Shown: one piece after another, positions 1-64,000 of the stretch
Layout: each line of letters opens with the position of its first letter
How positions within the stretch are numbered: the first letter of the stretch is position 1
Assembly (NCBI RefSeq): GCF_964213995.1
Contig: NC_135817.1
Span: 53,382,001 to 53,446,000, forward strand
Length of the DNA stretch: 64,000 nucleotides
DNA from: Mustelus asterias
Taxonomy: Eukaryota
Direction of reading: 5' to 3'
Notes under the pieces: model-generated
The model's database searches: none
The model's input: only the letters and a program-made list of their open reading frames with translations
Told to the model about the DNA's origin: nothing
Translations under genes and position numbers: made by a program

Positions 1-171
1 TGTTTTTGGTAAATCACGGCGTTCCCGAGGAGTCACGCTCAGGACCATTGTTTTTGGTGTCCAGGGCACAATTTAAAATTTGCAGATGACACAAAACTTG
101 GAATTATGGTGAACTGTGAGGAGAATCGGGAGGTCATTGATTGAATAGCAGACATGTGGTGGACAGATTTA

Positions 172-1213
172 GGGGAATTTAGGAACTTAGGTTTTCCCAA
201 AAAACTTCTAAGTGCTGAATTTGCGGGAAAACTGGTGTAATTCACAATTGTTTTTTCAGTGGGAGTTCACACTGGAATCTCCCACACTCTGTGTAATGCA
301 GAGGCCACAATTATGAATATCACTAAAAGCAGAGGGGACGGGGTCTATTCACCCCAGAGTCTGACTGCTCCGGGCCTCTGCATACGTGTAATGGCCCCAA
401 ACTGTCAGCCTGCAGTTTGATGGCCAGTTCAATCACTGGCCAGCACAGCACCCTCGCAGTGCTGCCCCTCCAGCTCCCCCATGATCCGGTCGTGGCCCCC
501 ACGACCATTCCCGGGCCAGCCTCGACCCCTCTCCTGTCCAGGAGCCCCCCGATCTCCAGCTCCCCCACCCCAGCTGTGGTGATCCCCCCCTCCACAGGAG
601 GCAGACGCCCCCATCCCCCAGCAGCCCGTCCTGATCGCTGGCCTCCCTCCAGTCCCGACTGATCCCCATGCAGAGTGGCAGCAGGATCCCCACTCCCATG
701 GACCGCCCCTAAGCTGCGTCCCCTAGGGCCCGCCCCCTAGGCCACACCCCCTTGCCACTGCCGGGTGCCCGGTGGGCAGTGACAAGGTGCCCCCCTGGGC
801 ATGGGCAGTGCCAGGGGGCATGGGCTGGCACTGCCAGGGTTCCCATGCCCAAAGGGCCTTGATTGCCCCCCCTTCACTCCAGTGGGGTCGTCCCGCTAGT
901 TCCCTGAAAGTGGGGAGCTAGTCTGAACTCCGCCAGAGTGAAATTGCACTGACGGGGTGGGAGATACTAGCGGGCCCAAAGCCTTCAGTGCCGGGCCCGT
1001 AATGACATCAAAATAGGATTAAAAATAGATTAAAATCACTTACCTGCTGTCCCCGCCGATTTCCAGCATGGTCCCGACCGTGCCGGATATCCGGCGCTCG
1101 GAGATGCACGCACATCCGGAACGCATGTGCGAATCCCGCGAATTAGCCCACACGCGGTTCTCCCAGCCCACCGCGCTAAAGAATTAGCGTGTCGGGATGG
1201 GAGAATCGCCCCC
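172..1213. mobile_element. About 1-kb GC-rich non-autonomous DNA transposon (PIF/Harbinger-type MITE)
   Basis: Ends in 'gggagaatcgccccc', the reverse complement of the 'ggggcgattctc' that starts the homologous copy at 28023. Region 190-450 aligns by eye to 28030-28280. Flanked by tta/tca. Confidence 0.65.
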
Positions 1214-1363
1214 TCAATGTATAAAGAATGTGGAAAGACAACATGAGCTAAAGGATACATTTTTAGAGGGGATAAGGGAGCAGAGGGACTTGGGGATATA
1301 TGTGCACAGATTATTGAGCATAAATAGGCATATTGGGTTCTGGGCTTTATAAGTAGAGCCATA

Positions 1364-1490
1364 GGCCAGAATTGTATCGGCAAACCTGCCCTGATTCCAG
1401 GGGCTGGCAAGGCTCGGAGAACGGCATTCCCCGTTGGCCTCGGGCAGGATCGTACGAACCTCAGGCAGACGTGCCGGTAAAATTCTGCCC
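1364..1490. mobile_element. Short MITE (Harbinger-like) with 3-bp TSD
   Basis: Termini ggccagaatt...aattctgccc; ATA on both sides (1361-1363, 1491-1493). Confidence 0.7.
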
Positions 1491-1812
1491 ATACAGTACA
1501 AAAACAGCAAGTTATGGGGAACCTTTATAAAGCACTGTTTCAGCCTCAATTAGAGTATTGTGTCCTAGTCTGGGATCCGTAATTTAGGAAGGATTGGAAG
1601 GCCATGGAGAGGATGCAGGAAAGATGTATGCGAATGGCTCCAGGGATGAAGCACTTGGGTTATATGATTAGACTGACAAATCTGGGATTGGTCTACTCCA
1701 AGAAGTTTTAAAGGAATCTAAACGTTTATAACCGGAACAGGCAGAATTCATGTCACTCTCACCAACAATACTTTGGCTAGGATTACTAATAAATAAGAAA
1801 AGCCTTTGAAAC

Positions 1813-2162
1813 AGAATAGAATAGAATCATAGAATCCCTACAGTGCAGAAGGGGGCCATTCGGCCCATCGAGTCTGCATCAACACTCTGACAGAGCATTC
1901 CACCAGGCCCTACCCTTGAAACTCCATGTATTTAGCCTGCTAATCCCCCGAACCTACACATCTTGAGACACTAAGGGCAATTTAGCATGGCCAATTCACC
2001 TAACCTGCACATCTTTGGACTGTGGGAGGAAACTGGAGCACCCGGAGGAAACCCATGCAGACACAGGGAGAACATACAAACTCCACACAGGCAGTGACTG
2101 GAATTGAACCTGAGTCCCTGGCGCTGTGAGGCAGCAGTGTTAGCTACATGCCACCATGCCGC
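1813..2162 (-). mobile_element. HE1-like tRNA-derived V-SINE with CR1-type tail
   Basis: Reverse complement reads ggtggca...actgctgcctcacagcgccaggg...gtggagtttg...ccatgctaaattg...gatgggccgaatggcc...attctatgattcta. Confidence 0.9.
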
Positions 2163-2369
2163 AAAATAGTGCGGCACATTTCTGTCTGACTGAAATTTAT
2201 CTCTGTTAATAATCAAAAAAAAGTCTAAATTCAGAGAAATCCATGGATTTGAATTGTTTGGCTATTAATATGGCACCTGATAGAATAAATCTTAAATAGT
2301 TGCTCACCATCTGCCGTGGTTTTAAGCCTTGGTTCAGGCTGAGGTCCTCATTGTCACACGATTGTGTTC

Positions 2370-2472
2370 ATGGAGTACTCTAGAATTCAGACAAATATTC
2401 TACGTTGCCATTTAATTGTCAATGGGACTTATCCACTTTGTTCTTACATTCTCACCACTGTGGTTGTAAATG
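2370..2472 (+). CDS. Gene A exon 1: putative leader exon of a B7/butyrophilin-like gene
   Basis: ATG at 2370 is open to a strong phase-1 donor G|GTGAGT (2473). Translates MEYSRIQTNILRCHLIVNGTYPLCSYILTTVVVN. Phase matches the IgV exon. Confidence 0.6.
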
Positions 2473-2614
2473 GTGAGTGGTAAAGGCTGGACCTGATGTT
2501 GTTGCCAGGGCTCAAAGCTGCTGTTGTTTTATCGGAAGCCTGAAAGGTGGAGTGGTGGTGGTTTTCCCAGCTGGTGAAACCTGTCAGGAGCAAGAAGACA
2601 GGCATGTGCTGTGA

Positions 2615-2910
2615 CAAAAACAGAAAAATGCTGGAAAATTGGGGTGTGGAATGGACTGCCTGCTGTGATAGTGGAGTCGGACACTTTAGGAACTTTCAAG
2701 CGGTTATTGGATAGGCACATGGAGCACACTAGAATGATAGGAGTGGGATAGCTTGATCTTGGTTTCGGAAAAGGTTCGGCACAACATCGTGGGCCGAAGG
2801 GCCTGTACTGTGCTGTACTGTTCTATGTTCTATGTAAAATCTCAGCAGGTCTGATAGCATCTGTGGAGAGAGAGTAGAGCCAATATTTCGAGTCTAGATG
2901 ACCCTTCATC
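2615..2910 (-). mobile_element. Penelope-like pLTR fragment split by a CR1 3' end (about 2641-2835, +)
   Basis: aaaatgctggaaaat | CR1 tail ending in (tatgttc)n | aaaatctcagcaggtctg...tttcgagtctagatgacccttcatc (hammerhead core on the - strand). Confidence 0.7.
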
Positions 2911-3390
2911 TTTGGGCCGTGAGATGTCTTTCATGTGGACTTCTGTGCCTGAATGAAAACCTCTAAATGCAAGTTCGAGTGAAGCACTGGTGTCATAGAG
3001 ACATTAGGGATTTAGGCCAATCAATCCATCAAGTACAAGACAGCTCTAGAAAACAACAGATAGACATGGCAGTGTTGGAGTTAGCTCAAAGCTAGCTCCA
3101 AATGTTATTAAAAACATATTCAGTTACTTACCAACGGCCTACATAGACCAGGAAATTCCTCGGAGCTCATCCTTGTCTGATGTTGTATATTAGCCAGAAA
3201 GTGGAAACCAACTCTGAGGAATTCACGATCACAATCAAACCCATTTATAAGCGAAACAATGTACCTTTTCAACACTTTTTTATAAATGATAGAAATAAAC
3301 AGATCTGATCTGAACAAAGGCTAATATATATTTATGTGAATAATTATTAAAATATTTGTTTTAATAATGGTACTGTCATCCCTTGTGCAG

Positions 3391-3726
3391 AGACATTCAT
3401 TGTTTCCTCTGATGAGGACATTGCTGCAGAGATTGGCAACCATGTCATTCTCAACTGTGCATTTGATAGCCATGGTGACAGTAATCCTACAGTGATCTGG
3501 CAGAAGATAGGTCTGGATCAAACTGTGCACAAGTACAGGGAAAATGAGAATGACTTCAGCGAACAGCACAAAAACTACACCAAGAGAACTGAACTTCATG
3601 GAGTCAACAAAGGAGACGCATCTCTTACACTGAAGAATGTTAATATCTGGGATGAAGGAACCTACAAGTGCAGTGTGTATAATGACAATGGATTTGGTGA
3701 CGTATTAATACATCTATCTGTTTGGG
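3391..3726 (+). CDS. Gene A exon 2: IgV domain, B7/butyrophilin (BTN/HHLA2/VTCN1-like) family
   Basis: Acceptor ttgtgcag| and donor G|gtatgt, phase 1-1. ETFIVSSDEDIAAEIGNHVILNCAF...VIWQK...VHKYRENENDFSEQHKNYTKRTEL...KGDASLTLKNVNIWDEGTYKCSV carries the family-typical Q...Y..RTEL, GDASLxL and DEGxYxC motifs. Confidence 0.92.
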
Positions 3727-3989
3727 GTATGTCATCTGTTTTGCATCTGCATTTAGAATCACTCGGTGTTTAATTATTTTAATTTTTACGCAGGTTTCCA
3801 GTGACTCTAGCGGAAAAGACAGTTTTCATTTCATTTAGTTATTAAGAAAGTTTGTTATGGAATGACAGCAATAGCTTCTAACCTAGATTGCCAAGCAAAA
3901 CAAAAATGAAAATATACCAGATTCTCCTGATGTCCAGGTTGGGCCAATGCTAATTGAAGTTTGGAAGAGTGACAGGTAATCTTATCGGA

Positions 3990-4305
3990 ATATAGAATTC
4001 CTACAGAAGTAGGGCCATCCAGCCCATCGAGCCTGCACCGACAACAATCCCATCCAGGTCCTTTCCCCGTAACCTCATGTATTTACCGTGCTCAACCCTC
4101 TGACGCTAAAGAGCAATTTAGCACGGCCAATCAACCTAACCTGCACATCTTTGGACTGTGGGAGGAAACCGGAGCACCCGGAGGAAACCCATGCAGACAC
4201 GGGGAGAATGTGCAAACTCCATACAGACAGTCACCCAAGGCTGGAATTGAACCCAGGTCCCCAGTACTGGGAGACAGCAGTGCTAATCACTGTGCCACCG
4301 TGCTG
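3990..4305 (-). mobile_element. HE1-like V-SINE, CR1-type tail
   Basis: Same head, core and tail as 1813-2162. Confidence 0.88.
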
Positions 4306-4460
4306 TCCATGTAAAAGGCACGTAAGATTCTGAGGGGGTTTAACAGAGTAGATGCTGTGGGGATGTTTTCCCTCATAGGGGACTCTAGAACTGGTGGGGT
4401 TGGGGGAGGGGGGGGGCACAATTTAAAAATAAAAGGCCTCCCATTTAAGTTGGAGATGAG

Positions 4461-4582
4461 GGGCAGGACTTTACTCGCTTGTCCCAAAACCATAAAACCC
4501 TGCCTGAAGTCAGTGGACCTTCCCATACTCCACCCCTCACTCGCTCGATTCCCGTGGCGAGCGGGCCGATAAAATTCTGGCC
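4461..4582. mobile_element. Short MITE with 3-bp TSD (GAG) inside an old CR1 3' fragment (about 4312-4806)
   Basis: Termini gggcaggacttta...taaaattctggcc; GAG at 4458-4460 and 4583-4585. Confidence 0.65.
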
Positions 4583-5892
4583 GAGGAATCATGAGTGACA
4601 TGAGTATTTTGAATTCCCTTCCACAGAGGACAGTGGAGGTTGAGTTATTGAATGTTTGAAGGCTGAGTTAGAATTTTGATCGATGGAGTCAGGCTGGAAA
4701 ATGGAGCTGAGGCCACAGTCAGATCAGTCATGATCTTATCAAATGGTAGAGCAACCGAAATGGGCCAAATGGGCAATTCCTGCTCCTACTTTTCATTGTC
4801 TTATCATCCTGCACTAGGATCAGGGATTATGCCATTTTTCTCTGGTATTCACTGAAGCTACAGTGGGGGATCAGGAGACTTCAGCCAGAATTTTTACCAC
4901 ATTGCGGGGAATTTTCCCATCCTGCCCGCCATGGAAATCGTAGGGGGGGGGGGGGGGGGAGGAAACCATGGAAAAGTCTGTTGACCTCAGGTGGAATTTA
5001 GTCTGTTGACCTCAGGTGGAATTTTCTGATTTTGGGGCAAGCATGGCCAGAAAATCTCGCCCATTGGCTTTGGAAGATGAAATTGTCAAACTTTATCCCG
5101 GAGGTATTATTGGTTAGAACAATAACACAAATCTGTAATCCAAATTAATCTGTATCCCTGATCCTACTTCCAGCAGTATTGTAAATGAAGGCCAATAATT
5201 TGCATTAAAAAACAGACACCATGGTAGGCAGACAGTGGACCAAAAATAAAAGATAACGATGAAGCAAGAGTATCTGGACAGTTGAGGCACCCGTAGAGGA
5301 AACTGAGAAAGTATAAGAGATTGATCAGATTAAAAAGCCAGCAGGTCAACTCAGAATTGAAAACAGGAGTGCTGTCAAAATATCTTTGGGGTTTATTTAT
5401 AATTTCTACCCAGCGGATGTTATAATTTTTTGAACAAAAATTTCCTAGGTCTTTTCTGGAATGGCCTTCAGCAATTCCTTTAAGGATAGTTAATTAGACC
5501 ATTTCTTGGCTGGTACAAATGGCCTGATGAACACAGAACACATGTCACCTACCCATTTCTGAAAATTGTAAACAGAGTTCTACAAAACACTGCAAGGAGC
5601 TGATCTCCATATTGTAAGATGGCCTTCTCCTGTTTAGGTGAAATTTGTCAGTAGATTTGGGATGATATGGACAGGTTGGTAAAGCAGGAACAAGGCAGAT
5701 CAATTTCACTTGGTAAAGTGAAGTGATGCACGTTGGCGGGAGGGGGTTTTTGAGGGGACTAATATAGGAACACATGCACTATAAATGGCATGATTTTGAA
5801 AAATGCAAATGAGCAGAGAGATCTTAGTAACCAAATAAACAAGTCATTAAAGATGGCACAGTAAGCCGATAAGATGGTTACAAAAAGCATAA

Positions 5893-6432
5893 CTGTACAA
5901 TACTATGTACAGTTCTGGTCACCCTATTATAGAAAGGATATTATTAAACTAGAAAGAGTGCAGAAAAGATTTACTGGGATGCTACCGGGACTTGATGGTT
6001 TGAGTTGTAAGGAGAGGCTGGATAGACTGGGACTTTTTTCTCTGGAGCGTAGAAGGCTGAGGGGTGATCTTACAGAGGTCTGTAAAATAATGAGGGGCAT
6101 ATATCAGCTAGATGGTCAATATCTTTTCATAAGGTAGGGGAGTCTAAAACTGGAGGGCATAGTTTAAAGTGAGAGGGGAGAGATACAAAAGTGTCCAGAG
6201 GGGCAATCTTTTCACACAGAGGGTGATGAGTGTCTGGAACAAGCTGCCAGAGGTAGTAGTAGAGACAGGTACAATTTTGTCTTTTAAAAAGCATTTAGAC
6301 AGTTACATGGGTAAGAGGGATATGGGCCAAATGCGGGCAATGGGGACTGGCTTTGGGGTTTAAAAAAAAGGGCGGCATGGACAAGTTGGGCCGAAGGACC
6401 TGTTTCCATGCTGTAAACCTCTATGACTCTAT
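5893..6432 (+). mobile_element. CR1 LINE 3' end (young subfamily), nested in older CR1 debris (about 5650-7060)
   Basis: Translates VQFWSPYYRKDIIKLERVQKRFT...LERRRLRGDL...FFTQRV; (ctatga) tail; near-identical to 18531-19053 and 62233-62770. Confidence 0.92.
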
Positions 6433-7278
6433 ACTGCTTCTTGGATTTTAAATAGAGTAATATGATATAAAACCAGGGAGATGATGCTGAAAAAATATCA
6501 GTCACTGATTAGGTCTCGCGAATATTGTGGATAATTCTGGACGTGACACTTCAGTAATGATGTAAAGACCTTACAAGGCGTAACAATGGAGGTTTATTAG
6601 AAATGACCAGGAATATGGGATTTTAGTTACAAGGAGAGATTGGAAAATTTAGGGCTATTGTCTTTGGAACAGGGAAGGTAAAGAGGTGACTTAATTGAGG
6701 TTTTCAGGATGATCAGAGGTTTTGATAGGGTAGTCAGAGAAATTAATCTCTCCAGTGAGTGCATCAAAAACCTGAAATCATTGATTTAAAATAATTGGCA
6801 ACATATGTGAAGGTGAGCTGATGAATTATTTTCATTCAGTTGCTGCGATCTAGAATGCTGAACCTAAAAAGGTGGTTGAAGGTGATTCTAAAAATAATGT
6901 TCAAAGGGAGTTGGGCAGGTTGTTGAGGATGTTGAACTTACAGGATTATGGAAAACACAGGAGTATGGAACTAAAAATGACAATTCTTTCAAAGAACTAG
7001 TCCAGGGATGATGGGCTGAATGGCCTCATCTTGTTCTATAATTTTCCACGATTATATGATACCTGCATTTATCCAAAGCTCCTAATTCCAACATAAAACA
7101 CTAAACCCATCCCCTGTAGTTTATTTTTGCTCTGCGGAAAATAGCTTTGGCATTATTGGTCACAGCATGCTTTTAAATACATGTTCTCAACTGTTGTGAA
7201 AGCTGTAATGTTCTGTAATGGGTTACAGGCACATTATCTTTGCGGTTCCTTATATAATGGCATGTTATTTTTCTCTAG

Positions 7279-7566
7279 CACAATGTACTGACGGTATCCA
7301 TATCGTATGGAAATCTGATGGAAATGGCAATGACATGCTGTCTTGCCAGTCTTCAGGCTGGTACCCAAAACCAGAAGTTAGCTGGAAAGATAAGCATGGT
7401 AATGATCTGAATGAGTTTGCTGAAGTAACCCTGACCAGAGACAACAATGGATTTTTCAGTGTTGAACATGACCTGAAGCAGGACCATGATTCAAAGAACC
7501 AGTACATCTGCTCCAAGAAACATCAGTGGATGACAGAACCTCTCCGTGCTCGAGCTGTGTTCACAG
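7279..7566 (+). CDS. Gene A exon 3: IgC domain of B7/butyrophilin type
   Basis: Acceptor ttttctctag| and donor G|gtgggt, phase 1-1. LSCQSSGWYPKPEVSWKD...G...TRDNNGFFSV...YIC matches the BTN/B7 CxSxGWYPxPxVxW signature. Confidence 0.92.
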
Positions 7567-8487
7567 GTGGGTTTTATTTGTGAGATTTATGCTCAGGTTA
7601 ACAGACTAATGTAAAAGTTGTGGAAAACATATCTATCTGTTGGGTAGAGAAACACATCAATAATGTGATTATGGACAAAATAATAATCTGTTTCTTAAAG
7701 TTATTTAAAGACAGGAAATGTGCCATGAAATTGTGCTGTTGACGATACACTGAACACTTAACACAGTTATTGAAATACCTCTGTCTGATACTTTGATAGA
7801 GGCAATGACCTAACAAGAACAAGTATTTGCAGACAGAAAATTATAAGACGTATCAATACTTTTAGAGATAAATTGGGTAAAATTGTTAGGAATTAATACG
7901 TTAGAATTCTTGATATCAATAACTGGATTACACTTCTGTTAAAATAGCAATAAAAATAAAATAAAGAATAATGTTATTAATTTAAATGTATTAGGCCAAT
8001 TTGTTTTAGTGTGGAAGTGATACCCATTGACTGATTTCATCGATATTCTAGTTTTGTAAGGCTATTAGGGTCGCCAAATGTGAAAAATCTTTTGTCTGAA
8101 TGTGACCCTTCTTAATCTGCCAGTTTCCTTGGCTTGAAAGCCTAAGTGAAAAAATTACACAAAACCCAATACAGATTCTTATTTGTTTCAATAAGGAAAC
8201 ATGGAATGATCAAAGAGGGAGGGCATTTTCTACCCATGTTAGAAATCTAGTATCTTTATTTGTGCTGTGTATGAAACTATTCTTGTGAAGGGAAAATCAG
8301 GGAATGTGAGGAGAACCACTTCAGTGCTGGACATAGTAAGAACCTTGTGAGTAAATCAAAGTGTTTTTATTTTTTTTTAAATGGAATCCTCCATAAATAT
8401 TACAATCTGTTCTGCTGAAGTAACTAACTTTTGGATATTTATATTGGCCATAAGAAGCTTTGAAAGAGCACAGAGCCTTTTTCTGTT

Positions 8488-8965
8488 GTTAACATATTCT
8501 TATCTTTATGCCACTATCAGCACCTTCTTTAGTCTTTAACACCACCATTAACGTTTCCTTTGTCTTGTGTCCATGACATCTTTGTTGATCTCTCCTGAGC
8601 TTCCACCTGTCCCTGATCTTCTATTCCGCTCAACACTCTCTACCCCCCTCTCCAACTATACAATCCTTCACATTTCTATCCATCTTCAGCTCTGAATAAG
8701 AGTCACATGGACTCAAAACCATGTGCGGGATTCTCCAGCCGCGCGTACCCCAAGACCGGAAATTCCTGCCCGAGCTCGAACTTTAAATGGTCCACTGAAT
8801 TTTCTGTCTCGCCCACTACCATTCCCACAGCGGTCGAGATGGGAAAATTTCGGCCATTAACTCTGTTCCTCTCTCCACAGATGCTGCCAGACCTGCTGGG
8901 TCTTTCCAGCATTTTCCGTTTTTATTTCAGATTTCCAGCATTTGCAGTTTTTTGCTTTTATTTAA
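8488..8965 (+). mobile_element. Penelope-like 3'/pLTR fragment with an internal MITE (about 8723-8856)
   Basis: Degenerate hammerhead ctgaataagagtcacatggactcaaaac, then ctctccacagatgctgccagacctgctg...ttccagcatttgcag. Confidence 0.65.
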
Positions 8966-9436
8966 AAGGTACTCATTGGCTATGAAGGATTGTTGGTGTG
9001 TTTTTAATTTCCGACAAATAAAATCACATTTTGATGAAGTGTATGTTTCAAGACTTTGGCTGGGCTTCTCCGACGTCACCCACAACTGGGATTATCCAGT
9101 CCCACTGCTATGAACAGAGATTTGGCTGAGCGTCAAATTCTCCATTCTCACTGGCAGCGGTAGCGGGGCATGCAAGACTGGAGAATTCCGGCCTATGTTC
9201 TAGTTGAAATTGCAGCTTAGGAAAAATTGACACTGGTTATTTGAACTGAGGATGAAATAACTCAATGTTACATATGAAATAGGCACCAGAATTTGCAATC
9301 ACTTTAAGTTATCTTGAACACTTTTCTTTGAAAGTGTAAGCCTCTCATGAAAGGACTAGTTTTACACATCACTACCTCATAACACGGCATGAGCTGAAGA
9401 AATACTGACATGTCTTTATCTTTCCTTTACTTTCAG

Positions 9437-9489
9437 ATGGGGGAACCATTGTTCGCATAGATGATGGAAGTCCTCCTTCAGATTTATAA
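9437..9489 (+). CDS. Gene A putative terminal exon (hydrophilic, no TM)
   Basis: Strong polypyrimidine acceptor tctttatctttcctttactttcag|. The phase-1 frame gives DGGTIVRIDDGSPPSDL*. ATTAAA at about 9605. Confidence 0.5.
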
Positions 9490-10579
9490 GTCAGAAGCTG
9501 TTTTATCAAATTGAAGCCTTCAAATATCTTGTCGGAATAATTCTTCATTGCTCACTATGAATTGCAAAGCTTTGCCAAACTGAAACCTGCACATATTGTA
9601 TCCAATTAAAAAATTGTCTGTTGTTTCTTTATAAGTCACTGAATAATTAAGGGATATATTTTTCTTTGGAGAAATTCACTGAGTGATGGAGAGTAATTCA
9701 ACTCTTTCTGTTTTGCAGAAGAAGACAGGTGGTTAGCATTGGAAAATCAATAATTGGAATGGGGGTAGCTCATTTTAAACTGACGCCACATTTCATTGTG
9801 CCCGCAAACAGGTAACCAGCTGAGCTGCTGAAATGTGCAAATTGGGGTCCACAGCTGTTTATAGGACTAGTCGCAAATTCAGGTACAAATTCTCACTGCT
9901 TGCACCATTCAGTTTTCCAGATCTTGAGCTGAGAAGCCACAAACTGAAATGTCAATTTCACCATTTCATTAATCGGAGGGTTGGCTGCCGACTGCCACCT
10001 GCTGCACTTGCTGCCAACTCCCAGGACCCTTCCTCTCCCAGGGTATATAGATATTATCACATCAAAAAATGATTGACAAAAAACTTTATAAAATCCTGTC
10101 TAATACCCGCTGTGCACCCTGTCTTACAAAACAGAGGGTTTTGTATACTCGTCTAGAGTATCTCAGGTGTGTGGAGTTGGTGAATGAGGCAGATTTCTGG
10201 GGGCTATTATATTTTGATTCGCAATCCTGTCAGCGAAGAATGTTCTAAATTGGGTAATACTAACTACTGTTATTTTAAGCAAATAGAGTGGCTTTTTTCC
10301 CTCATCTTTCTCTCTTTCGTTCTTTTGCACTCTGTCACAAGCAAGTTATTTAGTGGAAAAACATTTAAAACCTTTATCATTTTAAGCAGAAGAAACAATA
10401 TTGTCATTTAAGCTGAAGAGGCAAGAATGTCGTTGGCCACTAAAAAGGTGGACTGCATCTGAAATATTAAAGTAATGAAGCCATTCCATTTGTATAAATT
10501 TACAGATATGAAAACCAGCAGTGTGGGTATGAAAACAAGAGTCTTGGGATTCTGATGGACTTCATCACTAAACATTTCA

Positions 10580-10948
10580 TGGGGGAAGGTGATGGCCGAA
10601 TGGTATTATCACTAGATTATTAATCCAGAAACTCAGGTAATGTTCTGGGGACCCAGAACTCCACCATGACAAATGAAAGAAATTGAATTCAATAAAAAAA
10701 AAGTCTGGAATTAAGAATCTACTGATGACCATGAAACCACTGTCAATTGTTGGAACAACCCATCTGGTTCACTAATGCCCTTTAGGGAAGGAAATCTGCC
10801 ATCCTTACCTGGTCTGGTCTACATGTAACTCATGAGAGTAGAGCCACAGCAATGTGGTTGACTCTCAGTTGCCCTCAGGCAACAAGGGATGGACAATAAA
10901 CACTGAGCAGCCAACAACGCCCATGTCCCCTGATTGAATAAAAATAAA
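10580..10948 (+). mobile_element. Second tRNA-derived SINE family; body and tail shared with the LINE at 29850-32345 and 53435-56152
   Basis: A-box-like tggccgaatgg head, then tttagggaaggaaatctgccatccttacctggtctgg...gcaacaagggatggacaataaa...cccatgtccc...gaataaaa. Partial copies at about 13315-13460 and 47055-47193. Confidence 0.8.
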
Positions 10949-11582
10949 TTCAGAAATAGCTGTGGAACATTAGCTCCTGTGCTCATTGTGCAGCCCGAGA
11001 GATAAGAAAATGCTAGTGGAGGCTCATTTGTGAACCAGCAGCTGGGCTGAAACTTGTGACTTTTCCAGAGGTGATAAAGAGGTTTTTATATTGATATTTT
11101 TCTGCAAACAGAAGTAGGAAAAAGCAGCGTCAAAATTTTGTTTCAGTAATTTACTTTGTGATGGAATGTATATTTGTGATTTGCTTTGGTGGTATTTGTG
11201 ACTTATTTGTATTGATTTATAATGAACTAACTAACCCTTGGAGTTATATTGATGTAAGTAGTGCACTGTTATAGTTTGTAAGTTGACCCATGATCCCATA
11301 CATGTTTGTGGTGGCAATTATTAGTGTCCCAACCTGTATTAACAGAGCTCTAGGTCGGGATTTTCTGGCCAAACTGCAGTGGGTTTCGTGCCATCAGATG
11401 TGGTGAACCATTCAAATTTCTAATGACTTTGGCAGGATCTCGCTGAAAAAGGACATTAGCGACTTCTTCCAGCTTTGGCCACTGGGAATTTCGCACCACT
11501 CCTTTCTACACAATTGGGATTCTAAGGTATCAGTAGAAAGACACGGCACAATCTTATCTGCAGTTCAGGCAACACTCCCACT

Positions 11583-12320
11583 GAACAAAGAACAAAGAAA
11601 ATTACAGCACAGGAACAGGCCCTTCAGCCCTCCAAGCACTGACGATGCTGCCGGACTAAACTAAAACCCCTACGCTTCTGGGGACCATATCCCTCTATTC
11701 CCATCTCATTCATGTACTTGTCAAGATGCCCCTTAAAAGTCGCTACCGTATCCGCTTCCACTACCTCCCCCGGCAACGAGTTCCAGGCACCCACCACTCT
11801 CTGTGTAAAAAATCTGCCTCGTACATCTCTTTTAAAACTTGCCCCTCGCACCTTAAACCTATGCCCCCTAGTAATTGACTCTTCCACCCTGGGAAAAAGC
11901 TCCTGACTATCCGCTCTGTCCATACCTCTCATAATCTTGTAGACTTCTTTCAGGTCTCCCCTCAACGTCTGTCGTTCCAGTGAGAACAAACCAAGTTTCT
12001 CCAACCTCTCCTCATAGCTAATGCCCTCCATATCAGGCAACATCCTGGTAAATCTTTTCTGTACCCTCTCCAAAGCCTCCACATCCTTCTGGTAGTGTGG
12101 CGACCAGAATTGAACACTGTATTCCCAGTGCGGCCTCACAAAGGTTCTATAAAGCATCAACATGACTTGCCAATTTTTAAACTCAATACCCCGGCCGATG
12201 AAGGCAAGCATGCTGTATGCCTTCTTGACTACCTTCTCCACCTGCATTGCCACTTTCAGTGACCTGTGTACCTGTACACCCAGATCCCTTTGCCTATCAA
12301 TACTCCTAAGGGTTCTGCCA
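11583..12320 (-). mobile_element. 5'-truncated CR1 LINE
   Basis: 209-aa ORF with YSVQFWSPHYQKDVEALERVQKRFTRM and RGHRFKV; (ttctttg)n tail. Confidence 0.95.
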
Positions 12321-12480
12321 GGTCTGCTGCGAAGTCAGAGGACTTGGCAGCTAGCCAAATTTCCGTTCACTGCAGCGAGATGGGAAAATTCTGCCGGCAT
12401 GAATGGTGGTAAGATTCTGGCCAAAATGTACAATTTTCCACATTTTCCAGTAATGTCTGACAACACAGTTAGTAAAAGTC

Positions 12481-13005
12481 AGAAACATAGAAAAACTACA
12501 GCACAAAACAGGCCTTTTGGCCCACAAATTGTGCCAAACATATCCCTACCTTCTTGGCCTACCTATAACCCTCCATCCTATTAAGTCCCATGTACTCATC
12601 AAGGAGTCCCTTAAACGACCCTATTGAGTTTGCCTCCACCACCACTGACGGCAGCCGATTCCATTCGCCCACCACCTCTGTGTGAAAAACTTCCCCCTAA
12701 CATTTCCCCTGTACCTACCCCCCAGCACCTTAAACCTGTGTCCTCTCATAGCAGCCATTTTCACCCTGGGGAAAAGCCTCTGAGAGTCCACCCGATCTAT
12801 GCCTCTCAACATCTTATATACCTCTATTAGGTCTCCTCTCATCCTACGTCTCTCCAAGGAGAAAAGACCGAGCTCCCTCAGCCTATCCTCATAAGGCATG
12901 CCACTCAATCCAGGCAACATCCTTGTAAATCTCCTCTGCACCCTTTCAATCTTTTCCACATCCTTCCTGTAATGAGGCGACCAGAACTGAGCACAGTACT
13001 CCAAG
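12481..13005 (-). mobile_element. 5'-truncated CR1 LINE
   Basis: [32 protein letters not shown]...; tail ...tttctatgtttct. Confidence 0.95.
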
Positions 13006-13032
13006 TTGATTGAATCCAGTGAATATAAACTG

Positions 13033-13133
13033 AAAGCCAAGTGGCATGGTGACGTGGCGATTAAGATTTTGAAAGTGACTTACCCGACTCCGGAACAGCT
13101 CCAGGCGTTCAAGAACGAAGTGCAGGTTCTCAG
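13033..13133 (+). pseudogene. ARAF: Isolated RAF-kinase (most like ARAF) exon fragment, subdomains II-III
   Basis: [34 protein letters not shown] is the RAF VAxK/alphaC segment. Ends at CTCAG|GTCAGA, the conserved RAF exon boundary. No other RAF exons are in the window. Paralogue assignment rests on QVLR only. Confidence 0.8.
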
Positions 13134-13545
13134 GTCAGACGCTCGCTGTATTCCCGGCTCGGGAAGTGTCGCCGGAACTGAAATCTCAATAAGACCCCCA
13201 CTCTCAGAGTCTTGTGGCGCTGCATCCATCTTACAGGTTGGCTGCAGCAAACAACTGTCGACAGTAGGAGCAGGAGTTAGACCACTCGGCCCTTTGAGTC
13301 TGCTCCGCCATTCGCTGATGTCCTTTAGGGAAGGAAATCTGCTATCATTACCTGGTCTGGCCCACCTGTGGCTCCAGAGCCACAGCAATACGCTTGACTC
13401 TTACATGCCCGCAGAGATGGGCAACAAATGCTGGCCCAGCCAGCGACGCCCACATGCCATGACCCAAAATATGATCGTGGCTGATCTTCTACCTCAATGC
13501 CACATTCCTGCCCTCTCCCCATACTGCTGGAACCCTTTAGAACCT

Positions 13546-14131
13546 AGAAATCATGGAATAGGATCCCGACCGAGCAGAAAGAGGCCATTCAGCCCTTGGA
13601 GTCTGCACCGACAACAATCTCACCCAGGCCCTATCCCCTTAGTGTCCAAAGATGTATAGGTTGGGTGGATTGGCCATGCTGGGTTGTCCCTCAGTGTTCA
13701 AAGATGTGATGGCCCATGTGTTTACCCTGCTAATATCTAAGGGACAATTTGGCATGGCCAATCAACCTAACCTACACATCTTTGAACACTGAGGGGCAAT
13801 TTGGCATCGCCAATCAGCCTGGCCTACACATCTTTGAACACTGAGGGGGCAATTTAGCATGGCCAATCCACCTAACCTACACATCTTTGGACACTAAGGG
13901 GCAATTTACCATGGCCAATCCACTATATGTACACATCTTTGGGCACTAAGGGGCAATGTAGCATGGCCAATCCACCTAATCTGCATAACTTTGGACGATG
14001 GGAGGAAACTGCAGGAAACCCACACAGACATGGGGAGAACATGCAAACTTCACACAATCTCCTGAGGTCGGAATTGAACCCAGGTCTCTGGCGCTGCAAG
14101 GCAGCAGTGCCAACCACTGTGCCACCATGCT
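13546..14131 (-). mobile_element. HE1-like V-SINE with an expanded about 52-bp tandem array and an inverted unit
   Basis: Five copies of ctaaggggcaatttagcatggccaatccacctaacctacacatctttggaca (13737-13996), plus a reverse-oriented piece at about 13637-13708. Confidence 0.88.
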
Positions 14132-14724
14132 ACCCCCTTATCTGAGAAGATAAATCTTATCTATTTCCTTCTTAAATCCATTCAGTGACTTTGCCTCCAT
14201 AGCATTAGGTGGCAGAGAATTCTACCGGTTCATCCCCCTCTGCATGAGGACATTTTTCCACATCTCAATCCTGAGACTGTGATCGGCTTATTGTAAACCC
14301 CACCCCCACCCCCCAGCCAGCGGAAACATCATTCCTGCATCAGGCTTGAGTAATGCTTAAAAAAAAGCAAACAGTGAGACCTTTTTTTGTCAATGCTTTT
14401 CGACTTCCCGACATGTATCAGAACCAATCCGCAAGCACACCAGTGTAAGGGAAACAACTCGATGCTGTTTGAGAAGTGAACTGTGCTTGGCAGTTAACTG
14501 CCAGTCACCTTCAACTGGTGCATCCTCCTTGGCATCACCTCTACCAATCAGAGTCCGCTTGCCAACCAATCTGTCCTCTTTCGGCCTAAAGTTGTTGTTT
14601 TCCCCTCGTGGTGGCATTCTTGCGCATACAAAGTTTCGACAAGGCAAGGGTTGCTTTATGTTGACTGCAAGTTCCGTACTGCCTCGGGCATGTCTGTCCG
14701 CAGGGTTCGTGTCGAAGTGCAGCT

Positions 14725-15500
14725 GACTGGGAGACTGTTACGAACCTGTGCGTGCAAATGAGGGCGAGGAGGGAGTGGAATACAACGTGGGAAAGTGTGA
14801 GGTTATGCACTTTGGTAGGAAGAATAGAGGCATGGACTATTTTCTAAATGGGGAGTGAATTCAGAAATCAGAAGCACAAAAGGACTCGGGAATCCTCGTT
14901 CAAGATTCTCTTAAGATTAATTTGCAGGTTGAGTTGGTAGTTAGGAAGGCAAATGCAATGTTAGCATTCATTTCGAAAGGACTAGAATGCAGAAGCGGGA
15001 ATGTACTGCTGAAGCTTTATAAGGCTCTGTCAGACCACATTTGGAATATTGGGAGCAATTTTGGGTCCCGTATCTAAGGAAGGATGTGCCGGCCCTGGAG
15101 CGGGTCGAGAGGAGGTTCACGTCAATGATCCCGGGAATAAAAAGCTTGACGTATGAGGAACGTTTGAGGACTCTGGGTCTGTATGATGGGGTTTGGAAAG
15201 ATGAGGAGGGGATCCCATTGAAACTTACAGAATACTGAAAGGCCTGGATGGAGTGGACGTGGGGAAGATGTTTCCATGAGTGGGAGAGACGAGGATCCGA
15301 GGGCACAGCCTCAGAGTAAAGAGACAACACTTTAGAACCGAGATGAGGAGGAATTTCTTCAGCCAGAGAGTGGTGAATCTGTGGAAATCATTGCCACAGA
15401 TATGTGGGGGTAGGGCCTGGGTGGGTGGGATTGTGGTCGGTGCAGACTCGATGGGCCGAATGGCCTCCTTCTGAACTGTAGGGTTTCTATGATTTCTATG
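14725..15500 (+). mobile_element. CR1 LINE 3' part ending in a V-SINE-type tail
   Basis: KCEVMHFG, LEYWEQFWVPYLRKDV and FFSQRVVNLW motifs; from about 15401 the sequence matches the SINE tail. Confidence 0.88.
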
Positions 15501-17044
15501 AAAGCAGACTATGTACAGTGTGTGGACATTCCTGATAAACCCTTTGTTCTTTGACATGGGCAAACCCTTACTAAAGCAGGATCATATTGTCAGACAGAAG
15601 GATTTCCTTTTTGTCCATTTTATTGTGAGTACTTAAGTTTCTAAAGGTAGATGCAAGAGTGACAATAGACTATTAGCTTGGAAAATGCACAAGTGTGATT
15701 TGTTTAAATTACTGCCAGAGGCGTTTGGTATGTCAGAACATCACATGGAGTTCACTGATGTCCAGAGTGACATTCTCTCTATTTACATAAAACTCTACAC
15801 TTGACTGTCTTCCACTGTTGCCAAAGCATGCAAAGATCTCATGCTGTAATTCTACCATCTTTATTTGTGTGCAACCTTTTTATTTGAATAAAGTCCAAAG
15901 GACATCAAAAAACTATTGAATGAATAGTTTTACTAATTTTTTTGTACATGATTATTTGCTTTCTTCCTCCTCCCCAATTTGAATTATTTTCTCATCTGTG
16001 TTTAGTTTTGTGGATACACTCTACTTCCATTTAGCATGTACTTGGTAACTCGGTCTGAGGCACAGTTGAAATTAGAATTTCAGTGTCTTGGAAATCAGAA
16101 GTTGTGCGTTGCAGACATTAGATTTTATCTTGACGCCTGATTAGATGGAAGTTTAGGAGTGTTACGAACAGAAAGGGGATTAATTTAAACAGCCCTGATT
16201 TCTTCTCTTACTACCCAACCGTAAACAGAAAACAGTGGTGTATTTTCCCAATCCCTTCCAGTTTCAAATTATCCAATCCTCTATTAATAACCCCACAGCA
16301 AGCACCAGATAAGGTAAAATAAGAGGGTTGGTTTATTTTATACAGACAAAAAAAATGCCAAAAGGAGTTTTGCAATGTCTGCCCATTTTGCACTCGTACA
16401 TTAAAAGAGGGATATTCAAAAGAAAGGGGTACAGAACAAAGACCATGATAAAATAAGAGTTATGGTTTCACGTGAGTCCAGAGTCTAGAATTAAAAGTTC
16501 AATGGTGTATTCCTTCAGAGATTAGCAAACTGAAACTGCTGCAGAGTGGTCAGTCACCCCAGAAGGGATGATGACCCCAGTAGAAGAAGGTGGAGAGATT
16601 AATTGGTTTTAAAGGTACAGATGTAGGAGTTCTGATGTTCCAGTAGTACAGTGTAGATAAGGGCCAGTCAATTTACCTTCACTCTTTGTGCTGCTACCTG
16701 TTAGTTGGTAAAATGGTAGACTGCCTCGGTTCTGTTTCACATGGCAATATTACAGGTTCTAGCAGCTTGGGGGAGGCCATGTGACCTAACTCCCACCACT
16801 TCTGGGTTTTGAACAAAGGATTAATTTTTGCAGATCTAGAATCTTGAAAGGTATACTAGAGGAGTCAGGATCCATTGCAGACAAACTGGCTGCAATCTTC
16901 CCAAAATTACACAGTGTTGGATCAGGTGAGTGTGAAACTTATCGGCTTAACAGCCGCGTTTTCTAATCTGATTTGACAGCACTCTGAGAATTTGAGTGCT
17001 GGCAAGGATCACACAGCCAGCTGGAATGGTGAGGCCTAAACATG

Positions 17045-17739
17045 ATGTGGAGATGCCGGCGTTGGACTGGGGTAAATACAGTAAGAGTTTTAACAACACC
17101 AGGTTAAAGTCCACCAGGTTTATTTGGTAGCAAATGCCGTTAGCTTTCGGAGCGCTGCTCCTTCGTCAGATGGAGTGGAAATCTGCTCTCAAACAGGGCA
17201 CAGAGACACAAAATCAAGTTACAGAATACTGATTAGAATGCGAGTCTCTACAGCCAACCAGGTCTTAAAGATACGGACAATGTGAGTGGAGGGAGCATTA
17301 AGCACAGGTTAAAGAGATGTGTATTGTCTCCAGACAGGACAGCCAGTGAGATTCTGCAAGTCCAGAAGGCAAGCTGCGGGGGTTACTGATAGTGTGACAT
17401 AAACCCAACATCCCGGTTTAGGCCGTCCTCATGTGTGCGGAACTTGGCTATCAGTTTCTGCTCAGCGACTCTGCACCGTCGTGTGTTGTGAAGGCCGCCT
17501 TGGAGAATGCTTACCCGAAGATCAGAGGCTGAATGAACATTGTCTGTATCTTTAAGACCTCGTTGGCTGTAGAGACTCGCATTCTAATCAGTATTCTGTA
17601 ACTTGATTTTGTGTCTCTGTGCCCTGTTTGAGAGCAGATTTCCACTCCATCTGACGAAGGAGCAGCGCTCCGAAAGCCAATGGTATTTGCAACCAAATAA
17701 ACCTGTTGGACTTTAACCTGGTGTTGTTAAAATTCTTAC
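17045..17739 (-). mobile_element. Penelope-like element: 3' GIY-YIG end plus inverted pLTR, 14-bp TSD
   Basis: The - strand of 17385-17535 encodes HSASDLRVSILQGGLHNTRRCRVAEQKLIAKFRTHEDGLNRDVGFMSHYQ*. 17538-17739 is an inverted copy of 17080-17283. Flanked by gaggcctaaacatg at 17031-17044 and 17740-17753. Confidence 0.9.
17651..17677 (+). ncRNA. Minimal hammerhead ribozyme core in a Penelope pLTR (mirror copy on - at about 17143-17169)
   Basis: CTGACGA-A-GGAGC-agc-GCTCC-GAAA: both conserved core boxes around a perfect 5-bp helix II. Confidence 0.75.
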
Positions 17740-18026
17740 GAGGCCTAAACATGCCAGGAATCTGAGTTCAGGCTACCTATTTTCCAGGGTGCCCTGATCT
17801 CAAAGTTAAATTTAAGACCCTCCCTACAAACTTGAGGCAAAAAATGAGAATCAGGCCTGATTCTTTGCCTCCTGCGATATACCGGCCCTGTTTTGCTGGC
17901 AAAATCTGTTTGTGCCCATAAATGGAGTGAAGCGGATTCCAATATTTTTGACATTTTTAGCATGTCACGAGTGAGTCCCGGACACAATCATTTGGGCTCA
18001 CTTGACCTTATCTGCTCAGTGGCCAA

Positions 18027-19053
18027 GGATCATGTGGTCAAACTGGAGGCTTGTGACCAACGGTGTGCCTTAGGGATCAGTGCTGGGTCCACTGTTATTT
18101 GTCATTCATATTAATGATTTGGATGAAAATTTAGGAGGCATGGTTAGTAAGTTTGCAGATGACACCAAGATTAGTGGCATAGTGGACAGTGAAGAAGGTT
18201 ATCTAGGATTGCAACGGGATCTTGATCAATTGGGCCAGTGGGCTGATGAATGGCAGATGGAGTTTAATTTAGATAAATGTGAGGTGATGCATTTTGGTAG
18301 ATTGAACCAGGGCAGGACTTACTCAGTTAATGGTAGGGCATTGGGGAGAGTGATAGAACAAAGAGATTTAGGGGTACAGGTTTATAGCTCCTTGAAAGTG
18401 GAGTCACAGGTGGACAGAATGGTGAAGAAGGCATTCGGCATGCTTGGTTTCATTGGTCAAGAACATTGAATACAGGAGTTGGGATGTCTTGTTGAAGTTG
18501 TACAAGACATTGGTAAGGCCACACTTAGAATACTGTGTACAGTTCTGGTCACCCTATTATAGAAAGGATATTATTAAACTAAAAAGAGTGCAGAAAAGAT
18601 TTACTAGGATGCTACCAGGACTTGATGGTTTGAGTTATAAGGAGATTCTGATAGACTGGCACTCTTTTCCCTGAAGCATAGGAGACTTAGGGGTGATCTT
18701 ACAGAGGACTATAAAATAATGAGGGGCACAGATCAGTTAGATAGTCCACATCTTTTCCCAAAGGTAGGGGAACCTAAAACTAGAGGGCATAGGTTTAAGG
18801 TGAAAGGGGAGAGGTACAAAAGAGTCCAGAAAGGCGATTTTTCACACAGAGGGTGGTGAGTGTCTGATAAAAGCTGCCAGATGTAGTAGTAGAGGCGGGT
18901 ACAATTTTGTCTTTTAAAAAGCATTTAGACAGTTACATGGGTAGAATGGGTATAGAGGGATTTGGGTCAAATGTGGGAAATTGGGACTAGCTTAGTGGTT
19001 AAAAAAAAGGCGGCGTGAACAAGTTGGCCTTGTTTCCATGCTATATTGACTCT
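18027..19053 (+). mobile_element. 5'-truncated CR1 LINE (frameshifted RT C-terminus)
   Basis: GSVLGPLLFVIHINDLD...KFADDTK...DKCEVMHFG...RPHLEYCVQFWSP. Confidence 0.95.
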
Positions 19054-19054
19054 A

Positions 19055-20013
19055 CGCATGGTCACCACCAATGGGGACCAGATGTGATGGCTGCGCCATT
19101 GGGAGCAGAGGCCATTAAAGCCTCTGGGTGGTTGGGGACAGTGCCCTTGGGCCTGGCAACCCGGCAATGCCCACCTGGCACCCTGGCACCACCCACCTGG
19201 CACCCAGACACTGCTCACTGGGCAGTACTAAGGGTCGTCCTGATGTGGAGATGCTGCCGTTGGACTGGGGTAACCACAGTAAGAGTTTTAACAACACAAG
19301 GTTAAAGTCCAACAGGTTTATTTGGTAGCAAAAGCCACACAAGCTTTCGGAGCGCTGCCCTCTTGTTCTCAATCCTTTTACAAGTGGGAGCAGTTTCTCC
19401 CCAAATAAACCTGTTGGACTTTAACCTGGTGTTGTTAAAACTCTTACAGTACTAAGGGGGCAGGACCTGAGGGAGATGGGGCCTGAAGGGGGAGGGGACT
19501 GAGGGGAGAGGGGACAGAGATGGGGTGTGAGTTCCATGGGGGGGGGGGGGGGGGAGGGCAGAACTCTGCGGGGGATGAGGGTGGTGATTGGGAGTATGGA
19601 GGGTTGAACAACAGGGCCGGCAGGTGGGTAGTGGGTTTATTGGCCGGATTGGTGATCGGGGGTGGGTGGTGGTATGATTGGCCGGGGCCGAAATTCGGGA
19701 GGGGGGAGGTGATATCCAAGGTAGTGATTGTGGGGGTGGGGGTTGGTGATACCCAGCGGGGAGGTGGGGGGGATGCCCAGCGCAGGGAGAGATCGGCAAT
19801 GGCACCCCTAGAGCTCAGCAGACAGCTTCACCGGCAAGATTAGGCTCCACTCTGCCACCTACTGGTGAAAGTCGCATCCTGGCACTTATTTTTGACTAAG
19901 CACCATAAGATTGCTTTTTTTTAAACTCGTTAACTCGCCCAAAAAATGAGTCTGAAAATCTCCTGTTTTCTCAGTTGTTCAGCACTTAGAATTTCTTTGG
20001 TAAGACTGCCCCC
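19055..20013. mobile_element. GC-rich MITE related to 172-1213, in opposite orientation
   Basis: Right end reverse-complements to gggggcagtcttaccaaagaaattctaagtgctga, resembling the family terminus (ttctaagtgctga). Confidence 0.5.
19241..19446. mobile_element. Penelope pLTR inverted pair with a captured 48-nt spacer
   Basis: Same pLTR as 17045. Arms 19279-19325 and 19401-19447 are inverted. Direct repeat cagtactaaggg at 19223-19234 and 19447-19458. Confidence 0.85.
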
Positions 20014-20203
20014 AAAGCTTGTGCAAGGGTTTTTATAGGGACGTACAATCAAGGAAAACAAATGCACAATACACATATGCTATCGAAAGCCATGTTCCTA
20101 GTGAAGAAAGTTAAAGACCCTACAACAGAATGTGAAAGCTTTCAGATTCAATGTGAAGCAGCAGCTTGATATTATCTGGAACTCATCAACCCAACAGAAA
20201 TGT

Positions 20204-20414
20204 TGGCCAGGATTCTCCTGCCTCCCAGCCGTGTGTTTCCCGCCAGCGGGAGGTGGCGCATTGTTTGCGAGTGGCAGGATTCTCTGGTCCCACCGTTGCC
20301 AATGGGAATTCCCATTGATGTCACCCCACACCCGGTGGGAAACCTGCAGCCAAGGGTGCGCTGCCGGTGGGACTGGAGAATCCTGCCGGCGTGAATGGCC
20401 AGAGAATTCCAGCC
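20204..20414. mobile_element. MITE (about 210 bp)
   Basis: Termini ggccaggattctc...gagaattccagcc; same terminal type as 1364, 4461, 4883, 8723 and 9056. Confidence 0.6.
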
Positions 20415-20419
20415 ATTGA

Positions 20420-21015
20420 ATCTGACCGAGAAGCGTCTTGCTCAAATCAAGCAAAATGTCCGACTAAATACAATTCTACAAGCGTTTGCAAGAGGTAGTG
20501 ATGAAAGGTTGGCCTGAGAGCATAAAGGACACACTTATGGTCACAAGGGCATACTGGTCATGCCAGGATGAATTGACAGCCCAAGGTGGCATCTTGTACA
20601 AAGGAAATAGAATCATCATCCCTCAGGAAATGAGAGGAATGAAGGGTATCCATGTAAGCATCAAAGGAATTGACTTGAGTCTGAGAAAGGCGAGAGAAGT
20701 GCTCTACTGGCCAAACATGAGCAATGGAATTAAACACCACACTGACCAGTGCGCTGTGTGTAACGTGTACAAAGCTAAACAAGCTAGTGAGCCATTGATG
20801 AAGCATGACATCCTGACTGACCACGCATGAAACTGTGGGTTGGCTTTTTCACTTTGGCAGAAACTGATTGTGTTGTCACTGTGGACAACTATTCTAACTA
20901 CTGGGAGTAGTCTTTAATGATGACAGGGGAAATAGTAGAAGGCCTGAAAACACACTTCAGTCAGTATGGCATTACAGACATTGTGATGAACAGAAACGGC
21001 CCTCAGTTCATGAGT
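20420..21015 (+). mobile_element. Ty3/Gypsy pol remnant (integrase zinc-binding region and start of core)
   Basis: VMKGWP...YWSCQDELT...GILYKGNRIIIP...AREVLYWPNM...CAVC, then a decayed VTVDNYS...F..YGI...NGPQF. Confidence 0.8.
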
Positions 21016-21019
21016 AAAG

Positions 21020-21365
21020 GGAGGGAGCTGGACAGAATAATGGGGAGAAACTGCTCCCACTTGTAAAAGGATTGAGAACAAGAGGGCACAGACCTAAAGT
21101 GATTTGCAAAAGAAGCAAATGTGACGTGACCTTATTCACACAGCGAGTGGTTCAGGTCTGGAGTGCACTACCTGGAAGTGTGGGGAGGCAGGTTCAATCA
21201 AAGCATTCAGGAGGCATTAGATGATTATTTGAATATAAAGAATGTGCAAGCATATAGGGAAAGGGCAGGAGAATGGGATTAAGTTGTAATGCTCACTTGG
21301 AGAGCTAGTGCAGATATGATGGGCTGATTGGCCTCATCTGCGCTGTAATGATCCTGTGATTCAGT
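21020..21365 (+). mobile_element. Old CR1 3' fragment
   Basis: agagggcacag...ttcacacagcgagtggtt...gatgggctgattggcct tail. Confidence 0.75.
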
Positions 21366-21591
21366 ATAGTGAAGGGGATTGAAACTATCCTCAGCAAAGA
21401 GCAAGAGTTTAGAGGGCTGTGTTGCCTGCCCGCTGCCTGCGTTTGGGGCATTTGCTCAGGGCTGGAGAGGAACCTGCAGTTGAAGGAGGGAGGATGCAGC
21501 TGTCATGGAGCATGTAAGTACCAATTATAGACAGGATGAGGGAGGAGGTTCTGCATAGTCAGTATGAGGAGCTAGGCACCAAATTAAGAAG

Positions 21592-21968
21592 CCTCCCATC
21601 CATTGACTCTGTCTACACTTCCCACTGCCTCGGCAAAGCAGCCAGCATAATTAAGGACTCCATGCACCCCGGATATTCTCTCTTCCACCTTCTCCCTTCG
21701 GGAAAAAGATACAAAAGTCTGAGGTCACATACTAACCGACTCAAGAACAGCTTCTTCCCTGCTGCTGTCAGAGTTTTGAATGGACTTACCTTGCATTAAG
21801 TTGATCTCCCTACACCCTAGCTATGACTGTAACACTACGTTCTGCACTCTCACGTTTCCTTCTCTATGAACGGTATGTTTTGTCTATATAGCGTGCAAGA
21901 AACAATACTTTTCACTGTATGTTAATACATGTGACAATAATAAATCAAACCAAATCAAAATCAAATCA
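21592..21968 (+). mobile_element. Rex1/Babar-type LINE 3' end inserted in a CR1 ORF1 (esterase) remnant
   Basis: LPSIDSVYTSHCLGKAASIIKD..HPGYSLFHLLPSGKRYKSL...RLKNSFFPAAVRVLN; (aaatc)n tail. Confidence 0.85.
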
Positions 21969-22669
21969 GTACCTAAAGGTAATGTTACCACTGGATTGTT
22001 ACCTAAGCCACATGCAAACTGGCACAGGGCAAATAAGATTAGAGAGACGAATGTGCGGTTCAAAGACTAGAGTGGGAGAAGTGGGTTCTGGTTTGAGAAG
22101 CACTGACACCAGTACTGTGGAAAGTGGGGACTGTACCATTGGGATAATCTACACCTGAACCATGCTGGACGAGAATCCTTTCAAATTACATAACTAGAGA
22201 AAGAGAGAGGGCTTTAAACTAAAGGAGATGAGGATCATTTAGGTAGTTGTAGTAAAACAAGGGATAGATTCAAGGCGAAAGAGAAAATAGTAATATGGGA
22301 AATGAAGGTCGGAGAACAGCAGCCAGGAACAGAGATAAAACCTAAGATTACACCAGTACTCAAAATTTCCACTCCCATCTTTGAAGTTGGGAATGACGGA
22401 AGGGGTGGAGAATTGAATGGGAACCCCAAAACAGGTTTAATGCCGGCGGGATTCCCCCACTCATTTGTACCCAACTACAACCGATGGCAGAATGGGATTC
22501 CTGCCACGAAAGGTCAGGAACCCTATTACCATAATTAAATGCAATAAGCAGGCTGGCCCGCTGTATTATGCCCCCCACATTAGATGACCTCCTCCAACGG
22601 GACAGGATGTAGAGCAGGTCTTGACGAACGGAGACCTGGCAAAGGGAAGTTGTTAACTTCAGCAGGAAG

Positions 22670-23405
22670 AATAAAGAAGCTGAGTATTACTTAAAAGAAC
22701 AACGGTTGCAGCATTATGCGATGCAGAGGGATCTAAGTGTTCTCATGAGTCACAAAAAGACAGTGTGCGGGTACAGCAAGTAATTAAGAAGGCTAATGGA
22801 ATGCTATTCTTTATCATGAGAGGAGTTAAACATAAAAGTAAGAATGTTGTGCTTCGGTTTTACAGTGCATTAGTGAGACCACACCTTGAACACACTGTAT
22901 GCAGTTTTGGTCTCCTTATTTAAGTGAGGATGTAAATGTGCTGGAGGCGGTTTAGAGGCGGTTTACTAGATTGATACCTGGAATGTGCTTATCGTCTTAT
23001 AAGGAAAGATTAAAGAGACTGGGCTCATTTACACTGGAGTTTAGAAGAGTCTGGGGTGACTTAATTGAAGGAGATAAGATCCTGAATGGTATTGACAGGT
23101 TGGACATTAAAAGGATATTTCCTTTTGTGGGTAAGTCCAGAGCTAGGGGGCACTGTTTTAAAATTAGGCATCACCCTAATAGGACAGAAATTAGGAAACT
23201 TTTTTCTCTCAGACAGTTGTGCGACTTTGGAACTTTCTTCATTAGAAGACAGTGGAAGTCACTGAATGTTTTTGAGGCAGAGGTAGATGGATTCTTGTTA
23301 GAAAAGGGAATAAGAGGTTATTGGGGGTAGGTGGGAATGCGGAATTTGAAACAATAGATCAGTCATGATCTTATTGAATGGTGGACCAGGCTTGAGGGGT
23401 TGAAT
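22670..23405 (+). mobile_element. Degraded CR1 LINE 3' part
   Basis: RFTRLIPG...YKERL...GDLIE...RGHCFKI motifs and a CR1 tail. Confidence 0.85.
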
Positions 23406-23814
23406 GTGATGTTAATTACATTGAGCATTGCAGATGCTAGCTTTTATCTTAATATTGATTGGGGGTTGTTTAGGTTGGCAAATGATAAATGCCTTTTATA
23501 ACATTTTCACCATTGTGTCCACATTTTGTTATATTTTCAGTTTCTTGTAGTTGCCTGAGTAATAGGATTTCCCCATTCAGGACAATTAAACTCTGTCAAA
23601 TTTTCCTAGCATACATCCCCTGTGTTCCTGTGTAATTCTCCTATTTTAACCTGTGAGAACGCTCTGGCCAGCAGTTGGTATTTTGGAGTCAATTAGTCAA
23701 ACATAACTTTCCCACGTAACTGATTTTTAAAATCCGAAACAAAATCAAAAACATACTTTAGTATGAATCTGTGAATCTGAGTTGGAAAGATTAAAGAATA
23801 TCTGATGTTGGGTG

Positions 23815-24010
23815 GAAGGGGGAATCCAAATTTTCTGATGCTGTAATGGAGCTGGAGCTGGTGGAAAGGAGGAGAGATTTCCTGTCTACTCAGAGTAGCA
23901 GGAGGTCTTCAAGATATGAAAACAGTGGCAACAGATAGTTATGGAAGTCAATAATAGCAATCAAGTCTCAAGGATCTGAATGCTGTGCCTGAAGAAATTG
24001 AATGATCTGT
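23815..24010 (+). mobile_element. Possible Harbinger Myb/SANT-like ORF remnant
   Basis: Decayed PNFSDAVMELELVERRRD...WQQIVMEV...KKLNDL, adjacent to HARBI1-like fragments. Confidence 0.4.
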
Positions 24011-24619
24011 GTGTGTGAATGCCTCTTGTATATGATTCTGTGTAACATCTTGTTTCAAGGATGAACTTAGCTCCCACTCCTTAATGGTCTGCTTTTGTTT
24101 CCATCAGATTCATGTCATGTATAAATAGGTTCTTGATTAATAAGGGGATCAGGAGTTATGGGGAAAAGGCAGGAGAATGGGGATGAGAAAAATATCAGTC
24201 ATGATTGAATGGCGGAGCAACTCGATGGGCCGAGTGGCCTAATTCTGCTCCTATGTCTTATGGTCTTATGGTATAGTTAAGTCATGTTAGTCACTCGCCC
24301 CTTGTGGCATCTAAGGGGGATGTGTCAAGCCAGAACCTGAAATTGCATGTGGAGAGAGAAATGCTCTTTTAAGTCCTGCAGCAGACGATTGAATTATGTG
24401 TGCTCCTGTGTCTTGGAGGGTGACATCTAATGCTGTAACATCAGCACTGAGCTGTGTTCCTTGTGAGTGTGAAAGCACATGGCAAGCATTGTGTCCACTG
24501 CAAACAAGTCCAAATCACAATGGCTGCTGAAAGTGTCACGTGCTGGTGCTAAAGTCAGAACAATGTTTAGTTACCTCAGGTTGCACGCTCGTTTGCTGAC
24601 TTTCACATGGGGAAGGTAC

Positions 24620-25900
24620 CACATGTGACATTGGATGCTAACCTTTCCAATACTGATCCCTTTGTGACCCTTAATGGTCCCAGGGTGAATGGTGAGCTTG
24701 CCTGAGGTGTCAACGATTGGAAAGGACTTCCTGATCAACCTTCATGTCTCTAAAGGATGGGAGAAATGCACACTTATTACCTACTTCTCCTAGAACCTAG
24801 TGGCAATTAGCTTGTCACAGGCACATCTTCTGCCTCTTGCCATGGAGGTTGGCATCCTCATGTGGAATGTCTCTATCCTGATCCTCTTCAAGTTTCAACC
24901 CTTCCAAATGCTCCTTGTCCAAATTAATTTCTGTCTCCTCCATGTCTCCATCTTGTACATGATCTCCCCTTTGAAGTGCCAGGTTATGCAATGCCGAGAG
25001 CATCATGATGATGCAGGACACTCTCTGTGGGAAGTGCCAGGAGAAAGGTTCAAACATCAGAAGTGTATCTTCAAGATGTGAATATTTTGCTCTATGATGG
25101 ACCTTGTCACAGTACGCACTGTGTTGTATCTCGCCCCTGAGGCACTTTGAGGATGACACATGGGTGTCATAAATCAGGTCTTCATAGAATCATTGAATCC
25201 CAACAGTGCAGAAGCGGCCATTGACCCATCGAGCCTGCTCCGACAACAATCCCTCCAGGCCCTATCCCTGTAACCCCACATACTTATTCTGCTAATCTCC
25301 CTGACACTAAGGGGCAATTTATCATGGCCAATCAACTTAATCTGCACATCTTTAGAGTGTGGGAGGAAACTGGAGCACCCAGAGGAACTCCTTGCAGACA
25401 CGGGGAGAAAGTGCAAACTCCACACAGACAGTCACCAGAGGCTCGAAGTGAACCCAGCTCTCTGGAGCTGTGAGGCAGCAGTGCTAACCACTGGACCATC
25501 GTCACCCAGCAGCCAACACTGTAAGCGGCTTGGGCCTTCAAGGATCTGTGGCACCTGGGGGTAACTCAGCATGTAGGAGCTGTGAGAACTCCCAGGGAAC
25601 TTGGCACAAACATAGGTGATCTTCTGATGATTGCACACCAGCTGCAGGGAGTGGAACCGTTTCATATTGATGAAGATCAGTGGCTGCTGCCACAATGTGG
25701 CAGATGTGAGCCACCACATCCTTGACAGATGAAGGGATCTGCAACACTTTCACTTTCTTTTCTCCAAATATGAGAGATGTCTTCAGTATACCCAGGGCCG
25801 CGCCAGTCACTTCCGAGTGTTGCATCTGACCTCCAGGTTGCTGCGTCTTCCTGGATGTCCCTGGAACATGCACCTCAGGCCATGGCTCTTCTCTGAGCCC
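24620..25900 (-). mobile_element. PIF/Harbinger (HARBI1-like) transposase remnant, interrupted by a SINE
   Basis: FINMKRFHSLQLVCNH...VCAKFPGSSHSSYML (cf. NRKGFHS...FPGSxHD) and VSCII..ALHNLAL. Confidence 0.7.
25183..25500 (-). mobile_element. HE1-like V-SINE, CR1-type tail
   Basis: Family consensus motifs. Confidence 0.88.
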
Positions 25901-26167
25901 TGCCAGATGGCTACAGACACTTCATCTCCTCCTTATCATGAATACAGCCAACTAGAAAGCAGCATTACCTGTAGCCTCCATTCTGCACTCCTCATTCTTC
26001 CTGCGGACAGGTGGATCAAACATATGAATGCTGCTTACCCTGCAATGATCAACCTCACACTCCAAGGTAGAAATCCACTGTGATGTCCTTGGGCTGCACT
26101 AATTAAATACTATCCTTGCAACTGTGATCCTACCTCAAGGATCCTGGGTGCCTAATAATCCTACAGC

Positions 26168-26481
26168 GGCAGGGTGGCTCACTGGATACCACTGCTGCCC
26201 CATAGTGCCAGGGACCCAGGTTCAATTCTGGCCTCAGGTCACTGTGTATGTGGAGTTTGCACCTTCTCCCCGTGTCTGCGTGGGTTTCCTCCGGGTGCTC
26301 CGGTTTCCTCCCACAGTCCAAAAGATGTGCGGGTTAGGTTGATTGGCCATGCTAAATTGACTCCAATGTCAGGGGGATTAGCAGGGTAAATGTGTGAGGT
26401 TACGGGGATAGGGCCAGGGTGGGATTGTGGTCTGTACAGATTCGATGGGCTGAATGGCCTCCTTCTGTAGGGACTCTATGA
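26168..26481 (+). mobile_element. HE1-like V-SINE, CR1-type tail
   Basis: Family consensus motifs. Confidence 0.88.
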
Positions 26482-27741
26482 ATAAATCCTCCAGCTACCT
26501 GACAGCACAATCGCAAATAGGATTGCAAAAGTTGAGCACAGCCATATGATTTCAGCCTTATTCACGGCACTGTCAGGCAACCTTATTTGGATATGAATAT
26601 ATCCCTGCTGTGGATGTATTGAATGTTTGGAAGCCTTGTGCTCCATAAGACATTTTGATTCCACAATGCGAGGTGTAGTCTGTCATGGTGCCATCCTGCA
26701 TATGGTATATATCCTGCCAATATTCCTTTAATGGTGAAATCCCTCCTTCCTTCTCGTATTGACGTGATGGCAAAAAACTCTCCACTACATGTCAGGGTTC
26801 CCAATGCATTCATTTTCCTATTAAGTTTCCATGACCTTTTTCAGCTGAGCCTTCATCTCAATGTTCTCATCTGAGAATAATGTGGCTTCACCTAGAATTA
26901 GTCCATAAGCCCGACTGTCGACTTCTCCCACATGGCCTCTGATCCCACCCCTGGAATATTTCTGAAGAGTCTACTGAGCCAGCCACCCCATGATCCTTGT
27001 ATGTGAGGCACTGACCATGCCCTGCACACCATTCTGTGCATTACCTTCACTGCACAGACAGGCCTTCTGTATCCCTGGACGGGGTCACAATGTGCATGCT
27101 ATTCATTTTTCTGTAGCATGTCCCACATAGCCCCATAACTGCCTTATCTCTCCATATCGTCTCAGTCTCAGGATTAAATGACTGACTGATACTTATTCCC
27201 CCGGTTCCTTCAACCCTCTCCTTTAGAAATGATCCTATGTTCCTGCTCTTTTTCTTATACAGTATTAAACCATACCCACCACTCCTCATGTCCAGCCTTC
27301 TACGTCGGGCTCCAGTTCCAATCATTCCTCTGCATGACACCCCCGCCCCGCCCCCCCCCTCCCCCTCACCTCCCTTGGACCCATTATCCTCACCCACCCA
27401 TAGTCATTCCTCTGCCAGCCATCCCTTCACTCCCTCCCTTCATCATATGAAACCCATAGCCTGCACCCCTCATAGCATGACTCTGCCTATTCGGCCACCT
27501 CCGTCCTGCCCCAGTATGATCTTACATGGTAGAATGCAATCTTGCCTGCACCAAACACCAGCCTCTGCCGGCTAAGTGAATTGCTGCCAGGCCACTTTGC
27601 CCGAACCTTGTGTGAGAAAGTAGCTTTGGCAGTGCTCTGGAGTTAGAGCAGCAGTGAAAGATGGTAGCAGCGCAGTGAAAGGTAGGTGCATGCTATGTCA
27701 ACAAACCTCAAAATCACAAGTGAACTCAAGGTGGCCAGGTG

Positions 27742-28010
27742 CATGCCACGATGGTTAGCACTGCTGCTTAACAGCACTAAGGACCCGCGCTCAATCTAGC
27801 CTCAGGTGACTGACTGTTCTTCGCATGTCTGCATGGGTTTCCTCTGCGTGCTCCGGTTTCTTCCCACAGTCCAAAGATGTGAGGGTTAGGCCATGCTAAA
27901 TTGCCTCTTAGCATTGTAAATATGTGGTGTTACAGGGATAGGACCTGGATGGGATTGTTGTCGGTGCAAGCTCAATGGGCCGAATGGCCTCCTTCTGCAC
28001 TATTCTATGA
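27742..28010 (+). mobile_element. Degraded HE1-like V-SINE
   Basis: tggttagcactgctgc...ccacagtccaaagatgtg...gggccgaatggcctccttctgcac. Confidence 0.8.
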
Positions 28011-28022
28011 AGTAGAATCATA

Positions 28023-28325
28023 GGGGCGATTCTCTCAAAAAAGCTCTAAGTGCTGAATTTGCAGAAAAACTGGTGTAAACCACGATTATTTTTTCAGTGG
28101 GAGTTCAGACTCGAATCTCCCACACTCTGCAATGCAGAGGTCACAATCATGAATATGATTAAAAGCTCGGGCGGGCGGGGCCTATTCACACCAGAGTTTG
28201 ACAGTTCCTGAGCTCTGCGCATGCGCAGTGGCCCTGAACTGTCAGCCTGCACTTTGCTTGCCAGATCGATTGCTGGCCAGTCCAGGACCCCACGAGCATT
28301 CCCGGGCCAGCCCCGATCTCCAACC
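28023..28325. mobile_element. Truncated copy of the 172-1213 MITE family
   Basis: Intact terminus ggggcgattctc and colinear similarity to 190-480. Confidence 0.7.
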
Positions 28326-29849
28326 ACCTGAAGTTATGGTGGTCATGAAAATGTTATTCCATAGTCTTGTTCCTCATTTTAATGGAATGTTTTTTGATCA
28401 ATGAAGAACAAGTTTAATTTTGAAATCAATCATTTTTTTTTGAGGGAAATAAAGAAGAAAGTGCACAAGGGGAAGGAGAGGAGAGGAACTGGTTAACTGT
28501 GATCAAACATCTGACTTCACAGCATTGTGATGGAAGCCAATGTCTTAGAGCTTGTAGTTTTGAGACAAACCTTAATTGAAAAGGGAAACTGATAAAGGAG
28601 ATGGAACCTGGTCTTCTAAAACAACAACTGAGATTAGAAATCTAAACTCCAGGCTTCTGGGGAAATTGAAACTGGGTAAAATGACACAGAGTTATCTGAG
28701 TTCAGGTGAAAATTCCAGTGGTGCAGTATGGGCAGATTATGGAAGAGGGAGGCTGGATCCAGGAGTAGGGAATAGGCACATACACACTTTCTGCAGCTGT
28801 TTCTGTCATTTGCAGATAACACTCATGGACCCACACTATCAGAACCATCGTGAGTAGAGTTGAGGAGCTTTTGCAGGTGTGTGCCATCTTCATATAGACT
28901 GTGCCCTTGGGAATTGGGTTGGTTTGGTGTTGCTGTCAGCTAAGGATCAGGCTAAATGTGCAAAGCAAAAGGCAGCTGGAAAGCACATAAGATTAAAGTT
29001 ATACAGGTAAAACAGTCTTATTGAACAACCGTCTGTCCCCCCACCCACCCCTCCCCCATCAAAAAAAAACATTTGGTCAAAACACGCAAGTAAACTACTT
29101 TCTTGGCAACAACTCCCTTATAGATTTTTAACTATAAATATCACTCAAAGTAATTAACAGCTGTTACTTTAATAAAGGTGTATCACACAACTCCTCAAAC
29201 ATTTCCACTCTGATGTGGAAATCCAACAGAAAGTTTCAGAAACAGGCTGATCTCTGAAAACAAAGTCTTCTCTGGTTTGACTGGATGGCTGATTCAAATT
29301 CACAACTTTCGCACCTTCTCCCAGCACAGATCTGGTCTCAGCACATTTCCTCCCACACAGCCATTCAATTCAACTAAACACATTCCCTTAAATATCCTTT
29401 ATTTCCCCTCCCATCTCAGATTCCATTGTCTTCATATACCTCTTTGAACTCAACCTTTCCAAATATAAGAAGTTTTCATATTTTCCCATTGCCTCCACTT
29501 TTGGGTCAATAAAATGTAATAACCTTCCCCCATTTATTTATGAAAAGTTTGTGAGTTGTAAAAATTCCTCGTCACCTCGGAACTTCTTTTGAAATTCAAC
29601 AGTAGAAAAGTCAAGTCCCTACTTATCTCATAATGCAAATTTTAAAACTAACAGATTTACGTGTAAATCCAACCTCTCCATAATGTATCATTACAAGTTC
29701 ATGCACCAAACTCCTTCATCTCTTGGTTCTCACAGACAAGCTATTAACCTACCCCCCAGTTTAATTAATCATGGGCACACAACCTTCTTTACAGAATACC
29801 ATCATAGTCCCAAACATATTTTTAAAAAAACAAAGATGTGCGGGGCTTT

Positions 29850-32345
29850 TTAAAAATTATTCATTTTGGGACATGCGCACCGCTGGCTGGCCAGCATTTA
29901 TTGCCCATACCTAGTTGCCCTTGGGAAAGTTGTGGTGAGCTGCTTTCTTGAATCGCTGCAGTCCATGTTCTTTGGGTTGACCCACAATGCTATTAGGGAG
30001 GGAATTCCAGGATTTTGACCCAGCGACTGTGAAGGAACGGCTATAAATTTCCACGTCAGGATGATGAGTGACTTGGAGGGGAACTTGTAGGTGGTGGTGT
30101 TCCCATTTATCTGCTGCCCCTGTTCTTCTAGATGGAAGTGGTCGTGGGTTTGGAATGTGCTGTCTAAGGATCTTTGGTGAATTGCTGCAGTGCACCTTGT
30201 AGTTAGTACACACTGCTGCTCCTGAGCATTGGTGATGGAGGGATTGAATGTTTGTAGATGTGGTACTAATCAAATGAGCTGTTTTTCCCTGGGTGGTGCC
30301 AAGCTTCTTGAGTGTTGTTGGAGCTGCACCCATCCAGGCAAGTGGGGAGTATTCCATCACACTCCTGACTTGTGCCTTGTAGATGGTGGTTAGGCTCTGG
30401 GGAGTCAGGAGGTGAGTTACTCGCCGCAGTATTCCTAGCCTCTGACCTGCTCTTGTAGCCACTGTGTTTCTGTGGTGAGCCCAGTTGAGTTTCTGGTCAA
30501 TGGTAACCCCAAGGATGTTGACAGTGGGGGATTCAGTGATGGTTACACCATTGAATGTCAAGGGGCGGTTGTTAGGGTGTCTCTTATTGGTGATGGACAT
30601 TGCCTGGCATTTGTGTAGTGTGAATGTTACTTGGCACTTTTCAGCCCAAGCCTGGATATTGTCCAGATCTTGTTGCATTTGAACATGGACTGCTTCAGTA
30701 TCTGAGGAGTCATGAATGGTGCTGAACATTGTGCAAACGTTGGTGAACATCCCCACTTCTGACCTTATGACAGGGGGAAGGTCATTGATGAAGCAGCTAA
30801 AGATTGTTGGGCCCAGGGCACTATCCTGAGGGACTCCTGCAGAGATGTCCTGGAGCTGAGATGACTGACCCTCCACAACCACAACCATCTTCCTATGTAC
30901 CAACTATGACTCCAACCAGGGAGAGTTTGCCCCCTGATACCCATTGATTCCAGTTTTGCTAGGGCTCCTCGATGCCACACTCAGTCGAATGTGGCCTCGA
31001 TGTCAAGGGCTGTCACTCTCACCTCACCTCTGGAATTCAGCTCTTTTGTCCATGTTTGAACCAAGGCTGTAATGAGGTCAGGAGCTGGGTGACTCTGGCA
31101 AAACCCAAACTTGGCGTCACTGAGCAGGTTATTGCTGAGCAGGTGCTGCTTGATAGCACTGTTGATGACCCCTTCCATCACTTTACTGATGATCGAGAGT
31201 AGACTGATTGGGCAGTAATTGGTCGGGTTGGATTTGTCCTGCTTTTTGTGTACAGGACATACCTGGGTAACTTTCCACATTGTTGGGTAAATGCCTGTCT
31301 TGTAACTTTACTGGAAGAGCTTGGCTAGGGGAGTGGCAAGTTCTGGAGCACAAGTCTTCAGTATTATTGCCGGAATGTTATCAGGGCCCATTGCCTTTGC
31401 AGTATTCAGTGCCTCCAACCGTTTTTTGTTATCACGTGGAGTGAATCGAATTGGCTGGAGACTGGCACCTGAGTTGCTGGGGACCACTGGAGGAGGCCGA
31501 AATGGATCATCCACTCGGCACTTCTGGCTGAAGATTGCTGCGAATACTTCAGCCTTATCTTTTGCACTGATGTGCTGGGCTCCTCCATCATTGGGGATGG
31601 GGATATTTGTGGAGCCTCTTCCTCCAATGAGTTGTTTAATTGTCCACCACCATTCTCGACTGGATGTGGCAGGACTGCAGAGCTTAGATCTGATCCGTTG
31701 GTTGTAGGATCGCTTAGCTCTGTCTATCAGTTGCTGTTTTTAGTAGTCCTGTTTGGTAGCTTCACCAGGTTAATACCTCATTTTTAGGTATGCCTGGTGC
31801 TGCTCCTGGCATGCCCTCCTGCACTCTCCATTGAACCAGGGTTGATCCCCTGGCTTGATGGTAATGGTTGAATGGGGGATATGCCGGGCCATGAGATTGC
31901 AGATTGTGCTGGAGTACAATTCCGCTGCTGTTGATGGCCCACAGCACCTCATGGATGCCCAGTCTTGAGTTGCTAGATCGGTTCGAAGTCTGTCCATTTA
32001 GCATGGACTGGATAGCCACACAACATGATGGAGGTTACTCTCAATGTGAAAGTGGGACTTTGTCTCCACAAGGACTGTGCGGTGGTCATTCTTACCGATA
32101 CTATCATGGACAGATGCATCTGCAGCAGGCAGATTGGTAAGGATGAGGTCAAGTATATTATTACTCTTGTTGGTTCCTTCACCACCTGCTGCAGACCCAG
32201 TCTAGCAGTTATTTCCTTTAGGACCTGACCAGCTCGATCAGTAGTGCTGCTGCCGAGCCACTCTTGGTGGTGGACATTGAAATCCCCCACCCCCATTTTG
32301 CTCCCTTGCCCTCAGTGCTTCCTCCAAGTGTTGTTCAACATGGAG
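29850..32345 (-). mobile_element. Non-LTR retrotransposon of the CR1 group (APE endonuclease plus RT), frameshifted; distinct from the HER1-like CR1s
   Basis: VGDFNVHHQEWL (APE), KAMGPDNIP, NYCPISLLSIISKVME, GVPQDSALGPTIFSCFINDL and IYKAQVRSVMEY; tail gcaataaatgctggccagccagc. Confidence 0.92.
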
Positions 32346-32976
32346 GAATACCGACTGAATACTGATTAGATTGATTGGCCATGCTGAATTGCCCCTTAGT
32401 GTCGGGGAACTAGCAGGGTAAATACGTGGGGTTTAATGGGAGAGGGACTGGGTGGGATTGCTGTCGGTGCAGACTGGATGGGCCGAATGGTGTCCTTCTG
32501 CACTGTAGGGATTCTGAGTCAATGATTCTATGAAAACGTCCATGATCATCACATGAATGAATCAAAAATGCCTTGGGAGGGCAACTGGGAGTGATACAAA
32601 TGGAATTTGCATGTACTGGCCTCGGGCTGGGTGAACATTGGTCTATAACAAATCACTCTGTTCAGATGATCTCATAAGTTAAATAAATTGTCTCAGTATT
32701 ATCCGAATCCCAGGCCAGTTCCATCAGCTGAAATTCATGTGGTTTACAGATTTATTTAGTTTGAATGTTGAATGCAAGTTGTTGATGTCAGGCTCGGGCG
32801 ATTGTACTACAATTCAAAATCAAATGATATAGATCATTGATACTATAAATTCAATGGTACCGGACCTTTTTGCACTAAGGGAGGAAATACAATGTTTATT
32901 GCGCAGAAGTAAAGAGACTGGCATGTACATTTTGTTAAACTTCCCATTCGGTCTGTAACCGGCAGTCAGTATGATG

Positions 32977-32983
32977 TGACGCA
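32977..32983 (+). promoter_or_regulatory. CRE/ATF-like site upstream of gene B
   Basis: TGACGCA about 85 bp before the ATG, in repeat-free DNA; Ets-like GAGGAA at 32881. Confidence 0.25.
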
Positions 32984-33065
32984 CCGGGCGCTACAACCAC
33001 AAGAATCTTCCAGTGAACTTTATTTTCTTCAGAATACCAACAGCTCTATAATACCGGTGAGAGGG

Positions 33066-33111
33066 ATGGGTGCAGTTAGAAAGATCCTCAAACTCTGCCT
33101 CTTTGTCTTAG
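33066..33111 (+). CDS. Gene B exon 1: signal peptide
   Basis: GGGATGG Kozak context; MGAVRKILKLCLFVL; donor G|gtaagg; 93-nt intron follows. Confidence 0.88.
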
Positions 33112-33204
33112 GTAAGGATTTACTTGGACTCCAGCTATCAGTAATCCCGGTTGTACTCAGATTATTTGGGTTTAATGTTCCTATGTTATAATTTTATGTT
33201 TCAG

Positions 33205-33540
33205 GACCTGTTGTCGGTCTGAACGTGACTCAGTTTCCTTCAGTTCTGTCCCTCCTGACAGGACAGACAGCTCGAATGAATTGCACCCTGATACCCGGAG
33301 AGGAGCGGGTCTATACGATGAAATATTATTGGTGTAGGGCAAGAGACAACCTGAACATCAGAAGCAACGGATCCAAGAATTGCCTCAAGAAAAACTCTCG
33401 CCTGTCCCCATCTGAGGGTTCACTTGTCATTCGGCAGGTAATTCTGGACGATTCCGACACTTACCACTGCGTGGTTCTTAGAAAGGACCCTCTGCCCTTG
33501 AAAAGCTTTGTAGGAGAAGGAACAAAACTGAACATTCAAG
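33205..33540 (+). CDS. Gene B exon 2: germline-joined VJ-type IgV domain
   Basis: Acceptor gtttcag| and donor G|gtaatt. GPVVGLNVTQFPSVLSLLTGQTARMNC...YYWC...SLVIRQVILDDSDTYHC...FVGEGTKLNIQ. Confidence 0.93.
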
Positions 33541-33706
33541 GTAATTAGAAAATAAGAACAGAAAATATTCAGCAGCTCTGACAGCCTCTGTGGAGACAGA
33601 CACTGAGTTAAAGTCAATGACGTTTGGTCAGAACTGGAAGAAGGTAGAGATTTAATCGTTTAAGTTTATTAGTAATGTCATCTTTCTGAAATAAAAGCAT
33701 AAGAGC

Positions 33707-33975
33707 AAATTACTGCGGATGCTGGAATCTGAAACCAAAATAGAAAATGCTGGAAAATCTCAGCAGGTCTGGCAGCATCTGTAAAGAGCGAAAAGAGCTG
33801 ACGTTTCGAGTCCAGCTGACCCTTTGTCAAAGCTTTGTATTTATTTTAATCAAAATAATTTATCAAAGCTTTGACAAAGGGTCATCTGGACATCTCCTTA
33901 CAGATGCTGCCAGACCTGCTGAGATTTTCCAGCATTTTCTCTTTTGGTTTCAGATTCCAGCACCCGCAGTAATTT
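33707..33975. repeat. Long inverted repeat of Penelope-like pLTRs in gene B intron 2 (further pLTR pieces at 33546-33650 and 33993-34220)
   Basis: aaattactgcggatgctggaatctgaaacc...gaccctttgtcaaagcttt mirrors aaagctttgacaaagggtc...ggtttcagattccagcacccgcagtaattt. Confidence 0.85.
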
Positions 33976-35123
33976 CTTTTTATATTGTTAATCGAAAATG
34001 CAGGAGAAACTCAGCAGGTCTGACAGTGGAGAGAGAATAGAGCCAAAGTTTTGAGTCTGGATGATCCTTCCTCACTCCGCATTTTCTGTTTTTGTTTTAT
34101 CTTTCTGCAAGTTAACTCAGTTTCTCTCTCCACAGATGCTGCCAGATCTGCTGATTTTTTTCCTACCTTTTCTGCTTTTATTTTAAATTCCCAGCATCGG
34201 CAGTACTTCCTTTTGATTTTGGGTCTGGACGGAGGAGATAGGAAGAAACTATCCCCATTGGAGGCAGTGTCCAGAATTCAAGGATTTAAAAATGAATGTC
34301 TAAAAAGAGGCCACAAAGGAATTTCTTTTTCTTTTACTCCCCATGTGATTAGGATCTGGAGTGCACTGCCAGAGAGCGCGGTGGAGAAAGATTCAATAGT
34401 GATTTTCCAAAGAGAATTGGACAATTTTTTGAAAAGAAACAGTTTTGGCTACTGTAAAAAGCTGAAGCGGGACTGGTTCAATTGTACTTTCAGACAGCCA
34501 GCATGGGCACAATGGGCCAAATGGCCTCCTCCTGAGCTGTGCTGTAACCATGCTGTGATTTTCTGATTAGATTAAGAGACACTGAAATAGCTCAATGTGT
34601 GGGAGAAGAAACAAATCTAACCTGAAATGCTGTACTGGGACCAGAGTGAACACACCCGCTTTTAGCTTTAATGTCACAATAACCATTAAACACCAGGGAC
34701 TTTCAGATCATCTTCAAAACTTAGTTTGAAGAAAAACGGCCAAAAGACAAAGTTGTGTTATACTGACACCACTCCTAACAGCGGAATATCATTTATTTAA
34801 CAAGCGGATTGCAAAGAGAGAAACTGGTCTTTGTGAAATAATTATTTTTTTTACATTTCAATAACAATGCGGCTCCAAAAAACACAAACTGAATTTGTGC
34901 CCGAATTGCATTTATTATAAGGTCACTGGATAATATTTATATTATTATTATGGATCTTATTTCATGCGCGTTGCATTTTCCTTCCCTGTTTTGTAATTAA
35001 TCAAACAGATTCTGCAGTTTTTATCAAACTTGTAGAAGTTTAAATCTTTCCTACAGTCGTTCTCTGTGTATTTGCAACAACGAAGATTGATAGAATCTGT
35101 TTTTTTTTATTTTGTTCATTTAG

Positions 35124-35423
35124 CCAAACCTGAAATCTCTCTCTCTGCGGATCCCCAGAAAGAAATTGTTGGACTTCCATCTCTGATTTGTTTGGCTGCG
35201 GGATTTTTTCCCTGTAATCTGAGCATTTCCTGGATTGTAGAGGGAGTTGTTTTCTATCAAACCGAACCGGGCTCGCTGACAGTAAACAGTGACAGCAGCT
35301 ACAACCTGAGCTCCCGGCTGCAGATTACAGACGCTCACTGGGACCAGGGAGCCGCCGTCATTTGTGAGGTTCAACACATCACACTCTCTGAGCCAGTGAG
35401 GATAAGTTTCAGTGACAGTAGGG
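35124..35423 (+). CDS. Gene B exon 3: C1-set Ig domain
   Basis: Acceptor ttgttcatttag| and donor G|gtaagt, phase 1-1. AKPEISL...LICLAAGFFPCNLSISW...NSDSSYNLSSRLQI...W..G..VICEVQHITL matches the C1 signature (CxxxGFxP, CxVxH). Confidence 0.93.
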
Positions 35424-36056
35424 GTAAGTGATTCACAGAGGGAATAAACCCCACAGCTCATCACTCCCGATTACAGTAAGTGCAGGTAGAAATTATAATT
35501 TTGTAAAAACCCCGTGTAAAAGCACAATGCAGTGTTTGGGATACAATTCCAGAAGATACAAGTGCAGGCTGGAGAAACTGCGGAGCAAAAAAAGTACTCC
35601 AAAATACATTAAATACACACGACGCCGAATGTGTGATTTACTGTAACTATTACAAATTATGGCGGGGAATTGAAATCAGCAACATTAACCAGTTAGACTG
35701 GGAGCAGAGATTTTTTTTCATCTCAAATCTTCTCACTCCACAGATACTAGCTGACCCACTGTGTTTCCAACAAAGATCTTCCTGCGTGTTAATTCCACCG
35801 AGTAGACAGGTTCGCAATAACTCTGAACTTAAAAATACCAAATGGAATGCAAGTCATAGCAAGTTTTCTCTTATGTAAAAGCTGGTTTATAAAAGCGGAA
35901 TCGCTTTCTGGCAAAGACTCGGTAAAATATGATTAACAACAAAGGATCACTCGTTAAATATCATTTTGTGTAACTGACATTGTTGAAATAATTTAATTTA
36001 TCCCGGCTTCATGAATTGACAGAGGGAAAGTCGCCGACGCCAGAATAGGTATAAAA

Positions 36057-36346
36057 GTTTAAAGTTTAAGTTTATTTGTTATTGTCACAAGTAAACTTAC
36101 ATTAACACTGCAATGAAGTTGCTGCGAAAATCCCCATAGTCGCCACACTCCAGCACCTGAGGGAGAATTTAGCATGGCCAATGCACTTAACGAGCATGTC
36201 TTTGGGACTGTGGGAGGCAACCGGAGCACCCGGAGGAAACCCATGCAGACACGGGAGAACATGAAGACTCTGCACAGACAGTGATCCAAAGTGGGAATCA
36301 AACCAGTGTCCCTGGCATTGTGAGGCAGCAGTGCTAACCACTGTGT
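36057..36346 (-). mobile_element. V-SINE with alternative (Rex1-like) tail
   Basis: Same head and core as HE1, but the tail reads ggagtgtggcgactatgggg...cttcattgcagtgttaatg...acttgtgacaataacaaataaactt. Confidence 0.85.
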
Positions 36347-36629
36347 CAAAACAGACAAAACAACTTGATATCAGATCTTTTAAAAAGTACCTCGATCTGC
36401 ACCTTAAGTGCTATAAGTTACACGGCTATGGGTGAGGTGCAGGAAAGTGGGATTAGAAAGGGGACCTGGGTGTTCTCGGCATGGCATGGACAAGATGGAC
36501 CGAATGGCCTCCTTCTGTGCTGTAACCTTTCTATGGTTCTATATGGAGATTTCCATCATTTGGTTTATTCCTCAGAACCACTACACTCGTCGCTCAGAGA
36601 TACTGTGATTTCAATTAAGGTATTTGACA

Positions 36630-36996
36630 AGAATCATAGAATCATAAAATTCCGACAGTGCAGAAGGAGGCCAGTCAGCTCAATGATGCTGTACCAACTC
36701 TCTGACGAAGTCTTACCCAGGCTCTCTCCCCCGCCCTATCCCCATAACCCCACACATTTACCATGGCTAATCCATCTAACCTATATATCTTTGGACACCA
36801 AGGGACAATTTAGCATGGCCAATCCACCTAACCTACACATCTTTGGACTGTGGGAGGAAATAGGAGCATCTGGAGGAAACCCACACAGACACAGCGAGAA
36901 TGTACAAAGTCCACATGGACAGTCACCTGAGGCCAGAATCAAACCCGGGTCCCTGGTGCTGTGAGTCAGCAGTGCTAACCACTGTGCCATCATGCT
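36630..36996 (-). mobile_element. HE1-like V-SINE, CR1-type tail
   Basis: Family consensus motifs. Confidence 0.88.
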
Positions 36997-37563
36997 GTCT
37001 AAGGGAGAAGAATGTAGAAGGAAAGGGAGAATGGACGGGCACGTGAGAAAAAATTAGTAACAATTAACACAAGCACATAAGCAGAGGATCGAATGGTCCC
37101 CTCCTGTGCTATGAGTTATAATGATTCCCATTAACAACTACCATTTAATCCACTGCCAGACTTCTCATTGTAACAGCTGTGAATAAATTGGACACTTTTA
37201 CAGCGTGGCGCTGATATTCTGCCATATATCCTCCATCTTCAGATGGAGATTGAGGAGATTTGTTTTTGTCAGCTTTGTTGGTGGCATTCTCTTCCCGAGA
37301 AAGCAGCGGATACTGGGTCATTGAATTTATTCAAAGTTGAGTTGTATTTTTGATCGACAAAGGAGTTAAGTGTTATGTGGGGTGGGGTGGGGGTGGGGGG
37401 GGGGGGGGGGGGGTTGGTGAACAGGAAAGTGGAGTTGAGACCACAATCAGATCAGCCATGATTTTGTTTTGCAAAAGTGTACTTTATTCATAAAATATCT
37501 GAAAGAATATTACAAAACATTCAAAATGGCCATTGTAGAAAGTGCAATGCTATTCAAGTTTTC

Positions 37564-37715
37564 ACGGTAAGAAGTCTCACAACACCAGGTTAAAGTCCAA
37601 CAGGTTTATTTGGTAGCTTGTGCTTGTGCTACCAAATAAACCTGTTGGACTTTAACCTGGTGTTGTGAGACTTCTTATTGTGTTTACCCCAGTCCAACGC
37701 CGGCATCTCCACATC
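37564..37715. mobile_element. Penelope pLTR hairpin insertion with 12-bp TSD
   Basis: About 50-bp inverted arms around ttgtgcttgt; attcaagttttc at 37552-37563 and 37716-37727. Confidence 0.85.
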
Positions 37716-38244
37716 ATTCAAGTTTTCTACATAGATCATGTTGCACCCTAAGGTGCTTCAGTGCAATGGAAGAAACATTATAGACATTTTAAAATGATCA
37801 TTACAGAAAGTGCAATGGCATTTAATTTGTCTACATGAGTCATGTTGCACAGTCTTATTGAACGGCAGAGCAAGCTCTAGGGGTCAAATGACTTACTCCT
37901 GCTACTAAGTCTTGTGTTCCTAAGAAGAACACCCAATATTACATTTTCATGTCTACTGACAAGTTTCCATAATTGATTCTGCTATAGCTGTATACAGGCA
38001 ACCATCCTGCTTTCAGCTTATAGATGATATAACACTACCATCACAATCTTAAGATCACTAAACATACTAATTTCAGTAGTTAATAGACATAACTCATTGG
38101 GACTTTAGATTCTGGAGTGTATGTGCAAGAAACAAAATAGTGTCCACTCAATTCATTCATTCACAAGTCAGACCATTTTAAAGAGTTGTGTCTGTTTTCA
38201 ATCTCTGCTCATTTAAGCTTAGCTAATAAGAATATGTCTTCATT

Positions 38245-38546
38245 TGGCACAGTAGTTAGCACTGCTGCCTCTTAGCGCCAGGGACCCGGGTTCGATTCCT
38301 GGCTTGGATCACTGTCTGTGCAGAGTCTGCACGTTCTCCCTGTGTATGCATAGGTTTCCTCTGGGTTCTCCTGTTTCCTCCCACAGTCCGAAAGACATGC
38401 TGGTTAGGTGCACTGGCCATGCTAAATTCTCCCTCAGTGTACGCGAACAGGTGCCGGAGTGTGGCGACTAGGGGATTTTCACAGTAACTTTATTGCACTG
38501 TTAATGTAAGCCTACTTGTGACACTAATAAATAAACTTTCAACTTT
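38245..38546 (+). mobile_element. V-SINE with alternative (Rex1-like) tail
   Basis: Head tggcacagtagttagcactgctgcc; tail cctacttgtgacactaataaataaacttt. Confidence 0.88.
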
Positions 38547-38898
38547 TCCCAATCTTGGCATTTAAAAGAACATGGAATTTTAAGCCAACATGTGGAAAAG
38601 AAACAGTGAGATGACATATAAATATATTGTTTAGCCAGCAGCAGAGTTGAAAGCTATCATTACAAAGCTGCTTGAAGTGCTTGAGAAGGTGAAGGCTGGT
38701 GCATTGAGGGCTGGTGCATTGTGTCTGAATGTAAGCTAGAACCTTTGCAAAGTAATCTTGGAGTGCAGTGAATTCATTACTGGTTTAAGAAATATTAGGG
38801 AAAGAGAGTGCAATTTGGCTAATGCAATCTTTTTCTGGGTACACATCAAGCAGAAGTGGCATTGTAACTCTGAAGACTACATACTGGACTCCTACAGA

Positions 38899-39478
38899 AG
38901 CAAAATACTGCAGATGCTGGAAAGCTGAAATAAAAACAGAAAATGCCGAAAGTACTCATAAGACCATAAGACCATAAGACACAGAGGCAGAATTAGGCCA
39001 CTCGGCCCATCGAGACTGCTCCGCCATTCAATCATGGCTGATTTTACTCATCAGGTCAGGCAGCATTAGTGGAGAGGGAACAGAGTTAACGTTTCAGTAA
39101 AGTTTATTTATTAGTCACAAGTAGACTTACGTTAACACTGCAGTGAATTTACTGCAAAAATCCCCTAGCTGCCACACTCCAGCACCTGTCCGGGTACATT
39201 GTGGGAGAATTTAGCCTGGCCACTCCACTTAACCAGTACATTCTTTGGACTGTGGGAGGAAACCAGAGCACCCGGAGGAAACCCACGCAGACACGGGGAG
39301 AACGTGCAAACTCCACACAGTCGCCGAAGCTGGGAATCGATCCCAGGTCCCTGGCGCTGTGAGGCAGCAGTGCTAACCACCTTGCCACTGTGCTGTCCCC
39401 AAGTCAATGGCCTTCCATCAGAACACATTGTTTCCCTCTCCACAGATGCTGCCAGACCTGCAGATTATTTCCAGCATA
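38899..39478. mobile_element. Nested cluster: inverted pLTR pair containing a CR1 tail (38960-39044, TSD tactcat) and an alternative-tail V-SINE (39099-39393, -)
   Basis: pLTR sequence resumes after each insert; tactcat at 38953-38959 and 39045-39051. Confidence 0.75.
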
Positions 39479-41781
39479 TCCTGTCATTTATAATACTACA
39501 CGATACACAAATGTCAGTGGGATGAAAGATTTCCTCTTGGAGGCTGTCCAATATTGTTTTTTGTTTCCAAAGTGGGAGGTTTAAATACAGTCATTTTTAA
39601 TTTGACATTTTATGCTGCTTTTAGCATCCCTGTCAGGTCAGGAAACTAACAAAAGCTGACTAACTGCTTCAAATGAGTTCATAGTTCAACGGTGGCCCAC
39701 AATATGTCTCCCACTCATGAAGGCAACATGTGAGATTGAGAGTTGTAAAGGATGTGATTTGTCATGACAGACTGTAGTTCTATCCAGCATTGACAAACAG
39801 ACAGCAGAAGGGTGATTTAGACATTACAGAAAATAATAGATTTGAATGATGAAGGTGTGAGATGTATTTGAAGAAATATTTATGTAATACCTTTAACAGA
39901 CTAAAAGTATCTCAAAGCACTTCCCAGCAATGATATAAATCAAAATTTAACAGCAAGTAACATTTCTAAAAAAATGAAATAAAATGTCAATTTCCAAAGG
40001 CAATTCTGTAACTGAGGCAAACATCATTCTTAAATGAAGATAGTTGGTGCCCTCGCAAAGAAGAAACACCCAGTGATCTCAAAAAGGTGGGCTGCAACCC
40101 CTCACTAAGAAAAGAACTCCTCATATGAAACATCAAACAGGAATGTGCTAAGTCACTTGCGTGAAAATAAAAATGGAAATCATTGAAGTTTCATAGTTTA
40201 TTTGCTGTAAATAATTTAGTTAGGAATAAACATTAAATAAGCACATCTATTAATGTGAAGCCAGAAAGTATCGGCTTTTCCCCAGCTGTTAACCTTATGT
40301 TTCCATCTAAGAAAGAATGAGAATACATGGCATCTGATTGATCCCAGTTCTATCCTTCAAGCAGTTTTTGTCCTGAGAGTCTCCAATTCCAACTATCAAA
40401 TCATCTGATTGATTATGCTGACAACCTCCATAGCAATTAAAAGAAAAATTAAAGTTTTCTTTTTGAACTACTACTGGCAGATTAAAATACTAACTATCAG
40501 CTGAAAACACTGATGGTTGCCTTATGTGTATTGATTGAAACCAGAAATAATACTAACCATCTTTAGGCGGTAACCTTTTTTTTTACTGTTTTCATAGGAC
40601 GTGGGCATCACTGGCTAGGCCAGCATTTTTATTGTCCATCCATAATTATCTTTGAGAGGTGGTGGTGAGTCGTCTTCTTGAACTGCTGCGGTCCATGCAG
40701 TGTAGTTACACCCACTGTGGTGTTAGGGATTTTGACCCAGCAACAGTGAAGGTCCAGCTATATATTTCCAAGTCAGGATGGTTTGTGGCTTAGAGGGAAC
40801 TTGCAGGTGGTGGTGTTCCTCATGTCCTTCTAGGTGGTAGGGCTCACATGTTTGGAAGGTGTTGTTGAAGAAGCCTTACAGTTATATATAGGTAAATGTA
40901 AGGGATAAAGAGATGGATATGAGAAAAAATGCAAACATTGTAAAGTAGTTCGGCAATTACTGATAATTTGAGCAAGGAGATGAGGTTTTACTACCTTTCA
41001 AGCTTATGTATCCGCTATAGGAGGTGTGAGGGTGAGAGGAGTGGGTTCCGTAAGGGGATGGTGGAGTGTCAGTTTTCCACATTCAAGCATAGATGGAAAA
41101 TTAGCTTAGTATTGACCCACCCCAGTAAACTTGTTACTGATCATGTAAGTGTTAAGAGACTAGAAGGACAAATCGGTCTTAGGTTTTAGAATTATTTTTA
41201 AGTATCTGTACAGCTCTTTGGTATAAAGTGAAAATATCATAAAACCATCTCTCAGGATGCTGATATGCAGCTATTTTTGCAATGTGGTTTCTTGGGGTGG
41301 GGGGGGGGGGGGGTTGATTTAAAGGTAGTAATATGACTCAGTCGGCTACTTGACACACAAACACTGTGAGATGTGACATCCTTCCAGGCAGTAATAATGC
41401 TACTCAAGAGTAATATGACTCTTACCATAAAGACTCAGTGGTAGAAAGGGCTTTCTCATCCCACCAATGAAAGACTGCTACATTCCTTTAAGAATTATTA
41501 GTAGCAATAGAATAATGGATACAATATCATTATTTGTACAAATGGAAGCATTCTCAACATCAATCCTGAATGGAGTTCCTGCTGAGTGAATCCTATTTGT
41601 TCATTTCACCAGTAAAACTCAGAAGTGACAATTGCTAAATGTACCTCTGATACAATCTGTGCTTTAAATAACATATCTGAAGAATTGTGTTGAAAATTAT
41701 TGCATAAACATTGGTTATGTTTATAATTATAATTAGTTGTTACTCATGATTTTGATTCACATTTCAATTGTAATTTCGAAG

Positions 41782-41886
41782 GTGTTTCCAAGTACTATTA
41801 CTTCAGCCTGCTAGGTCTTATCCTAATTGTACCAGTTTGCCTTTGGATCATTAAGAGTTTGTGCTGTAAACTGAAGAATGGAAAAG
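41782..41886 (+). CDS. Gene B exon 4: transmembrane exon
   Basis: Acceptor taatttcgaag| and donor G|gtaatt, phase 1-1. GVSKYYYFSLLGLILIVPVCLWIIKSLCCKLKNGK: uncharged hydrophobic span followed by a basic stop-transfer and CC. Confidence 0.8.
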
Positions 41887-42019
41887 GTAATTGGATAAAA
41901 TACATTTTATTTTGTAACTTAATTGTATTAATTAATTTGTATTGAAAATTGTATTTAAATTCTACACTAAATAATTCCAACAAAAAATAAGTAAAAACCA
42001 TCATATTCCCACAGGCAGT

Positions 42020-43215
42020 AAGAGTTCAGGATAGTAGATGGTTGGCCATTTGGAAAAGTAGGAAGGAGCAGGAAGTGCAGGGCTCCTTGGTGTGTGTGGC
42101 ACTCTCAAACTGGTACTCAACACTGGAGATTACTGGGAGTAACAACATCTTGAAAGAATGCAGTCCAGACCATGGCACCAATGGGTGCCAATGTGAGAGA
42201 ACAGCAAAGAGGTTTTTAAAAATTCATTCGAGTCATGGGCATTGCTGGCTAGGTCAGCATTTATTGCCCATCCCCAATTGCCCTTGAAAAGGTGTTGGTG
42301 AACTGCTGCAGTCCATTTGGTGTAGGTACACTCACAGTGCTGTTAGGGAGGGAGTTCCAGGATTTTGAGTTTGTTAGAGAGGCAGATTCCATAGTGAGGT
42401 GGATGGGCAGGCAAGTCTACAATTGCCATCCTGAGTCTCACATAGTGTATTGCCTCTCTGGTGCCAGAAGAAAGGACATCATGAAAAGGATGAAGAATAT
42501 GCTGCAAGGAGAAGCGAGTAAGCCAAAAGTTGTCGTACATTTCAGCATTAATGGTAGTGAGGGCAGGTATTGACGTCTTATAGTCATATTTTCAGAAGTA
42601 CAGGATTGCTTCCAGTGTTTGTGCAAATGATGGTAGAAATAAGAAGATAGGAAGAATGAATGAGTGGCTTGAGGCGTGGGGTAGGATGGAGGACTTCAGA
42701 TTCTTGGGGCATTGGAACTAATCCTGGAGCAATAAGACCATATTCAACAAGGACAGGTCATATCTCCATAAGACCAGGACTAATGTACAGGGATGTACAC
42801 CAGTGTGATTGGAGAGGGTTTAAACTGAGTTTCCAGGTGGATAGGCAGCAGCATATACAAGTGTAAAAGAGAAAAAAGATGTATTCATGAGACTGTTGGG
42901 TGGTACCAGGGAAGAATGTAGTACTATATTAGATTGGAGATGACTAAGAAGAATTACAAGGAATACAAATACAGACTAAGAATGCATGTTCGTAAGCATA
43001 CAAAGTTGGTAAATAAAGTTGATGAGCTAGAAGCACACACAGCCATGTGGGAATACGATGTAGTGGCAATATCAGAATCATGGCTTAAAATGGTGAGGAC
43101 TGGGTGCTTCATATTTATGGATATAAATTGTTCAGAGAAGATAGGGAAGTGAGACAGGGAGATGGGGTGGCAGTACTGAACAGGGAAGACATTGCAGTTT
43201 TGGAAAGAATAGGAT
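42020..43215 (+). mobile_element. Decayed CR1 5' region (ORF1 esterase and start of ORF2), with a LINE 3' fragment inserted at about 42210-42370
   Basis: VALSNWYSTL, VYCLSGARRKDI...VVVH and NKVDELEA...YDVVAISESWL. Confidence 0.7.
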
Positions 43216-44300
43216 GATTGAAATTCAGACTGAAATGCTTGGTGCAATGGTAGGCTTGTCAATGTCAAGGAGCATGGAGGTGTCTGGCATCAATTTGTAT
43301 AGCATTTTGTGCAGAGCCTGGCGTCCTTGCTGTCCAGTGTGAAAGTAGTGACCAATTCCATGGAACGCCTGTGTAGTCATTCATGATCCAGTATCTAATG
43401 CCTGATGTCTCAGCCTCTATTGCAGCACAAATAGAAACCATTCAACCTTCAGATTCTGCAATGAAAGGTCAGAATTAAGTCATGCAAGTTCAGTTTGCCA
43501 TCACACAGGCTCAGAATGCTACCATCAAAGCTACAGATACCAGCGTTGAATGAGGTTTTCAGTGTGTCACATCCTTCATCACATTGCTAGGATTGTTGAG
43601 GCTGCAGGAGAGGGCAGATTTCGGTGGGGACCTCCTTAGTGAAGTGGAGATGTTAAACATATTGTTTCTTGATGAGGTTTAGGTAGAAAAATGCTCCCTG
43701 AACACTCTGAGTAAATATAGCTCCTCCTGCTGAGAGACCGTGTCCTTCCTCTTCCTGCAGTTTTTCCTGCTCTGTGTCGCCTCTGCTCATTCTCCCTGTC
43801 ATGCAGTAGGCTAAATAGGAGACAAAGTAATGCACACATGCGTGGAAGCAAGTGTTTATGAAGAATCCTTGGCAGTCGGAACCATATGCCACCCCATTTA
43901 ACAACTTGACCAAATCTGAAAACTACCAAACACTTTCCAACTACTGGTAGAAATCAATCAGCGACCAACCTGCAAGTAGTTGATTATTTCTTAAGAACCT
44001 TCTGTTCCTAAACACATGTTCAGTTGGGTGAGAGGTGGTCTAGTTGGAGTGTTGACCTCCAAACTGGCAGCACTGTGTCAAATCAAGGTTACAGTCTGAT
44101 TAGCATCACAATTCGCCTTTAATGCATGTTTTTGTTGGATGTCTTGGTGTAATTAGCACCAGTGGTGTGCATGCAAACAATTTAGAGGAGGAGACAAATT
44201 TTACAGTTATAGACTATTTTTATTGTTGCATCTCATTACATACACCACTATACAAAATGTTACTCTAAGATATTTCTAATGTTGATGATATACTTAACAG

Positions 44301-44371
44301 ATTCATCGATCCATGGCAAAAATGTTGGTAATCAAATAAATGAAATATCAATGCATGAGTCAGCAAATGAA
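44301..44371 (+). CDS. Gene B exon 5: cytoplasmic linker
   Basis: Acceptor acttaacag| and donor |gtaagt. Phase 1 in, phase 0 out, exactly bridging the TM exon to the last exon. DSSIHGKNVGNQINEISMHESANE. Confidence 0.7.
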
Positions 44372-44599
44372 GTAAGTAAATTGTTTTGATTTTTTTCTAC
44401 ACAGTATGGACACATGCTGTGCTGAACTGAATGCATTATGAAGTATTGTCAACTTAATTAAATAATTTGTTAACACAATACACTGGGAACACAAAGGGGT
44501 CAGCATATCTCGTATCAATGGACTGTATTTTGTTTACCACCGGGGTATTAAGGGAATACAGCAAGAAAAATTGGGTGTGGAGGATCACATCACTTCCAC

Positions 44600-45160
44600 A
44601 GGGCCTACCCATTTTCCCTTTCAGCACGAGCTTCAGATGTGTGGCCAAGGCTGAATCCCTGAGGAGCAGGTTGTGCCACAAATGTCCCACGTGAAGCTAC
44701 CATTGTACCATTGTATGTTGCTGTATTCAGCGTTGGCATCTGTTGTCAAGCCAGTGTAGCCACTTGTCATCACAGTGACAAGTACCAGCTTACAGGAGAT
44801 GGTGCCATTTTCTTCTGCCATTAGTAAGTGACTCCTAGTTGTGACAATCAATGTCTAAGGCTTCATGTCACCCTTGAAGTGGAGCTCTGGAGATGTCCTA
44901 CGGGTCATCTGGCTCTGCCTGCCTCACCACACAGAGATGCTTTGGGTACACAATCATCTTCCATCGTGAGGGTGTGCCTGTACCAATAAAGCTGCCTCTG
45001 TGTAAAGAGCGCTGACAAACTTGGGAGCTCCGCCTTTGAGGAGATTGCTACCTTTGTGACTTTGTGCTGCCAGGATATACCCATAATGCGGACAGTGAAG
45101 ATGGAAATTGTTGAACTTCTTTTCTTGACAGCTGTAAGTCTTCCACACAATCAGGTGCAC
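44600..45160 (-). mobile_element. RTE-clade LINE remnant
   Basis: NNFHLHC / IMGISWQHKVT...LPSLSALFTQRQL.W..H...MEDDCVPK..LCGE. Confidence 0.7.
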
Positions 45161-45514
45161 ATAATTAGGTGAATAAACAGACTTTTAAATGTAACTAAAG
45201 ATTTCTTTCACAAATTTTTAAATGTGAACTGAGCTCCCAGCATCCAGTCTAGGTTGTAATGAGCTAATATAGGAAAAGCTATCTATAAATTAGAAACTTT
45301 CCAGAATGAGGTTGTCCAGGCACTATTGATATTTACAAATAGGTCAGATTTAGAAGCATTTATAAATTTATTTGTACTGTTTTCAAATTGATATTTTAGG
45401 ACTAATGTTGATAAAAGACTGAGGCCCACTTGTCTTTTATTCAGTGTTTTGTTAATCTGGGGGATTGCTGGATTGGGGTGATGAGGAAAGATGTCTATTT
45501 GTCCACTACTTAGG

Positions 45515-45833
45515 GTGGCACGGTGGCACAGTGGTTAGCACTGCTGCCTCACAGCGTCAGGGACCCGGGTTCAATTCCAGCCTCAGGTCACTGTCTGTGT
45601 GGAGTTTGCACTTCCTCCCCATGTCTGCGTGGGCTTCCTCCGAGTGCTCCGGTTACCTCCCACAGTCCAAAGATGTGCGGGTTAGGTTGATTGATCATGC
45701 TAAATTGACCTTAGTGTCAAGGGGATTAGCCGGGTAAATGAGAGTTACGGGAATAGGGCCTGGGTGGGATTGTGGTCGATACAGACTCGATGAGCGGAAT
45801 GGCCTTCATCTATACTGTAGGGATTCCATGATC
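45515..45833 (+). mobile_element. HE1-like V-SINE, CR1-type tail
   Basis: Family consensus motifs. Confidence 0.9.
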
Positions 45834-48800
45834 TAAAATGTATTTCATCCTAGCTCATTTGGCTCTCAGTCAGAAAATGTTAGCATTGCAAAGATTACAA
45901 ATCACCAATAACTGAGGATTATTCTCTGAAATATGAATCAACACCGAGTACTAGGAATTTGCATTGGATCTCAGCCTTTTCAACTAATTATATCCAGACG
46001 TAAAATTATGAATTGCAAGACTTCAAAAAAAACCCTTTATTTCATTTGGCTACACCACCTGCTTCAGTTGAGTGACAGTGTTGCTGTTGGATACTAACTC
46101 GCCACAATGGTACATGTGGGAAGCAAAGTTACCAGAATTTGGCAAAGTGACAGTTGTGGTGACAAAAACGGTGGGATTTCTCACAGGATTTTGACTTTCT
46201 TTAACAATTTTCTTTTTCTCAATATGAATCACACTGCATTTGTGGCGGCCTCCTGCCGATTTGCTCACCCCAGAGTAACTTAAACACTGCAATCAGTGAA
46301 ACGCTCCATATAAATGTCTTCCCAGCACTTGTTCCAGTTCCATTGGACAGGATGGCTGCCAGGAAGCCAGCATCTCAATTCTTAGAGGGATGGATGGTGT
46401 GCAGCAGATGCGGGATGTCCTCAATCCACGGTCATTCAGAATTCCTTCCAGCAAGGTGATCACCCCCGCCTCGGAGGCATGTTCAGCATTGTGGAGTCAT
46501 GCCAGAGCTCAGAGTCCTCATGCTCTTTGAGAAGACAGCATATGAGCTGGCTGGGGAGGAGGAAAACCCTTTGCTGATAATGAGTCCTATGAGGCTCTAG
46601 CATCTGTGGTGCTGCTCCCACAACAGCTACAGGCCCAGCCTCCCCCTCATCTGAATTGAGTCCATGATTCTCCAGAATCATGCACTGAAAAGAGGCGAAT
46701 ACCACAGAAAGCTATGAGGATTCCTAACAGAGCCCTGATCCTCGTCCCTCAATGCCTATGGGACTTCCATCCTCGTGGTCCCCACTTAGTGAGTGCCTCT
46801 CCACTATCCCTCATAACCTCCCCTCAGACTATAGACACATCCCCACATTTGCCTCTTTCAGCAGGATTGACTCGTCAAGGAAGTGCTTGGTTATTGTTTT
46901 GGCAACTGGCTTCCTCTTATGGCTGACAAGGTCACTGATAAGACTGCAATTAGTATGTGGAGCACATTCCTAGAGGACACCTCATTCTCCCAGGCCACAA
47001 GGGCTGTAGAGATAAACTACCTTCCATCAGCCACAGCCATACACACCAAGATTTTCCTTACCTGGTCTGGCCTACTTGTGACTCCAGAGCCACAGCAATG
47101 TGGTTGACTCTCAACTGCCCTCGGGCAACTAGGGATGGACAATAAATGCTGGCCAGCCAGCGATGCCCATGTCCCATGAATCAATAAAAAAAACTAAGAC
47201 CTCCCCCCCTGTGCCCTAGGAAACTGCCCTCACACCAAAACACAACATGGGAGCTCAGAGTGGAAACCAGTACTGACCTTCTGCATTCCTCTCATGAAAC
47301 CCAAAATCAAATTCACACAAAGGTAAGGCACCCACTCTGCATGGAATGGAAAAGCAGCCAACCAGGGAGGACACGGGAGGTGCTGCCTGCAAACCAGCCA
47401 CCGGACTCCTTTGAGGCAGGGAACACCCCGAGATGACTGGAAGGTAGGGTTCCAAGGGACCTTTCCCTCTGAAATTGTGTGACTAAACCCGCTATCCCCA
47501 AGTTACACTTATCTGCATCCCCCATGTCCTGTACTCCCAGAGCCTTGAGCAGCCTATATGGTGATGTCCTCCTGAACGCTCACCTCCGAAATCCCCCTCA
47601 TAGGTAAAGGTGCCAGGTTCACTCTTTTACAGAGCAGTTGTAAATCACGCTGGCATGACGTCACTCTGGCCCCCTATGAATATTCCGCGAGGGGTGAAAA
47701 CCCCGTGAGAGTGCCTGATAGTGAGATGCACATGTATTAAAATGAGCTCCTCACCCTTCCTTGGTGTGATGTACATTACTCCGCCGGAGAAGGGCTTTGA
47801 AAATTGCATCGCTCGAATACGCCGGTGTGAATCGCACTTTTCCAATCTTACGGCATTTGGACACCACTCCGGAAAACAGACACATGGAGAGTTTTGGGCT
47901 CAAAAATCGCTGTGTATTGTACATCACGCCCATTTCATGGACTACTTTATTTTAGATTGCTACTGAACCTGAACTATTAACAACCGTTCGTTGAAGTTCC
48001 GTTGGTTTTTTTAAAACGTCAATTTTCGCTCCACTGGACCTGAAGGCATTTAATTACACTTGGGATAGTTCCGAGGTCACACTAGCTGTCACATAACTTG
48101 GCCTTTCTTAAGCTGCTAGTGTAGGCAATGAACATCACTGAGAATATTGTTTGACCAAAGGGGGCTTCATGATCACATTCAGTCATGTGAGTGCGTGCAC
48201 AAACACATACTTACTCGTCAACAGAGATCACTAGGAGCCATTCAGAAGTACAAAGTATTTTCTATGCCTAGAATAGTCGTACTAAGAGTGCCTCCATTGT
48301 CCCAGTACCTGGCAGATAGAAACCAGGGAATCAAAACTGAAATCTTTCACTTGGATTAAAAACATTGGGCGAGGTGTCACCCAATAACCCATTACTCAGT
48401 GTGTTGCAGGAGACACTGATTGAGGTAGATTGTGTCTCTGGCCCATCTTGGGCAGCTAGTGCTCTGCAAATGCAATAGCACCAGCAAAAGGAGTGATCGA
48501 TTTCAAAAACTGGGTCTCACTCACTGAAGTGCAATAGTTGAACTGTTGACAGCAATCATGGTCCTTATACGGAGCACACTGTTGGGAGGTAGAGGCAAAC
48601 TTACAATAAACTCACTGTGCTTAGGCACCGAGCTCCAACAACCATGCTGGCCAGTGGCTGTGAGAGCACCAATCAGAGCTTGGTAGCTCAGCATTTGCTC
48701 ATAGGCTCATTTATATTTCTTGAGCCTATCAGCAGGCAATGCAGAGCGACATTGGACTGAGTGGTTGAGCCCCCTTAGAGCATGGGACTCAATTAAAGTA

Positions 48801-50894
48801 ATGTTTTACTCAATCCCAAAGAAATCCTAGAGTTTGGATCATGGCGTGAATTGACAACAGAGGGGAAGGTGTGGATGTTGCAATCACCCAGTGAGATTTC
48901 AGAAGGGCAATTCCAGAAACCCAGGCGGCAAATAGGTGCGGACCATCCATTGCCAATGCTGTCCCTAATTTCCATACAGCTGTCGAGCCTATTCCAGGCA
49001 GCTCTGTCCGGCTCCCAGTCACTCCTGTGCTACCTTGTCTCCATGAGTCACTGGGATGGCCGTGAGTGTCTAGTTTCAGCCCAGCACTGGCTCCCAGCCC
49101 AGCATGGCCGAGCAGGATGACAAGACCCTCAAAGATTTCTTCACCAAAAGAGACAAGAAGAAAGACAAAACCAAACTGGCCGAGGTTGGGTACAAAGACA
49201 GTCTGGCCAAAGCCAGTGTCGACTGAGGCCTCCATCCCAATCGATGCCTTGGCTCCGGATACATCCCTGCCTGCAGCATTGCTGCCACTGACATCTTCCT
49301 TGCTTTGGCTCCTGCCAAAGCTATGCCATTTACAGTCCCTGTAATGGCCAAGAAAGTGAAGAAGGAAAAAGAGTGGATGGTGAAGAGCTGGTGTCAGGAT
49401 TCCCAAGGAGCGGGTCAGGAAGGATGACGACTGGAAGGAGCTTGACTTGAGCAAATGGAATTTGACCTGGAGCAGCTCATTGAACATGGAGTTGGGGGCT
49501 GGGCTGAAGACGGACCGTCCCAGCTCAGTGACTCAGGGACAGCATTGTGCAGGGGGGGGTCAGGAGCTGGTCAGAGCCACCCAGAAGTTGATTACAGTGG
49601 CTTTGAGAATCCATGCCTTACAAATTAGTGATGAAAGAGAGGAAGAAGATCAGGGTGAAGATGGTGGAGAATATCTTGGATACAGAAGGAGACAAGACAG
49701 TCGGGCTCTGAAACAAGATAACTCCAGCACCAGCATCTGTCATTGCGGTTGCATGGACACCAGAATCATTAGCGAACTCCTGCAGCCAGATCGGGTAATG
49801 TGATCACAAGATCACAATCACAAGAACCACCAGAAATTTACAACGACGTCCAGTTTCTATCCCTACTAGCTTCTGCAAAGCATGTAGAAACCAGAAAAGA
49901 TAAAGAAATGGAAAGGACCTTTGAAATGACGAAATGCAGAAACAGAGCCAGAGAGGACTTTTTCTGAATATGGCACTGGAGTCAGCGTACCGCCTCGCAC
50001 AAACTCACACATAGAGAGAGAGAGGGCCCAGGCTCACAGAACCAATGGTTCTAAAGGTCAGTCCGTTCAGCTAGAATTTGGCACCAATTTGTTCTTGGGA
50101 GCAGTAAATGTTGGTATATATTTTACAGACAGCTCTGCGTTGCTCTGTGTTCCATCCCAGGTAACTAATCTACATTGAGGGTGGGGCGTGACACCATTGG
50201 GGATGGGGCATGACACGAATGTGGCAGGGCATGAGACCACGGAGGTTGCGAACATGACATAATTGGGGGTGGGGCGTGACGCCATTGGCATGGAGTATGA
50301 CATAATCGGGGTGGGGCAGGCTCTAGAAATGAAGGTGAGCACGGGCGCCACAAAGTATAAGTCCACCGCTATCAGGAGGGTCCCTGGTCCAGCAGCCTGC
50401 TACCCCTTAGAGACATCCCATAGTCCTGAAAGGCAAAGTTCACTTTGGAAGGTGTGCACAGTTCATTACTGACATAATAAGCAGCATGACATTGATTCTC
50501 CAATACAGCTGTGGAGGGAAAATGTGGAACAGGAAGGAATGCCTTCAAATATCCTGGCAAGTCAGCCAACAACAGTGGAGAGGGCTGTCTGTGCATATCA
50601 AGCACTGATTTCAGTGAAATGAAAATCAGACAGGATCATTAAAGAGTCTATGATCAAGATATGATCAAGACTATAATCAAGACACTGAAGTCAGAAATGG
50701 ACAGTTTAGTTGATTGCCATTGGATGTTTGCTGTGGGTTTCAGTTTATTGACATTTCTATGCGGCTTTGCATTGAACAACAGGAAGACAAGCATTTATGC
50801 TAAGTTAAGGTCAGGCCAAAATTTGAAAAATAACTACTTTATAATGAATCAATCCTCTTTGTTCTTACCGTTGTTTCTTATTACAATGTTACAG

Positions 50895-51146
50895 AGTAGC
50901 ATTTACTTAAGCAGTGAAACTCAGCATTACGCGTCTATTCATATCAAAAATCCTTCAAAGAGGAAGCAAAAGCGGGAATTGAAGAAGGCAGAGCAGGACC
51001 AAACAACTGAATATGCAGTTTTAAAGGTCAGAGATAAAAATAATCCATTCTATGAAGATTCAGCACAATATTCTACTGTTGGCACATCGAACAGAAGGCA
51101 GACTGCTAACTACAATGCAACCACATATGCATCGCTTAAGAAATAA
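50895..51146 (+). CDS. Gene B exon 6: cytoplasmic tail with four Tyr-based inhibitory/switch-like motifs
   Basis: Phase-0 acceptor gttacag|. SSIYLSSETQHYASIHI...TTEYAVLKV...AQYSTVG...TTYASLKK*. Confidence 0.85.
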   Translation, partial: SSIYLSSETQHYASIHIKNPSKRKQKRELKKAEQDQTTEYAVLKVRDKNNPFYEDSAQYSTVGTSNRRQTANYNATTYASLKK

Positions 51147-51516
51147 ACATTTCATGTAGCCCTGATATGATCTAACCACTTTCTCAAGGTCAACTAAAAT
51201 GACAATAAATGCTGATCTTGCCAGTGATATTCACATCCTCCCCTGCCGAATGAATTAAAAAATGTTATTATTTTTGTGCAACAGTTTCCTAACTGCAGAT
51301 GTATAAACAAATGTAACATTAAAATGGTTCCAGTGTCTCAAAATGGACTTTGACTATTATTGTTCCTTTACGTTGAAATCAGCGAGCTATTGATAGCTTC
51401 AATGGTTAGTGTGTATTATGATGTTTACTAGATTCTATACACATTTCCTGCATCGCTTACTATCTTTTAAAATGAGCCAAAGTCTACTTATAGCTTGAAT
51501 TAATAAAGTAAACTCT

Positions 51517-51725
51517 GAGGAAGTAAAAGGGGGAATTGAAGAGACCACAGCAGGATAAAGTAAGGGACTATACAGTTTTAAATTTCAAAGATAAAAATAA
51601 TCCTTGAGAGGAAGGGTCGGTACAATATTCTATTGTTGGGCATTGAACAGAAGGTAGATTGCTAATGACAATTCAACCGCACATTGTTCACTTAAGCAGT
51701 AAACATCTAATGTAACCCTGATATG
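51517..51725 (+). pseudogene. Decayed tandem duplicate of the 3' part of gene B exon 6
   Basis: Colinear with 50960-51169, with stops (AGG AAG TAA; CCT TGA) and a 1-nt deletion. Confidence 0.88.
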
Positions 51726-52196
51726 CATTATTATAAGCATTGTTCTTCCTATTCTATTGATTGGTTGCAATTGTGTATTTTTCTTTTCTTGAGCATAATT
51801 TTAAAGAAAATATTCATGGAATATGGACACTTTTGACCCATCCTTAATTATCCTTTGTTTTGTATATCTGGAACTACTCAGAGATACTGAGAGATACTCA
51901 GCTGTGGTCGTAGTAAGATTTCATATCGTTTCACCGTTACATCTGATATCCTATTCTTCTTCCAATAAAATACAATAATCCTTTAGCTTATCATGATCCT
52001 ATCTAATTGAGGTTGCTTTTGAACTTAAACACTTAAATTATTCATCTCTTCCACATGGCCACACCATGCAATCTTATTTTTTTTCACCATCTCATGCTTA
52101 TGGAAATATACCAGGGTTCTCTATAGCTAGTAAATGATTGCTGTTGGACTTGCCCAAATAATTTCTGTGGCCTCTAGCATTGGATGTTGGTGTATG

Positions 52197-52500
52197 TGGT
52201 GACACAGTGGCACAGTGGTTAGCACTGCTGCCTCACAGCAACAGGGACCTGGGTCCAATTCCGGCCTCGGGTGACTGTGTGGAGTTTGCACATTCTCCCC
52301 GTGTCCGCATGGTTTTTCTACAGGTACTTCGGTTTCCTCCCATGCTCTAAAGATGTGCAGGTTAGGTAGATTGGCCATGCTAAATTGCCCCTTAGCGTCC
52401 CAAGATGTGTAGTTTAGATGGATTCATCATGATAAATGTATGGGGTTAGGGTAGGGGAAAAGGCCTGGGTAAGGTACTCTGCCAGAGAGAGTCGGTTTGA
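52197..52500 (+). mobile_element. HE1-like V-SINE
   Basis: Family consensus motifs. Confidence 0.85.
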
Positions 52501-53434
52501 ATAACTCTGAATGCTTATTTTTGTTGTTTATGAAGGAATGGTGCATCTCCAACTGCAACTCTGAATGTTCACATTTAACTGCACGTCTGAGACACTTGAA
52601 GCTGGTGTCCGATTTGCACAAAACTAATGAAATGTGCTAAATAAAAGCAAATTACTGCGGATACTGGAATCTGAAACCAAAAGAGAAAATCTCAGCAGAT
52701 CTGGCAGCATCTGTAAGCAGAGAAAAGGGCTGATGTTTCGAGTCCAGATGACCCTTTGCCAAAATCCTGTGGGATACTGCTACCCACTTCCAAGTTTACT
52801 GAGAAACCACCCCTACCTCCTCGTTTCTGCTTCCTCCCTTCCAAACAGATTTTCACCCAAGTTTCAAAATAATTTCATAATGCTTATTTTTTTCTTCAAT
52901 AATTTCCTTGAAAGTGCCTGGTGCAGGTATACTGTTGGAAATAAATATAGTTTTAAGTCAGCTTTTTTATTCATTCAAGGGATAGGGTATCCCCTTGGGG
53001 GGGAATGCCAGGGGGAACTGCCAGAGTAATTGCCAATAGGCACTGCCCAGGGGCAATGCCAGGTGGCAATGTTGGAGGCAGAGTGGAGGCCACATGCAGG
53101 GGCTCTGGCTTGGTTGGGGGGGGGGGGGGCGGGGGGAGTCCATTTTGGCATTCCTTTCTCCATGTGGGGATTGGGGGGCATTCCTCTTATATGCCAGGCG
53201 GTCCCTATGTCCATGGAGAAGAGGGGGTTGCGATGTCCTTGAGTGGGCTCAATGGTTGTAGGGGGGAACCTTACATTTAACTTTAAGATGGGAGAGCCCT
53301 TTAAACAATGTTTCAGAGCTCTGGCATTGCAAGCGTGTTACAGCCCTACCCCTCCAGCTAGCTGAGTGATCTTCGCCAGTGCTCTGAAATTGCACACAGT
53401 GCTATTTAATCAGGTGAGAAATCAGGCCACTGTA

Positions 53435-56152
53435 TTTGTATGGCTAGTTCAGTTGAGGTTCTGGTCAATGGTAACCCCCCCAAGATGTTGATAGTGGGGG
53501 TTTCATGATGTAATGCCATGGATTGTCAAGGGGTGATGGTTACGTTCTCATGTGTTGGAGATAGTCATTGCCAGGCACTTGCGTGGCACAAATGTTATTT
53601 GCCACTTGTCAACCCAAGCCTGGATATTGTCCAGGTCTTGCTGCATTTGAACATGAACTGCTGCACTATTTGAGGAGTCGCAAATGGTACTGAACATTGT
53701 GCAATCATCAACGAACATCCTCATTTATGACATTATGTTGGAAGGAAGCTCATTGATGAAGCAGCTGCAGATGCTGGGCCTAGGACACTCTGCTGAGGAA
53801 CTCCAATTGGTGATGTCCTGGAATGGCATGACTGACTTCCAACAACCACAACCATCTTACTTTGTGCCAGGTATGACTCCAACCAGCAGATAGTTTTCCC
53901 CCGATTCCCATTGACTCCAGCTTTCCTTGGCACCTTGATAGCATACTTAGTCAAATGCTGCCTTGATGTTAAGGACAGTCACTCTCACCTCAGTTCTGGA
54001 GTTCAACTCTTTTGTCAATGTTTGAACCAAGGCTGTAATGAGGTGAGGAGCTAAGTGGACCTGACAGAATCCAAACTGAGCATCCGTGAGCAAGTTATTC
54101 CTAAGCAAGTGCCACTTGTTGCACAGTAGGTGATTCCTTCTGTCACTTTACTGAAGATCGAGAGTAGATTGATGGTGCAGTAATTGGCTGGGTTGTTTTT
54201 GTCCTTTTTATATGTAGGACATATCTGGGCAATTTTTCACATTGCGGATCGATGCCAGTGTTGTAGCTGTTTAGCTGGAACAGTTTAGCGAGGGGTGTGG
54301 CAAGTTCTGGAGCACAAGTCTTGAGGACTATTGTCAGAATGTTGTCAAGGCCCATAGTTTTTGCCGTATCCAGTGCTTTCAGCCGTTCCTTGATATCAAG
54401 TGGAGTGAATCGAGTTGGCTGAAAATTGGCATCTCTGATGCTGGGGACCTCCAGAGGAGACCGAGATGGATCATCCACTTGGCGCTTTAGGCTGATAATT
54501 GTAGCAAATGCATCAGCCCTGTCTTGTGCCGGGTCCTCCATCATTGAGGATGGGAATATTTGTGGAGCCTCCTCCTCCAGTGGGTTGTTTAAGTGTCCAC
54601 CACCATTCACAGCTGGATGTGTCAGAACTGCAGAGCTTAGATCTGATGCATTAGTTGTGGGTTTGCTTAGCTCTGTCCAGCACTTGCTGATATGCTGTTT
54701 GGCACACAAGTAGTCCTGTGTTGTAGCTTCACCAGATTGACATTTCATACTTAGTATGCCTGGTGCTGCCCTCCTGCACTTTTAATTGAAACAGGGTTGA
54801 TCCCCTAGCTTGGTGGTAATGGTAGAGTAGTGGATCTGCTGGGTCACGAGATTACAGATTGTGATTGAGTACAATGTTGGCACAATGGTTAGCACTGCTG
54901 CCTCACAGCGCCGGGGGCCCAGGTTTGATACCTGGCTTGGTTCACTCTCTGTGCAGAGTCTGCACATTCTCCCCGTGTCTCCGTGGGTTTCCTCCGGGCG
55001 CTCCACTTTCCTCCCACACTCCAAAAGACGTGCTGGTTAGGTGCATTGGCCATGCTAAATTCTCCCTCAGTGTACCCAAATAGATGCCGGAGTGTGGCAA
55101 CTGAGATTTTCACAATAACTTCATTGCAGTGTTAATGTAAACCTACTTGTGACACTAATAAACAAACTTTAAAAACTTCAAAACTTTTGCTGCTGCTGAT
55201 GGCCCATATCGCCTCATGATTGTCCAGTCTTGAATTGCTAGATCTATTCAAAATCTATCCAATTTGGCACAGTGCCACACCACATGATAAAGGTGTCCTC
55301 AGTGTGAAGACAGAACTTTATCACCACAAGGATTGTGCAGTGGTCACTCCTACCGATACTGTCATGAACAGATGCATCTGCGGCAGGCAGGTTGGTGAGG
55401 ATGAAGTCAAGTATGATTTTCCCTCTTGCTGGTTCCCTTACCACCTGGTTGCAAGCCCAATCTAGCAGCTATGTCCTCTAGGACCCGGCCAGCTTGGTGA
55501 TGCTACTGAGCCACTCTTGGTGATGGATATTGAAGTCTCCCACCCAGAGTACATTCTGCATCCTTGCCATCCTCAGTGCTTCCTCAAAGTGGTGTTCAAC
55601 ATGGAAGAGTACTGATTCATCAGCTGAGGGGGGGGTAGGGGGTGCAATATTTGATAATCAGCAGGAGGTTTCTTTGCCCATGTTTTACCTCATGCCATGA
55701 GACTTCATAGGGTCTGGAGTTGATCTTGAAGACTCCCAGGGCAACTCCCCCCCCCCCCCTGACTGTATACCACTGTGCCACTGGTGGGTCAGTACATACT
55801 GAGGAAATTGTTGGCAGTGCCTGGGACATTGTAGGATATGATTGTTTCAGTATGACTGTGTCAGGCTGTTGCTTGATTAGTCTGTGAGCCTGCTCTCCAA
55901 GTTTGGCACAAGTCCCTAGATTTAAGTAAGGAGGATTTGCAAGGTCGACAGGGCTGCATTTGCCACTGTCATTTCCTGTGTTAGACCGATGCCGGATGGC
56001 CTGTCTAGTTTCATTTCATTTTGTAGACTTTGTAGCAGTTGGATACAGCTTAAGTGGATTGCTAGGCCATTTCAGTGGACATTAGTCAACCACATTGATT
56101 TAGGTCTGGAGTCACATGTAGGCCAGATCAAATAAGGACAGCATTTTCCCTG
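53435..56152 (-). mobile_element. Second, more decayed copy of the 29850-32345 LINE family, retaining its 5' region; V-SINE inserted at 54877-55186
   Basis: LKALDTAKTMGLDNILTIVLKTCAPELATPLAKLFQ and ILDFILTNLP; colinear with the first copy. Confidence 0.88.
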
Positions 56153-56162
56153 ATGTTGGGAG

Positions 56163-57413
56163 TGTTATGAATATGGTGTTAAATTTAAGCTTAATTTGTG
56201 TCTCTATACTTGTCTGTTAAGGAAGGGCTAAGAATTTGGCTTTTTGTTTAACTTTTTACAAGTTGCCTGTAAGTCTGTGGGTCTGTTTTAATGCCTGCAT
56301 TGTGATGATGTTTTTATAGCTTTAATGCAAACTCATGGGGTATCAAAACTTTAGGCTGCTATTTATCATCAGGAACCCACACAGAAAAGCTGAAACAGTT
56401 AGCTCAGTTGAAAGAAGGTAACCCAGGAATAAGCAGCTCTCACGTAAACTGTTGGAACAGGCAAGACATGAAAGGAGACTTCAATGAACATGCCATATGC
56501 TAAAGAACAACAAATCCCAACAACCAGGGATTGGGACAGAAGAGCATTCCAGGAAAGCTGTGAAGCCAAAGGAACAAAAGACAGGAATCTGGGGGGAATA
56601 TTCTATTTAGTGAAGTTGAGAGTGAGGAACAGGAAAAGACTCCAAGTTAAAAGGCAAAGGTGCAGGAAGCAGAGGTAAAGCAATAAGCTTGTCAGAAGCC
56701 AGAAATCCGAGCTGATCAGAAGGTTGGTGACTCCTTACTACAGGCCTATGAAGCAATGCTGTTCTGTTAATGGTTGGGTATCTGAGAGATTGCATGGAAG
56801 CTTGAATGCACATGGAAATCCAAGGCAGAGGAATACTGGGAGCAGAGGTTGGAATCCTGGAAGTGGATCCTCGGTGAAGACATCTGAGGAAAAAGCACCA
56901 TTTGGTAGAAGATTCCAAGGTGTGTTCTTTGAGATCAAAGATTGGAAACCCTCATGAAGACAGAATTCCAGTGAGGATGAATTGGCTCGTAGATTGACAG
57001 GCACCTGGGGGGAATTAATAAAAACTCTACAGAAGTTATTTTGACCGGCAAATATCACTTGGATTTAGAATGTGGTGTGTCTTACCACATTTCGCCAATT
57101 AGTTTATATGGACTGTGTACTTATGGTGAACCTTTGGAATATAAGATAGATTTTTCTAACTTGAGTTATTCTTACAAATCTGTATATATCTGTAAGGGTA
57201 CAGCTGGGGTAAAGGAGTTGTGTATTATAGTTCACCTTTTCTTATTTAATAAGTGTTTTATTATTTTGTTAAATGTTCATCACTAGTCCCATAATTCTGT
57301 TCAGTAGTCGCCTTCCATGAATCTAAACAAAAAATAGAAGTTAGAATTTATCAAGCCTGGTTCCATTCTGGAAGTTGACCTGTCCAATAGTAACATTAGC
57401 TGGGATCGTAACA
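56163..57413 (+). mobile_element. Probable solo LTR
   Basis: Begins TGTTA and ends TAACA; about 1.25 kb, non-coding; aataag-type signal near the 3' end. No TSD seen. Confidence 0.5.
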
Positions 57414-57719
57414 ATATCACATCCCAAAGAACAATATCCCTCACTTCATCAAATTCAATAGATCAGGTTTGTCAAAACTGATCTCTATTTACAGGGGTAA
57501 CGCATCTCTGTCTCTCGTCATGATGAGGTGCGTGCACTTGTATGGCACATTGTCCATCTCACTCCTCCACCCCTGAGAGGGCAGACAGGACTGTTAAAAC
57601 ATCTTATCCAAAAGAAATCTTGAGCTGGAATGTCAGGTTTGATTTTTGTGCTCAAGTCTCTGAGGTGGAATTAGAAATCACAGACTGAAATTTTCCAATA
57701 ATTTCCACTGACGGGATTA

Positions 57720-58878
57720 AAAAAAAGAACAAAGAACAAAGAACAACACAGCACAGGAACAGGCCCTTTGGCCCTCCAAGCCCGTGCCGCTCTCTGGTCC
57801 AAACTAGACCATTCTTTTGTATCCCTCCATTCCCACTCTGTTCATATGGCTATCTAGATAAGTCTTAAACGTTCCCAGTGTGTCCGCCTCCACCACCTTG
57901 CCTGGCAGCGCATTCCAGGCCTCCACCACCCTCTGTGTAAAATATGTCCTTCTGATATCTGTGTTAAACCTCCTCCCCTTTACCTTGAACCTATGACCCC
58001 TCGTGAATGTCACCACCGACCTGGGGAAAAACTTCCCACCGTTCACCCTATCTATGCCTTTCATAATTTTATACACCTCTATTAAGTCTCCCCTCATCCT
58101 CCGTCTTTCCAGGGAGAACAACCCCAGTTTACCCAATCTCTCCTCATAACTAAGCCCCTCCATACCAGGCAACATCCTGGTAAACCTCCTCTGTACTCTC
58201 TCCAAAGCCTCCACGTCCTTCTGGTAGTGTGGCGACCAGAACTGGACGCAGTATTCCAAATGCGGCCGAACCAATGTTCTATACATCTGCAACATCAGAC
58301 CCCAACTTTTATACTCTATGCCCCGTCCTATAAAGGCAAGCATGCCATATGCCTTCTTCACCACCTTCTCCACCTGTGACGTCACCTTCAAGGATCTGTG
58401 GACTTGCACACCCAGGTCCCTCTGTGTATCTACACCCTTTATGGTTCTGCCATTTATCGTATAGCTCCTCCCTACATTATTTCTACCAAAATGCATCACT
58501 TCGCATTTATCAGGATTGAACTCCATCTGCCATTTCTTTGCCCAAATTTCCAGCCTATCTATATCCTTCTGTAGCTTCTGACAATGCTCCTCACTATCTG
58601 CAAGTCCTGCCAATTTTGTGTCGTCTGCAAACTTACTGATCACCCCAGTTACACCTTCTTCCAGATCATTTATATAAATCACAAACAGGTCCCAATACAG
58701 AGCCCTGCGGAACACCACTAGTCACAGGCCTCCAGCCGGAAAAAGACCCTTCCACTACCACCCTCTGTCTTCTGTGACCAAGCCAGTTCTCCACCCATCT
58801 AGCCACCTCCCCCTTTATCCCATGAGATCCAACCTTTTTCACCAGCCTACCATGAGGGACTTTGTCAAACGTCTTACG
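57720..58878 (-). mobile_element. Young 5'-truncated CR1 LINE inserted into a MITE
   Basis: 304-aa RT C-terminal ORF (YINDL...KFADDTKL...), with upstream KTFDKVPHGRL...SGVPQGSVLGP; (ttctttg)n tail. Confidence 0.95.
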
Positions 58879-60442
58879 GATCTTATGGACTTGTCGATGG
58901 TGACGCCCCTGCCATGGGTTCCCCAGTGGCAGAGGGTATGAACAACAGAAAAATCTGTTGACAGCAGCCAGATCACAAGATCCTGTCACTGGTCAATGGC
59001 AGTTTGCATCCGCCAATGCTGCCATCGCGAGGTGGCGCAGAAAAACATGCCCACAATCTTCTGACTCAGAGATAAGAGTGAGCCACAGCTGGCAATACAC
59101 ACTCATATCATTAATCCAATACCAAACACAGTAACTGCCTTCAATTCACCTTTGTTCCAGGTGTCAAACCTTACTGATATTCTGAAATGAAAATTTATTA
59201 ATCTATGATACCTACAAGGTACTCCCTGAATGGATGCAGAAAAGCATGTGGAAGGTTTATGTTGCCCATGTTGGGATCTCCTGAGATGCTTATCAAATTT
59301 GAGCATTTGGCTTCAGCACATAGCTCTTCAGTTATTGCTGGGGCTATTTTGTCCAGTTGGCTTTCATGGGACCATGATGAATATTGTTTGAGCATATGCC
59401 ATAGGAGCAGATGTGACAACATCTTGACAGAGGTCAACTTGTATCATTGTCATTGCACCATTGACACAGCAATGGAGTTATCGTTTATTGATGCCACAGA
59501 GCAATAGGAAAGCAGACTCCAGGAAATGAGTGATACCTTCTGACTCTTCAAGGTGGATATCAGTGTCCAGGGTCTGGTTTTATTGAGTTCACACAAAAGA
59601 ACCGATCTTCAAGTGATGTATGTAAATGAGACTAAATGGCTGATTCAGGCAGGTGGTTGCTGCCATTTTTCTTCCTTTCCCAAAGTGGCGACTGGGCACT
59701 TGCAGACAGAAATATGTACACACTTCCTGACTACCATATTGTGGGCTTAATAAACCAGTTAACACCTTTGAAATGAGCATGAGCTACTGAATTTATTTTC
59801 AAATATGATTCCATTAAGCATGGAGTGAAAAGCCCATGTTAACCTAATTTTATGTTTTTCACTATAGTATCTAAATGTACATTCAGTGATCATGATTTCA
59901 AGTGTGGACCATTTTAACTCCCTAACCTCATTTAAAATTGTCTCGTGAATGTCCCATCAAATTGTTTCAGGAACAAGAAACTTTCTGACTTTCAGGATTC
60001 CTGGTGAGCCCGTCAAGGTCTATCTAAAGTAGAAACTGATGTCTGAAACGGAGCCTTTAGCTGGTTCATTTTTGCAAAATTGAATTTGGTCAGAAATGAG
60101 TGGTAGCCAAGCCTCCAAAGTTTCCTGTCATCTCCTGGGAGCTCATGGTTAAAAGGTGAGGGTGAGAAGGAAACATTTCCCTTCTTATAATGACAGGAAG
60201 CTTCCAAAAGTGGATGTTCACCAGGCTAGAGAAATGTAGCTGAAAGCATCAGCTCCAGGAGATACAGGTAGGAAGCACTTCAATCATCTCGGAAGATAGC
60301 AAGAATGAGTACAGGTCTTTATTTCTGCTTCTCCCTGCATTACACTTGGCAACAGTGCTTGCCTCTCCCGCAGTACAATTCTTCCTCTGATTCACATTCT
60401 TCATCACCTATAACAAGAGAACATTGATATAAAAGCGAAATA

Positions 60443-60745
60443 AAGTTTAAAATGTATTTATTAGTGTCACAAGTAGGCTTACAATAACACTGCAATGTGG
60501 TTACTGTGAAAATCCCCTAGTTGCCACACTCCAGCGCCTGTTTAGGTACACTGAGGTAGAATTTAGCATGGCCAATGCACCTAACCAGCACGTCTTTCAG
60601 ACTGTGGGAGGAAAGCGGAGAAGCCGGAGGAAACCCACGCAGACACGGGGAGAACACACAGGTAGTGACCCAAGCTGATAATCCAACCTGGGTTATCCTT
60701 GCACTGTGAGGCAGCAGTGCTAACCACTGTGTCACTGTGCCACCC
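60443..60745 (-). mobile_element. V-SINE with alternative (Rex1-like) tail
   Basis: Tail matches 38245-38546. Confidence 0.85.
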
Positions 60746-60937
60746 TACGGATTCTGCGGATGCTGGAATCTAAAACTATGGAAAGCTACGTAAGTGGACA
60801 GAGTAAAAGAGACTCTCAGCCTTTATAACCACCATTCACATTCCCTTTGTCCTTTTGTCTATTACATCCTGGTCTATTACACTCCCCACCCTTACCCTTA
60901 CAGTATAAATTTCACCCTATTTTCTTTGTCCTCAGCT

Positions 60938-60968
60938 CTGACGAAGGGTATTCCAGACCTGAAACGTT
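60938..60968 (+). ncRNA. Hammerhead ribozyme core in a Penelope pLTR
   Basis: CTGACGA-A-GGGT-attccag-ACCT-GAAACGTT. Confidence 0.6.
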
Positions 60969-61054
60969 GGCTCTATTCTGTCTCCACAGATATTGTCAGA
61001 CCTGCTGAGATTTTCTGGTATTTTCTGTTTTTATGACAAGATCAAAGTTTTCAA

Positions 61055-61922
61055 AGCTTGCAGAGGGATTTGGACCAACTAGAAAAATGGGCTGAAAAAT
61101 GGCAAATGGAATTTAACGCAGACAAGTGTGAGATATTGCACTTTGGAAGGACAAACCAAAGTAGAACGTACAGGGTAAATGGTAGGACTCAAGAGTGCAG
61201 TTGAACAAAGGGATCTGGGAATACAGGTACAGAATTCCCTAAAAGTGACGTCACAGGTGGATAGGGTCGTAAAGAGTGCCTTTGGTACATTGGCCTTTAT
61301 AAATCGGAGTATCGAGTATAAAAGTTGGAGTGTTATGGTAAGGTTATATAAGGCATTGGTGAGGCCAAATCTGGAGTATTGTGTGCAGTTTTGGTCACCT
61401 AGTTACAGGAAGGATGTAAATAAGGTTGAAAGAGTGCAGAGAAGGTTCACAAGGATGTTGCCAGGACTTGAGAAGCTAAGTTACAGAGAGAGATTGAATA
61501 GGTTGGGACTTTATTCCCTGGAGCGTAGAAGATTGAGGGGAGATTTGATAGAGGTGTATAAGATTTTGATGGGTATAGATAGAGTGAATGCAAGCAGGCT
61601 TTTTCCGCTGAGGCTAGGGGAGAAAAAGACCAGAGAGCATGGGTTAAGGGTGAAAGGAGAAAAGTTTAAAGGGAATATTAGGGGGGGCTTCTTCACGCAG
61701 AGAGTGGTGGGAGTGTGGAATGAGCTGCCGGATAAAGTGGTGAATGCGGGGTCACTTTTAACATTTAAGAAAAACTTGGACGGGTTCATGGATGAGAGGG
61801 GTGTGGAGGGATATGGTCCAAGTGCAGGTCAGTGGGACTAGGCAAAAAATGGTTCGGCACAGACAAGAAGGGCCAAAAGGCCTGTTTCTGAGCTGTAATT
61901 TTCTATGGTTTCTATGGTTCTA
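61055..61922 (+). mobile_element. 5'-truncated CR1 LINE
   Basis: 220-aa ORF with RPNLEYCVQFWSPSYRKD; (tctatggtt)n tail. Confidence 0.95.
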
Positions 61923-62232
61923 TCGCATTATATTGCCTCCCTATCTAAACACATTCTCACCCCTTATTTACCTCCCCAAAATCACAGGTCTTAAATGTTA
62001 ACTCTGATTTTCTTTCTACAGATGCTGTCAGACCTGCTGAATAGCTTTGTACTTTTCTGTTTATATTTCAGTAGCCACTAATGGCACTTTGTTATCAATG
62101 TAAAAGTATGGATTTTATTTTTACATTACTTTTATTTCTACCAAGAACAAAATGAAAACGTGGACAGATTGGGTTTAAATTAGGTACTCAAAATACTTGT
62201 CAATAATTCTGATAAGATTTTAATCACAGCTC

Positions 62233-62770
62233 CGGTCACCCTATTATAGAAAGGACATTATTAAACTAGAAAGAGTGCAGAAGAGATTTACTAGGATGTT
62301 ACCGGGACTTGATGGTTTGAGTTATAAGGAGAGGCTGGCTAGACTGGGACTTTTTCCTCTGGAGCATAGAAGGCTGAGGAGTGATCTTATAGAGGTCTAT
62401 AAAATAATGAGGGGCACAGATCAGCTAGAAAGTCAATATCTTTTCCCAAAGGTAGGGGAGTCTAAAAGTAGAGGGCATGGGTTTAAGGTGAGAGGAGAGA
62501 GATACAAAAAGGTCCAGAGAGACAATTTTTTCACACAGAGGGTGGTGAGTGTCTGGAACAAGCTGCCAGAGGTAGTAGTAGAGGCGGGTACAATTTTGTC
62601 TTTTAAAAAGCGTTTAGACAGTTACATGGGTAAAGATGGGTATAGAAGGATATGGGCCAAATGTGGGAATTGGGACTATCTTAGGGGTTTAAAAAAAGGG
62701 GCAGCATGGACAAGTTGGGCTGAAGGGCCTGTTTCTATGCTGCAAACATCCATGACTCTATGACTCCATG
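62233..62770 (+). mobile_element. CR1 LINE 3' end (same young subfamily as 5893 and 18027)
   Basis: QKRFTRMLPGLDGLSYKERL...; (ctatga) tail. Confidence 0.93.
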
Positions 62771-64000
62771 ACACATCAGGAAGCAGTGAAGGGGAAGGAG
62801 ATTGTTGCAATATAAAAAGCAATATTACACTATGAGAACATCAAAGACATTGTCATATTTTCCAGACTTCACAGCCATCAGCCCAGAGATTGATATCCTG
62901 ACTGAATTAGAGCATAGGTTAATGCGGTTCGTACATGGTGATGTATCAGCATGATGAACTGAAACAGGTAGCATTAGCAAACAGTGAGTGAGGTCCTCTC
63001 CAGCAAGACAGAGATACAGTTTTCAGAGCATTCCAAAATGTTTAATTAAAAGGGGCAAATCATAGCAGGAGAATTCAAAGCCATTGGTGTGCTCCTCCTG
63101 CTCTATGTGGGAAGCCAGGAACATTTCCACTGTCTGGGCCCAGCATGTCTGCCGGAAGTGTCTCCAGCTCCTGGAGGCCTGGGTTTTGAAGCTTGGAGTT
63201 GCAGATGGGGAGCCTGTGCATCATCCACAAGGTGGAGAGTATTGTGGATAGCACGTATAGAGAGGTGATCACACAACAGGCTAAGACTCCACAGGCAGGA
63301 ATGGAATGGGTGACCACCAGGCAGCGCAGGAAAACCCAAGTACCCCCTGAATCTATGAGGAGCCATTGGTGGGGTTTCTGATGTAGTCTTTGGCAAAGTT
63401 GGCATCAGTGACCACCATGATTCAGTTGTGTGCAGTTTGCTATGAAATGCTACAGTCGCCCATGGCTGTGGCCTGAAATGTTCCGGAGATGAACAAGTTC
63501 AAGGCCACACTTACCTAAACAGATATGGCAGGGCCTGGCAATGTGTGGAGCAGGGTACTGCAAGGAGTAAGCGTACCGATGAATGTAACCATCTCTCCAG
63601 AGAATCACAGTCTCTTTCAACACTTTATTTTTGACATGTCCAAGTGGTTTGCCTGCTCCAGGAGATCCTGTGTTCTGGGTAGATCCCCCCTCCTCTGTGG
63701 CTTTGGCTCCATGTATACCTGATGCCCTGGGACCTTTCCAATGCTGTCCTTGACAGTTTGTGATGGAGGCAATCCCAATTTCAAGCGCTGCTGCCCAGGT
63801 GATGTCTAAGCAGCCTAGTTCAGTGTCCTAGTGGACAGGCCATGCCAGTTGTGTTCCCAATCCCTGAGCTGACAGGAACATGACTCTCCACTCTCCCTTG
63901 CTGAACTCCTGCAATTTTTCAGTGCACGCAGTGAGACTGTTCAGCCAGTTCAAATAATCCCAATAAAGTTTCAAGATGTTCATTGCCTGCTGACTCAACT

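What the first reader, a model, noticed from the sequence alone, without database searches (positions are those of the whole stretch)
2370..51146. B7/BTN-like ligand gene directly upstream of the VJ-C1 inhibitory receptor: candidate linked ligand-receptor module
Seen: the only two host genes recognised in the window are same-strand neighbours about 23.5 kb apart, separated mostly by repeats. Known: B7/BTN IgV-IgC proteins are ligands for single VJ-type domains (B7-H6/NKp30, PD-L1/PD-1, CD80/CTLA-4, BTNL/gamma-delta TCR V). Inference: the pair may be a physically linked, co-evolving ligand-receptor (or soluble modulator) system preserved in cartilaginous fish. Adjacency alone does not show binding.
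Basis: inference. Interest (0 to 1): 0.7.

Follow-up and report, generated by a model that had tools for sequence, protein, structure and literature searches.

The report
Shark B7-H4 beside paired antibody-like receptors
This shark gene for a likely secreted form of the immune checkpoint ligand B7-H4 sits beside an antibody-like, likely inhibitory receptor that has a likely activating twin nearby; the neighbourhood is likely ancient, and whether ligand and receptor bind each other is an open, testable question.

Summary
Both genes are real and intact, same strand, 23.6 kb apart; the ligand's true first exon lies before the window. Gene A is the positional B7-H4/VTCN1 orthologue (between CD101-, TTF2-, TRIM45- and MAN1A-like genes) and lacks a membrane anchor in 12 of 12 shark proteins. 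Gene B (germline VJ-C1, four tail tyrosine motifs) is one half of a paired receptor: an inverted twin 100 kb upstream shares its ectodomain but has an arginine-bearing membrane helix. Twins recur in two more sharks and a sawfish, with ectodomains homogenised within species. A and B share a chromosome in 6 of 6 sharks checked. No A-B cassette repeats locally, but a sister cluster 17.5 Mb away joins three PPP-loop VJ-C1 genes to an HHLA2-like gene. Best reading: an old inherited neighbourhood, with receptors likely tracking other ligands; a linked ligand-receptor pair remains possible (about 0.2). The scan noted a neighbouring VJ gene and a separate paired VJ-C1 family elsewhere, not this pair. 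Key papers on VJ-C1 genes were not held.

The parts
3391..3726 (+). Gene A (B7-H4/VTCN1-like) IgV exon; its leader exon lies before the window at G000:C17:53381069-53381117
   Evidence: AG/GT, phase 1; V-set; best single-domain PDB match B7-H4
7279..7566 (+). Gene A IgC exon (BTN/B7-type C domain)
9437..9489 (+). Gene A last coding exon: 17-residue hydrophilic tail and stop, no membrane or GPI-type stretch; ATTAAA at 9605
   Evidence: same tail type in 12 of 12 orthologues
33066..33111 (+). Gene B leader exon (split leader, phase 1)
33205..33540 (+). Gene B germline-joined VJ exon (FG loop YxCx6-PLP-x5-GEG); 94% identical in DNA to the inverted twin
   Evidence: joined to C1 in a same-species contig
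35124..35423 (+). Gene B C1-set exon; 99% identical in DNA to the twin
41782..41886 (+). Gene B membrane exon, no charged residue in the helix
44301..44371 (+). Gene B first cytoplasmic exon
50895..51146 (+). Gene B last exon with four Yxx[ILV] motifs (QHYASI, TEYAVL, AQYSTV, TTYASL)
51518..51696 (+). Decayed second copy of gene B's last exon (stops, frameshift)

Best explanation
Gene A is likely the shark B7-H4 (VTCN1) orthologue, made as a likely secreted two-domain protein, and gene B is likely the inhibitory member of a paired germline VJ-C1 receptor; they are neighbours likely because an old cluster of VJ and B7 genes was inherited together, not because A is B's ligand. Shown: gene models, no anchor in A, gene order, the inverted twin with an arginine-bearing helix, species-wise homogenisation of the two ectodomains while the two helix types keep their own lineages. 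Inferred: B recruits SH2-domain phosphatases through its tail tyrosines; the twin signals through an ITAM adaptor chain; the pair reads a shared, fast-changing ligand (host or microbial), as other homogenised opposing receptors do; soluble A acts on leukocytes through a receptor encoded elsewhere.
For: Synteny: EWI-type V exons (53.203-53.219 Mb), SNF2 helicase motifs (53.277-53.295), twin, RING/B-box (53.320-53.324), VJ gene, A, B, GH47 mannosidase (53.589-53.703), matching the human PTGFRN-CD101-TTF2-TRIM45-VTCN1 block (PMC11565109, abstract), so A's place needs no receptor to explain it. 7 of 9 A hits are named VTCN1 or VTCN1-like plus one by UniRef; 1 is unnamed. Pairing: inhibitory and activating-type ectodomains are 89-100% identical within 3 of 3 species with both full sequences and 54-72% between them; a clade of activating-type ectodomains is rejected (p-AU 9e-45), the pattern described for opposing receptors of fast-evolving ligands (PMC3210942, abstract). 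B and its twin differ most in the V exon (19 of 336 bases against 6 of 439 in leader, intron 1 and C1; Fisher p 0.0015; 12 residue changes, mostly in loops). The PxP loop motif is kept in only 5 of 9 species and lost in the twin. No V-V rate covariation once near-duplicate species are dropped. A was found without a B hit in 4 carpet-shark records and a sawshark, B without an A hit in 4 batoids (weak, search-limited).
Against: The linkage is kept in 6 of 6 sharks with both records. A second cluster at C17:70.77-70.96 Mb again puts three VJ-C1 genes beside a B7-H4/H7-type gene, and there 2 of 3 carry E-I-P-P-P, the CD28H hallmark, while CD28H binds B7-H7 (PMC11599192 section 15). B's own loop has the CD28-family register YxCx6-PxP-x5-GxG in 5 of 9 species and in a caecilian relative. 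Homogenisation is also reported for NKR-P1, whose ligands are linked self proteins (PMC3210942 abstract; PMC11695704 passage), so pairing does not exclude A as ligand. dN/dS between B and twin V exons is about 0.9, not above 1. By sequence alone A is not uniquely B7-H4: the 70.95-Mb gene scores higher against the B7-H4 structure (78 bits against 53).
Confidence: 0.6

Rival explanations
1. A is the ligand of B (and of its twin or the third VJ gene): a genetically linked checkpoint module in which soluble B7-H4 binds the VJ domain through its PxP loop, braking cells through B and tuning them through the activating twin.
For: Linkage in 6 of 6 sharks; CD28-type loop register in 5 of 9 species; a parallel cluster with E-I-P-P-P loops beside an HHLA2-like V-C-V gene; linked receptor-ligand pairs exist (NKR-P1/Clr, PMC11695704 passage; CD2/CD58 and CD200/CD200R, recalled); the B7-H4 receptor is unidentified in mammals (PMC11109181 passage).
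Against: Loop motif lost in 4 of 9 species and in the twin; no robust rate covariation; one A against three neighbouring VJ genes; patchy co-occurrence in searches; known B7/CD28-family pairs are unlinked in humans (recalled); B has a C1 domain, which CD28-family receptors lack (PMC11599192 abstract).
Confidence: 0.2
2. A is not a free extracellular ligand but a secretory-pathway resident or cis partner (for example held in the ER by its conserved acidic-Leu end, or carried to the surface bound to a membrane protein such as B).
For: The last residue is Leu in 12 of 12 orthologues and the one before is Asp or Glu in 11 of 12, which recalls ER-retrieval ends; BTN-family ectodomains form cis heterodimers (PDB titles).
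Against: The ends (SDL, PDL, PEL) do not fit the KDEL consensus (recalled); a conserved N-glycan site and signal peptide fit secretion equally.
Confidence: 0.1
3. The adjacency is a recent, species-specific accident.
For: B and its twin are inverted repeats around A, so the interval could flip; an assembly gap lies between twin and TRIM-like gene. Direct gene order was read in one genome only.
Against: Same chromosome in 6 of 6 species, neighbouring accession numbers in 2; twin pairs on one chromosome in a horn shark and a sawfish.
Confidence: 0.04

Closest known systems
B7-H4 / VTCN1 (B7 family)
   Same: Signal peptide, IgV, IgC; position beside TRIM45-, TTF2-, CD101- and MAN1A-like genes; best single-domain PDB match (4gos); NCBI name.
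   Different: No membrane segment in 12 of 12 shark proteins, whereas B7 members are described as transmembrane (PMC11109181 passage); flanked by VJ receptor genes that the human block lacks (recalled); function untested.
SIRP family (SIRP-alpha inhibitory, SIRP-beta activating)
   Same: Germline VJ plus C1 ectodomain, four tail tyrosines, paired inhibitory and charged-helix forms; top feature matches in the Atlas for homologue P0006; PMC12975943 abstract.
   Different: One C1 rather than two (two in a stingray); Arg near the outer end of the helix rather than the Lys/DAP12 type (recalled); V profile is closer to TCR-alpha, VL, VNAR and CD8-beta than to SIRP; CD47 binding not tested.
PRARP / tetrapod VJ-C1 genes; UrIg, UrIg2
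   Same: Non-rearranging VJ exon, split leader, C1 domain (PMC12227049 parts 1-3; PMC10751288 passages); UrIg2 is among the top PDB matches.
   Different: UrIg is secreted with three C1 domains and UrIg2 has nine, in the MHC or Ig/TCR complex; B has one C1, a helix and a tyrosine tail at the VTCN1 locus. Orthology to PRARP could not be tested: those papers were not held.
CD28 family (CD28H/TMIGD2, CD28X) with B7 ligands
   Same: FG-loop register YxCx6-PxP-x5-GxG; B's nearest genomic V hits carry IPPP/EIP loops.
   Different: Family is defined by a single IgV; B has C1, and the motif is variable.
Genetically linked receptor-ligand pairs (NKR-P1/Clr, NKp65/KACL; CD200R/CD200 recalled)
   Same: Ligand-type gene among paired opposing receptors.
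   Different: There binding is proven; here only linkage is known.

Membership tests
B7 family (gene A) | Signal peptide + IgV + IgC ectodomain of B7/BTN fold | tested here: met
   Pfam V-set + C2-set_3; model pLDDT 76 matches BTN, B7-H6, PD-L1 ectodomains
B7 family (gene A) | Membrane anchor | tested here: not met
   No hydrophobic stretch (max 19-residue hydropathy 1.2) in 12 of 12 orthologues; 0 candidate phase-1 membrane exons in 7567-33065
B7-H4/VTCN1 orthology (gene A) | Conserved position next to TRIM45, TTF2, CD101, MAN1A2 | tested here: met
   Motif and family hits in that order; flanking names rest on recalled motifs plus position; human block from PMC11565109 abstract, MAN1A2 recalled
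B7-H4/VTCN1 orthology (gene A) | Closest sequence relative is B7-H4 | tested here: inconclusive
   Best single-domain PDB match is B7-H4 (53 bits), after four-domain CD276, but the 70.95-Mb gene scores 78 bits; no tree with tetrapod B7s
Butyrophilin (gene A) | Membrane helix and cytoplasmic B30.2 domain, MHC-type location | tested here: not met
   Protein ends 17 residues after IgC
Paired opposing receptors (gene B and twin) | Near-identical ectodomains, one tyrosine-motif tail, one charged helix with short tail | tested here: met
   Arg in 4 of 4 activating-type helices (twin, P0018, P0171, P0050); the twin's exon after the helix was not located
Paired opposing receptors (gene B and twin) | Within-species homogenisation of ligand-binding domains | tested here: met
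   Tree groups by species in 3 of 3 pairs; p-AU 9e-45
Paired opposing receptors (gene B and twin) | Opposite signalling (phosphatase versus adaptor) | not testable with these tools
   Needs cell assays
SIRP family (gene B) | V-C1-C1 ectodomain | tested here: not met
   One C1 in sharks; two in P0020/P0169 only
SIRP family (gene B) | CD47 binding | not tested
   No test run
CD28 family (gene B) | Single extracellular IgV | tested here: not met
   C1 domain present; definition from PMC11599192 abstract
CD28 family (gene B) | Conserved proline motif in the FG loop with GxG | tested here: inconclusive
   PxP in register in 5 of 9 species, never PPP
PRARP / VJC1 genes (gene B) | Orthology by synteny and tree | not testable with these tools
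   Ohta 2019 not held; Fu 2019 not in search results
Linked ligand-receptor pair (A with B) | Conserved linkage | tested here: met
   Same chromosome 6 of 6; direct adjacency read in one genome, hinted in two more
Linked ligand-receptor pair (A with B) | Co-evolution | tested here: inconclusive
   Partial r 0.48, p 0.04 with 6 species; 0.17-0.26, p 0.26-0.33 with 5
Linked ligand-receptor pair (A with B) | Physical binding measured | not testable with these tools
   Needs a bench assay

The most novel reading that the evidence does not exclude
Early jawed vertebrates had genetically linked checkpoint cassettes, each joining germline VJ-C1 receptors with a proline FG loop to a B7-H4/H7-type ligand. 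Sharks keep two on one chromosome: soluble B7-H4 with its inhibitory and activating VJ-C1 receptors, and HHLA2 with EIPPP-loop VJ-C1 receptors. Gene B would be the first identified receptor type for orphan B7-H4 and a bridge between CD28-type receptors and the antigen-receptor precursor.
Probability: 0.2. Interest if true: 0.85.

Novelty: new variant of a known kind. Interest (0 to 1): 0.5.

Why it matters
The receptor for B7-H4, a cancer drug target, is unidentified (PMC11109181 passage). A shark locus with an anchorless B7-H4 among three germline VJ receptors gives a short, concrete list of candidates to test. Even without binding, it shows an opposing receptor pair of antigen-receptor build kept and homogenised since the shark-ray split, and two parallel VJ-C1 + B7 clusters that bear on where CD28-type receptors and antigen receptors came from.

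Tried and rejected
Complex prediction of A's and B's ectodomains: no answer (score 0.28, mark 0.34; alignments not used); it is no evidence either way. Structure prediction of B failed (pLDDT 32) and was not searched. Run search: no RNA holder listed, no evidence on expression; tissue co-expression of A and B was not tested. Single-gene reading (A's domains spliced onto B): rejected, each has its own leader and stop. Leader at 2370: rejected. Membrane exon for A: none found. Local repeat of the A-B cassette: none in 464 kb. Homologue search with the third VJ exon found nothing among longer proteins; its helix exon was not pinned down. Family searches for TRIM45 (filamin, B-box) and TTF2 (GRF) did not list the local genes; motif scans did. 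IFT57, a human neighbour of HHLA2 (recalled), is on another chromosome, so the HHLA2 label for the 70.95-Mb gene rests on its V-C-V build. Accession-number distance is a weak proxy: the adjacent genes of this genome are 661 apart. Literature: ten searches showed no description of this locus; Ohta 2019, Flajnik 2012 and Ohta & Flajnik 2015 were not held, Fu 2019 did not appear; these may describe such genes. The elephant-shark supplement had no hit for VTCN1, B7H4, B7-H4 or HHLA2; supplements of PMC11599192 and PMC12227049 were not read and may list these genes.
Full report
1. What is there. The window is G000:C17:53382001-53446000. Two intact genes lie on the plus strand. Gene A has a leader exon just before the window, then 3391-3726 (IgV), 7279-7566 (IgC) and 9437-9489 (17-residue tail, stop). 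Gene B has exons 33066-33111, 33205-33540 (germline VJ), 35124-35423 (C1), 41782-41886 (helix), 44301-44371 and 50895-51146. The spliced models equal NCBI proteins P0008 (from its second Met) and P0001, both labelled Mustelus asterias and on a contig of the same length as C17. One contig of a coded same-organism run joins B's V and C1 exons with no differences (X18). An unnamed 1,026-base contig encodes a whole A orthologue with the short tail (P0009), which, given a 10-kb gene here, implies a spliced transcript (inference).

2. Gene A. It folds like B7/BTN ectodomains. Its V exon matches four-domain CD276 and then B7-H4 best. Going along C17 one meets EWI-type V exons, SNF2 helicase motifs, a RING/B-box gene, A, and a GH47 mannosidase (motifs recalled, names by position). 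[quoted passage not shown] So A is the positional B7-H4. All 12 orthologous proteins examined lack a hydrophobic C-terminal stretch and no alternative helix exon was found before gene B: A is likely secreted. By sequence alone the assignment is not unique, because a V-C-V gene at 70.95 Mb scores higher against B7-H4; VTCN1 and HHLA2 form one cluster (PMC13262535, passage) and HHLA2 is IgV-IgC-IgV (PMC11119147, passage).

3. Gene B is half of a pair. Its V exon finds a copy 89% identical in protein at 53.313 Mb on the opposite strand and only three distant V domains. The copy shares leader, V and C1 but continues into a different helix exon with Arg near its outer end. The same two forms occur in horn shark (P0019/P0018), sawfish (P0170/P0171) and, as fragments, cloudy catshark (P0052/P0050). 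In the 3 species with full pairs, V and C1 are 89-100% identical within species and 54-72% between; the tree of 10 ectodomains groups by species and rejects an activating clade (p-AU 9e-45), while inhibitory helices are 59-85% identical across species. This is the domain-restricted homogenisation described for opposing leukocyte receptors (PMC3210942, abstract). Between B and its twin the V exon differs more than its flanks (19 of 336 against 6 of 439; p 0.0015), though dN/dS is about 0.9. B's tail has four Yxx[ILV] motifs; other sharks and rays show textbook ITIMs, this species two TxYxxL and two drifted motifs. Inhibition and activation are inferred from motifs, not shown. A scan of 1.84 billion representatives gave 4 close full-length relatives, all cartilaginous fish, then weaker hits including sturgeon, paddlefish and caecilian proteins of like build. 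The V profile is nearest TCR-alpha, VL, VNAR and CD8-beta; the Atlas puts homologue P0006 near SIRP-like clusters.

4. Is the adjacency conserved, and is it a cassette? A and B (or twin) are on contigs of identical length in 6 of 6 sharks for which both had records; accession numbers are 1 apart in horn shark, 5 in basking shark, 39 in white shark, about 270 and 620 in two others, and 661 in this genome where the genes touch, so only the small gaps inform. A appeared without a B hit in four carpet-shark records and a sawshark, B without an A hit in four batoids and a chimaera; both searches are word- or cluster-limited, so this is weak. The A search gave 21 B7/BTN-like V loci, only one at this locus. 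One other lies 33 kb from a VJ hit: at 70.77-70.96 Mb three VJ-C1 genes precede the V-C-V gene, the outer two inverted with near-identical C1 exons. Two of the three carry E-I-P-P-P, the loop of CD28H, the receptor of B7-H7 (PMC11599192, section 15). B's loop has the same register with PxP in 5 of 9 species. So 'VJ genes around a B7-H4/H7 gene' occurs twice on this chromosome: a pattern, though common descent from one old cluster explains it without binding.

5. Co-evolution. With six species the A-V/B-V partial correlation was 0.48 (permutation p 0.04). It fell to 0.17-0.26 (p 0.26-0.33) when either of two near-identical species was dropped, and other domain pairs did as well. No support remains.

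6. Mechanism. Most likely (0.6): A is a soluble B7-H4 at its ancestral place; B brakes leukocytes through tail tyrosines and its twin activates through an adaptor, both reading a shared, changing ligand; the genes are neighbours by descent. Rival (0.2): A is that ligand, as in linked NKR-P1/Clr pairs (PMC11695704, passage), which would name a receptor type for B7-H4, whose receptor is 'not yet identified' (PMC11109181, passage). Lesser rivals: A is an ER-resident or cis partner (0.1); chance adjacency (0.04).

7. What is known. Germline VJ genes are a recognised set (CD79, NITR, SIRP, CD8, NKp30, PRARP; PMC11599192, section 23); UrIg and UrIg2 are shark VJ-C1 genes of different build and place (PMC12227049, abstract, parts 1-3 of 8 and passages; PMC10751288, passages). 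SIRPs are the nearest working analogy (PMC12975943, abstract). Ten searches showed no account of this locus, of an anchorless shark B7-H4, or of the sister cluster, but the papers most likely to cover VJ-C1 genes were not held. PMC12675332 (passages) added nothing; other listed papers were seen as listings only. Earlier scan notes describe the neighbouring VJ gene, a separate family of about 56 paired VJ-C1 genes elsewhere and another receptor-B7 neighbourhood; these are unchecked leads, and my pairing result was reached before them.

8. Verdict. Observation largely right, interpretation half right: old linkage yes, simple co-evolving two-gene module no evidence. New variant of a known kind; interest 0.5, rising to about 0.85 if binding is found.

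Noticed in passing
G000:C17:53306269-53313624 (minus strand; L028-L029): Open twin of gene B with an Arg-bearing helix; with B it forms an inverted repeat around the TRIM-like gene, the third VJ gene and A, so the interval could invert. A 200-base assembly gap lies at 53318890.
   Followed up: yes
G000:C17:70767104-70959973 (L072-L077, L061-L065): Sister cluster: three VJ-C1 genes with PPP loops (two with EIPPP), the outer two inverted with near-identical C1 but V domains only 49% alike, followed by a V-C-V B7 gene (HHLA2-like).
   Followed up: partly
G000:C17:53354627-53355145 (L033): Third germline VJ gene with its own split leader, single copy in the genome search, no C1 exon seen; helix exon not pinned down here.
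   Followed up: partly
window 13045-13134: Isolated 30-codon kinase-exon fragment (RAF-like by recalled motif), 97% identical in protein to G000:C17:65049-65138, inserted beside a LINE piece; likely a captured fragment.
   Followed up: partly
window 51518-51696; G000:C17:53313706-53313825: Decayed copies of B's last exon and of a V exon, relics of further local duplications.
   Followed up: partly
P0003, P0004: Annotated isoforms of B in two sharks skip the membrane exon, which would give an unanchored form.
   Followed up: no
P0112: A chimaera protein model joins a different V domain (CD2/CD58-like by eye) to B's helix and tail; an annotation fusion or a real domain swap.
   Followed up: no
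P0045, P0054, P0077: Sturgeon, paddlefish and caecilian proteins share B's build, helix pattern and ITIMs (27-34% identity): possible bony-vertebrate orthologues, synteny unchecked.
   Followed up: partly
window 9437-9489: A's tail ends in acidic residue + Leu in 11 of 12 sharks, with a conserved DDG; role unknown.
   Followed up: partly
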